Origin: Octopus sinensis
Taxonomy: Eukaryota
DNA length: 64,000 bases
Direction of reading: 5' to 3'
NCBI RefSeq assembly: GCF_006345805.1
Contig: NW_021833444.1
Coordinates: forward strand, 8,271-72,270
The translations under genes were made by a program, and so were the position numbers. Shown in pieces: positions 1 to 64,000 of the stretch. Under the pieces are notes generated by a model that was not told where the DNA came from, did not search any database, and saw only the letters and a list, made by a program, of their open reading frames with translations. Positions within the stretch are counted from its first letter, which is position 1. Each line of letters opens with the position of its first letter.

Positions 1-383
1 TAATATTTTTGGTAGAAATGACTAATTGTCCCTCTTAGCGTGTGGCATGTATGTATAATGCCTTCTGGCATGTATGTATAATGCCCTCTAAATATAAATT
101 AATATGTTCAATAACAAATAATTATTTTCGAAATTTTTTCTCTTATGAGGTTTTCACGCTATCTACCTGACAATTTCTTGTTAAGTTTTCCTTATTAAGT
201 AGGTGTCCTTAATTGCTAAATTTTTATTCCGAAAAAACTTTTCCTCTCCCGAAATGCAATTCGTAAAAGTTTGCCATTTATCCGGATGTAATATATGTAA
301 ACTCACCATGTGCTTCGTTGATGTTGATCAGTTAGCCGATCGGCTTAAGCGGGGCAGGGTCGTTGTTTATTTATAATACATTC

Positions 384-431
384 AGGCCTGCTGATGAATA
401 CGTAAGTATGAAATCACTGTGATACAGGTCT
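384..431 (+). ncRNA. Minimal type-I hammerhead ribozyme motif
   Basis: aggcctg CTGATGA atac-gtaa-gtat GAAA tcac-t-gtga TA caggtct: 7-bp stem I, intact core, 4-bp stem II, palindromic stem III; predicted cleavage after A424. Confidence 0.8.
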
Positions 432-568
432 ATATTTTTTTAAATGTCTTACTTTGAAAAATTGCATTCGGTGGGATTAGTAATATTTTTGGTAGAAATG
501 ACTAATTGTCCCTCTTAGCGTGTGGCATGTATGTACAATGCCTTCTGGCATGTATGTATAATGCCCTC

Positions 569-647
<79 letters not shown>

Positions 648-1327
648 TGTATGTATATATATATACATATATACACATATACATGTAAATTTAAATTTAA
701 AATAATAAGGGTGAAAAATTGAATATTAATTTGATTAATATCATTTTAAAACCAGTGGTGTAGCCTATTGAAACGTCTGAAGTTTCAGAAAAAAATTATA
801 TTACATACATATAAGAGGGATTAGGTGTAAGTGGACATCCATTATGCTAGAAAAAAATCTCTATGGTCTTACCATTCCTTTGTTAGTGGTAAGACCATAG
901 CGGATCTTCTTCTAGCGTAATGGATGTCCACTTACAGTTCATCTCACTTATATAATAGTTTCACTTTAATAGTTTCAGTATTAAAGTGAAACCGTCTGAC
1001 ATTACAATACAGAGATGTTTTTGTTTCATTTTTGACACGTAATACTGAAAAAGTGGAGAAAATATGATATTGCTCTGGGCTCGCCATAGTCAAGAAGTTA
1101 ACATTTTTTGCCCATGACATTACATGAACCTTAAATAAAGCATGTGTAAAATTTGAATGAAATTGGTTGTGTAGTTCTCAGGTTTCAAGGGTTCACACTG
1201 ACACACAGACACACAGACAGACACATATTCTCAGTTTTATATATCTATATATCTATATCTATATATATATATTACGTTGTAACTGTATATAGATAGATAG
1301 ACAGAAACATGCAAACGCACGCATATG

Positions 1328-1382
<55 letters not shown>

Positions 1383-1895
1383 ATAGGGAAAATTTACAAA
1401 AAGACAAAAGACGAAGACAGGTGGTGTAGACAACAAACAGACGTATAAGTATAACTCTCGGGAAGTGAAAATGTCTTTAACGTTTCGAGCCTAAGCACTT
1501 ACACACACACACACAGACACACACACACACACACACACACACAAATATATATATATGGAAAAGGTTGGAAGATGCAACGAAAATTTCAGGAACTGATAAA
1601 TAAATGAGTGGAAATCGAACCGGTGAGTGTGTTAGATAATAAGGCACTAAATGAGAATGACTATCACCAGACACTTTAATATACATTTTTTTATTCATTA
1701 CATTAAACAATCTTTTGTATATCAATAGCTTTAAATAAACAGAAGAGTTCTTATATATCACCAATATAATTGTAATTTATAGTTTTATACACGTTCTATT
1801 ACAGTTTCTCGATTAAGTGAGACCCTGATACTTAATTTAAATATATACGTACATACATACATACATACATACATACATACATGCATACATACATG

Positions 1896-1929
<34 letters not shown>

Positions 1930-1942
1930 TTATATATATATT

Positions 1943-3512
1943 CAAGTGAATTGAATGTTGTGTGGATGTCGGTGTGAGTGTGTTCGCGTGTGTGTGTGTA
2001 TTCATGAAAATAAATCCATTAATATGAGGTAACTCCATAATAGGATGTCATTCGTAGAAACATAGATATATAGATTTGAGAATCAAAGGAAATCAATTTA
2101 TTCATACTCCATAAACTATAAAACTGATATGAGCGATAGCTTATACAATTTCTGTTGTCATTGTTATTTATTAATTTGCTTGACCTCAATATCCTATTCT
2201 GGTGAATAACTTTAACAATAATGCAATTCTCAGAATTCGAAGTGTAAGGTATACGACGGGTTAAAGGGACCCCTTTTGTGTTTTATTTGTTAGAAAATCT
2301 TGAGTCATCGGCTTGTTCGTACCATACATATATGTACTTTCATACAGGGGTTGCTGTGTCGTACGTATCTTCCTTACTAACCACATGGTTTCAGGTCCAG
2401 CCCCACTGCGTTACACCTTGGGCAAGTGTCTTCTAAAATAGCTTCGGGCCGACCAAAGCCTTGTGAGTGGATTTGGCAGTCGGAAACTGAAGGAAGCCCG
2501 TCGTATATATATATATATATTTGGTTGTTGTTAAAACAGTAAAAGATTGTCTTTGACGCAAAGTTGTTTGAACTAATATTATTTGAGATATATAGAAATA
2601 TGTTTCGACAGTTGTAGATTCTACTTAATTAATTTGCTCGTTATAATTTTGTTGCATTTGAATTGTAATTTGCTATGTAGTTGAAACATTAACGCTCACG
2701 CTCACAATACATAGGCATTTGAATTTATTTTTTTCAATCTAGCCGCCCTTTCACATGGAATTTCGTCTATCTTTAAACCTTTAGCTCCGATGAGGCTTAT
2801 ATATGAATTGAATTGTTTGTATATAAAAAAAATGTATATTGGTCGAAACAAATTATTTTTTGTTTTTTTTATGATTTTAATGTCATGTTATTTTATATTC
2901 ATAGTATATTATGTTATATTATAATGTTAGATTACCAGTTGTACCTCTCTAGTTAATTTATTGATTGTAAAATACTTAATACACATATCTATGTGGAATT
3001 CAACTGACGTACAAGTGAATTGAATGTTGTGTGGGTGTCGGTGTGAGTGGGTTCGCCTTGTGTGTGTATTCATGAAAATAAACCATTAATACTGGGTATC
3101 TCCATAATAGGATGTCATTCGTAGAAACATAGATATATAGATTTGAGAATCAAAGGAAATCTATTTATTCATGCTCCATAAACTATAAACCTCATATGAC
3201 CGATAGCTTATACAATTTCAGTTTGGTGTGTGGTTTTTTTTGCTAACGTCATTGTTATTTATTAATTTGCTTGACCACAATATCCTATTCTGGTGAATAA
3301 CTTTAACAATAATGCAATTCTCAGAATTCGAAGTGTAAGGTATACGACGGGTTAAAGTGACCCCTTTTGTGTTTTTTTTGTTAGAAAAACTTGAGTCATC
3401 GGCTTGTTCGTACCATACATATATGTACTTTCATACAGGGGTTGCTGTGTCGTACGTATCTTCCTTCCTAACTACATGGTTCCGGGTTCAGCCCCACTGC
3501 GTTACACCTTGG
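1943..3512 (+). repeat. Local direct duplication (1943-2421 / 3012-3512)
   Basis: caagtgaattgaatgttgtgtgg... through a SINE head is repeated with about 1070-bp offset. Confidence 0.85.
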
Positions 3513-3825
3513 ATAAGTACTAGGCTTACAAAGAATAAGTTCTAGGGTCGATTTATCCGACGAAAGGCGGTGCTCCAGTAAGGCCACAGTCAAGTGACTG
3601 AAACAGGAAAGAGAATAAAAGAATATGTATATGAAATAAAACTTTTCTGGAAAAGTGAATCTCGTAGAAAGTTTTTCAATCCAATATATAAATAGCATTA
3701 TTTATAGCTCTACGTTATTCGAGATCCACTTCTTCAAAAACGTAATTCTTCCGCACCCACATAGATTGTATATCTGATTTGGACCACCAAGAGCTGCAGT
3801 TAAATTCTGATCTTTATTTATCTAA

Positions 3826-3959
<134 letters not shown>

Positions 3960-4939
3960 TCTTTATTAGCCACGCAAGGCCGAACACAGATGGGACAATA
4001 CAATGTAGAACTTTTCTTTTCTAAAGAAGGAAAGAAAAGAAGAAAGAAAGAAAGGAAGGAAGAATAAACGAATGAATGAATGGAAGAAAAGGAGAAAGAA
4101 AGAAAGGAAGGAAGGAATGAAGAAGGACAGAAAGACGGAAACAAAAATGAAAGAAAGAAAGAAAGAAAGAAAGCAAAAAGAAAGAAAAAAGAAAGAAAAT
4201 CAATCAAAAGGGATCGAAAGCGTTTTGAACGTGTAAAAAGCAAAATAAGGCGGGGTAAAAATGTAAGACAGATTAGGTTTATCCGTGGAAAGAAAAGCCT
4301 TCGGTAACCTCAATCAGGGAAAGTAACACATGAGAACATAGCTCTCTCTCTCTCTCTTTAGGATTTATAGGATCATGATTAAGTGGTTTCGTCATTCCCG
4401 CGTACCATCTTTGCTACATTCACCCACCTTTTTTGAGACAAAAGTTCCCTCTCTATTCTCATCTTCCTTTTCAAGTGGTACTTGAAAAAGTTGATGAGCG
4501 ATAGGCCAGAGAGGAAAGTGTTTGACTCTAAACCTTTTGCACGTGAGCCTGGCTAGGCTTTAAAAGGGCGCATTTCTTATTTATTTTCTGGGAGTTCTAG
4601 AACGATCGACAGTTAGTTCTCTCTTCTTTCTCCAACCCCTGGTACTTATTCGCCTTCTTTCATAGTTTTTCATGCCTTTTAGTTCGGAGGAAAAAAAAAC
4701 AAAGTCTTTTTTAATATTTTTTCAGGCACGTTTAACGTTTCCTCTACAAACTACAAACAAGCTCACCCGCTACCTTCCTTTTTTTTCTTTCTCATACAAA
4801 AACTAATGTTTAATACACTTGCTTTCTCTGTCTCTCCCTGTCCGATGTATGTATGTATGTATGTATATATCTACCTACCTATTTATCTATCTTTACAAAC
4901 ACGCATGTAAACACACAAATACACACAAATACACAAAGA

Positions 4940-4975
<36 letters not shown>

Positions 4976-6379
4976 TGTTGCAGGAGAATGCTATCGTTTA
5001 TTTTTCCTTTGCAATGCTTAACTGTATTTATGTATAAATGTGCTACTGTGCGTTCCTATGTTGTCTGCTTAGCCACATACGAGAAAATATCCGAAATCCC
5101 TTTACAGGACCTTAAAGACTTGTGACAAGTATGGAAGACGATATCCTCAAATCACGAACTCGTTAAAGCCCGTAGGACCGACCGGCCGTCCAAATCAGGC
5201 AATTTAACTGAGTGCTTGCTACAAATTGAACATTTTCGCACGATGACAAGATTAGTATACAGGTAGAGTGAAAATGGAGAGTGGAGGAATGGTTAGCACA
5301 CTGGGAAAAATGCTTCGCAGCATTTCGTCTGTTTTTACATTCTATGTTCAAATCCATTCGAGGTCGACTACTTTTTGGGGTTGATGAAATAAGAAGCAGT
5401 TGAGCACTGGGTTTAAAGTAATCGAAAAGAGTAGAGTAAAGGGCGATACAATACAATAAAAACGATGTTACATAAAATTGTGTAAACAATAAAATATCAA
5501 ATACAGAGAAACAAAATATTTAAATTTTTTATAATTCCTCAAACGCAAGTAGAACTCGGAGAGCTACATGTGGAAATACCATAAAACTGTAATCATTCTA
5601 ACCAATGGGGCAACCCCACCTCCCTATCTACCTTTTTCAGTTACAGGCATCCTCAAAGCAAGCTTGTTTAATGGACCATCAGTACAAACTCCTTAGCCAA
5701 CACCAATTCCAACTTTTTGAGAGCAGCCTTTAGCAGAGTTTGGGCCGAAGATTGGCCCACCTCATTTACGTCCTTTCTCGGCAGTTCAACCGCTCTTCAT
5801 CTCACCAAACTGAGGTGTTTTCGTTTTTGCTGTCAGTTGGTCTGGACATCTATCAAGAGGTCGGCGACAAAATTTGGTGTATAAAATTAAAGCCCGTAGG
5901 ACCAAACGTCCAAATCAGGCAATTTAACCCCCCATCTGCGTACTTCCAGCCATTGCTTCCCATATTTTATCAGCTATTATTACCTTTACGCAACACTCTG
6001 CCTTCCCCCTCCATGAAGTGCGGCAGGTTGTCGAAGGGAACAGTGTAATCTATTCTGTAATCCGGTCCGTTATGTGTCCCCAAAATCGAGCTGAAAAACC
6101 GTACACATCTACTTGAGATCGTATAACATGTATTTGACATGAAGTACCAAAAATCGAATTGTGTCTTTGTGGCCACGTTGCGTGTCCGTTACTCGACCCC
6201 ATTGAACAGCTTCCTTTCATTTGTGCCCCAGAGCACATCCCTTAGCCGTGACGATGCAGCCTCCGTGCTTCACGTTAAAGAATTGGTCAAGGGCATCTCA
6301 TTAGAAGCACACCATTTCTAAGTTTCTTATCAGATTCACTCTGCTCTATTTTTTCTATATATTGTTACACGTCACCAAT

Positions 6380-6953
6380 TGTTGTAGTATCGTCGCTATT
6401 GATATATGATAGTTGTTTACACGATAACCGCGTAGTAACAATAAAATATATAACGAAGCTGGGTAACAACAACGTAACGATCCAAGAAACTCTCCATGAA
6501 CTATACACGAAACAACAACCGATACCTTACGACTTGATTAACCAAACGATACCTTTTAATGGAAGCACTCCGTCGGTTACGACGATGAGGGTTCCGGTTG
6601 ATCCGATCAACGGAACAAGAGTGACAAGGCCGGCCCTTTGAAATACAGGTACAACAGAAACAGGAGGAAAAGAGTGAGAGAAAGTTGTGGTGAAAGAGTA
6701 CAGCAGGGATCGCCTCGTGGAGCTTTTAGGTGTTTTCGCTCAATAAACACTCACAACGCCCGGTCTGGGAATCGAAACCGCGATCCTATAACCGCGAGTC
6801 CGCTGCCCTAACCACTGGGCCATTGCGCCTCCATAAACGATAGCTTACGACTTGATTAACGCCCACTCTCTGTCTCTCACTCAGACCGCTGCTATTTATA
6901 GTCATTCAGTCAAGTCTATTCTCGCAGGGAGTGTCGTGACTCTCGCCACAACA
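6380..6953 (-). mobile_element. 3' LTR of a Ty3/Gypsy element, interrupted by a SINE
   Basis: TGTTG...CAACA inverted termini, TATAAATAG near 6901-6893, directly downstream of the minus-strand pol fragment. Confidence 0.55.
6575..6832 (-). mobile_element. tRNA(Arg)-like SINE nested in the Gypsy LTR
   Basis: GGAGGCGCAATGGCCCAGTGGTTAGGGCAGCGGACTCGCGG...GGTTTCGATTCCC head with A and B boxes; shares its tail with 52655-52968. Confidence 0.8.
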
Positions 6954-7009
6954 TCTCTCGTTATGAGATTTCGACTTTCATAGGTAACGAAATTTATTTT
7001 ACTATTTTT

Positions 7010-7040
<31 letters not shown>

Positions 7041-7094
7041 CTCTCTCTCTCTTTCTTTCCTTCTTTCTTTCTTCCTTCCTTTCTTTTTTTTTAC

Positions 7095-7135
<41 letters not shown>

Positions 7136-7329
7136 AATTATTGTATACAGTGTTCAGGTGCCCCACAACTTGTCAGAAAGTGCATATAAAGCATATGCAG
7201 TAATGTAAAAATGTCTGGAAAGCGAACAATGCATGAGTCAGATACATGCTTGTGTGTGTATGGAGGGGAGAAAATCAGGTGTAGTGTTGGCGAATCTCAG
7301 AAAGCATGGAAGTTTTGAAGGATGCAGTG

Positions 7330-8660
7330 CTCTCCCTTCTTTGAAATTTTGCTTCCCTAAGTTCAGTGCCTTTTCGCTTGGGAATTATTTATGAATGTTG
7401 AGTCTGTTTACGCTTTCTGTTTCTGCTCCTTTTAGGCCCAATTTATTTTGATGCTGGCACATTGGACATATGATAAAACACTTCCACTGGAATTTCCTTC
7501 ACTTCTTCTGCATGTCTGATTTTTAATTGATTTAGGTGTCGTTTACCTTTTATTAAATACACCATGTTTCCATTCTTTTAGTCTTGCCATCCTGCCAACT
7601 TTCTTTACCATTCTTGTATACTTTGAAAGGGGCTTACACTATGAAATTCCTGTAATATCTGTTTCTGTAGTGCGGGTGGTACTACCACTTTTCGTGCGTA
7701 AATTAATACATTGTCGAAGAATGAAAAATGGTTCGCATTCGTGTTTCCCTTTTGTTTAGTTTTCAAGGTTTCTTTCATTTTTAAGACGTATTTGCCCTCT
7801 GCTGTTTTACTTTTCATATCTTGTACAGTCACTGGCAACTCCTGAATGACATTACGCATAACGTTTTTAACTTCCTATTCTGATTTAATGCGGCTATCAC
7901 CATATCTTCTAGCGGTTCCGCATTCTCCGGAATTCGCCCAGATAAACAATCCGCATGGCTAATTTTTTTAGAAGGAATGTATTCCATCTTAAAGTTGTAA
8001 TTTAACAATATTGTACCCCTACATATTAATCTGTTAGCTGTATGAGTAGCAATACCTGTCTTCGATCCGAAAATTGATAGTAAGGATCGGTGGTCCGTCT
8101 AGAGCCGAAAACGTCTACCGTGGAGAAGTCTACGAAATTTCTTCACGGCAAAAATGATCGCTAGAGTTTTATTCTCTTTCTGACTGTAGTTTTTTTTCTG
8201 CTGCAATCAGAGCACGTGAGGCAAGAACTACCACCTTCATATTACCGACTTTATACTTGCGTAAAAAAACTGATCCTACACCGTATTCAGAAGCGGCAGA
8301 AGCTACAACAAACGCCGCTGCAGGATCGAAATGAGCCAGCAACAAAATATCCTGAAACGCCATTTGACACTTATTTGACCAATTCCATTTGACGTCTTTC
8401 TTTAGAAAATTATAAAGTGGAGCACTCAATTCAAACATGTTTGGTATGTAATTTGGTAGGCCAAGAAAAGCTTGTAATGTCCCTATGTTAGTTGGAGGAA
8501 GCTTATTTTTTAATTGCGTCTGCCTTCGACGGGTCAGGTCGTCCTCCATTTTTATCTATAATTTGTCCTGAATTGCAAATTGACAGTCCACCAACATCGC
8601 ATCCAGAACCTGCTGAAATATTGCAGGTGCAACTTTCAGACCAAATGGCAACCACCGAAT
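7330..8660 (-). mobile_element. Decayed Ty3/Gypsy pol fragment (RT, RNase H, integrase zinc-binding region)
   Basis: RWLPFGLKVAPAIFQQVLDAML (RT), LQAFLGLPNY, LLAHFDP...ASAASEYGVGSV...ASRAL..AEK (RNase H), VVVPPALQKQILQEFH (IN). RT-RH-IN order; frameshifts and stops. Confidence 0.9.
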
Positions 8661-11600
8661 AAAATCACCACAGCCACAACCGCCACCGCCAACAACGCCA
8701 CCGCCACCACCACATCCCTCAACACCACCATAGCCAGCGCCATCACCTCCGCAACCACCATTATAGCCACCGACCACACCTCCACAATCACCATAGCCAC
8801 ATTCACCACCGCCACCCTCACCACAGCCATTACCACCACCGCCGACAACGCCACCACCCCAACCACATCCACCACATCCACCACCACCACAATAGCCACC
8901 GTCAACACCACCACCATCACCACAGCAACCACGGCCACCGCCAACAACGCCACCGCGACCACCACATCCACCACCACCGCCATAGCCAACGCCCACACCT
9001 CCACCACCACCATAGCCACCGTCACCACCTCCACCATCACCACAGCCACCACCGCCACCGCCAAAAACGCCACCACAACATCCACCACAACAACAATAAC
9101 TACCACCCCAACCTCCACCACCATCTTGGCCACCGTCACCACCGCCACTATCACCACAGCCACCACCACCACCGCCAACAACGCCACCGCCATCGACACC
9201 TCCACCACCACAACCATAGCCACCGCGCCCACCTCCACCACCACCATAGCCACCGTTACCACCACCACCATCACCGCAGCCACCACCGCCACCGCCAACA
9301 ACGCCACCACCACCACCACATCCACCACCACAACCATAACCAACGCCCCAACCTCCACCACCATCTTGGCAACCGTCATCACCGCCATTATCACCACAGC
9401 CACCACCGCTACCGCCAACAACGCCACCGCCATCAACACCTCCACCGGCACAACCATAGCCAACGCCCCCACCTCCTAAAACCACCATAGCAACAGTTAC
9501 CACCGCCACCAACACCACAGCCACCACCGCCACAGCCAACAACGCCACCGCCAGCACCACCTCCACTTCACTACCATAACCACCGCCCCCAACTCCACCA
9601 TCACCACAGCCTCCACCGCCACCACCACATCACTCACCACCACCATAGCCACCGCCAACACCTCCACAAACCACAACTATAGCTAGCGACCCACCTCCAC
9701 CACCACCATATGCCACATTCACCACGCCACCTCACCACAGCCATTACCGCCACCGCCAACCAACGCCACCGCCACCACCCCAATCACATCCACACAATCC
9801 ACCACCACTACCACCATAGCCACCGTCACCACCGCCACCATCACCACAGCCACCACCGCCACCGCCAAGAACGCCACCGCACCACCACATCCATCACCAC
9901 CCCCATAGCCACCACCACCCTATCCACCGTCATCAACGCCACCATCACCACAGCCAGCCACTACCCGCCGCCACCGCCAACAACGCCAACGCCACCACCA
10001 CCTCCACCATACCCTCCGTCACCACCAACCACCGCCACTATCACCACCACACCACCGCCACCGCACAACGCAACCGCCACCACCACATCCAAGACCGCAC
10101 CACCAACAACACCGCCCCAACATCCACCACCAGCTATCCACCGTCACCACCGCCACTATCACCACAGCCACCACCGCCACCGCCAACAACGCCACCGCTA
10201 CCACCATCTCCACCATAGCCTCCGTCACCACCGCCACGATCACCACAGCCACCACCGCCACCGCCAACAACGCCACCGCCACCACCACATCCAAGACCAC
10301 CACCATAGCCACCGCCCCAACCTCCACCACCACCATAGCCACCGTCACCACCGCCACCATCACCACAGCCACCACCGCCACCGCCAACAACGCCACCGCC
10401 ACCACCAAATCCAACACCACCACCATAGCCACCGGCCCCACCTCCACCACCACCATAGCCACCGTCACCACCGCCACCATCACCACAGCCACCACCGCCA
10501 CCGCCAACAACGCCACCGCCACCACCACATCCACCACCACCACCATAGCCACCGTCACCACCGCCACCTTCACCATAGTCACCGTCACCACCGCCACCAT
10601 CACAAAAGCCACCACCGCCACCATCACCACAGCCACCACCGCCACCGCCACACGCGACGACCGCCCCCTCCAACATCCACCACCACCACCATCAGCCACC
10701 GCCTCCACCTCCACCACCACCATAGCCACCGTCCAACACACCCACCACCGCCACCATCACCACAACCCACAAACGCCACCGCCAACACGCGACCTTTACC
10801 ATATGCCACCGTCACCACCACCACCATCACCATAGCCACCACCGCCACCACCAACAACGCCACCCCGCCCCACCACCTCCACCCCCACCACCATAATGCC
10901 ACACCACCGCCTTCCACCTCCACCACCACCATAGCCACCGTCACCATCGCCACCATCACCATAGTCACCACCATCACCGCCAACAACGCCACCGCCACCA
11001 CCACACCCACCACCACCACCACACCCACCACCACCACCATACCCACCGCCTCCATCGCCACCACCACCATAGCCACCGTCACCACCACCACCTTCATCAT
11101 AGCCACCGTCACCACCGCCACTATCACCACAGCCACCAACGCCACCGCCAACAACGCCACCGCCACCACCACCTCCACCACCACCACCATAGCAACCGCC
11201 CCCACCTACACCACCACCATAGCCACCCTCACTACCGCCACCTTCACCATCGCCACCGTCACCACCGCCACCATCACCACAGCCTCCACCACCACCGCCA
11301 ACAACTCCACCGCCACCACCACACCCACCACCACCACCATAGCCACCGTCCCCAACTCCACCGCCACCACCACACCCACCACCACCACCATAGCCACCGC
11401 CAACAACTCCACCGCCACCACCACACCCACCACCACCACGATAGCCACCGCCCCCACCTCCACCACCACCATAGCCACGTCACCACCACCACCATCACCA
11501 CAGCAACAACCGCCACCACCAACACGCCACCGCCACCACCACATCCACCACCACCATCGCCACTGCCCCCACCTCCACTACCACCATAACCACCTTCACC

Positions 11601-12350
11601 ATCGCCACCATCACCACAGCCACCACCGCCACCGCCAACAACGCCACCTCCACCACCACATCTACCACCACCACCATAGACACCACCCCCACCTCCACTA
11701 CCACCACAGCCACCACCGCCACCGCCAACAACTCCACCGCCACCACCACATCCACCACCATACCATAGCCTCCGCCCCCACCTCCACCACCACCATAGCC
11801 ACCGTCACCACCGCCATCATCACTACAGCCACCACCGCCACCGCCAACAACGCCACCGCCACCACCACATCCACCAACACCACCAGAGCAACCGCCCCAC
11901 CTCCACCACCACCATAGCCACCGTCACCACCGCCATCATCACCACAGCAACTACCGCCACTGCCAACAACGCCACCGCCGCCACCACATCCCTCACCACC
12001 ACCATAGCCACCGCCCCCACCTCCACCACCACCATAGCCACCATCACCACAGCCACCACCGCCACCGCCAACAACGCCATCGCCACCACCACCACATCCA
12101 CCACCACCACCATAGCCACCGCCCCCACCTCCACCACCACCATAGCCACCATCACCACCGCCACCATCACCACAGCCTCCACCGCCACCGCCAACAACGC
12201 CACCTCCACCACCACATCCACCACCACCACCATAGCCACCACCTCCAACCCCACCACCACCATAGCCACCGTCACCACCGCCACCATCATCACACCGCCA
12301 ACAACGCCACCGCCGCCACCACATCCACCACCATAGCCACCTCCATAACC
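8660..12350. repeat. (ACC)-derived minisatellite, about 3.7 kb, with a 120-bp higher-order unit
   Basis: caccacagcc...atagcc...aacaacgcc unit recurs at 10241, 10361 and 10481; produces overlapping Thr-, His-, Gly- and Val-rich ORFs. Confidence 0.9.
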
Positions 12351-13536
12351 ATCACCTCCCTTCCCTTCTCTTTAGGAAGGAGCGCAGAAGGGGAGTTGCC
12401 AGACAGGTGCAGGTTTGAGCAATGGTCGCCAACTCCGCCTTCCCCTCCCGATGATTTGGAAGAACCCAGACGACAGCCTCACTCTGAAATACTTGTACGG
12501 ACAACTCTGCCACCACTACCACCGCCGTCTACTTCTTTATTTCTCTCTCTCTTTCTACCTCTCTCTATCCATCTCCCTCTCTTTCTCTCTCTCTCCTTAG
12601 ATTCCATTTTGCCCCAAGATGCCGTCCATATTGGCCAACGACTTGTTTCCATAAACCGAGAGTAATCAAGAAACATCAAAGCATTTACAACCAGATATCA
12701 GCTCCGAGTTCACTTTCTGACGGAGACAGATACAGAACAGATCACATAAAATCCCCAACACATCACACCCCACTTCTCTCTCTATCACTCTTCTCTTCTC
12801 TATCACTTTTTCTTCATCTCCCTCTCTTTTGTCTCTCTCTCCCTTTCTGTCGTTCTCTCTCTTTCACTTATGTATGCTTGCTTGTATGTATGTATGTATG
12901 TATGCATGCATGTATGTATGTATGTATGTTTGCATCCACCACCACCATAGCATCATCACCACCGCCACCATCATCGCAGCCACCACCACCACCGCCACCA
13001 CCACATTCACCACTACCACCACTATAGCCACCGCCCCCACCACCACCACCACCACCGTTTTTAATTTTCTTACGCTAGACAGTAACACTGCTAAGAGTTA
13101 CTTCCCTGGGATTTAACAAGAGTAGTCTCCCTTGTCAAAATTACTAGATTCTTTCAAGATACACATTTTCTTACGTTTCACACACTCAGTATGTTTCTTA
13201 AAGTTCTTCGCATTAATCAGTTTTTTTTTTCCATATATTTTACCTGTCTTTGTCATTAGACTAAGACCATGCTGAAGCACTACATTAAAGGGTTTAATAA
13301 AAAAAAATTGAACTCATATCTGTTTTTTCAGTCTAGAACGTATTCCGCTGGTGTCTTTTCTTGAATGGCTCTCATATTGGGATGCAAACAAACTAGCATT
13401 TTGGTCACGTGATGGAGGGGGACACAGAAGGACACATCCACATACATGTATGTGTATGTGTATATATCTGTATGTATGTATATATCTGAATTAAAATACA
13501 AGCCATTTAACCACTCCTAAGTATCCCATGTACATT

Positions 13537-13542
13537 TTTATT
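13537..13542 (-). promoter_or_regulatory. Candidate polyadenylation signal of the MIB2-like gene
   Basis: AATAAA on the minus strand about 340 nt past the stop. The hexamer is common in AT-rich DNA, so support is weak. Confidence 0.35.
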
Positions 13543-13878
13543 AATCAAAAGAGAAATTTGCGAAGAGAGTACACATTATACTTCATGACTCCATTTGAGT
13601 ACATACAAAAATATTAAACAAAAGCAACAAAAGAATTTTAAAATGATATAGTTACGACCTTTACGCGTTTCAGTAATAATATACATTTCATTAGGAAAAA
13701 AAACCAGATTACAATACTAAATCTTCAGAAAGTTCTTTTATGATATATATTAGAAATCTATTTATCTAAAAATGAATATTCAGGTAATATTAGTAACTTG
13801 GTAATTTTATATAAATGGACAAGCAAATTAGATTTAAAACTTCACTGTCTTCCCCTCGTGAAAGTTAAGCATGTCAAA

Positions 13879-14063
13879 CTAGTAGTACAGATTGAACTTG
13901 TTCTGAATTGGTTTGCAGCACATGTGGCACTCCTTCAAACTCTCTCCGCACTCTTTGCAAACGGTGTGACCACATTCAAACGCCATATTACGAGGGCGGT
14001 CCATGCAAATCGGACATGTAACCTTTTCTTCCAACTCTTCAATTCTTTTTTTCTGAGGATCAT
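13879..14063 (-). CDS. MIB2: MIB2-like exon 16 (short coiled coil, RING finger 2, stop)
   Basis: (Y)[60 protein letters not shown]; cattccag acceptor; TAG at 13881-13879. Confidence 0.95.
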
Positions 14064-14345
14064 CTGGAATGCAAAATATACAAGAAATATACGTCGACAC
14101 ACCTGAATGAACATCATAGGTGTATATATATACAAAAGTATTTGTTTGCATAAAATACTTTCAGAACAGATAGACAGGCAGATGAACAAAAAAGATTAAC
14201 AGAAAAATAGATAGAATGACGGTGTATGAGATTCCCATTTAGGCATATTGGCAGGACAGGGAAAAGACACACAGGCAGTGCCCTCGAAAGAACAGTTAAT
14301 AGAAGGGAAATAATCGCTTCTTCGTAATGTTTGGTGGGATATAAC

Positions 14346-14418
<73 letters not shown>

Positions 14419-14452
14419 CAACAACAACAACAGCAACAACAACAACAACAAC

Positions 14453-14507
<55 letters not shown>

Positions 14508-16164
14508 TGATTTTTAATCTTACTTATGAAGTTCTAATTTAGCACAATTTCATTCTCTTTGGAAATCGTCTGCATAACACAACTTGATATAAATTAATTA
14601 AAGATTTGTTTCAAATATTTATCGAGAAAATATTTGACAACAAAATAAACAAATTGATATGTAGAATTATCAAACAACAAACAGATAAAGAGACATATTA
14701 ACAGACAGAGAATCAAATAGATAATGTATGCATTAAAAAAATATGACTTACAAATAGCAATTTTGTCGGCTATAAGCACTTTACACTGCAAGCAATGTTG
14801 AACTGGAACTCTTTCGTTGCAGACTTCACAGATCAATACGTGACAGCAAGGCTGGAACAATACAGTGGCCTGTTTAACAGAACACAGCATACACTTTCTA
14901 TTATTACTTTTTGGTTCTTCAATTTGTGCTCCACTTGGTTGTTCCGTTCTACGGAAGAAAAAAAATTAATCAGTTAAGAAAGGGATATTTACTAAAGCAG
15001 ACCAATAGATAAAACTTATTCGAGTATTAAATATTGTAGTTTATATAAATATTTCGTACATTGTATGTAAATAAAAATGGAAACGTCATGTGAAAAAAAA
15101 AGCCTTATAGAAACATTAGTGTATATTGAAGTTTTGGTATTTAAAAGTGTGTGCTATAAAACTCTGATCTTAAACCATGTAGCTGACTTGAAGTACTATG
15201 AGTTCTGGAATGTAAGTCGTCACTTGCCTAGCGTGTGTATATGTGATGGGTAGCAACGAAAGTTCATTAGAACCCTCTAAGTACAAACTTTTCTCAAGTT
15301 ATTTATTCGTACGTAATCGTAAAAAGGAAAGGTCTGTATTTACCTATTTATAGAGAACTTTAACTAGGCGAAGTATAACACTGATTGAGCCGATAACAGT
15401 TACTACTTCAAGGTTTTGTATTAGTGCTAGTATTTACACATAGGGTATAGAGACGTTGAAACACTTATAAAATGTTTTGTTTCACATTTAATATAAATAG
15501 CAAAAAATTTTAATAAATAGAACATTATGGATTTCACTAGTAAGTTTATAAATTATTTAAAAATTAAGTGGGTCGTCATAAACTGGTGTGATAAATAGTG
15601 GGTCGCGACTCTAAAAAGTTTGGGAACCACTGGGTTAGAGTGTCTGTGCCACAGTCAAGGATGTGCAATGAGGATGTAACTAGTTGATATATAAAATTAA
15701 GATTTATAAAAGGAAATCGATTATTGCTCTAACACAAACGGAATGTCACCCAAGATCAGATTTCTGATTGAAAATCATTTCATTTCTTCTTGCTAATAAT
15801 CTCAGACGGGAATCCCATTTTCACAAAGTACTCATAAAATAAAAACGAAATTTTCGGTTTTATCTTCAAAATTTAAGCAGGAGGCAATAAGTTTATTTTG
15901 CGAATGTCCTTGCATACTTACGATAAAGAGGCGACTTTCACCAGCATCTCTATCAATGTTTGATCGCTTATGATGTCCAAAGGCATAACATCTTGACGGT
16001 TTTTATAATAGGGGTTTGCACCTTTATGTACTAAATAACAGGCTATGACCACCTCAGCGCGTTCACTTTCGTCTAATCCAAGCTGAAGTTTAATCTGTAC
16101 ATCCAAGAAAATAGTAAAGAAAAAGTGGGTGAAAGTAAATAATACATTCATACACACACACACG

Positions 16165-16216
<52 letters not shown>

Positions 16217-16224
16217 CATATATA

Positions 16225-16315
<91 letters not shown>

Positions 16316-16401
16316 CATATATATATATATTATATATATATATATATAACTATATTGGTGATGCAAACAGGAAAACAGAACTCAGAATAAGTGTTATATA
16401 T

Positions 16402-16491
<90 letters not shown>

Positions 16492-16513
16492 ATATATATA
16501 TACATATATATAT

Positions 16514-16544
<31 letters not shown>

Positions 16545-16627
16545 CATACATACATATATATATATTATATTATATTATATATATATATATTATATATACA
16601 TACATACATATATATAATTATATATAT

Positions 16628-16701
<74 letters not shown>

Positions 16702-16805
16702 CATATATATATATATATTATATATATATATAACTATATTGGTGATGCAAACAGGAAAACAGAACTCAGAATAAGTGTTATATATATTATATATATATAT
16801 ATTAT

Positions 16806-16837
<32 letters not shown>

Positions 16838-16859
16838 GATATATAATATATATATATAT

Positions 16860-16922
<63 letters not shown>

Positions 16923-16971
16923 CATACATATATATAATATATATATATATATAGATATATAATATATATAT

Positions 16972-17038
<67 letters not shown>

Positions 17039-17265
17039 TATAAAACTATATTGGTGATGCAAACAGGAAAACAGAACTCAGAATAAGTGTTATATATTAT
17101 AATATATACATATGAAAGAATGTTTGAAAATGCAATTTTAAAAGATGTTTATTCACTTGACCGGTTTCACTTTTTTAGAAAAAGATTGTCAAAAGTAAAA
17201 TGTAAAGCTTTGTAAAAGCTTTGTTGTGTTAAGTACTAGTTATCACAACATATTGTAATACATAT

Positions 17266-17320
<55 letters not shown>

Positions 17321-20300
17321 TTTGATTATAATAAGAAAATGTTAAAACGGTTTACAAAGAAAAACTTTGAGAAAATATTAAAAAGTTCATTAAAAATATT
17401 AGGATTTCATTAAAAGTCATGTTTGTTTGGCAGTATCTATATATATATATATATACACAGAAAATTATAAGTCCAAAAAGGTCATATATTGATGGTATAT
17501 ATATATATACACAGAAGGAGATATATTTACCAGTTTACAACGAATTTGAGGTCAGTTCATCTCAAATTTCCACTCGTGCGACATCTTACAACTTTACTTT
17601 GTTATATATATATATATATATATATGGGATAGCGCATGTTTGCGAATCATCTACCAGCCTTGTAATAAGCCCCCATCTCTTCGCTAACACCTTGTCCAAA
17701 TTCTTAAAATTTCTGTTTACCAGAGTTAAGGGCCTAAAGTTGTCGATGACATGACCCTTGTTCGAGTCCTTTCTCAACAGCGTCACTACACCTCGGCTCA
17801 CAGAATTGGGAATCGTCCCGTTCTTTTGCCAATTGCAATATAACCTCTACAACAGATCACCGAACAGGTCTGATATATGAGTATAAAGCTCGAAGAGCAG
17901 ACCATCTAAACTCAACACCTGTTGCTTGTGAAGCTAGACATTGCCTCATCAGTATCTTCGGTTGTTATTGACATTACCATCCTTTCAGTTCCGTTACTAT
18001 CTGCTCAGTCCCAACTCTGTTTATTCAGTCCCATCGCTATCCGTTCTGTCCCAACTCTCTCAGTTCCGTTCTAACTCTATCTCTTCAATAATCCACTACT
18101 ACCCTTCCCCTGTCAGTTAAATATTCAGTTTTATCGTTATCTTTTCAGTCCCACATATACAGACATGCACGAATAAAATTTAGATGTCACTTACGTTTTC
18201 TATTATCTTTAAATCTTCTTTACTAATGCTGACATTTTGCTTTGAGACCGCCAAATGTAAGCAGATATTTCCATCTTCATCTTCGGCATTGACTTTAGCT
18301 CCTTTTGATATCAATAATTCAATTAAACCTATATGTCCCTGCGTCGCAGCCAGAAACAACGGCGTCTGACCACTATTGTTTTTAATGTCTATCTCTGCAC
18401 GGCCCTAAAAAAAATAAAGGCAGACACATTAGTGGTAATAAGTGGCATTGGTGATGGTAATGATGGTAGTGTTTTTGTTAGTAGCGGTGGAGTATGGTGA
18501 TGAGGATAGTGACAGGGATGATTATGGCAACGATAGTGTTGCTGATAGTGGTAGCGTAGAGAGTGACGGTGGTGGAGATGATGAGGATGGTAGGTATAAT
18601 GTAGTGAGTAGCTTTTTCCCAGTTCGAACGTGCCTCAAGCATATTTGGACTGATAATAGCATTACAATTTTATTTATAACTGCTTAGCGCTCTCTCTTTG
18701 TAATTTACTTGTCCAGGCAGCGTACTCGACTGCATGGTTATTAGGCTCATAAATTAACGTCAATGTTTGATTTGTAATTAAATAAAATAAAGTTTAACAG
18801 AAAGATTATAAAACCATCGCTTACCAATGAAAGGAGTGTGTCAGCAACTTCTCGGTGCCCATTCAAAGCAGCAAGATGTAATGCAGTAAAACCATCATCT
18901 TTCTTATCATTAACAATGTGTTGGCATTTTCGAAGAATACTTTCAATTGCACTGAAGAATGATGAAAATATTCGAGACAAAAGTATCATTAGAAAAATAA
19001 TTTAGCTTTGAAGTATTTGACGTATAGAGTTATAACGAGCTTACAAGAAGTATATATGGTGATAAAAGGTAATTTTGTGTTATCGGTTTTAATATAAGGA
19101 GTATAAGTAAATTAGTTAGAAATGCAGATGATGGCTTTGGGTAAAGGAAAATGCAGGAGGATCAGTTGATTATGATTTTATCCAATATATTTCCCTCTCA
19201 GATTTACACACTTATTGCAGTGGTCCTTCAGTTTTTCTGTAAAAGAACTCGATTGGGCCTCTGGCGTTCCCCTTTAAGCTAGGAACTTTTCAGTTTCCCC
19301 TTGTATAAATAGCCAATTGATATATAGAGGTCATAATTTATAGCCACTGAGTTTAAAAGCTCAATTGATAACACCATCATTAAATTCTAATGCAGTAAAT
19401 TATACGTTATTACAATGCAGGCATATACAGATATCGGCTGGCTGAAAAGTTTGCTGAGCGAAACATATCTGCAATAAAAAGTAGAAAAGGCATATATTTT
19501 ATATATAACTACTCATAATTATGAATTCTATGTGAAATCTATACTTTCCTGCTTTTATTCTAAATTTATCGACATACTTCTCTCATTTTCTCGGTATATG
19601 TGTGTGTGTGTGCGCATGTCTGTGTGCGTGTGTGTGTATACTTACATCTATCTATATATTAAAATTGAATTTCTGTTTGTCCGTCAACATTCAAGTAAAG
19701 TCAGCAAATCTGTAAGGAGAAGTCTCACCTTGGTTCAGATTCGAAACTGAATCTTTCAATTTTCCTTCGGCATACGATTTATTCAAACGTCAAAAGGAAC
19801 CGTGATAAATGAGTGTTTCATCTGACCTGTGACCTTTTCAGCGTCTTCGCAACTTCACTCACATGATGAGTCACCTGGATTGTTTTTTTATCAGTCAGCA
19901 TGAAAGTAAAGACAGCAAAAAATGTAGGAATTTTCTGACCCTGGTTCAGATTCGAAACTGAATCTTTCAATTCTCCTTGGGCGTAGGACCAATTCAAATC
20001 TCAAAAAAAAACTTCGAAAAGAACCGTGACAAATGGGTGTTCCACTTGACACGTGGCCTTTTCAGTCTCATCACACATTCACCTAGATTCGGTTGAGCTA
20101 ATGTTCTATATGATATAGCTATTTTCCTAGCTTGTCGGTTCAGATATAAATATACGAAATTCTTTCAGATAGGCAGAGAGAGCCCGACAGTAAAGTAAGA
20201 CGCACGGCACACACAGACAGAACTTGACAGGGAAAGAAAACATCGACACTCCTACAAAAAGACATTTCACATCAACAACATGCATTCCGACTCAAAGATT

Positions 20301-21432
20301 TAAAATAGATTTTATTTGATTATTACATACTGATATTCCTTATCAAAAAATGTCTCCTAAAAAAGGGCATCAAAAAACGAACGCCAAAGAAACGACGTAC
20401 TGCAGAAATAGAAAGTGAGAGACGCGCACGGCTTACAGATGACTGACAAAGAAAGAAAGCTCGACGTGCATCTGAATATATACAAGGGAAGAAATAAGAT
20501 GACACAACACAGATTTGTTTCAGAAGGCTAAAGAATATATTTAAATCGTTATGGTAAAAATATTATACAATATTATACAAAATAAGATCTTTTCTCTACC
20601 CAAATGACCGTTATCGCTGTAGCTTTTCAAACTATGAATGTGAGATACAATTTGAAAGGAGGTGGTCGTCCTAACTGTGGAACATGTCCCAATCTTTTTG
20701 AAGCATCAGATTTCCATTTTAAGCAAGGGCAAAAATTAAAAATTAAGTCCAATTTCACTTACGCCTCTGAAAATTTAAATTTATGTTATCAAATGCCTGG
20801 GAGGCCATAAAAACTGTATAGGCTCCACAGAAATGTCTTCTAGACGTAGATGCACAGTCCACAAACAGCAGATCTTTTTCGCACAATATCGCCAGATACA
20901 TCTCAGCGAACTCATTTACAGATGCGCAGGACAACTGCAACCACAATTCCTAATCTTTCCGTTATATAAATGTGCTGTTTAGATCTCAACACAAGTGTGA
21001 CTAAATGAATGCGGCTTTTATATATCGAAAATATAAGCCAGAAGTAAATATAAATCCATATTGAACATTACACAAGTATCACTAAATAAAGAGGCGACAC
21101 TTTTCGAAAATATAAACCAGAACTAAATATAAATTACAGATTTATCTCCCCTTTACTGAAAAACACCTTGGTTACCAATTATTCCCCACCCACCCAACCA
21201 ATAGAATTTCTCCCTTCCGATTGCATCTAACACTGAAGATTTGAAAAGTTGCATCGCTTGATTAGAGAAAAAAATCTTATTTATTGTAATATTGTATAAT
21301 ACTTTTCCCATAACGATTTAAATATATTCTCTAGTCTCGTAAAACAAATTTGTGCTTTTCATCTTATTTCTTCCCTTGTATATTCAACCACGTACAATCA
21401 CCAACTATACTTTCACACACACATTTATATGT

Positions 21433-21523
<91 letters not shown>

Positions 21524-23601
21524 TTTATTTAAAGCTGCAGAAAATTCAACAAAACCTGTTACTCTGAGTTTCACGTTGCCGTTCATCGGACAGTTTTTGC
21601 TAGAATATATATTATATATATATATATATGCGGATATACACGCTTTACACACACACGTGTGTGTGCCTCTGTGTGTTTGTGTCTGTGTGTACCCAAGTAG
21701 AGTTATAAAGAAATAGATAAAAGGAAACAAGTCTATAATTACGCTGTAAGCAAGCTACAACTAAGAATTCAACCTTATCGGGTAGAGCTGCTTGATCAAC
21801 AAAAGAAAAAAGTGATAAAAAAGGGGAAAATGTGGAGCAGAAAAATATTGCAAATTTCAGTAAAGCAGCGTAGTAAGCGGCAGATTAGAAGTTTGTAGAG
21901 TGGATGTATTGATAACTGTGTTTTGCAGGTAAAAGAGCAATAGTTAAGAGTGGCATAAGCAAGTGATGTGTGTGAAAATATACTGTCCTTCAGAAGGCAT
22001 TAGTAGACCCAGAGTTATGGCTGGAGACGCAATCCCAAGGTGCCGTACAATAGCATTCAACTTGAAACGGCATTGTTGCAAAACAAACGTTTTCGCCTTT
22101 CAGTTATGCTTGTTGCTAAAGTTTGGTTATATTAGTGATGTATTATAATTATAATAATTATAATTATGGTTTAGAAAATTAATAAACCTGAATTAATGAG
22201 AAATATTTAAGTGATGATGATAAACAATAGGCAATATAAATAAACGGGTACATATCTCTTCTTCTTTTACCCGCACGTAAGGGAGACAATTCAGGATTTG
22301 TTTTGGTATTATTGCGAGCTCCATGGTTCCTAAAGTTGTTCTGAAGGAATTACGGGAGAACTGTATGTTTAGGGAGTCCTTTATGCAACTTACGTCCTAA
22401 TCACGTCAAACTGAAGACCTGAAATTTGGTTGACGGAAACATTATAGAAGTTTCCTTGAGTGACTCTTGAGTGATCGTTTTAATATGTTACTATGTGATC
22501 ACTGAGAGTGTTTAACGTAATTTATACTGTTGTTTCGAGTAGTCGAGGCAGCTCTCAGTTTTGAGGAAAACATTGTTTTTTCCCTCCATGAAATCACAGG
22601 CGAACCTTCAGAAGATTCATCAAATTCATCATTTCCTCCCTGCCATCTCTGTCAAAGGTTCGTAAATACCGAAAAGGAGATTTATATTCTAAAGATATTG
22701 GTGTAGAATATATTTGGAAGATTTCTTTGAGTAGAAGCGATTTCATTTTTTTACAATATTTCGAAATAATGCGTTCAAGATTTTCATGCATAACAACAAC
22801 AAAACCCAACAATAACAATAATAATAATAATAATCCTTTCTAGTGGAAACACTAGAAGTACATAATTGGTACTTATTTAATCGACTCCGAAAGGATGAAA
22901 GGTAAAGTCTACCTCGGTGGAATTTGAAATCAGAACGTAGTGACGGGCGAAATGCCGCTAAGTATTTCGTCCAGCGTGCTAGCTATTCTGCCAGCTCGCC
23001 GCTTTAATGATAATGATTTAAATTTTTGCCGCAAGGGTAGCTTGTGGGAGGAGAGTAAGTCAATTATATCGAGCCCAGTGCGTAAATGGTACTTATTTAA
23101 TCGACACCAAAAGGATGAAAGGCCAAATCGACCTGCGCGGAATTTGAACTCAGAGAACGTAGCGACAGGCGAAATACCTCTTTCTTTACTACCCACAAGG
23201 GGCTAAACACAGAGAGGACAAACAAGGACAGACAAACGGATTAAGTCGATTATATCGACCCCAGTGCGTAAGTGGTACTTAATTTATCGACCCCGAAAGG
23301 ATGAAAGGCAAAGTCGACCTCGGCGTAATTTGAACTCAGAACGTAGCGGCAGACGAAATACCGCTGAGCATTTCACCGGGCGTGGTAACGATTCTACCAG
23401 CTTGCCGACTTAATAATGATAATAATAATATTTTTAAAAAAAAATTTTTTTTTTTTTATGTATTAGACATTCACTAGTACAACACCCCAAAAAAACCCCA
23501 AAAAAACAAATATATGGCACAGAACTTCCAACCTGTTGTCTCTTGAGGTCTCTGGGTGAGACTTGGAGCCAACTTGTACAGACATAAAGCAAAAGTCCAA
23601 C

Positions 23602-23665
<64 letters not shown>

Positions 23666-25332
23666 GGATGAGGATGAGGATGATTTCTTTATTTGCCCCT
23701 AGGGTAAAGGAGTAGTGGCACAATACAAAGACAGGCATAAATTGTGAAAGTTTACGTATAATGAATTGATAAGAAAAAACGAGAAAAATACCGGAGGAGG
23801 AAAATCCACTTGCTTGCAATCCATCATCTACACTAACAACATGGTATACAGTAAACCATGGAAGGGAAACAAATATATATAGTATACAACAATGAAAGAA
23901 AAGAAGAAGAAGAATCTTGTGATTGTTGTTTCTCATCCTGGATTTGTTTTTAGTTTTGGTGTTTTATTTTATTAACTGCCGTAGTGGTTCACTGTGTGTG
24001 TATTACGTTTGCTGTTGCAGTTTTTGATTTTCTGGATGCTATTCTTTTAGTAGTAGTGATGGTGGTGGTGATAGCAGAGCAGACATTTCTCTAGCTCCCT
24101 TTTATCGTTGTTGTTTTTGTTGTTTTTGTTTTAGGCAGAGGGCTTTCAAATGAGAGTAAGAGCTACAAGTTTTGAGTCTCGGTTTCCTGCCTCTCGCCAA
24201 GACCTGGAATTGTGCTCTGACCGGCAACTTAATGAGGTCGGGGATCTTGTCCTGAGATTCCGGTTTTACCTGGATCAAAATCTCCAGCCCTATCCCGGAC
24301 CAGTTTTCCATTTGCGACTAACAACAAAATGTCTAATTTTGATGGCACATCTATAATTTTAATCTTGTTTCTTTTTTTTCTAGAATAGAGAACAGGACCC
24401 GACGCTCAGTTTCTATAGAGCGCAACAAATAAATTTCACCAACTGATCACCGTGTTACCCTACTGAACAACCCTACTGATTCAGGAATGCCATGTGGGCA
24501 CCTAATATTCCTCTACTTCCATCATTAGTCTTTAAAAAATAGCTACTAAATGTCCTTTAAATCACACCATACTGCCTTGCCTAAATATAATAAGCTGGAA
24601 TAGTATTAGAAAATATTTTCTTAGATACAGCAATCTGAAAGCAGTTGGGTTGGTGGTTTGCGATGGCTAGACTACATTCGATTATATGTCTAATTGATGA
24701 GAGCAAAAAGGGAGGAACGACACGTTGGATATTGTGTCCCAAATGCAGTATACCTGAACAAAAATGTTGGGAAAACTATTGGAAAATCCTTGATGATAAA
24801 ATTTGTTCAATGCCAATATGAAAAATGAATTAAAGAGTTACTTACAAATTATTTCCCTTGATTGCTGCATGGTGTAATGTATTGAAACCGCGCTTGTTAC
24901 GTATCGTGAAATCAATTCTTGAGTCATTGATTAGCATATCAATGATTTCCTCGTTCTCTTTGCGGATAGCGTCATGTAAAGCAGTGTCCCCTAAGGAATC
25001 CTGAAAATAATTACAATAATGATAATAAGGGTTTCAAATTTTGCCACAATAAGAATTCTTATCGAACTTTACACATGATAGACAAGAATCCGCCTTACCC
25101 ATTCTACACAACACATTTCTTGGATGACAGAACTGAAACTTTAACATTCAATGTCTATTTTTATTTTTATATTTTCCTTTTATACATTCTGCGTCATATC
25201 TAAATTCTTGTATATCTCTCGCTCTCCAGAATAACGTCTAAAAAAGGAACTCTACTAATTCCTTCTGTTGAAGCTCTTTTAACTAGTCTCTCATGATAGG
25301 ATATCATATATTTCTCTGAAACACACACACAC

Positions 25333-25367
<35 letters not shown>

Positions 25368-25833
25368 GTGAAGTAACATAGCGAGGAAAAGAAATCCTTC
25401 AAAGGGGTGCGTTAAACATTCAGTTCACTGGTACATCATTTGGATATCATATAAATATTGGTTTAATTCAATAATGAAGATAAATTAAATATAGAGATAT
25501 TCTGTTGACATTCAATAATTTATTTATATTACAATATTTCATTATATAACATAAAATAAAGCATAACATATGAATAATTATAAAAACCGTAAAAGGCCAA
25601 CAAATGGTTTCGACTCTCTTTTACTCTTTTACTCTTTTACTTGTTTCAGTCATTTGAATGTGGCCATGCTGGAGCACCGCCTTTATTCGAACAAATTGAA
25701 CCCAGGACTTCTTTGTAAGCCTAGTACTTATTCTATCGGTCTCTTTTGCCGAACCGCTAAGTATCGGGAACGTAAACACACCAGCATCGGTTGTCAAGTT
25801 ATGTTGTGAGGGGGGACAAACAAACACACAAAC

Positions 25834-25870
<37 letters not shown>

Positions 25871-26247
25871 CGACGGGCTTCTTTTAGTTTCCGTCTATCA
25901 AATCTACTCACAAGGCTTTGGTCGGCCCGATGCTACAGTAGAAGACACTTGCCCAAGGTGCCACGCAGAAGGACTGAACCCGGAACCAAGTGGCTGGTAA
26001 GCAAGCTACATACTACACACCCACCCCTACGCCTATATATATTTCTTTTTCCTGATATACACAGTTCAGTTATATATAGGTGGCGTATATATAATTGAAC
26101 TGTGATTATGTATATCAGGAAATAGGGATATATATAAGTCAAAACACTTTGTTGACCTTTTACGGTTTTTCTATTTATATAGTATTTAATGTAATATTAT
26201 AACATAAATTATTGAATGTCAATAGAATATCGCTATATCTAATTTAT

Positions 26248-26284
<37 letters not shown>

Positions 26285-26537
26285 AATGAGGGTGAAAGAT
26301 TGATATTAATTTAATAATACCATTAATTTAACACCGAGTGGCTTAGCACAAAAACTACGGAGAAAATACAAATTTATACATAAATTATTAGAGAGTTAAC
26401 CACTATGTGGATAACTCTAGTGCTAAAAATAGCTCCGATAGTATAGCCACAGAAAAAAGATGTTTCCAACTAGAAGTAACATACATTTAACGGAAATACT
26501 ATCGGAGCTATTTTTAGCACTAGAGTTATCCACATAG

Positions 26538-26622
<85 letters not shown>

Positions 26623-26623
26623 A

Positions 26624-26658
<35 letters not shown>

Positions 26659-28129
26659 GTGTATGTATGTATGTATGTATGTATGTATGTATGTATGTAT
26701 GTGCGTTTATGTAATATATTGCATACATACATCCATATATATATATATATATGTATATTGCACACATATATATCACATAAATCCAGACGCGCGCACGCAC
26801 ACACGCATACCCACACACGCGCGCATATATATAACATCATCGTCGTCGCCTTCATCATCATCATCATAGAACCATCGATTAAAATTGGCCCACAGAATTG
26901 AAATATGCTTTTGCCTGTTGGTGCGAGTGGTGGAAAGAGGGACCCTTTCCAGATACTAGCGGATATTGACTAACCTGAATATTAATCGGAGCTGAATGCT
27001 TAACTAACATCCGGACGCACTTGATAGACTCTTTGTTCACTGCTATGTGAAGTGCACTTTGCTTCTTCTTGTTTAAGGCGTCAATTTTGGCTCCCTTTGA
27101 CAGAAGCAGTTCCATTATTTCTGTTTGTTCACTAAAATAAAAAAATGAAAAGAACTCAAACACAAATTGAGGTTAATGAAAGGTATTTTCACATCGGTAC
27201 AAGATGGTGTTGGTGATGGTGGTGATAGTTGTGATGCGGATGACGGTAATGGTGTCATGATGATGATGATGATGATGGTCGTGATCATAGTCATAACAAA
27301 AAAGAAAACAGCAACAAATGAAGACGATAGATTACTTTAAGTAATAATGATTCTGTCTAATTTTAGCGCAAGGCCAAGAATTTTCAAGGGAGATAGAAAT
27401 CGATTACAGCGAAGCTAATATTTTATTGGTATATATTTTATCGAAATTGTTAGGTTGACAGGTAAAGTTGGTGGTGTTTGAACTTAGAACGTAAGTGCCG
27501 GAAGAAATACCACTGGGCGTTTTGTCCGACATGTTTACTCTTCTGCTTGCTTGCTGCCTTAATGATGATAATGATTTCTATTATCAATGGTTGCAAATTG
27601 CTGAGTTAAAAGCAGAAAATGAAGTGTCTTCGTAACTCAAGAATCAACCATTTTCTAAGATTTTATAATTCATACTGATAGAATTATGAAAGCAAATCAC
27701 GCAGTTAGAACAGTAAAAAGCCATATTGATAAACCTTGTGCCCTAATTCTATCCCCAAACAACAGTGTCGCAGACAAAGATCTCAATAAGATACAAAAGT
27801 ATAAAGAGCTCAGTCTGAAGATTGCCAAAATGTGGCAATCTTCTATGATACCTGTTATCATAGGAAAGCTCGGGATAATAAAGTGAGGACCAGAAACATT
27901 CACAGACATGATACCAACAAAACTGTGCTGGATATTGCGCACGTTTTACCAGACGCAGAATCGACATACCACTGTAGGGACGCTTCCGGAAAGAAAATCA
28001 AATACGTTGGAAAATCGATTATAACAGTGACTCGATCTATTCCTAGGGATATCTGAAGAAAGAATTTTTATATTCTGAAATATTATATCAGATAATAATA
28101 ATAATAATAATAATAATAATATAATAATA

Positions 28130-28164
<35 letters not shown>

Positions 28165-28181
28165 TAATAATAATAATAATA

Positions 28182-28219
<38 letters not shown>

Positions 28220-28224
28220 TTAAA

Positions 28225-28255
<31 letters not shown>

Positions 28256-28260
28256 TTAAA

Positions 28261-28315
<55 letters not shown>

Positions 28316-28332
28316 TTAATAATAATAATAAT

Positions 28333-28408
<76 letters not shown>

Positions 28409-28941
28409 CCAACATTATGGAATAACAACAGAAAAAAGATGGTATAGGCACACACCAGAAAAGGTCACAGAAAACGAGAAAGCAACAATACTCTGGGATA
28501 TGCCGATACACACAGATACAGAAATTAAGCCAACAGACCAGAAAAAAATGCTTTCTAATTGATGTATCAATACCAGCAGATGACAACGTGTCTCTAAAAG
28601 AAATGGAGAAACTTTCAAAATACAAAGACCTGGAAATAGAGGTAACCAGAATGTGGAATCTAAAAACAGAAACAATTCCTATCATAGTAGGCGCATTAGG
28701 TATGATAAAAAAAGTATTCAGACAAATACATAACAAAAGCACCAGGACTTACAAATACATATAACATACAGAAAATTGCACGACTAGGCACTGCACACAT
28801 CCTACGCAGAACACTTTCAATACAATAACCATCAGAGCATCACAACAAATCACAGCACATACCCAAGGCACACAGAGCTGCGCTTGGTAGTGAAGTGAAA
28901 GCACACTATAAAAATAAAACTACTGAATAATAATGATGATG

Positions 28942-28999
<58 letters not shown>

Positions 29000-31113
29000 G
29001 AAATAATTCAGAAAAAAGCAAAAAATGGTAAGCAAAATTTAATCTGAAAATTTTTGAGATAATCAGAGGATGCTGTAAAAAACATACCCAAACGCAGAGA
29101 AATGCAATGCCGTATCCCCGTCGTCATCTTGTAGTTCTATGTTAGCTCCGGCCTCCAAAAGCATCAATACGATGTCTTTGTGGCCTTTAAAACTAGCAAC
29201 TTGTAAGGCTGTTTTACCAGAACATTTTTTATCAACCTGTGGCGAGAGCGAGAGAGTGACAGAAAATGTACTCAGAGCAATTAAAAATGAAGGACGATTG
29301 AGAGAGCAGAGCAGAGAAAGGCAAAGAAACAAAGAGAGGTGATTCAGAGCGGTCCCGAAGCACAAAATATTCTCAGACTAGAGGGATGCGTATAATAGGA
29401 TTGGCAGTTTTAAAGGACCCCAAGGGCCATGTAGTATTGTTAAACTAGGCAACAGAAATTGTCCATAGAGTTTCTGTCTTCCAAATTTTGTACGCATGAC
29501 ATAAGGTAGAAAGCACTTGTCCTACAGTGCCAAGTAGTAGACTTGAAGCAGGTAACCGTTTCGATTTGATGTGAAACTCTTAAGCAGACAGCTCTCGTTG
29601 CTCGTTCACTGACAAATGTCCAGGTAGCATATGAGGCTCATCAGTTCCACCACTCTGGGAGGAGGTCACCAGTATCGCCTGGATAACAGGCTTAAATAAA
29701 GAAGGAACAAGAAAAATAAAATGAACGGGAGGAGTAAGAAAGGGACGAGGAGGACGAGAGGAAGGAGGAGATGAGGCGAGGAGGGGAGGAGGGGTATGCA
29801 AAGAAGAGGAAAGGGAGGATGATGAAGGGGAAGTGGAGGACGAGGAGAAGGAGGAGAAAGAGGCAGGAGTGAAGGACAAGGAGGAGGAGGTTTGTAGAAA
29901 GAAGAAAAAGATGCAGAAGAAGAAGAAGAAGAAGAAGAAGAAGAAGAAGAAGAAGAAGAAGAAAAAGAAGAAGAAGAAGAAGAAGAAAAGAAGAAGAAGA
30001 AGAAGAAGAAGAAGAAGAAGAAGAAGAAGAAGAAGAAGAAGAAGAAGAGTTGAATGCAATGAACATTTGATATGACAGATATATAGATAACAGCTTACTT
30101 CATCTCGATGACTTTTGATAAATTCTCGAACATTTCGTGTATGGCCTTTAGCAGCATCCTTTACGAAACCATCTAGAACTGTGGCACCAAATCTCATATT
30201 AAAGAGCTTTTGTAGCATGTCATCCATTGATTCTATATAAGTAGTCGTGAAAGTTTAATTATTAAAGTAAATACTTCTAGTTGAATGTAAGCAAAATGTC
30301 TGAAATTAGGAAAATACGATGTGACATCAAAACGTTCCCTGACTAGTTCTGTAGCGCGCCAACAGCTGGCAACACTCTGCCCAATGAGAGCTAGCAGTGA
30401 TCTTCATGAGTCAGTGTACCGAGAGACATCGCTGTGTTTACTTTGCAAGTTGTGGAATTTGTACTTTCGTAATCACGAGTACGCAGGATATCTCTGGAAG
30501 ACAATGAGTGACTCGGAAGACCTGCGAAGAGCATCACCCCTAATAATGTGGTATTGTGCATCAAGAATTCGTCTCCGAGGTCCCGACCGTCAATCGTGAA
30601 TTCTACCGTGATGATTTGAAGCTTTTGAGGGAGGTCTTTCAACGAAAATGACCGGATCTGTGAAGCATGAAGAATTGGCTTCTTCTCGACGTCAATGCAC
30701 CCTGTCACCGAATTCTCCTCACTCGTGAGTTTCTTGCCAAAAATGACATGGAATAGCTTTCACATCCGTCCTATTCGCATCCCTATTCGCCAGATTTAGC
30801 ACCCGCTGGTTTCCATCTCTTCTCCAAGATGAAAACGCAGCTCAAAGGTCGTCGTTTTAACACCGTTGTTGAGATCCAGAGAAAATCACAGAAAGTTCTC
30901 GACTCGCTTACGGAAAACAACTTCCAGGCTGGATTCCAAAAGTGGAAGGAAAGCTGACACTGGGGTATCGCAGCACAAGGTATCTATTTCGAAGGAAAAT
31001 ATGTTAAAACTTAGGTAAAGAAGTTATTATTTTTTAAAATTAAACAAAAGTAGTTCGGGAACCTTTTGATACCACCTCGTATATAATGAAAATAAGTAGT
31101 GTATACACACATG

Positions 31114-31176
<63 letters not shown>

Positions 31177-34100
31177 ACACACACACATATACATAATACA
31201 TACATACATACATACATACATACATACATACATTCAATACGAGCTAAATTTCAAACGGTAATCACATGAACTTGAAAGAAGTTTGTGTACATCTGAAACT
31301 TCTTAAACATAGTCCTGAAATAAGTAATTTCGTAACTCAAGACTAAAATATACTTATTATTCCGGAAGAGATCTAACAATATACCACTTATTACATCTAT
31401 AAAAGTTATCGGGGCGGGGGGCAAAGCCATAACAGGCATTTTGTGTCATTGGATACGGGGTCCAAGGAACATCATTCTAGTAAGTACTATCTTAGTTTTA
31501 CTCTCGCTAAAGCTTCTTAATGTTACTTTGGCCTGAGCCTAAGGTACCTCAAAGCTTCTCCTTTGTAAGACTTTCCAGAATTTCAAGACATGGTAACGAT
31601 ACAATTTCATATGTCTCCACCCATTCCCGGGTAAGCTGGACATAAATGTGATATCTAACTCTTGGCACTTGGTTCAGATTACTTCCGTGCCTTCTTCGTA
31701 CACAGGTAAAACCGAGTGAACGTCTATGTACAGATTGTATAAACTGGTTAAATACATAATTTCAGTGTACACCAGAAAAGGAAAGCAGGAACCAAACACT
31801 AACCATTGATATAATGTTTTAAAGGTCAACACCAGTTATCAAAACTCAATGTACGTAAAATCGAACGTCATTGGTCTCTTGTTTAGTTACGGATCTCACC
31901 ATTCACATAGTGTTAAGAAAAATGGACAGTGAAATAACTACATCGAGATAAAAGTATCAGCATCAAGGAATCAGTTTGTTATGAAGACGTGAATCATCTA
32001 AAATATATTCCCGAAATAACAAACACCAAGTTCGTTTTATGAACCCCATAGCACATTACATAAGATCTACAGTATATATAAGAGTTACGGAACATTATGT
32101 AAGTTACACTATACTTTATATAAGGCCACTGTAAAAAAGCACTTTACATGAGACCCACGATATATAGAACAGCTCCGATAACACATTGTATACTACCGAC
32201 AAAAAACCATAATACAAACCGACAATACATTATACAAGATACACAATTACTCTCCAGTATCAAGTAAAGGTTCACTGCCACTACATTACTGCAAGAAATT
32301 TTCAGACAAAAAAATCTGAGTATCCGCGAAACTTATAACATCATATCTGTGGCCCAAATATAAATTAATAGTTTGCAAAAACTAACAAAAGATAATATGC
32401 TAGAATTGGAGGAACATGAAAGCTATACCTGTACTTTACATTGGTACTGGTCGAAAAGGATCGTTTTCGAAACTAACTTCCAACGTTAGAGACATTAGCC
32501 CTGGATGAAGGAGGTGATATTTCAGCTCTCCTCTACCTGAGAATTAATCTGTGATGTCTATACTACGTTTACTTTAGAGACGTATAGACTTTCTTACAGA
32601 CTTTCTTAATGGTACTACCTTGCTTTATAACATAATTGTTTCAAATTTTGGAGGTGGTTAGTCGATTATATCGGCTCAAGTACTTCACTACTATTTTTGT
32701 TATCGACCCGAAAGGATGAAAGACAATGTTAACTTTGGCGGTAGTTGAGCTAATAAGCCAGGCGACAGCTAATATGAACTTCGTCTGGCGAACTAACGAT
32801 TCTACCACCTCGTCACCACATCCGACCTCGTAGTAAACTTGGGAATTTCAGAATTTTCTGATCTATAAAACATTCCATTGATGAGAAGTACAGATCAGTG
32901 CCTAAAGAATATTGTTTGATACGTCCCAATCTTTCCAAATAAAAGTTATTCGGTTTATAAATGTGTTTAGATGATAGTAAAATCACAAAAACTTACCAGA
33001 GTCGCTATCATCATCGTCCACACTATGCGATACCTTTCTACAGCACTTCGGGTTGAGGGAACACATTTTATCAGACACCGACACAAGCAAAGCACCGTTG
33101 GGTAACACTAGCTTTACCTTAGCGGTTTTTCCTAATATCTACAAACAAAATTAATATAGAAAATTTGTGATGAAAGGGTAAAAATAAAGCAGCAAATTAT
33201 TTAAATGAAGTCAAATACTCAAGAAAATCCCAGGTCAAATTAAAAGACAAAATACCCCTCTTTTTACACAATTAATGGACTGTGGTGTAATTTGACTTAT
33301 ATTTTGTCGTATTACTACTCTTTGACATTAATTTGAATAATCGCATGTGTAAACCTCAAAATTGTAATCTAAGAACATTCTTATCGTATTTCAAGATGAT
33401 AAAAATTACATGCCGCTTTGGTTTTAGTTGATATATTTAACGAAAATTATATATATAACATAGTCCTATCTGTGTCACAAATGTTTGATCCTGAAGCGAA
33501 GAAACAATCAATATAATTTTGAATCTGCTTTCTCTTTAAAATTTCTTGCAGTAGATAAAGCAAGTTTTGGAGAGTAAGCATGATAAGCGTAAACTTCCAT
33601 ATTTAGTGCCATAATCTGTTCCTGAGTTATTTGAGACACATGCGGCCTTGCTTTATCGTGTAAGAGAAACAACATTTTGCAGCTGGCTAATGATCTGCGA
33701 ATTCTTGTGCAATGCTTTAAACTTCTCCATATTATTTGTTTTGTCTTGGCTTAACACACCATGATAGTCGATAACCTTCCTTACCCACCAAATAGAGCAT
33801 AACTATTTTTGCGCAGAAGCAAGGACTGGAGATGTATTTTTTCTTTGGATGTTCACTATATGATATGGTTATAGGGAATCCACTTTCCATCACTTGTGAT
33901 ATTTCTACCTAGGTATGGTTCCGTAGGAAGTTTACTCTTCAATGAGGAGCAGAAGCTTACTCTGAATTAAGCTGAGAATCTATCAGATAATGAGAAACCT
34001 TGACTTAGTGTAGGCACGTTCCTTTGTGAAAGTGTTTTATCGTAGAAGAAAGTTTTACTAATTCTTGTGCAGATTGCTTTGGATTTCCCTCAACTATCAT

Positions 34101-35413
34101 TTTTAGAATATCAATATCGACAGAAATATGTCATTCAGATCGAGAATAATCTGCGACGGAATATTTTCCCGAACTATCGTTGACATATTCAGAGAATTAC
34201 GGGTCTATTTCCATATGCAAAATGAATATTTCTTGCCACTTCCATTGCTGAAGAGCTCTTTGAATTACTAAAGTGTACAGTATCTTATCTAAATTCATTA
34301 AAAAATGGTAAGATCAAAACGAATTTAACAGCTATGGTACATAAAGCAATCTGCCGAGAAACAAAAAATTATAAGAATTAGATTTAATATTTATTTTACT
34401 GAAGACTATGAAAAAGTAACTTTAATGTGATCGTGTTAAAAATGTGACAGGCTTTAATACACACACACTCACACACATGTACTACATAGTGGGAAGTTCC
34501 ATCTGTGGGTGTGCTTGTGGAGTTGTTAGCTAACTCCCTCCTACATCGCTTTATCGATTTTGATGAACCTTGTCACGTGAGTAGAACTCATGTCTGGAAA
34601 CGTGATGGCATACTCAGATTGTTGAAAAATCCATAATAGAGCCCTTGGAAGGGATCCTTATATATATTTAATATATTTCATTTTAACAATCAAGGAAAAT
34701 ACCCCATTCGCCCAAATTTAAGAGCCAAGGGAAAAAACCCATTAATTTTCCTAAATCATTGGTATAAATCAAATTGAGTATGCTTATTTCTTAGTATTTG
34801 AACTATTAGAGTTATTATCGCAATTCATCCAGTACAACTCTTTAACAAATAAATAGTATTTTCCTAAACAATAGATCCACTTATTTCGGTTAGTGACATA
34901 TATATATATATATATATGTAGGTCCCGGGTTGATTCGGGGTTAACCACAGTAAGTAAGGTACTCAATACATAGCAGAGTAAAATTAATTTATTATATAGA
35001 AGGAGCTTCTACAGGACTAGTACTGTTTCATTCAAGAGAAATCTTCAGGAAGCTATTTAACAAGAATTGTATTAGCATTTATACATTTAGGCAGGTTTAA
35101 GGAGTGGTGGTGGGGGACTTTTTTGGGGGTAGGCATAGCGCAAAATACATACTTGGGGGAGTGGTCAAGGAGTCAGTGGAAGTTAGATGAAAGAATAGAT
35201 AAATAAAAAAAAAAAATAAAAAAATAAAATAAAAAAAAAAAAAATAATAAAAAAATAAAAAAATAAAAAAATAAAAAAATAAAAAAATATATATAAAAAT
35301 ATATATAAAAAAATATATATAAAAAAAGGGGGGATAGAGTTATAGGTAAATAAGGAGATTCTCACTTATACCTATACACATATGTATACGTATCTACACA
35401 CACATATATACAC

Positions 35414-35448
<35 letters not shown>

Positions 35449-35884
35449 CACATACACATACACACATATACATACATATCTACATACACACATACGTACA
35501 CCCGCCCACATATACAAATTTATACACATGCACATGCATATACCTGTCTACACATACACACACGTATATATGCATACACTCACTCCCATGCATGCACGCA
35601 TACGCACATGTATATATATACCCACGACCACACATACATATATACACAGAAAAATATATATTCATACGCACATACACTCATGCACACACAACACACCTAG
35701 TTCCCTATATACACATATTTACACCTATATATACATACACCCACATACACATATGTACATATATATATATATATATATACATATACACGCATACATATAT
35801 ATACATGTGTGCACATACATACATATACACACATACATACACATACACATACACATGTGTACCTATACATACCTACACATACAC

Positions 35885-35929
<45 letters not shown>

Positions 35930-36546
35930 CCAATACAGGCCCATTCCCTAATTTTAATTTTATTATCTTCATTTATTACTTTTGTTATCTTGATCGCTAG
36001 AGCTAAGGATCCTGGCTATGGCAGCATGTCCATTTTGTGTCTACTAGAAGGCAAGTACTCATTCCCGCACGCACACTCATTAGCACGTACATTCACCATT
36101 CGTAACTCATACACATACACGTACGCACGCGTTATATTCATACATACAAACATCTACATACGTTCACGTATATACACATACGTACTCGTACCTACAGATT
36201 CGTGTCTACACTTTAGGAGGCTAGTCTATACATATGTATAGACTAGCCTCCTAAAGTGTAGACACGAATCTGTAGGTACGAGTACGTATGTGTATATACG
36301 TGAACGTATGTAGATGTTTGTATGTATGAATATAACGCGTGCGTACGTGTATGTGTATGAGTGTACGAATGGGTGAATGTACGTGCTAATGAGTGTGCGT
36401 GCGGGAATGAGTACTTGCCTTCTAGTAGACAGACAAATGGACATGCTGCCATAGCCAGGATCCTTAGCTCTAGCGATCAAAGATAACAAAAGTAATAAAT
36501 GAAGATAATAAAATTAAAATTAGGGAATGGGCCTGTATTGGATTGT

Positions 36547-36589
<43 letters not shown>

Positions 36590-37023
36590 GTGTATGTGTA
36601 GGTATGTATAGGTACACATGTGTATGGTATGTGTATTATGTGTGTGTATATGTATGGTGTGCACACATGTATATATATGTATGCGTGTATATGTATATAT
36701 ATATATATATATATGTACATATGTGTATGTGGGGTGTATGTATATATAGGTGTAAATATGTGTATATAGGGAACTAGGTGTGTTGTGTGTGCGATGAGTG
36801 TATGTGCGTATGAATATATATTTTCTGTGTATATATGTATGTGTGGTCGTGGGTATATATATACATGTGCGTATGCGTGCATGCATGGGGAGTGAGTGTA
36901 TGCATATATACGTGTGTGTATGTGTAGACAGGTATATGCATGTGCATGGTATAAATTTGTATATGTGGGCGGGTGGATTGGTGTGTATGTAGATATGTAT
37001 GTATATGTGTGTATGTGTATGTG

Positions 37024-37058
<35 letters not shown>

Positions 37059-38155
37059 GTGTATATATGTGTGTGTAGATACGTATACATATGGTGTAGG
37101 TATAAGTGAGAATCTCCTTATTACCTTAAACTCTATCCCCCCTTTTTTTTATATATATTTTTTATATATATATTTTTTATATATTTTTTTTTTTTTTATT
37201 TTTTTATTTTTTTATTTTTATTATTTTTTTATTTTTTATTATTTTTTATTTTTTTTTTTTTATTTATCTATTCTTTCATCTAACTTACCACTGACTCCTT
37301 GACCACTCCCCCAAGTATGATATTTTGCGCTATGCCTACCCCCAAAAAAGTCCCCCACCACCACTCCTTTAAACCTGCCTAAATGTATAAATGCTAATAC
37401 AATTCTTGTTAAATAGCTTCCTGAAGATTTCTCTTGAATGAAACAGTACTAGTCCTGTAAAGCTCCTCTATATAATAAATAAATATATATATATTATATA
37501 TATATATGTAGGTCCCGGGTTGATTCGGGGTTAACCACAGTAAGTAAGGTACTCAATACATAGCAGAGTAAAATTAATTATTATATAGAAGGAGCTTCTA
37601 CAGGACTAGTACTGTTTCATTCAAGAGAAAGAATTTCAGGAAGCTATTTAACAAGAATTGTATTAGCATTTATACATTTAGGCAGGTTTAAAGGAGTGGT
37701 GGTGGGGGACTTTTGGGGGTAGGCATAGCGCAAAATATCATACTTGGGGGAGTGGTCAAGGAGTCAGTGGTAAGTTAGATGAAAGAATAGATAAATAAAA
37801 AAATAAAAAAATAAATAAATAAAAAAATAAAATAAAAAAATAAAAAAATAAAAAATAAAAAAAAATATAAAAAAAATAAATAAAAAAAAATATATATATA
37901 AAAAAAAAATAACAAAATAAAAAAATAAAAAAATAAATAAAATAAAAAAAAAAAATAAAAATAAAAAATAAAAAATAATAAATAAAATAAAATAAAAAAA
38001 AATATAAAAAAATATAATAAAAAAATAAAAATAAAAAAATATATAAAAAATATATATATATAAAAATATATATATAAAAAAAGGGGGAATAGAGTTATAG
38101 GTAAATAAGGAGATTCTCACTTATACCTATACACATATGTATTACGTATCTACAC

Positions 38156-38192
<37 letters not shown>

Positions 38193-38200
38193 ATATATAC

Positions 38201-38231
<31 letters not shown>

Positions 38232-38878
38232 TACATATACACATATACATGTATACATACGCAATAATGATACACATATATACACATACACACACACAGA
38301 CAGATGCATATACATACATATATATATAAATTACATATCTATATAAATACATACATAATACACATATACACACACATATATATATATACACATGCATATA
38401 CATATACAGGTATACATACACATACATACACACACACGCGCACACATACATATACACACACACATATATACAAATACAACATACACACATACACACACAC
38501 CACTATATACAACAGTACACATATACATATATATATATCAACAAGGGAGGGTAAAGTTAATTAGTTATTAATCAATTTCATCAAGTGTTCAGTATGTAAA
38601 GGGACCATTTATTAGAGTTTAGAAAACAAAGTTAGAGGGAAAAAATTCTCTAAGTAGTGGAAGAGGCTAAAAAAACTTTATTGGCTGCTATTTCTAGAAA
38701 GTTAGTATGTGGCAAAGTAATTTATTTTATTTTACTAAGCCCTAATTATATAATATTTTATACATACATACACATACATAAAAACACATACATTTACACA
38801 TACATATGCATATATATAAACATATACATACAAACACATATACGCATATACACACACACACACATACAAGCACATACA

Positions 38879-38917
<39 letters not shown>

Positions 38918-39977
38918 GCAAATATATATACATATATATTTTTTTTTTTTTTTTTTTTTTTTTTACATGCATACATACACACACACACACATAATACATG
39001 CGTATATTCCTACTGTACCCATGCATTTCTATACATATATACATACATACGATACACATATACAAGCGTGCACATATAATATGTGAAAGGTCTTAGGAGA
39101 AAAGGTAATCGGGGGTGCTAGTGGAACAGTGGGGTTGGGGGGTTGTGGGGGTTGGGGGTTGGTGGGGGGTTTGTAGGGGGGGGGGTTGTCATCAATCAGG
39201 TTGCGGGTAGTAGGTCTATAGTTCTTGTAGTTCGCATACTTCTTAGCATGCAATTGGGGAGTGTTCTGAAAATTTGTTAAGGAGAGGGCCTTTGGCGAAC
39301 AAGATCTCTAGGCTCTCTGATATGCATAGGTCACAGCAGGTATGTCCTCTGTGTACGAGCGCGCCTTCTGTAGTAGTTTCCACTTGGTCTTGAAGGGGAT
39401 TGAGTTCCTTTTAAGGTACCGATGTGGGCGGCGAGGGTAGTTTGGTTGGATTTATCCTGTCGCCGGAACGAGTGTGTATGTGCGTACCAGCGGGTCTTAA
39501 AGCTGTTTGACGTCATTCCAATGTAGGATTTACTTTTATCGTCAAGGCTGATCTTACCTCGCATTTATATACTAGGTCCTTCTGTAGGCAGTTGTTGTGA
39601 GGGGGCAGGTGGTTTTATCATGGCAGTTGCAATTGCTATCGGACGTTGGATGGGCCCGGAGAAAGTAGATATGTTAAGTTTTTTCACATTGTTGTTGGCT
39701 AGGTACGTTATTTTTTTATTTTATTTTATTTATTATTTTTATTATCTATTCTTTCATCTAACTTACCACTGACTCCTTGACCACTCCCCCAAGTATGATA
39801 TTTTGCGCTATGCCTACCCCCAAAAAAGTCCCCCACCACCACTCCTTTAAACCTGCCTAAATGTATAAATGCTAATACAATTCTTGTTAAATAGCTTCCT
39901 GAAGATTTCTCTGAATGAACAGTACTAGTCCTGTAGAAGCTCCTTCTATATAATAAATTAATATTATATATATATAT

Positions 39978-40060
<83 letters not shown>

Positions 40061-40450
40061 TAGATATATTTCGCAATAGAGCCTACATATTTCTGTATAG
40101 GCTAGCGTGCGGCCTTCAGTCTATATTATAAGGTAATTAGGTATGAAAAACTGTAATTGTTATTTTCAGCTTATATAAGATACACGCGTTTCTCTAAACC
40201 GATTGGGGCTGTTGCACAATCTGCGTAGCAATGCTGCTGCTAATACAAAGGAAGACATCCGATCGTCTCGTGCAAAAATACCAATCAGCTGTTGGAAACG
40301 AGTCTAAATTATATATATCTTAATAAATATAATTACGTTTTCTACATTTCTTACATAAAAATGTGTTTGCCTGTGTATGTGAGAGAGAGGATGAGAGAGG
40401 AGAGGAATATACATATATGCATACAAGTATATATATATCGATATACATGC

Positions 40451-40502
<52 letters not shown>

Positions 40503-40818
40503 ATTTATATACATGTGCATGTGCGTGCAAAAGTTATTATGTTTCGAAAATAAATGCACGATGATCACGTTTGAAACATGCTGATGGTATATCTGCTGGA
40601 TCAGGCTAAATGTTTGGGGAAGAAAACAATTCTGAAATATACTCACCGATACCATATCATCATTCCATCCGCCATGTCCTTCCTGTAACTTTTTAACTTC
40701 TTGAATGTCTTCAATTATCTTCACTGTATGACCAACGAGAAATTGATCATCCTGAAACATGGATAAGTAAAAGCAAAACATGCATATGTATGTGTGTACA
40801 TATATATATATATATATA

Positions 40819-40850
<32 letters not shown>

Positions 40851-41327
40851 ATATATATATATAATAAAATATTAGGGATAAATCCAAACTTACATGAAAA
40901 ATCAGATTTAGGATTAAATCCAATTTTATAGTATAAATATATTATATTATATTATATTATATTAAATTAGAGATAAAACCACTATTAGGCAAATCAATCA
41001 ATGAAAAACATAAGCCAATACATAAAATTAATTAATTAATATTATTTTAAATATATATCAAAAGTATTAAAAGTTTAATAAAAGATAAAGAGTATATATA
41101 TATGTATATATATACATACATACATACATATACATATAATGTAATGTATTAGCAGACACTCAGGAAAGGAAAGAAAGATGGTTTATCGTTTCGAGCAAAG
41201 CTCTTCTGCAGAAAGAGAGGAAACTCCAAAAGAAGGGAAGACGGAGGAAGAAAATCGCCAACGATTCACATGTGGTTACATATACACACATACATACATA
41301 CATACATACATACATACATACATACAA

Positions 41328-41358
<31 letters not shown>

Positions 41359-41361
41359 TAT

Positions 41362-41402
<41 letters not shown>

Positions 41403-41428
41403 GAGAGAGAGAGAGAGAGATAGGTAGG

Positions 41429-41512
<84 letters not shown>

Positions 41513-41866
41513 CGCAAACACTACTCTGTCAAATACCATACAACATAAATTCTTGATTTACTAAAATTGTCTCCGACTCTAAAGGATGTAACGTAATGTA
41601 AAAAGAAAATGGCAATTAAGGCCAGCTCCAAGAGATAACTACGAATATGTTTAGGTATTGATCTAACCTTATCTTCAGAGCATAGCTTTCACTGTACTTG
41701 TTATGTTAGTGTGAAAGAGTTACACAGTGAATGAATAAGAATTCATATTTACTTGCATAAGGAAAAAGTTGGCAATTGAAACACAAATTAATATGTCTAT
41801 CATATATTGATCTATTAAGATGGTGTTTGTGGCATTACTTCGCAAAAGTCGAAAGCAGAAAAGAAA

Positions 41867-41918
<52 letters not shown>

Positions 41919-44900
41919 TGTTGTTGTTGTTGTTGTTGTAGTATCATGAATGCATGTTTTCATTTGGATCGTAAAAAAACGAAAAATTTGTATTATAGAA
42001 ACGAGCCATGTCACGAGGGTTGGACTCAAAATGACATCTAAGATATCTAATAAAGTGACAAAAATTTACTTGTCCTTCAGAACCATCCACGATTCCGTGC
42101 AGGGATTGTAACAAGCTTCTGAAGTCAGGTGTCGCATTAAAAAACTGTTCCATCATCTCCATCATTGATGATGCTATAAAACGAAAGTTAATAAAACAAT
42201 CAATAAAAAGAAGTGTTCATTCATATTTATAGCAAAATCGCTGGAAAAATATTAAAAGGCAAGCAAAAGATTATTGAATTAATATAGAAAAGGCGTATGT
42301 TACAGAATGATCTTGTCGTTTTTGCTGTTGTTCGCTTTCAGCCTCAGCCAAAACTAATTGTGAAAAAATCCGATCAAAGTAGTTGCAAACTATGATAATG
42401 TCAATTCTTATGTATCAAAAAATACATTTTTCAATGATCTCTTCCTTTGTATGACGGCAGAGTTTAATTTTAAAATAGTTTACTTGCTATTTTCTAAAGA
42501 TCGTCCACCACACGATAACCAGTGATTCCGACCACCTTGGATATTTAGTCCCAGGTCAATCCTGGTTAAGCTAATGAAGCAGATATCCTAAGAGTAACGA
42601 CGGTCTAGCCTCATTATTCAACCAGTTTTAGTTTTCGAGCAATGTGGATCCGGGCCAACTGTATGCAATGTACTCTTTACGAAAACGTAATACTATTTGA
42701 GGAGATCCAGCTATTATGTCTAGTAGGCTGAATGAATATGTACATGGCGTATGTGGAAAGTCTTTGTACTGAAAGTGAAATTCCTCATAATTCCTCGAGG
42801 AATGCTTGGTAGATTTTGTTGATTTTACTTCTATAGCGCGGACCCAGACTTATCCAATCATTCACGGATTTTCTTGGAGTATTTTACTACTAGGCCACGT
42901 GTTTTCATAAATAAATAGAGAAGCAAGATTCAAGGACTTATATATTTCTGTGAAGGCTATGTACACATGAAGCAGCATTTTTAAAAAATGCCAAAAGTAG
43001 ATGAGTTCCTAAAGAATCAACGGCACCCGTATCCTGTGTTGTAGACAGGTACAATCATGATTACCAAGCCTGAAGGAACGTTTTAATAGAAGTTACACCA
43101 ATATCTAATTTTATACTATACTACTGAAATGTTCAAAGAAAATCCAAGAGTGAGTAGGGTTGAAAAGATTGGAAAAACAATCAATACAGCCCCACACATT
43201 ACGGCTTTTTTTACTACAACTGTAAAATTTCTCCCCAAGTTCACATCCCCGGTCTCAGAAACATGTACAGAAAAAACCCGGCAATTAATTAATACTCGCT
43301 ACTTTTATCCGCCATTCAAGAAAATTTCTTGCAGGACAGCGCATTCCTATTCACTCTCGCCTTCCACTTCAATTTCGACTTGGATTAACTTGACGGAAAT
43401 ATATCAGTCATCAATAATAGTTTCCACTCCAATTTTCTTCACAATCACCAGGTACATGGAAGATCTCTGCTCTTTCCTGCCAATTTAAAGACGTTCTTCA
43501 TATGACATCATCTATTTGACAAACACTACAATCTACAGTCAACACCCTGTTATCTAGTACTCCTATAACCAGAACTCTTAAGCAATCAGTACATAGAAAA
43601 GGGTAAAATAAACATTGTTAATTAGAGTCAATATGTACGAATTGTGTTAACTAACTAATCGTTATTAAAAGGTTTCTGTTGTGTTTAAAATGTTTCGTTG
43701 CTTCCCAAAGTATTGTAAAGTATTTTATTTTACTGCACTTTGAGTAGCTGTATTTTATTAGGTCAACAGAAATTATTAATTATTTAACTTATACTGTAAG
43801 TTCTTCCATTTTCTCACATTTCTACTATATTCAGAAAATTAATGAAATGGACGTATATAGCAGGTTTTAATGAATTTTTAAAGCATTATGGTAATTTAAA
43901 AAGTCGTGCTCAGATAACTTGAAAATTCAGTTATCGTCTGGTCCCAGTGATTCCGGATAGGAGGTAGTTTATTATTGGTGTATTTAAACACGGAATGAAT
44001 ACATGGTAATATCATTGCATTACTCCATGTGCAGCTCAGACGGAACAATCAGATAGCACTCCAGTAACTTATAATATAATAAATTCCAACGTAAGTTATC
44101 TTTTAAAATTGTGTAATCACAGAATTTTCAGACCTATAAGTGTTAATTCAATATAAATACAGAACTTTACATCATGTACCCCCATTTATATATCAATAAT
44201 AAGTGTGAAGGAAAACGAAGAAAAAACAGTTAAACTCACTAGCATCATCTTCTTCCCCAACTTTCATACTTTGGGGTACTTTTGTGCAGCACAGAGGGTT
44301 GAATAAAAATATTTTACCAGACACCGACACAAGCAAATCACCGTCTGGGAATGCAATTTTTATGGTACCAATTTTGCCTAATACCTACAAAGATACAAAC
44401 AACATGCTAAATGAAGTCAAACTGTAAATTTGATCCACGTCATATGAACAGGCTGAAAAAAAAATCATAAGGGATCAAATTAACGATATACATATCTATT
44501 TTTAATGGTTCAAAAGATAATGCTTGCGTCCATTACACATTTATGTACTTAGATATATATGTAAGTATTTCTAATCCAGAAACGCGTTCGTAAATAACCC
44601 TTAGACTTTGCTTTCGTTATTTCTTCCATCTGTTTTACATATGTGAATTACAGGGATATGTCGTATGTGGAGTCTCATTTGTAGAAAATAGAAATAAACA
44701 GTCTTTGACTGCTATTTCTAATTTTTTCGGTATGTGGCTAAGCAACATGTTGCTTGCCCCTTTTATTTATATACAAAAATATATATTGAACTTTTTTTTA
44801 TAAAAGTTCCTACCGTTAATGGTTATATTTACATGCCGAAATCTACCCGTAAATAATTGTTGGTTTAAAAAAAAAAACTATTCAAACTATTATTTACTCT

Positions 44901-45940
44901 TATTATATTACTACATGTAAGTATTATATATGTATATATATATATGTGTATATAAATATATATTCTTTTCTTCTTTTCTTCTTTTACTTGTTTCAGTCAT
45001 TTGTCTGTGTGTTGTGTTCCTGAGTATGACACTGTATTTCAAGTTGCTCCAGCTCACTCAGTTGTAGAAATGAGTTGCGACATCACTGCTGCTAAGCTGT
45101 AACGACCTTTGCCTTTCCCTCGGATAACATCGGTGGCGTAGAGTGTGGAGGTTGGTATGTATGGGTGACTGAAGGTCTTCCATTAAAATCAACCTTACCC
45201 AGACTTGTGCCTCGAAGGGTAACTTTTCACGGGCAATTCCATGGTCATTCATGGCCAAAGGGGTCTTTATTGTTTACTCGAGTACTATACTAAATGAATA
45301 AAGGATACCAAAGAAAATTAGACATTACATAACAGAAAAATTACAGAAATTGAAAATCAAATATCGTTTTTAGACGGTTGAACTGCAAGTAGAAAAGTTA
45401 TAAATGGTACACAAATATATGCATATATGCGTCCATTCGTATATCTATTTACATACTATGTCAAGAAAATAAAACATGACAGTTGTGGGTGAACCAACTT
45501 GCATCGTTTGTCGAGCAAATTAGGTATATTAGGAACTACACAACTTAAGAAATACACTCACCGATGTCATAACAGAAGTCCATCCACCATGATTAACCTG
45601 ATATCTTTTAACTTTTTCGGTATCATCAAGTATCCTAACTGCATCTCCAACGTTAAATTTGTCGATCTGAAACAGAGAAATTTAATGAGATATAACATAA
45701 GAAAGTAAGAGAGGAGGAGGAGAGAGGGAAAGTTTTGAGTGTGGGAGTGGGTTTCAAGAAAAAAGAGTGATTTACGAGAAGGCGTAGTTGAAGGAGGAAG
45801 AGAGAGAGGGGGGGAAAGAAAGAAAGAACGAAAGAAAAAGAAAGTTAGAATGAATGAAAGAATGAAAGAAAGAATAAATGAATAACTGAGAGAAAGAAAG
45901 AAAGAAAGACAGAAATAGGAACGATAGCTAGCCAGCTAGC

Positions 45941-46015
<75 letters not shown>

Positions 46016-48289
46016 TTCAAATTCCGCCGAGGTCGACTTTGCCTTTCATCCTTTCGGGGTAGATTAATTAAGTACCAGTTACGCACTGCGGTCGATATAA
46101 TCGACTTAATCCGTTTGTCTGTCCTTCTTTGTCCTCTCTGTGTTTTGTTCCTTGTGGGTAGTAAAGAAATAGGTATTTCTTCTGCCGCCACGTTCTGAGT
46201 TCAAAGCCCGCCGACTTTGCTTTTCGTCCTTTCGAGGTCAACAGTACCAATTAAGTGCTGGGGTCGATGTAATCGACTATCCCCCGCCCCCAAATTTCAG
46301 GCCTTGTTTCTATAGTAAAAAGGATTACTTATCCGTTGATTCTGTAGTGTTACCCTGATGAACGAGAGAATATTTCACTGAGAAATATGGTAATCTATCT
46401 CACGGACAATAAACATTGTTAGTCATAGTAATTTTGCTTCTACCCCATAACTGGATGAAGTAAAAGTAATGACAGGCTTCAATATTCCACTCCACCCACC
46501 TACTCTACCCAAAGACAGAGCACACTGGAAAGAAGCATGCATCAGATCCAAAACCAAAATCAGGGTATTGTAAGCAACTAGTTCTTTTGTCACTTAGATT
46601 AGTTACCATATTGTTGAACCATACTGCTTAGCAGAGAAGAAGGTTTGCTGGTGTAAGCCACTCGGTGTAAGCTTGTTGTCAGTGTACGAGGGGCGTTCAA
46701 TAAGTAATGCCCCTGACCCGCTTCCCATAGCAGTAGAGCAACGAAACTTGACCACAGTTATTAGTCTTTTTCTACATAGGAACCACCCAGAGTTACGCAT
46801 TTCTCCCATCGTTTGATGCAGCTCTGGGGACCGTTTTTGTAGAAGAACCCAGCTTGGTCCTCCACCTCAACGTGACTTCAGAAATCAAGGCTGCATCATC
46901 TGGGAAACGCTTTCCTTTCAAAAACAACTTCATGATTGGGAAGAGGTGAAAATCAGAGGGTGCAAGGTCAGGAAAGTAGGGGGGATGGGGAGGACTTCAT
47001 AGCCATACGCCTGTGCTTCTGATCTGGCGACAAGCGAGTTGTGGACCGGAGCGTTGTCCTGCAGGAGGAGGATGTCTTTGCTGATCTTGCCCCGCCTCTT
47101 GATTTTGATAACTTCTCTTAATTTCCTCAAAAGTGAAGCATAATAGGCTCCTGCAATTGTGGTACCCTTTGCCAGGAAATCTGTCATCACTACTCCGTCC
47201 TGGTCCCAGAAGACTGTGAGTATGATCTTGCCAGCGGAGTGCTGCACCCTTGCCTTCTTTGGAGGGGGTGAGTCACGGTGCTTCCACTGCATTGACTGGG
47301 CTTTGGTCTCTGGATCATCGTGATGGACCCAGGTTTCATCCTGTGTAATCAGTCTTTTGAGACATTTTGAATCATCTTCTTGGCACATCTCCAAATTCAC
47401 CCTCGAGCACTCGACGCGCTCTTGCTTCTGGAAAGGCGTGAGCAGCCTGGGAATCCATCTGGCAGACACCTTTTGCATATGCAAATGGTCATGAATGATA
47501 GTTTCCACAGACCCGGTACTAATCTTGACCTCATGGGCTATTTGGCGAATAATTATGCGTCGATCTTCCAAAATGGCAGCCTCAACTTGACGGACAGATG
47601 CCTCATCAATGGCAGAAGGGGGCGACCAGATCTGGGAGCTGTTTCCACAGAGTTCCGACCATGTTTGAATTCACGATGCCAGCGTTTTACAAGGTCATAT
47701 GATGGGGCATCATCACCATAAGTTACTTTCATTTCATCAAAAGTCTCCCGTGGTGTGCGTCCTTTCAAATACAAAAACCGGATCACTGCTCGACACTCAA
47801 CAGGCTCCATTTCACACTTGACTCGGTTCAAACACCTGTAAATCAGAAACCACAATTAATTCAGAGATGTAGTTTGCCACTTACTCTATAGAGATATAAA
47901 TGATTGCACATACAAAATTTCAGCTGGATCAAACAACTGCAAGTGGGTCAGAGGCATTACTTATTGAACGTCCCTCATAATATTGTGGAAGTAAGTTTAT
48001 CCAAGGAAAACGCCATGAAGCAGACAAGTTTTATTAATTGTAAAACATTTAAGCCATATTGGTAAAAAATATTATAAACGTAGAAGGTACTGAATGTTAC
48101 GGAGATTAGACCTTATATACTGACCTTTGTGAGAGCTTTTGGATTAAAGCGCCATAATTTGTTACCAAGTTCTTCAAATTTCACAATCACATCGTCGACA
48201 TTATTAAGTCCTTGAACTATGCCAACTTGACCTATAAACTGAATATAAAGTGGGTTAACAAATATTGTACATACATACATGCATACATT

Positions 48290-48321
<32 letters not shown>

Positions 48322-49644
48322 CATACATACATACATACATACATGATGGCTGCCCACTCTTTATCGAGTATGGCCATTGCACGAAGCTTAACTGTTACTG
48401 GTGCTGTGATCGAATGTGACTTTTTAGCCCAGCTACATACATACATACATACATACATACATACATACATACATACACACGCATGTTATGTATTCAAATG
48501 TATATATGTGCCACATGAACGGGGAAAAAACAATTCCAAACATACAATAAGATATATGGCGTATTTAAAATGAATTCGGTTCTCAGCACCAAATTTCACA
48601 GCACCGCGATTTTCAGACAAGAACTGCTATATTTGTTTCATTATTTTCCTATTAAATTTATACTTATAAATGTGCATTCGTTGTTTTCTACATCTTTTTA
48701 CAATCAAAAGGCGTAAGATAACAGGTATAAACTGATGGCTATGGGAGACCAGATTCACCCAGTAAATGTGGCAAGAAATGAAAGAAAAAATATTCATATT
48801 CATCAGAATATGCCACCCATCTCCAACGTTTTAGGATAATTTATTTGTGCTATAAAAGAAGATAAAATAAAGGAAAATAAATTTTGATGAAACATATATG
48901 GTAGCAATTCTGTAAATTTACAATGACATATTGTAGTGGTTGTGTGGTAAGTAGCTTGCTTACCAGCCACATGGTTCCGGGTTCAGTCCCACTGCGTGGG
49001 ACATTGGGCAAGTGTCTTCTACTATAGCCTCGGGCCGACCAAAGCCTTGTGAGTGGATTTGGTAGACGGAAACTGAAAGAAGCCCGTCGTATATATGCAT
49101 ATATATGTGTGCGTGTATGTTTGTGTGTCTGTGTTTGTCCCCCTAGCATTGCTTGACAACCGATGCTGGTGTGTTTATGTCGCCGTCACTTAGCGGTTCG
49201 GCAAAAGAGAATCGATAGAATAAGTACTGGGCTTACAAAAGAATAAGTCCCGGGGTCGATATGCTCGACTAAAGGCGGTGCTCCAGCATGGCCGCAGTCA
49301 ACTGACTGAAACAAGTAAAAGAGTAAAGAAAAAGAGAGAGATATTTTCTTACAAAATTGTCATACTTCCGGCAGTTGGTTTCCTTTTCGTGGCTACTGCA
49401 CTGTAGTCACTTAGTAATAGTAACCGTTCAACCAGTGATAGCTGTTTATGCATGTATGTATATATTTCGCTATCTATCAGTGACCTTATAGCATAATGAA
49501 AATACACAAGCCAGTACTTACGTTTACCATAAAAGGAGTCCATCCGCCATGTCCTTCTTGTAACAACTTTACAGTATTTATGTCTTCAGATAGAGATACT
49601 CGGTCTCCTGCGTTGAATACACTGGTAGATGCGTTGGAATCCAT
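13879..49644 (-). CDS. MIB2: Mind bomb 2-like E3 ubiquitin ligase, 16 coding exons, 774 aa (3x MIB/REP repeat, ~9 ankyrin repeats, 2 RING fingers; no MZM module)
   Basis: Hand-spliced exons 49644-49522, 48238-48125, 45666-45562, 44384-44240, 42173-42070, 40751-40647, 33138-32997, 30232-30099, 29236-29088, 27131-26975, 25000-24846, 18951-18825, 18404-18195, 16094-15922, 14948-14752, 14063-13879. All introns are GT-AG with matching phases; the sum is 2325 nt with no internal stop. Family recognised from GHGGW REP motifs, the ankyrin run ([29 protein letters not shown]) and two RINGs. The symbol denotes the family; orthology to the canonical mib2 is not established. Confidence 0.9.
14752..14948 (-). 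CDS. MIB2: MIB2-like exon 15 (RING finger 1)
   Basis: [65 protein letters not shown]; C3HC4 spacing; tcttccgtag / gtaagt; phase 2-1. Confidence 0.93.
15922..16094 (-). CDS. MIB2: MIB2-like exon 14 (last ankyrin repeat)
   Basis: [57 protein letters not shown](S); gtacag / gtaagt; phase 0-2. Confidence 0.88.
16170..17100. repeat. (TA)n array carrying three identical 47-bp cassettes
   Basis: aactatattggtgatgcaaacaggaaaacagaactcagaataagtgt at 16348, 16732 and 17044. Confidence 0.9.
17626..17925 (-). mobile_element. Tx1/L1-like LINE RT fragment
   Basis: [41 protein letters not shown]...QTCAIP (N-terminal RT motifs). Confidence 0.8.
18195..18404 (-). CDS. MIB2: MIB2-like exon 13 (ankyrin)
   Basis: [70 protein letters not shown]; tttttttag / gtaagt; phase 0-0; 210 nt. 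Confidence 0.95.
18825..18951 (-). CDS. MIB2: MIB2-like exon 12 (ankyrin)
   Basis: [42 protein letters not shown]; ttcttcag / gtaagc; phase 2-0. Confidence 0.95.
20600..21000 (+). mobile_element. Older Penelope-like GIY-YIG remnant
   Basis: [38 protein letters not shown], then after a frameshift IYVIKC...[20 protein letters not shown]...FLIFPLYK. Confidence 0.65.
21551..21598 (-). ncRNA. Minimal type-I hammerhead motif (U4C core variant)
   Basis: ctgt CCGATGA acg-gcaa-cgt GAAAC tc-a-ga GTA acag: stem II closed by a GNRA loop, palindromic stem III, stem I ctgt/acag. Confidence 0.7.
22590..22820 (-). mobile_element. Penelope-like RT-thumb/linker remnant
   Basis: [16 protein letters not shown]...[20 protein letters not shown] resembles the linker preceding the PLE endonuclease. 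Weak and judged by eye. Confidence 0.4.
24846..25000 (-). CDS. MIB2: MIB2-like exon 11 (ankyrin)
   Basis: [51 protein letters not shown](F); attttcag / gtaagt; phase 0-2; absent from the ORF track. Confidence 0.95.
26975..27131 (-). CDS. MIB2: MIB2-like exon 10 (ankyrin)
   Basis: [52 protein letters not shown]; ttattttag / gttagt; phase 2-0. Confidence 0.95.
28408..28925 (+). mobile_element. 3' end of an RLE-type (R4/Dong-like) non-LTR retrotransposon inside (AAT)n
   Basis: [16 protein letters not shown]...[49 protein letters not shown] (restriction-like endonuclease), 3' UTR, then (AAT)n tail. An older copy lies at about 27670-27960. Confidence 0.8.
29088..29236 (-). CDS. MIB2: MIB2-like exon 9 (ankyrin)
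   Basis: [49 protein letters not shown](G); ccacag / gtatgt; phase 0-2. Confidence 0.95.
30099..30232 (-). CDS. MIB2: MIB2-like exon 8 (linker and first ankyrin helix)
   Basis: (E)[44 protein letters not shown]; ttatatag / gtaagc; phase 1-0. Confidence 0.9.
30317..31079 (+). mobile_element. Internally deleted mariner (both TIRs, C-terminal transposase remnant)
   Basis: Left TAcgatgtgacatcaaaacgttccctgact matches the reverse complement of right agttcgggaaccttttgataccacctcgTA. Remnant reads [50 protein letters not shown]. Confidence 0.85.
32997..33138 (-). CDS. MIB2: MIB2-like exon 7 (REP repeat 3, second half)
   Basis: [47 protein letters not shown]; tttgtttgtag / gtaagt; phase 0-1; 142 nt. 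Confidence 0.9.
34985..37483. repeat. About 2.5-kb spacerless inverted repeat centred at 36233/36234
   Basis: ...gctagtctatacat|atgtatagactagc...; arms match along their length with scattered small indels. Confidence 0.9.
35004..35054 (-). ncRNA. Type-I hammerhead motif in a Penelope-type terminal repeat
   Basis: agcttc CTGAAGA tttctcttgaat GAAAC agtactagtcct GTA gaagct: 6-bp stem I, near-palindromic stem III, weak stem II. Further copies at 37415-37464 (+), 37593-37646 (-, core altered) and 39893-39941 (+, 1-nt deletions). Confidence 0.7.
39270..39705 (-). mobile_element. Penelope-like element GIY-YIG endonuclease fragment
   Basis: [21 protein letters not shown] (frameshifted) followed by [37 protein letters not shown]; flanked by hammerhead-bearing repeats. 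Confidence 0.85.
40647..40751 (-). CDS. MIB2: MIB2-like exon 6 (REP repeat 3, first half)
   Basis: [35 protein letters not shown]; tgtttcag / gtgagt; phase 0-0; 105 nt. Confidence 0.92.
42070..42173 (-). CDS. MIB2: MIB2-like exon 5 (linker; degenerate copy of exon 8)
   Basis: (T)[34 protein letters not shown]; gttttatag / gtaaat; phase 1-0, which bridges exons 4 and 6. Confidence 0.8.
44240..44384 (-). CDS. MIB2: MIB2-like exon 4 (REP repeat 2, second half)
   Basis: [48 protein letters not shown]; ctttgtag / gtgagt; phase 0-1; 145 nt. Confidence 0.9.
45562..45666 (-). CDS. MIB2: MIB2-like exon 3 (REP repeat 2, first half)
   Basis: [35 protein letters not shown]; tgtttcag / gtgagt; phase 0-0; 105 nt; absent from the ORF track. 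Confidence 0.9.
46687..47977 (-). mobile_element. Full-length (1291 bp) Tc1/mariner transposon, transposase inactivated by frameshifts
   Basis: TIRs cgaggggcgttcaataagtaatgcccctgaccc and gggtcagaggcattacttattgaacgtccctca with TA duplications. [13 protein letters not shown]..., [26 protein letters not shown] and a frameshifted [14 protein letters not shown] (DD34D). Confidence 0.95.
48125..48238 (-). CDS. MIB2: MIB2-like exon 2 (REP repeat 1, second half)
   Basis: [38 protein letters not shown]; attcag / gtcagt; phase 0-0; 114 nt. Confidence 0.92.
48933..49329 (+). mobile_element. tRNA-derived SINE, family A, near full length
   Basis: A/B boxes (tggttgtgtgg, ggttcagtccc), body gccgaccaaagccttgtgagtggatttggtagacggaaactg, tail gctccagcatggcc...aaaagagt. 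Other copies or fragments at 2345-2510, 3425-3625, 25615-26033 (-), 53090-53255 (-), 54520-54635, 63700-63890. Confidence 0.85.
49522..49644 (-). CDS. MIB2: MIB2-like exon 1 (start codon; REP repeat 1, first half)
   Basis: [44 protein letters not shown] in AAACAATGG context with in-frame TAA two codons upstream (49650-49648). Acceptor ttgtttcag at 49669-49668; donor gtaagt; phase 0. Confidence 0.8.
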
Positions 49645-49696
49645 TGTTTATACAAATACAAATTCACCTGAAACAAGCATATATATATATATATAT

Positions 49697-52592
49697 AAGG
49701 GGCGTGCACTCTCAGGTATGCAAGGTATGCGTTGCAAGACCTGTGATTTTTTATCCATATGATCGGAAAATTAGATAAAATAGTTTCTTTGTTTCAAAGA
49801 AAATCCGTCCAGTTGTTTTGGAAATATTTTGTCTCCCCTTCTCCTCTCTCAGTGACTCGTACTTCTGCTTTGAGAAGTTATGCTATGAGAAGATCCGCAT
49901 GACAGACACTCCCTCTCTGTCTCAGTTTGTCCTTCCTTCTCTCTCTCTCTCTCACTCACTTAGTGATTGTTTTAAAAGACATGCTAAGAGCATAGGGCAT
50001 TTGAAATATTTTTACCCCCTTCCTCTCTCTCTTAGTGGCTCGTCATGCTTTGAGAAGACCCGCATGACATCCCTCTCTGTCTCTTTGTTAGTTTGTCCCT
50101 CCTTCCTCTCTCTCTCTCTTAGTGACTTGATAAAACAGATGCTAGGAGGAAAGGTCGTTCATAATATTTTGTACCGCCGTCCTCTCTCTCTCTCAGTGGC
50201 ATGTCATGCTTTGAGATGACCGCATGATACCCACTCTCTGTCTCTTTGCTAGTGTAGAATTGTTGCTAACCTTGTTCCATTTCTGACCGGAACAAAAGCA
50301 GTCCCATAATTCTTAAGCTAGCCAGCTGAAATTTTGGAATAACTTAGCGGTAAGTTTGAATTTTTTAACCAAAACCTCTGTTTGCACTATTATACTTTTG
50401 GAGTGTTCGGAAAACAAAAAATATAATCTATATTATAATTCTTATTTCAGAAGTAGCTAATTAATCTTAAATTAATTTAACTAAGGTTATTTTTCCGTTT
50501 TGTTGAAATTGACTTACAATTTACGCCGGCGCTTCCACGTGTGTTCGTATATAAGAACAACCTTTTACGAAATAAGTGAAATGTGTGTTATAAACGATAT
50601 TTTGAGAAATAGTTTTTCGAAAAGAGACTTCGATGGAAAACAATTAATTATAAATGGTGGGAGACCAGCACCGAATTTACCTAATCTGCGAAGCTACAAC
50701 AAGAAATTCACGAGCAATTCCAGGTTAATTTGTATGAAAAGAAAAAATGGTTAACTGGGGTGCTATCCTTATTAAATTATTCTGTTGGCCTTGTTTACTT
50801 TTTTGCTTAGAAAAGAATGTTTGGAATGATAAAGGCTATGATGATTTAAATAATTTACATATGGCTATGTTAAAGCACAAGCGTTCTCAAAAGCATATAA
50901 AATCTTTGATAGATCTTAAAATATTCGAGAATGTTCGCATAGACTTACAATTAGATGCATGTAAAAATCAAAGCATACAACACCATAATGAGAAAGTCAG
51001 ACGAAACAGATCCATTCTGCAACGATTGATCGATGTTGTTATTTTTTTAGGTTTCCAGGAATTATCGTTTTGGGGTCATTTTGAATCTGAAGGCTCTAAT
51101 AATAGTGGAAATTATAAAGAACTCGTATATGTAATCAGTAAATATGACAAAAAATAGAAATTCATCTAGATACAGCTTCTATCCACGGTCTGTCAAACAG
51201 AATTCAAATAACTTGATCGATGCAATTCATAAAGTTATGTTGAATAAGATGCAAAGGTAAATCGAGCAAGCTAAAGTTGTTTCTATTTTTGTTGATGAGA
51301 CATCTGTTCTCAGCATATTCACAACTGTCAACAGTTTTACGTTATGTTAGAGAAGACTGTGTCACGAAAGAACGATTTATCGGTTTTAGTGATGTTAGTG
51401 CAGATCGATCTGCAAATGCTTTATCTGAACATGTTTTTAAATGCATTGAATTGTGGAAATGTGAAAACAAATTGATTGCACAAACCTATAACGGTGCCAC
51501 TACAATGGCAGGACAATTAAATGGGTTACAGGCAAAAGTAAGGAAGAAATATGAATGTGCGATCTTTATTCATTGTTGTGCCCATATTCTAAATTTAGTT
51601 CTTTCACAATCATGCTCTGCTATGAAAGAATGCAAGATATTTTTTTGTACAATAAACGGACTGAGTATATTTTTTCGAAATCACCGAAAAGGGCTAGTGC
51701 GTTAGATAACATTGTTAAAAAAAAGATTTCCGAAAGCAACAGCAATGGAATTACTCCTCACGGCTTATTATTACCACAAAGGAAAATTATAATTTCATAA
51801 TCAGCCTTTTTGAGCACATCATTGAAAATCCTGAAGCATAGGATGATACCACCATAAATTCAGCAATTGGATTCTTACACACTTTAAAAGCTCCTGATTT
51901 CTGATTTTTGTTAGAAGTATTCAGTGAGATTTTTTCTTTTACTGACGTCTTATTTAACATCCTCCAGAGTAAAAGTCATGACATAGTGCATTGTAAAGAG
52001 CAAATAGATAAAACTAGAACTGTACTCGAAAACAAACTTGATAATCGGAATTCAGAGATCCAAGAATTGAGCGCCAACGACATTATAAAATGCTTTATAA
52101 CAAAATTATCAGTACAATAGTTGACCAAATAAAAGCACGATATTCATCCTTAGAAGAGTTTAAATTCATGGAACTTTCGAATTTCAACAAATTTGATGAG
52201 TATTGCAAACAATTTAAAAATCATGGGTACTATTTAAGAAGAGTGGTCCCGGTGCGCGCACCAGAGCATCCACGCCAGCTAGTTGTGGCTAGTCGATCCT
52301 TACTTGTGTTTTGTGTTTTATTTACTTTGTTTAAAACATTATTTACTTTGTGTTTTGTGTTTTATATATTTTGTTTAAAAAATTTATGTACTTTGCTAGA
52401 TAGTCGTAGGATCGACTACTCACGACTAGCCAGCGCGACGTTTTTTTTTTTCTAGGTCATACTGGGGTGATTGCATATCAGAATCTCCCATATGTAAATC
52501 GTAGGAATTCGAAAATTTTTTGCTGAAAAATTGCCGGGGGCGGGGGCAAATAAATTCATTTCATGCCCAACCCCGGAAGTCACCGCACGCCA

Positions 52593-52595
<3 letters not shown>
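49697..52595 (+). mobile_element. Decayed hAT transposon (ZMYM1/DUF4371-type transposase)
   Basis: Fragments RNRSILQRLIDVVIFLGFQELSFWGH, QLSTVLRYV...ERFIGF, QTYNGATTMAG, IHCCAHILNLVL. Termini aaggggcgtgc and gcacgccactg inside (TA)n. Subterminal ~170-bp tandem units at 49830-50240. Confidence 0.85.
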
Positions 52596-52647
<52 letters not shown>

Positions 52648-52654
52648 TCTTAAA

Positions 52655-52965
52655 GACTCCGCGGTTACGACGAGGGGCCCAGCTGATACGATCAACGGAA
52701 CAGCTTGCTCGTGAAATTAACGTGCAAATGGCTGAGCATTCCACAGACACGTGTACCCTTAACGTAGTTCTCGGGGATAATCAGCATGACACAGAGAGTG
52801 ACAAGGCTGACCCTTTGAAATACAAGTACAACTCATTTTTGCCAGCTGAGTGGACTGGAGCAACGTGAAATAAAGTGTCTTGCTCAAGGACACAACGCGT
52901 CGCCGGGAATCGAACTCAAACCTTACGATCATGAGCCGAATGCCCTAACCACTAAGCCACGCGCC

Positions 52966-52968
<3 letters not shown>
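52655..52968 (-). mobile_element. tRNA-derived SINE with a CORE/V-like central segment
   Basis: Head GGCGCGTGGCTTAGTGGTTAGGGC...GAGTTCGATTCCC, then TGTGTCCTTGAGCAAGACACTTTA; tail shared with the 6575-6832 SINE. Confidence 0.8.
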
Positions 52969-53000
<32 letters not shown>

Positions 53001-53924
53001 CATATAATACATACATGTTTATATATATATATATATATACACAAATATCTCTGTATATATATGTATATATGTATGCATGTATTTTCGATTGATTTCTTTC
53101 AGTTTCTATCTACAAAATCCACTGACAAGGCTTTCGTTGTTCTGAGGCTATAGCAGAAGAAGCATTCCAAGTCACCACACAGCGGGACTGAACCCAGGAC
53201 CATGTATTTTGGAACCAAGTTTGTTAGCACACAGCCACACCTGCACCTATGTATGTGTGTGGGGGGGTATGTGTGTATGGGTGTATATATGTATACATGT
53301 ATATATGTGTATATATATGTGTACATATTACATGTACATCTATATATATATAGCAATAATAATTCTCTAAAAGAGATATAGACAGTAACTGCTCGATAAC
53401 ATAAGGGACTAAAGCCATCTGAATATGGCTAGGGACAGGGCAGGGTGGTGGGGGTGTTACTGTTGCATTTAGCCCCAGGCGAACATCGACGTCACCAGAT
53501 AGGCCCGACACCGTCACGGTGTCCTTTAACCTGCAAAGGGAGGTAATACCCCGATGAAGCGGAAACCACACACGGACCATGGTTTCAAGGTGTATTGCCT
53601 ATCGTCGGCGTGTGGTAGGCTTCCGCTTCCTCGACGAATTCTCACTCTGCAGGCTATTCATATATAGATTTTCAAGCAAAATACATTTGCTGATTTCGAA
53701 AATCTGTTCGAAAGCAATAATAATTCTCTAAAAGAGATATAGACAGTAACTGCTCGATAACATAAGGGACTAAAGCCATTACCTCCCTTTGCAGGTTAAA
53801 GGACACCGTGACGGTGTCGGGCCTATCTGGTGACGTCGATGTTCGCCTGGGGCTAAATGCAACAGTAACACCCCCACCACCCTGCCCGTCCCTAGCCATA
53901 TTCAGATGGCTTTAGTCCCTTATG

Positions 53925-53978
<54 letters not shown>

Positions 53979-54222
53979 AATTCAAAATGTGACCGCGTGT
54001 GTACCGTTGGCGATTTTTTCCCTCTGTCTTCCCTTTTCTGGATCTTTCCTTCTCCTATGTTTCCGACGAAGAGCTCCGCTCGAAACGTAATCCCTCCTTC
54101 TTTCCTTCTTTCCTGAGCGTCCAATAATAATATATTGTTCCACGTCCTCGCGTTGTTGTGTTTTTTTTGTGCTTTCATGTGTGGATTAAATTATATATAT
54201 ATATATATATATATACATATAT

Positions 54223-54261
<39 letters not shown>

Positions 54262-54266
54262 ATATA

Positions 54267-54306
<40 letters not shown>

Positions 54307-54400
54307 CGGAAGGTTTACGAAAATAAACAAAAGACGAAGGCAGGTGGAGTACAAACAAACAATGTATTAGTATGGCGCTCAGGAATAGAAATAAAACAAG

Positions 54401-54438
54401 TCTTTTACGTTTCGAGCCTACGCTCTTCAACAGAAAGA
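54401..54438 (-). ncRNA. Hammerhead-like variant (CUGUUGA core, extra A, 2-bp palindromic stem III)
   Basis: tcttt CTGTTGA A gagc-gtag-gctc GAAAC GTA aaaga; truncated relative at 1474-1500. Confidence 0.5.
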
Positions 54439-54749
54439 TACAAAGAAAAGAAACAAGGAGAGAAAAAAAAATATATATATACATTCACACCTACATGCAT
54501 ATATATATATAGAGCAATAGAAACGGATAGAATAAGTACTATGCTTACAAAGAATAAGTCCTGGAGTCGATTTGCTCGATTAAAGGCGGTGCTTCAGCAT
54601 GGCCACAGTCAAATAACTGAAGCCAATAAAAGAATAAAAGAACAAAGAACAAAGTCCAAATAAAGTGTACTGCACAAAGCAGAGACACAAACACTGAATG
54701 TAGTAGCAATTGACAAAATATGAGGAGGCAGATAAAAGTGAAACTAAAT

Positions 54750-55191
54750 TGTTCCATGAAATATTAAACGTTCTAAAAACATGACCTACGTCAGAAAAAT
54801 GTTGATATAATATCAAAAATGGAGTAGGAAGAGTAATCAAGATAATATCAACCAAATAAGGTAATGACAAACATTTGAAAAAGAAGACGGTTATAACAGA
54901 AAACTCAAATCGAAGTAGCGATAAAAGAAATTATAAATGAGAAAATTTATATAAAATTGGCAAATTACGTATATGTTAACAAGGATATGTTAGCATTACT
55001 CACAGTGATTTGTGTCAGTACAACAATTTAATGAGGAATGTATCTATACATTTTAACCAGCACTTGTGTGTGTGTTTATATATTTGAGTAATAAAGTTTT
55101 CATGATGGATTGTGTCAGATAGAAATGCTTTATAAATATTTTTTGAAAGCCAAAACAGGGATGTTATTTAAAAGTTTTGTCAAGAGATGTG

Positions 55192-55224
<33 letters not shown>

Positions 55225-55862
55225 CTGTGTGTGTGTGTCTCTGTGTGTGTGTGTCTGTGTGTGTGTGTGTGTGGTCTGTGCGTGTGTGTGTGTCTGTGTG
55301 TGTGTGTGTGTGTGTGTGTTTGTGTGTGGGTGTGTGTCTCTGTGTGTGTGTGTGTTTTGTATATCCAGGTCACGGTTCTCTGCTCAGAAAATCTCTTGAC
55401 AAAACTTTTAAATAGCTTCCCTGTTGTGTCTTTCAAAAAATATTTATAAAGCACTTCTATCTGACACAATCCATCATGAAAACTTTATTACAAAAATACA
55501 TACACACACACACACACACACACACCACAATTGTTGGCTTAAATGTATAGATACATTCCTCATTAAATTGCTGTACTGACACAAATCACTGTGAGTAATG
55601 CTAACAAATCCTTGTTAACATATACGTAATTTGCCAATTTTATATAAATTTTCTCATTTATAATTTCTTTTATCGCTACTTCGATTTGAGTTTTCTGTTA
55701 TATCCGTCTTCTTTTTTTAAATGTTTGTCATTATTTTACCTTATTTGGTTGATATTTTCTTGATTACTCTTCCTACTCCATTTTTGATATTATATCAACA
55801 TTGTCACCTCAGTTTTTCTGACGTAGGTCATGTTTTTAGAACGTTTAATATTTCATGGAACA
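54750..55862. repeat. Inverted repeat with 440-470-bp arms (54750-55187 / 55391-55862) around a (GT)n spacer
   Basis: Arms read as reverse complements with scattered mismatches. Confidence 0.85.
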
Positions 55863-55937
55863 GTTTGAATTCACAGAAAACAAAAGACGAAGATAAGCGA
55901 AGGAATAACAAGTAGGCATATATATACACGTACACTT

Positions 55938-55987
<50 letters not shown>

Positions 55988-58359
55988 CCATACATATACG
56001 GACGTATATAGATATACATATACAAATGTATAACATCAACACTTTGTTTCTCTAGTTTAGAATGCGAAGAAGAAGGAGAAGAAGAAGAAGAAGAAGAAGA
56101 AGAAGAAGAAGAAGAAGAAGAAGAAGAAGAAGAAGAAGAAGAAGAAGAAGAAGAAGATATACTCACATAAACATTACCTTAGTGGTGGAGGCTGGGAAAT
56201 GTCCTACGGTGACCGGAAACTTAGCTTTTTGTCAAGGCGGAACTATTGGTCAGTGGATGTCTCTTCTGGATGTCTCCTCTGAACGTTGCACCAGAATGTC
56301 ATGTGTCCTCTCTTCGCCGATCAACTTATATGTAATTCCTAGTAATGAGGAAAGGGTGTAGGAGTAGGAGAAAGAGGTGGAAAGTAAAGAAAGCTGTTTG
56401 TTTATTGTTGTTGTTGTTCACGTTTTGTTGATGTTGTTGTTGTCTGACATTGCTTTGACATGGATACACGCCTATCAGTGATGGTGTGGTGGTGGCTCCG
56501 ATGCTGTCGGCGGTGGTGGTGGTCGTCGTCGTCGTCGTGGTAGGACTGTAGTTGTTGTGTGTGCGTGTGTGTGCTGGTATATACATGTGTTTGTGTGAGT
56601 GTGTGTGTGTGTGAGTTTGTGTGAGTGTGTGTGAGTTTGTGTGAGTGTGTGTGAGTTTATATGTGTGTGAGTGTGTGTGAGTGTGTGTGTGTGTGAGTGT
56701 GGGTGTGTGCGCGTTTGAGTTTGTGTGAGTGTGTGTATGCGCGCGTGAGTGTGCGTGTGTGAGTTTATATGTGTGTGTGTGTGAGTGTGCGTGTGTGCGC
56801 GTGTGAGTTTGTGTGAGTGTGTGTGAGTGTGTGTGTACGCGCGCGTGAGCGTACGTGTGTGAGTTTATATGTGTGTGTGTGAGTGTGTGTGTGTGTATGT
56901 GTGTGAGTATGCATGTGTGCGCGTGCGAGTTTGTGTGAGTGTGTGTGAGTGTGTGTGTGCGCGCGTGAGTGTACGTGTGTGAGTTTATATGTGTGTGTGT
57001 GAGTGTGTGTGTGTGTATGTGTGTGAGTGTGCATGTGTGCGCGTGCGAGTTTGTGTGAGTGTGTGTGAGTGTGTGTGTGCGCGCGTGAGTGTGCTTGTGT
57101 GAGTTTATATGTGTGTGTGTGTGAGTGTGTGTGTGTGTGTGTGAGTGTGCATGTGTGCGCGTGTGAGTTTGTGTGAGTGTGTGTGAGTGTGTGTGTGCGC
57201 GCGTGAGTGTGCGTGTGTTTGTTTATATGTGTGTGCATGTGTAAGTTTGTGTGTGTGTTTTCATTTTAAGGTTATCTCCCGACATTTAGCAAAAAGAAAA
57301 CTAGAAGAAATTTCATAAAGACTACTTTCTTTTAAGCTCTTTGTTTATTTCTTTATACATACACAAACATACACACATTAATTAATCAATTAATTAAATA
57401 ATCATAATTAATGCTGAATCCCTTTCCTGAGATGTTTTGTTGTTTTCCTTTCAGTTTCGTTATTCCCAAGGGAAATGTTGCTGCTTTTGGCTTTGTGTAT
57501 CGTCCGGCAAACAGTTTTTGTAGAAACTGGGTTCTCGAGGTGATCGTTAAGCTCTGGAGTAATTTTGGGAGTTGTACTTTTGTTATCATTTCTAAGAATT
57601 CTCGTAAGAGTCTGACGGTCCCTATCTGAAAGTTTTGATTTATTTACGGAGTTTTGTTACGACGAGGAGGTTTTTTCCGTCTTTCTCAAAGGCTGTCATT
57701 ACTTTCGAGACAGTACTTCTCGATACACAAAACATTTAGGCTATTTTCATTAAGCTAGCGCCTGCCATATGACCACCAACAATTTGACCTCATTTAAAGT
57801 CCGATATATCTGTCATTTTGATGAATTTTAATTACCTTTTTCTTAAGATATCTGAAAAAAAAAACGATCTCAGCAAAACATATTAAGCAATACTAACAAT
57901 AAATCAAAGAACATAAAAATAAACAAGCTTTTGACGGTTTTATAGATATTTCAAAATGATGATGCTATGATGCTAGGTGTTTCCATTATTTTGTCCAGCC
58001 CCTGTATATGCACATACAAGGCAGGGCGTTGCCTCACGCTATAGGTGCAGTGACGGTCTTTATGTAAGAATGTACGCTCAGATTTAGATGAGGTCATTTA
58101 ACACACATGTAAGTTTACTTGGTATAATTTTCATGCTTAGGTATTATACATAATAGGCTTCATTTATCTAGTTATTCACATTTGAAAGACTGCTCTGGTT
58201 GATTTTGTTGTTGTTTCTTTTTGTGATGGTAGTTGTAACAAGTAGTAAATCATATCACTTGTTATATGATATACTCGTTTACAAGTGAATGCTTAAATAA
58301 GAAACAGACTACAATACATTAAAAATACGGCTCCAGTCCCCAAGTATAAACACTACTCT

Positions 58360-59361
58360 CACCACACTAGCAGAGAAGCACAGTCATCACCACGTATTCA
58401 CCTAGAGCAGTGTTAATCATGTCTATGTGCCTGATGTCCGACACTATGATGGTGACGTCGTCCACATATATTGACACGGTTCTCCAGGCCGTTTTTTCGC
58501 GCATGGTACCCGCCCCAACAAAACAAACGCCCCCATTTTCTGCAGTAGTGACTCCAGAATCAGTACATACAGAAGAAATGAGACAGAACGATCTGGACGG
58601 ACCGAACGCATGATACTGAATGGTTCCGAGAATGTTATCGCTCTTGCTCGCCACTAAACCTCGATAGAACGTCAAAGTGGAACTTCCACCGAATGCGCTG
58701 CCTGACTGGAAGAGGGCGTTTAGCGCTTGTCCGGATTTTAGGTGCCAGGCGCGCCGCTTCCGTCTATGCTTGATCCCAGGACTGCAGCTCATTCTGAAAG
58801 ACCAGCTGCAGATAAGCAGCTCTGACAAACAGCATCCACGAGGCTCCGGCAGGAAGTGGTGGCGACCCCTGTTGTACTCTTTCGCTCCAACTTTCTCTCA
58901 CTCTTTCTTCCTGTTTCTTGTCCCCGACTTCCTATGCAACCACCGCTGAGCCTGGATGTGCATTCATTCATCCGTCGATGCTCTTGGTGTCGGGGGTTGT
59001 CCTGCTTTCTCTTCTACGGGTCTTACGAATAGCAAAGGACCACGTTTCGGACTTCTCCTGAGGCGCGATCTTGCGAGCTCTGGGACGAAGACCACTTCGC
59101 TCAACAAACAAACAAACAAACAGCAACCTCAACTGTTCACTGTCGAGAAAACACTGGATATATCTCAGGCTAAGTACATGTCTGCACTTCATCAGCCACA
59201 GCATATCTAATCCTCCACTAAAGAAATTGACCGTCTTACATGTAAGTTCATATAGAAGAAATGAGACAGAACAATCTTGACGGACCGAATGCATGATACT
59301 GAATGGTTTCGAGAATGTTATCGCTCTTGCTCGCCACTAAACCTCGATAGAACGTCAAAGT
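58360..59361 (-). mobile_element. Rearranged Tx1/L1-like LINE fragments with an internal 113-bp direct duplication (58566-58678 / 59249-59361)
   Basis: HSVRQDCSVSFLLYEL (QG motif region) and VSIYVDDVTIIVSD (YADD-like); duplicated segment visible in the sequence. Confidence 0.7.
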
Positions 59362-59923
59362 ATGTAATTACATGCCTGACGTCAATATCTTTCTTTTGAT
59401 TGATCATAGCTATCATGCTCCAGGCAAGGAATAGAATATAGCGAAAGTAGTCAAGCGAATTCGTATGGCATTTCTGTTTTTTTTTTTATCATTTCATAAA
59501 AAAATAGATTATCCACATGTAGGTCAAGACTTATATTGGCATTGTAATTTGATAGCTACATACATAAATCAATACATACATACATACGTACCTACCTCCA
59601 TACATAAAGACAGACAAACATATGACACTGACGTATGACACAGAGTATGACACAGACGTGGTTGTGTAGTAAGAAGCTTGTTTCCAAACCACCACACGAT
59701 TCTGGGTTCAGTTTCCTGACCACATGGGGAAATTTTAGCGGCATTTTACACGTCTTCACGTTCTGAGTTCAAATTCCGCCGAGGTCGACTTCGCCTTCCA
59801 TCTTTCGGAATCGATAAGATAAGTACCAATGAAATACTGAGAATGAAGTGATCGACATATGCCCTTCCTCTATCTCTATATGTATGTATTTCTCTCCTCT
59901 CTCTCTCTCTCTCTATAGATAGA

Positions 59924-59955
<32 letters not shown>

Positions 59956-60940
59956 AGGGAAATACATACATATAGAGATAGATAGGCAGACAAACAAATA
60001 GATAAGACTAATAGGCAGAGAGAGAGAGAGAGAGAAAATAGCTATACCCAGATAAACAGAGATAAAGACATGTTTATGAATTTATACACTAACACGCACA
60101 CGCACGCACACACGCACACACCACAACACACACACTCACTCACACCCACTCACACACACATATAGTCAGGTAAACAGAGAGATAGATAGGCAGATATGTT
60201 GACATACATGTATATTCGTTTCACATACATATTCAACATTCATGTATTGCTTTTGTCACTGAACGGAAAGCATATTGCCAAAGTTTTCGTAAATACATTT
60301 GACCCACAATGTTTGGTAATAAATTAGACCATTGTAAAAGATTCCTGGTCCAAAAAGAGTGAGGGACACGTTAAAATATCTCATGTCAAATAAATCAGCA
60401 TCGAATAAGTGGCGCCAAACAGGCGGCGCCAATACAGCTGAGTCAAACTGTGTTATACACGACAACATAAATGCGTGTCTATTATGTAGTTTTGAAGCAC
60501 AATCAGTGTGCCCGTCTTGGTAAAAAAAAATTAAAAGGCTTGGCTATTTGAATGAATCCAAAATACTGCCAACAGTTGTCAATATATTTTGTTTGTCTTG
60601 ACTGCATTTTGGTTTCACAAAAAGTACAACATCGCAAACATATATGCACTCGTCAGACAATGCAGGTAACCACAAAACATAGCAGTTGTCTTGACTTAAA
60701 CAAAAGAGCCTTGCTACATTGGTAGTGACCCCGTATAAAGTCTATTAAGGAAAAAAAATAATGAAATCTAAAAAGAACGACACACACACACACACACATA
60801 TATATATACACACACACATACACACATATATATATATATTCGAACAGGATTCGAATAATCCTATCAGGTGGTGCTATTAAGTTAGACATGGCCTGGACCA
60901 ATCTCTGGTCGAAACATATCTAAGTTTATCTAAGTTTATA

Positions 60941-61010
<70 letters not shown>

Positions 61011-62534
61011 TGTATGTATGTCTCTTTTATATTTTAATTATTATAAATCTTCTCCTGAGGAGGGAGCTGGTTTCCAACAAAGATACAAGGCACCATCTTT
61101 GGAATGTAGTTAACACCAGACAAATTCACATCTGGAACTTGAGAAAGTCTTGCATATAATTTACTGTTCCACTCTATGTATGTATATATGTATGTATATT
61201 AATACGCACACGAATACACACACATATATACATGCACATTCATTTATAATATTTTCAAAGTGATATTACTTTTTTAATAATGTGAGTAAATGAAAAAATA
61301 TAAACTGGACACAGTCCCGAACTTCTTCAGTCATTATAGTTTATAGATATATTTATTGTATTAAAGTACAATAATTCAAAACACAAAGAACGCAAGAACT
61401 TATAGTGCAAAAATATTTATTGATGTTGTAACGACCAATGTTACAATTTACCACAGTGGGTAACCGTCCTGTCACCTACTTGAAATAGGACAAAAGAGAA
61501 GGCACAATGTGAACGAAGGGCAAGAGATTCATGAAGCTGGAATTTTTTCATGCAGTTATCGTGATTTCAGTAGAGATTCGAAAAGGAAGAGAGAGGAGAA
61601 ATTACATTTGTGGTTTGAAGGCTGGAATGATAGCGAGGAAATTTATTCATTAGATGAGCTGCCTATTTTCAAGCCTGTCTAAGTTGTTAACCTGTGTAGC
61701 ATCAGCATTGGCCTGGTAGTTCACTGTGGCCTTTGCATGAGATTTGTTGTGAGTTAGCAATTTGTTGTGAGTTAGCAGAGATTTGTAGTGAGTTAGCATA
61801 TTTTCTGAACTTGAAGTGGATGAACATTCTTAGTGATGCAGTGTTCTTTATATTAAACAGTGTATGTTTGTCAGCCCAAGTCTGTGAGAGATAGTTAGGT
61901 CTAGTGTATGTGACGTTTATGTTTGTGGATAGTGAATATGTCCTTGTGTTGTAGAAGGGGTACATATGTGTTGGTCAGGGATTGATGTGAGAGGTGAAAT
62001 AAACTGATGCAGGGAGTTGAACATAGCGAAAGGTTCGGTATCTGTGTCTGCATTGTCAGTAAATAATAAGGGAGGGATCTAAGAAGAATTATGAAGTTAC
62101 CGAGGACGATTATAAATAAGAGGTAATTTTTTAAAAATGTGCGAGAAATACAGAGAGAAAGAGGGAGAGAGAGAGAGGGGGTGATATGTCTTCTTGACAT
62201 ATTTCAGACACAAGGAAGAAGACACACACACAGACAGGCAGACAGACTGGGAAACAGACAGTCAGGGAGTAAAAAGTGGAGAAATTTTTTCTATGTTGGA
62301 ATAGAAATGACGGAAGAGTCATCATTGCTGTGATTTTTTTCAATTATGTTTTTTTTTCCAAATAACCAAGCGAAGAATGAACGTTCTAAAACAAAAGAAA
62401 AAAATATTAAATATAAGGAAAAGAAAAAAAAATAAACACAAAATACAGGAAAACTTTTCATTATAACTGTCCGGTTGAAGTCGGCTGTCTCTTATGTCTT
62501 AGATTGTGTTTGCATGTTATCGTACTTAGCATGA

Positions 62535-62935
62535 AAGGAGGCGAGCTGGCAGAAACGTTAGCACGCCCGGCGAAATGCTTGGCAGTATTTCGCCTGTCTT
62601 TACATTCTGAGTTCAAATTCTGCCGAGGTCGACTTTACCTGCCATCCTTCCGGGGTCTATTAAATAAGCACCAGTTACGCACTGGGGTCGATATAATCGA
62701 CTTAATCCGTTTGTCTGTCCTTGTTTGTCCCCTCTGTGTTAAGCCCCTTGTGGGTAGTAAACAAATAGGTATTTCGTCTGTCGCTACGTTCTGAGTTCAA
62801 ATTCCGCCAAGCTCGACTTTGCCTTTCATACTTTCGGGGTCGATAAATTAAGTAACACTTGCGTACTGGGGTCTATCAAATCGACAGGACCCCACCCCAA
62901 AAATTTCGGGCCTTGTGTCTAGAGTAGAAAAGAAT
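62535..62935 (+). mobile_element. SINE family B (internally repeated ttctgagttcaaattccgccgaggtcgactttgcc unit)
   Basis: Same sequence recurs at 22845-23415 (-), 46015-46322, 27395-27560 (-), 32650-32810 (-), 59735-59860, 5272-5420. Confidence 0.85.
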
Positions 62936-63098
62936 ATTGTACTTAACAGGAAAAATTATCTGTGTTAGTTGGTCGTCAGTGTAAACTCGTTAAAATATGT
63001 CTGTGTGAGTTTGTCAGAGAAATTTATCAAAAGTAAAGACATCCAGAATATTCTTGTAATTTAAGAAATAATAACGCACCTGGATGTTTATTTCTTAA

Positions 63099-63212
63099 CT
63101 ACATTGTTACAGCAGAAACAGGAAGGACAACATTTCCTATTTTGTATCCAAAATTCACAACTATACAACCAGATGATGTTTCTTCCATTATTTCACCAAG
63201 GAGACCAGGAAA
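63099..63212 (-). CDS. Orphan exon encoding the second half of a MIB/REP-like repeat, ending in TAG
   Basis: FPGLLGEIMEETSSGCIVVNFGYKIGNVVLPVSAVTM* after the acceptor tttcctctttatccag. Same phase-0 cag|TTT start and nearly the same length (37 vs 38 codons) as exon 2, with the GxxGxI...V.F...PxAxT pattern. Confidence 0.6.
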   Translation of the reverse strand, partial: FPGLLGEIMEETSSGCIVVNFGYKIGNVVLPVSAVTM

Positions 63213-63904
63213 CTGGATAAAGAGGAAATAAAAACAATTAGTCATATCTGTGTGCATATGTGGTGTGTGTGTGTGTGTGTGTGTTGTGTGTGTGTGTGTG
63301 TGTGTGGTCTTTGAATTTGTGCTTGCTTCTACCTCTTGCATACTGATGTTGGTTTGCTTATGTCCCCGTAATATAGTGGTAACAGAGAGTTCAATAGAAT
63401 AATTCCAAAACTGAGGAAGGGCAATCTGCTTGACTAAACAATTCACGGCGGTGCCTCAGCATCGTCACAGACCACGACTGAAACAAGTATAAGAGGAAAA
63501 AGGCAGATCTAAAACTGAGACCCATTGTAGCAGGCCCGTTTAATGAAACATGCTACTTAAGTAATTTCAAAGGAATTCAACTAAAGTCTTTGCCCAAACA
63601 CATACAGAGTTACGTACGAGATAATTTTCTTATATTCAACCATCTACCTATTACAGTAAACGAAACCACCTATCTTATTACATTTGATGCTGTGAGCTTA
63701 TATAGCAATATTCCTCTCAGCCCCACGGTTAGGCAAAGAGACAGATAGAATAAGTATTTGGCTTTGATAAAAAAAAAACAAAAGACAAAAGGACTCAGCT
63801 TGATTCATTCAACTAAAAATTCTTTAAAGTGGAGCCCCAGCGTAGCTGCAGTCTAGTGACTGAAACAAGTTAAAGAATAAAAGAATAATTTGCGCCCTGT
63901 GTGT

Positions 63905-63947
<43 letters not shown>

Positions 63948-64000
63948 TGTATTTTGTGTGCAAAAGATCACCTTGCGAATATATGCGCAATTATATTTAC

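What the first reader, a model, noticed from the sequence alone, without database searches (positions are those of the whole stretch)
13879..49644. Mind bomb paralog lacking the MZM module and carrying three REP repeats
Seen: a complete 774-aa ORF begins at a strong-context ATG (AAACAATGG) preceded by an in-frame TAA, runs directly into REP1, then REP2, REP3, about 9 ankyrin repeats and two RINGs with an unusually short inter-RING linker. No MIB-Herc2 or ZZ exon was found in the 14 kb upstream. Established: canonical MIB1/MIB2 have MIB-Herc2-ZZ-MIB-Herc2 (MZM) plus two REP repeats, and MIB1 binds Notch-ligand tails bipartitely through MZM and REP. Inference: losing MZM while multiplying REP should rewire substrate choice, giving a lineage-specific ligase or a competitor of canonical Mind bomb in Notch or innate-immune signalling.
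Basis: partly seen in the sequence, partly recalled or inferred. Interest (0 to 1): 0.72.

Follow-up and report, generated by a model that had tools for sequence, protein, structure and literature searches.

The report
Octopus Mind bomb-2 paralog without MZM
This is a real, intact octopus-specific copy of the Mind bomb-2 ubiquitin ligase gene that has lost its usual substrate-binding head, gained a third REP repeat and lost a key catalytic arginine; it is already in RefSeq as a predicted "MIB2-like" gene and is a moderately interesting gene-family variant.

Summary
On the minus strand, 16 exons with GT-AG introns (49644 to 13879) splice into a 774-aa protein. It is identical to RefSeq XP_029656287.1 (Octopus sinensis "MIB2-like isoform X1"). 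Pfam finds three SH3_15 (REP) units, the ankyrin block and two RINGs, but no MIB_HERC2 or ZZ.

Orthologues with the same 16 exons and the same start exist in O. vulgaris and O. bimaculoides. A profile of the MZM head finds nothing in the window or in the 10 kb upstream in those species.

New here:
- The third REP arose by an in-frame tandem duplication of three exons (REP2 plus the following linker).
- The gene belongs to a monophyletic group of MZM-less octopus paralogs nested inside cephalopod MIB2.
- It evolves about 20 times faster than canonical MIB2 but is still constrained (dN/dS 0.43).
- The linchpin arginine of the catalytic RING, present in 118 of 122 relatives, is Cys or Ser only here.

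My best reading is a REP/ANK-based binder with weakened ligase activity that modulates or competes with canonical Mind bomb. That function is inferred, not shown, and I found no transcript evidence. REP multiplication turns out to be common in other lineages. Interest is moderate to low.

The parts
49645..49667 (-). Probable 5'-untranslated start of the first coding exon, preceded by a likely splice acceptor (ttgtttcAG at 49669-49668). It contains the in-frame TAA (49650-49648).
   Evidence: O. sinensis / O. bimaculoides conservation begins abruptly at GCTTGTTTCAG|GTGAATTT... and is poor further upstream. Sequence read directly. In O. bimaculoides the TAA is GAA.
49522..49644 (-). Exon 1: ATG and the first half of REP1 (aa 1-41).
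   Evidence: same exon in O. vulgaris and O. bimaculoides.
48125..48238 (-). Exon 2: second half of REP1 (aa 42-79).
   Evidence: REP1 = aa 8-80; 46% identical to canonical REP1.
45562..45666 (-). Exon 3: first half of REP2 (aa 80-114). First exon of duplicated block A.
44240..44384 (-). Exon 4: second half of REP2 (aa 115-162).
   Evidence: REP2 = aa 81-151; 56% identical to canonical REP2.
42070..42173 (-). Exon 5: degenerate, shortened copy of the post-REP linker exon (aa 163-197). Predicted flexible.
   Evidence: Aligns with exon 8 and with the canonical post-REP2 linker. pLDDT 31-43. 15 non-synonymous against 1 synonymous difference to O. bimaculoides.
40647..40751 (-). Exon 6: first half of REP3 (aa 198-232). 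First exon of duplicated block B.
32997..33138 (-). Exon 7: second half of REP3 (aa 233-279).
   Evidence: REP3 = aa 199-269; 52% identical to canonical REP2, 49% to REP2 of this gene.
30099..30232 (-). Exon 8: linker and the helices leading into the ankyrin domain (aa 280-324).
15922..29236 (-). Exons 9-14 (29236-29088, 27131-26975, 25000-24846, 18951-18825, 18404-18195, 16094-15922): ankyrin-repeat domain (aa 325-647).
   Evidence: Pfam Ank families. Colinear with the MIB1 ANK crystal construct 8v0e. pLDDT 95-98. dN/dS 0.27.
14752..14948 (-). Exon 15: RING1, with Zn ligands C667, C670, C682, H684, C688, C691, C700, C703.
13879..14063 (-). Exon 16: short coiled coil (aa 716-728), RING2 (homologue of MIB1 RING3) and the stop codon. 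The linchpin-position codon at 13917-13915 encodes Cys instead of Arg.

Best explanation
Shown. This is a functional-looking, octopus-lineage paralog of Mind bomb-2. It descends from a duplicate of canonical MIB2 that lost the exons for the MZM head (MIB/HERC2-ZZ-MIB/HERC2). That loss is shared by a whole cluster of MZM-less octopus paralogs. The gene then gained a third REP by an in-frame tandem duplication of three exons: REP2 first half, REP2 second half and the post-REP linker (354 and 381 nt). The predicted layout is REP1-REP2, a roughly 45-aa flexible tether, REP3, the ankyrin domain, RING1, a 26-aa spacer and a coiled-coil RING2. The linchpin arginine of RING2 is replaced by Cys or Ser.

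Inferred. Without MZM the protein cannot use the bipartite MZM+REP grip on Notch-ligand tails, nor the MZM-dependent grip on RIPK1-type partners. It must therefore bind partners through its diverged REPs and its well-conserved ankyrin domain. RING2 keeps all Zn ligands, the hydrophobic E2-contact positions and the coiled coil that drives dimerisation, but the lost linchpin should weaken its ability to activate E2~Ub. It most likely acts as a weak ligase or non-catalytic partner that competes for REP/ANK ligands or pairs with canonical MIB2. In other words, it is probably a modulator rather than a stand-alone strong ligase.
For: Anatomy:
- The 774-aa, 16-exon model equals RefSeq XP_029656287.1.
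- O. vulgaris and O. bimaculoides have the identical exon structure and start.
- Pfam gives SH3_15 x3, Ank and RING x2, with no MIB_HERC2 or ZZ.
- There is no MZM signal in the window or within 10 kb upstream in two other species, while a control profile finds 15/16 exons.
- An in-frame TAA lies 3 nt upstream of the ATG, inside the same exon.

Duplication:
- Exons 3-5 and 6-8 both align end to end with canonical REP2 plus linker.
- REP2 and REP3 are each closest to canonical REP2 (56% and 52%); REP1 is closest to canonical REP1.
- 60 of 60 canonical MIB2 proteins have exactly two REPs.
- Paralogs P0135, P0079 and P0137 share the three-unit layout.

Descent:
- The MZM-less octopus clade is monophyletic in 200/200 bootstraps and sits inside octopus canonical MIB2 plus a related transcript, also 200/200.

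Constraint:
- dN/dS is 0.43 overall, 0.27 in ANK and 0.29 in RING2.
- The dN/dS departure from neutrality has Fisher p = 1e-7, and neutral simulation expects about 14 stops.

Fold:
- AlphaFold mean pLDDT is 86. The three REPs, ANK and both RINGs are confident; the exon-5 linker scores below 50.

Catalysis:
- The residue after the last Zn cysteine is Arg in 118 of 122 relatives. The only four exceptions are products of this gene.
- The alignment to PDB 8v0d places it at MIB1 R996.
- R996 hydrogen-bonds UbcH5B, and ccRING3 alone carries MIB1 activity and dimerisation (bioRxiv 10.1101/2024.03.01.582834).
- RNF38 with linchpin Arg changed to Ser has minimal activity (PMC12326332).

Analogy:
- Drosophila Mib1 lacking MZM is dominant-negative and this depends on REP (PMC11887331).
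- The MIB2 MZM region is necessary and sufficient for RIPK1 binding (PMC5912950).
Against: - I found no transcript or protein evidence. No Logan transcript fragment clusters with this protein, so expression rests on gene predictions.
- A conserved probable splice acceptor 23 nt upstream of the ATG implies at least one upstream exon that I could not locate.
- In O. bimaculoides those 23 nt contain no in-frame stop.
- Linchpin identity modulates RING activity but does not always abolish it (PMC12326332), so loss of activity is an inference.
- dN/dS of 0.43, with REP3 near 1, also fits a gene under weak constraint.
- 14-16 of the 36 positions that are >=90% conserved in canonical REP1, and 5-9 of the 23 in REP2, are changed. 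Even REP-mediated binding of the canonical ligands is therefore uncertain.
Confidence: 0.55

Rival explanations
1. Neofunctionalised active ligase. The protein is a fully competent E3 that uses its three diverged REPs and the ankyrin domain to recruit a new, octopus-specific set of substrates. The Cys/Ser at the linchpin position is tolerated, or compensated by another residue or a different E2.
For: All Zn ligands of both RINGs, the hydrophobic E2-contact positions and the coiled coil are kept, and RING2 has dN/dS 0.29. The REP surfaces have diverged at many otherwise conserved positions while the fold is kept. Linchpin identity varies among active human RINGs (PMC12326332).
Against: Arg at this position is invariant in the other 118 MIB2-type proteins examined and is lost only here, to two different small residues in sister species. 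That pattern suggests relaxed rather than redirected constraint at this site. In RNF38, Arg-to-Ser leaves minimal activity.
Confidence: 0.28
2. Slowly decaying duplicate. The gene is a young, weakly constrained copy in a tandem cluster, with little or no function. It has been kept open so far by residual constraint.
For: It evolves about 20 times faster than canonical MIB2: 85.8% against 99.3% amino-acid identity between O. sinensis and O. bimaculoides. dN/dS is about 1 in REP3 and above 1 in exon 5. The linchpin is lost. Sister paralogs are visibly degenerate: P0079 lacks half of two REPs and both RINGs, and P0131 has only RING1. No transcript evidence was found.
Against: The ORF and all 30 splice sites are intact in three species at dS 0.165. 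Neutral simulation gives a mean of 14 stops and 0 of 2000 open frames. ANK and RING2 have dN/dS below 0.3.
Confidence: 0.12
3. Truncated gene model. MZM-coding exons lie further upstream than the 10-14 kb that could be examined, and they splice into exon 1, so the real protein is a canonical MIB2 with an extra REP.
For: A conserved probable acceptor 23 nt upstream of the ATG indicates an upstream exon. Cephalopod introns here reach 11.5 kb. The scaffold ends 14.3 kb upstream. O. bimaculoides has no in-frame stop between the acceptor and the ATG.
Against: In O. sinensis and O. vulgaris an in-frame TAA sits between the acceptor and the ATG. Three annotations start at the same ATG. There is no MZM signal in the collinear upstream DNA of three species. 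All members of the paralog clade lack MZM and have their own short N-termini.
Confidence: 0.05

Closest known systems
Canonical Mind bomb-2 (MIB2; here octopus P0003, 921 aa)
   Same: It shares descent, nesting in the cephalopod MIB2 clade. It is 51% identical over REP-ANK-RING. The ankyrin domain is colinear. It has two RINGs with the CHMC motif, a coiled coil before the last RING, and the same REP exon split.
   Different: It has no MZM head. It has three REPs instead of two. The inter-RING spacer is 26 aa against 40 aa. The linchpin Arg is replaced by Cys or Ser. Protein evolution is about 20 times faster.
Mind bomb-1 (MIB1), structurally characterised (PDB 8v0d ccRING3-UbcH5B, 8v0e ANK)
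   Same: RING2 aligns with MIB1 RING3 (E 1.6e-13), and the ANK domain aligns with the 8v0e construct. The hydrophobic E2-contact and coiled-coil positions are conservatively kept.
   Different: MIB1 has three RINGs, the MZM head and Arg996. In MIB1 the MZM/REP region is required for ligand binding.
Engineered Drosophila Mib1 lacking MZM (PMC11887331)
   Same: The architecture matches in principle: REP-ANK-RING without MZM. That construct acts as a dominant negative and this depends on REP.
   Different: It is an artificial deletion of Mib1, not a natural MIB2 paralog. It keeps two REPs and a normal catalytic RING.
Other octopus MZM-less MIB2-like paralogs (P0131/XP_029651627, P0079/CAI9741121, P0135, P0137)
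   Same: They form one monophyletic clade with this gene (200/200). P0079, P0135 and P0137 share the three-REP layout. P0079 lies on the same O. vulgaris chromosome as the orthologue of this gene, about 0.33 Mb away.
   Different: They are 46-51% identical. They are more degenerate: they lack RING2 or both RINGs or parts of REPs. P0131 and P0079 begin with MG....
Multi-REP (SH3_15) proteins of other lineages (amphioxus XP_035664890 with 14 matched stretches, Paulinella, the jellyfish Sanderia, MZM + 4 REP transcripts)
   Same: REP copy number above two.
   Different: The domain contexts are unrelated (Neuralized, PH, or MZM retained). They are not close relatives of this gene.

Membership tests
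Mind bomb (MIB1/MIB2) E3 ligases | N-terminal MZM module (MIB/HERC2 - ZZ - MIB/HERC2) | tested here: not met
   Pfam finds no PF06701 or PF00569 in the protein. tblastn and a 60-sequence MZM profile find no significant match (only chance-level hits, E > 4) in the window on either strand or in the 10 kb upstream in O. vulgaris and O. bimaculoides.
Mind bomb (MIB1/MIB2) E3 ligases | Tandem REP (SH3_15) repeats, two in canonical members | tested here: met
   Three SH3_15 units at aa 8-80, 81-151 and 199-269. 60 of 60 canonical MIB2 proteins have two. The count therefore differs, but the domain is present.
Mind bomb (MIB1/MIB2) E3 ligases | Central ankyrin-repeat domain colinear with that of MIB1/MIB2 | tested here: met
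   Pfam Ank families. Near-gapless alignment (two small gaps, 5 and 1 aa) with octopus MIB2 across the ANK block and with the MIB1 ANK structure 8v0e. pLDDT 95-98.
Mind bomb (MIB1/MIB2) E3 ligases | C-terminal C3HC4 RINGs, the last preceded by a coiled coil (two RINGs = MIB2 type) | tested here: met
   zf-C3HC4_3 x2. All Zn ligands are present. A helix at aa 716-728 precedes RING2. RING2 aligns with MIB1 RING3.
Mind bomb (MIB1/MIB2) E3 ligases | Linchpin arginine after the last Zn cysteine of the catalytic RING (MIB1 R996) | tested here: not met
   Cys763 in O. sinensis and O. vulgaris, Ser in O. bimaculoides. Arg in 118 of 122 relatives.
Mind bomb (MIB1/MIB2) E3 ligases | Phylogenetic placement within the MIB2 clade | tested here: met
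   NJ tree on 524 REP-ANK columns: the gene groups inside octopus canonical MIB2 plus a related transcript in 200/200 bootstraps. This was distance-based only; no ML tree was made.
Mind bomb (MIB1/MIB2) E3 ligases | E3 ubiquitin ligase activity and binding of Notch-ligand tails | not testable with these tools
   Needs biochemistry.

The most novel reading that the evidence does not exclude
Octopuses carry a small tandem family of natural 'anti-Mind-bomb' proteins. These MZM-less, REP-amplified paralogs have a disabled catalytic RING. They would heterodimerise with canonical MIB2 (or MIB1) through the coiled-coil RING, or sequester REP/ANK ligands. That would make them endogenous dominant-negative regulators of Mind bomb-dependent signalling (Notch-ligand activation or cell-death/innate-immune pathways), much like the engineered Drosophila Mib1 lacking MZM.
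Probability: 0.15. Interest if true: 0.55.

Novelty: new variant of a known kind. Interest (0 to 1): 0.3.

Why it matters
If this paralog is expressed and acts as inferred, it would be a natural experiment on how Mind bomb ligases divide labour between MZM, REP, ANK and the catalytic coiled-coil RING. It would show that the REP-ANK part has a function of its own. It would also give an evolved example of a dominant-negative or pseudo-ligase regulator in a pathway (Notch-ligand activation, TNF/RIPK1-type signalling) that is otherwise highly conserved.

It also offers a clean, datable example of domain gain by in-frame multi-exon duplication.

As it stands, this is a lineage-specific paralog with domain loss. 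Such paralogs are common in invertebrate E3 families, and the gene is already present as an automatic annotation.

Tried and rejected
- Locus look-ups for canonical octopus MIB2 (P0003, P0012), intended to compare exon structure and dN/dS, found no record. Only an amino-acid yardstick (99.3% identity) could be used.
- The exact look-up of RefSeq isoform X2 (P0001) also failed.
- Two further word-indexed protein searches with the N-terminal 324 aa and 197 aa, aimed at transcript-derived fragments and relatives in other cephalopods, returned only octopus paralogs and distant REP proteins. Expression and distribution outside Octopus therefore remain open.
- Comparing upstream DNA between species gave only collinear blocks at roughly neutral identity (74-93%). 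It did not single out a 5' non-coding exon or promoter.
- The structural paper on the MZM/REP-JAG1 complex (PMC4355479) is not held. REP ligand-contact residues could not be checked one by one, so I used conservation of >=90%-conserved canonical positions instead.
- A first tree and a first profile build timed out and were redone with faster settings.
- I considered and rejected an assembly artefact or haplotig-only gene, because the gene sits on chromosome-level assemblies of two other species.
- I considered and rejected a pseudogene.
- I did not run fold searches, because the sequence-level matches to MIB1 structures were already unambiguous.


Full report
**1. What is in the sequence**

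The feature lies on the minus strand. Stop-free segments carrying REP, ankyrin and RING motifs can be joined by 15 introns. All 15 have canonical AG acceptors and GT donors, mostly GTAAGT or GTGAGT. The result is a 2325-nt CDS of exactly 774 codons, from the ATG at 49644 to the stop at 13881-13879.

The start context is TATAAACAATGG, with an in-frame TAA at 49650-49648.

Pfam finds three SH3_15 ('Mind bomb SH3 repeat', REP) units, the ankyrin families and two zf-C3HC4_3 RINGs. It finds no MIB_HERC2 or ZZ.

**2. It is an annotated gene with conserved orthologues**

The protein is identical to RefSeq XP_029656287.1, 'E3 ubiquitin-protein ligase MIB2-like isoform X1' of Octopus sinensis. It sits on the unplaced scaffold VCDQ01005199.1 of 72,270 bp.

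The window is the last 64 kb of that scaffold. The 14.3 kb upstream of the ATG is therefore all that this assembly holds.

Two orthologues lie on chromosome-scale assemblies:
- O. vulgaris CAI9741126.1: 774 aa, 98.7% identical.
- O. bimaculoides XP_014786080.1: 772 aa, 85.8% identical.

I mapped each protein back onto its locus. All three genes have the same 16 exons with the same lengths, apart from 3-nt differences in exons 5 and 16.

**3. Is the N-terminus complete?**

- tblastn with the first 250 aa of canonical octopus MIB2 (E<=10, word size 2) gives nothing in the window and only three chance-level matches (E 5.8-8.8) in the O. bimaculoides locus.
- A profile HMM built from the MZM regions of 60 canonical MIB2 proteins, run with all filters off against every stop-free segment of at least 12 aa, gives no hit in the window on either strand. 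It gives no hit in the 10 kb upstream of the O. vulgaris and O. bimaculoides genes either. Its only two matches (E about 4-5) lie elsewhere, in paralog locus L003 and on the opposite strand inside the O. vulgaris gene. A control profile of the REP-to-RING part recovers 15 of 16 exons in each locus.
- Aligning the three species upstream of the ATG shows that O. sinensis / O. bimaculoides conservation starts abruptly at GCTTGTTTCAG|GTGAATTTGTATTTGTA(T/G)AAACAATGG. Further upstream it is poor.

I read that boundary as a splice acceptor (AG at 49669-49668) 23 nt before the ATG. At least one upstream exon probably exists. In O. sinensis and O. vulgaris, however, the in-frame TAA lies inside these 23 nt, so such an exon cannot add coding sequence in frame. 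In O. bimaculoides the codon is GAA and the 23 nt are open; there the argument rests on the annotation and on the absence of MZM signal.

The upstream 10-14 kb is collinear between species at roughly neutral identity and shows no obvious conserved exon. I found no transcript-derived sequence for this gene. The transcript 5' end is therefore inferred, not seen.

**4. Where the third REP comes from**

Exon lengths and phases suggested that exons 3-4-5 (105+145+104 = 354 nt) and exons 6-7-8 (105+142+134 = 381 nt) are two copies of one unit.

Both blocks align end to end with canonical 'REP2 + post-REP linker'. The alignment includes the linker motif S-M/L-x-E/D-M/L-L/M-E/Q-Q/K-F/L-F/L-N.

Unit-by-unit identities:

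| Unit in this gene | Compared with | Identity |
|---|---|---|
| REP1 | canonical REP1 | 46% |
| REP2 | canonical REP2 | 56% |
| REP3 | canonical REP2 | 52% |
| REP2 | REP3 of this gene | 49% |

All 60 canonical MIB2 proteins examined have exactly two units.

The extra REP is therefore an in-frame tandem duplication of three exons. The upstream copy of the linker exon (exon 5) was shortened and has degenerated.

AlphaFold2 (mean pLDDT 86) models three confident REP barrels, a very confident ankyrin domain, both RINGs and a helix before RING2. Residues 156-198 (exon 5) fall below pLDDT 50. Exon 5 also has 15 non-synonymous against 1 synonymous difference between O. sinensis and O. bimaculoides. 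It looks like a flexible tether between a REP1-REP2 pair and a REP3-ANK body.

**5. Family context**

Octopus genomes hold further MZM-less MIB2-like genes: P0131/P0011 and P0136 in O. sinensis, and P0079, P0134, P0135 and P0137 in O. vulgaris. P0079 lies on the same O. vulgaris chromosome as the orthologue of this gene, about 0.33 Mb away.

An NJ tree on 524 REP-ANK columns gives these results:
- The MZM-less octopus proteins are monophyletic (200/200).
- They sit inside a clade with canonical octopus MIB2 and one related transcript-derived protein (200/200).
- They are sister to canonical octopus MIB2 (146/200).

P0135, P0079 and P0137 carry the same three-unit REP layout. Their units 2 and 3 match REP2 and REP3 of this gene respectively. 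Both the MZM loss and the duplication therefore predate the radiation of this cluster.

No paper in the held library mentions these genes.

**6. Constraint**

Nei-Gojobori estimates for O. sinensis against O. bimaculoides are dS 0.165, dN 0.072 and dN/dS 0.43. By region, ANK is 0.27, RING2 0.29, REP1 and REP2 about 0.5, and REP3 about 1.

The deficit of non-synonymous change is significant (Fisher p = 1e-7). Random substitution at the synonymous rate would introduce about 14 stops; 0 of 2000 simulations stayed open.

Canonical MIB2 is 99.3% identical between the same two species, against 85.8% for this gene. The gene is not a pseudogene, but it is under much weaker constraint than its parent.

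Of the positions that are at least 90% conserved in canonical proteins, the paralog keeps 20-22 of 36 in REP1, 17-18 of 23 in REP2 and 14 of 23 in REP3. The fold is kept while the surfaces have changed.

**7. The RINGs**

Both RINGs keep all eight Zn ligands. The spacer between them is 26 aa, the shortest of 115 proteins (minimum 29 and median 42 among the others). The 'short linker' remark is therefore correct.

The more telling point is the residue after the last Zn cysteine of the terminal RING. It is Arg in 118 of 122 MIB2-type proteins collected. The only exceptions are the products of this gene: Cys763 in O. sinensis and O. vulgaris (codon 13917-13915) and Ser in O. bimaculoides.

The alignment to the UbcH5B-MIB1 RING3 structure 8v0d puts this residue at MIB1 R996 and at the linchpin Arg of BIRC7. 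Three published points bear on this:
- In MIB1, RING3 with its coiled coil is the only RING needed for ubiquitin transfer and it drives dimerisation. MIB2 RING2 is its homologue, and R996 hydrogen-bonds UbcH5B (bioRxiv 10.1101/2024.03.01.582834).
- In RNF38, replacing the linchpin Arg gives anything from minor loss to abolition of activity. Arg-to-Ser leaves minimal activity (PMC12326332).
- The coiled-coil and hydrophobic E2-contact positions of this gene match canonical octopus MIB2.

**8. How it most likely works**

Shown: the architecture, the descent, the duplication mechanism, the constraint and the linchpin loss.

Inferred:
- MIB1 grips Notch-ligand tails through MZM (N-box) plus REP (C-box), and the MZM contribution dominates in vivo (PMC11887331).
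- The MIB2 MZM region is necessary and sufficient for RIPK1 binding (PMC5912950).
- This protein therefore cannot use those modes. It must rely on its REPs and ANK.

With an intact dimerisation element but a probably weakened catalytic RING, it most plausibly acts as a modulator or competitor. It could be a weak ligase, a decoy for REP/ANK ligands, or a partner in heterodimers with canonical MIB2. The REP-dependent dominant-negative behaviour of Drosophila Mib1 lacking MZM is a direct experimental analogue.

The rivals are:
- A fully active ligase with new substrates.
- A slowly decaying duplicate.
- A truncated gene model (unlikely).

**9. Comparison and novelty**

By descent this is a MIB2 paralog. 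By architecture it fails two features of canonical Mind bomb proteins: the MZM head and the linchpin Arg.

Extra REPs are not exceptional in a wider view. A profile of the three REP units searched against 1.84 billion representative proteins finds many proteins with 3 to 14 REP units. Among those checked are amphioxus proteins (one with a Neuralized domain), a Paulinella protein, and a jellyfish MIB-like protein and transcript-derived proteins with MZM plus four REPs.

The gene itself is already in RefSeq. What is new is the reading of its anatomy: the three-exon duplication, the clade-wide MZM loss and the linchpin loss. I rate it a new variant of a known kind, of moderate to low interest, with a modest chance of being a natural antagonist of Mind bomb signalling.

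Noticed in passing
window 8666-12333: A 3.7-kb degenerate minisatellite of CACCACCAC-type units (periods 9, 15 and 30). GC is 0.55-0.64 with very strong C-over-G skew. It produces long spurious ORFs in several frames and lies about 1.5 kb downstream of the gene's stop codon.
   Followed up: partly
window 46933-47855 (minus), inside intron 2: Remnant of a mariner/Mos1-type transposon: HTH_48 (E 7.6e-10) and Transposase_1 (E 1.8e-22) in separate frames, on the same strand as the gene. Further mariner-like fragments appear near 30.4-30.9 kb and 33.5-33.75 kb by eye; the 33.5-kb piece gave no Pfam hit.
   Followed up: partly
window 50500-52455 (plus), 0.9-2.8 kb upstream of the ATG: Broken hAT / 'zinc finger MYM-type 1-like' element (DUF4371 pieces, E 4e-5 to 1e-4, below Pfam's cut-off). 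It is present in O. vulgaris, but the stretch has no match in O. bimaculoides. An O. vulgaris paralog model (P0137) fuses such domains to REP exons, probably a mis-merged annotation.
   Followed up: partly
window 35010-37459, inside intron 6: A large palindrome: arms 36105-36233 and 36234-36362 are 100% complementary with no spacer, and weaker arms extend to about 35010 and 37459. Intron 6 is 7.5 kb here but only 0.9 kb in O. vulgaris. It could be a real inverted duplication or a long-read fold-back assembly artefact.
   Followed up: partly
window 7605-8549 (minus) and 57411-58897 (minus): Retroelement and Tc1-like fragments: RT_RNaseH_2 (E 1.6e-8) at 8172-8549; a weak Tc3-type HTH at 57411-57656; and a YVDD-containing ORF at 58370-58897 with no Pfam hit.
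   Followed up: partly
L001 (O. bimaculoides CM046626.1, 2.51-2.58 Mb): The orthologue lies entirely within the span of a cytochrome P450 gene model (621 aa) on the opposite strand. No P450-like ORF was seen in the window.
   Followed up: no
O. sinensis scaffolds of 31,487 and 32,003 bp (proteins P0125, P0127 and isoforms): Two further partial gene models (247-291 aa) are at least 90% identical to the N-terminal REP region of this protein. One has a frameshifted tail. They may be uncollapsed haplotypes or very recent duplicates.
   Followed up: no
window 42173 region (exon 5 acceptor): RefSeq isoform X2 (773 aa) lacks one Ser of the TCATCA pair at the start of exon 5. No AG lies 3 nt downstream, so an acceptor shift does not explain it. 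It may reflect an indel polymorphism in the supporting reads.
   Followed up: no
paralogs P0131 (O. sinensis) and P0079 (O. vulgaris, L003): Sister MZM-less paralogs begin with MGAAEST... / MGATQST..., which resembles an N-myristoylation signal. They lack the catalytic RING2: P0131 keeps only RING1 and P0079 has none. The protein in this window starts MDSNAST and has no Gly2.
   Followed up: no
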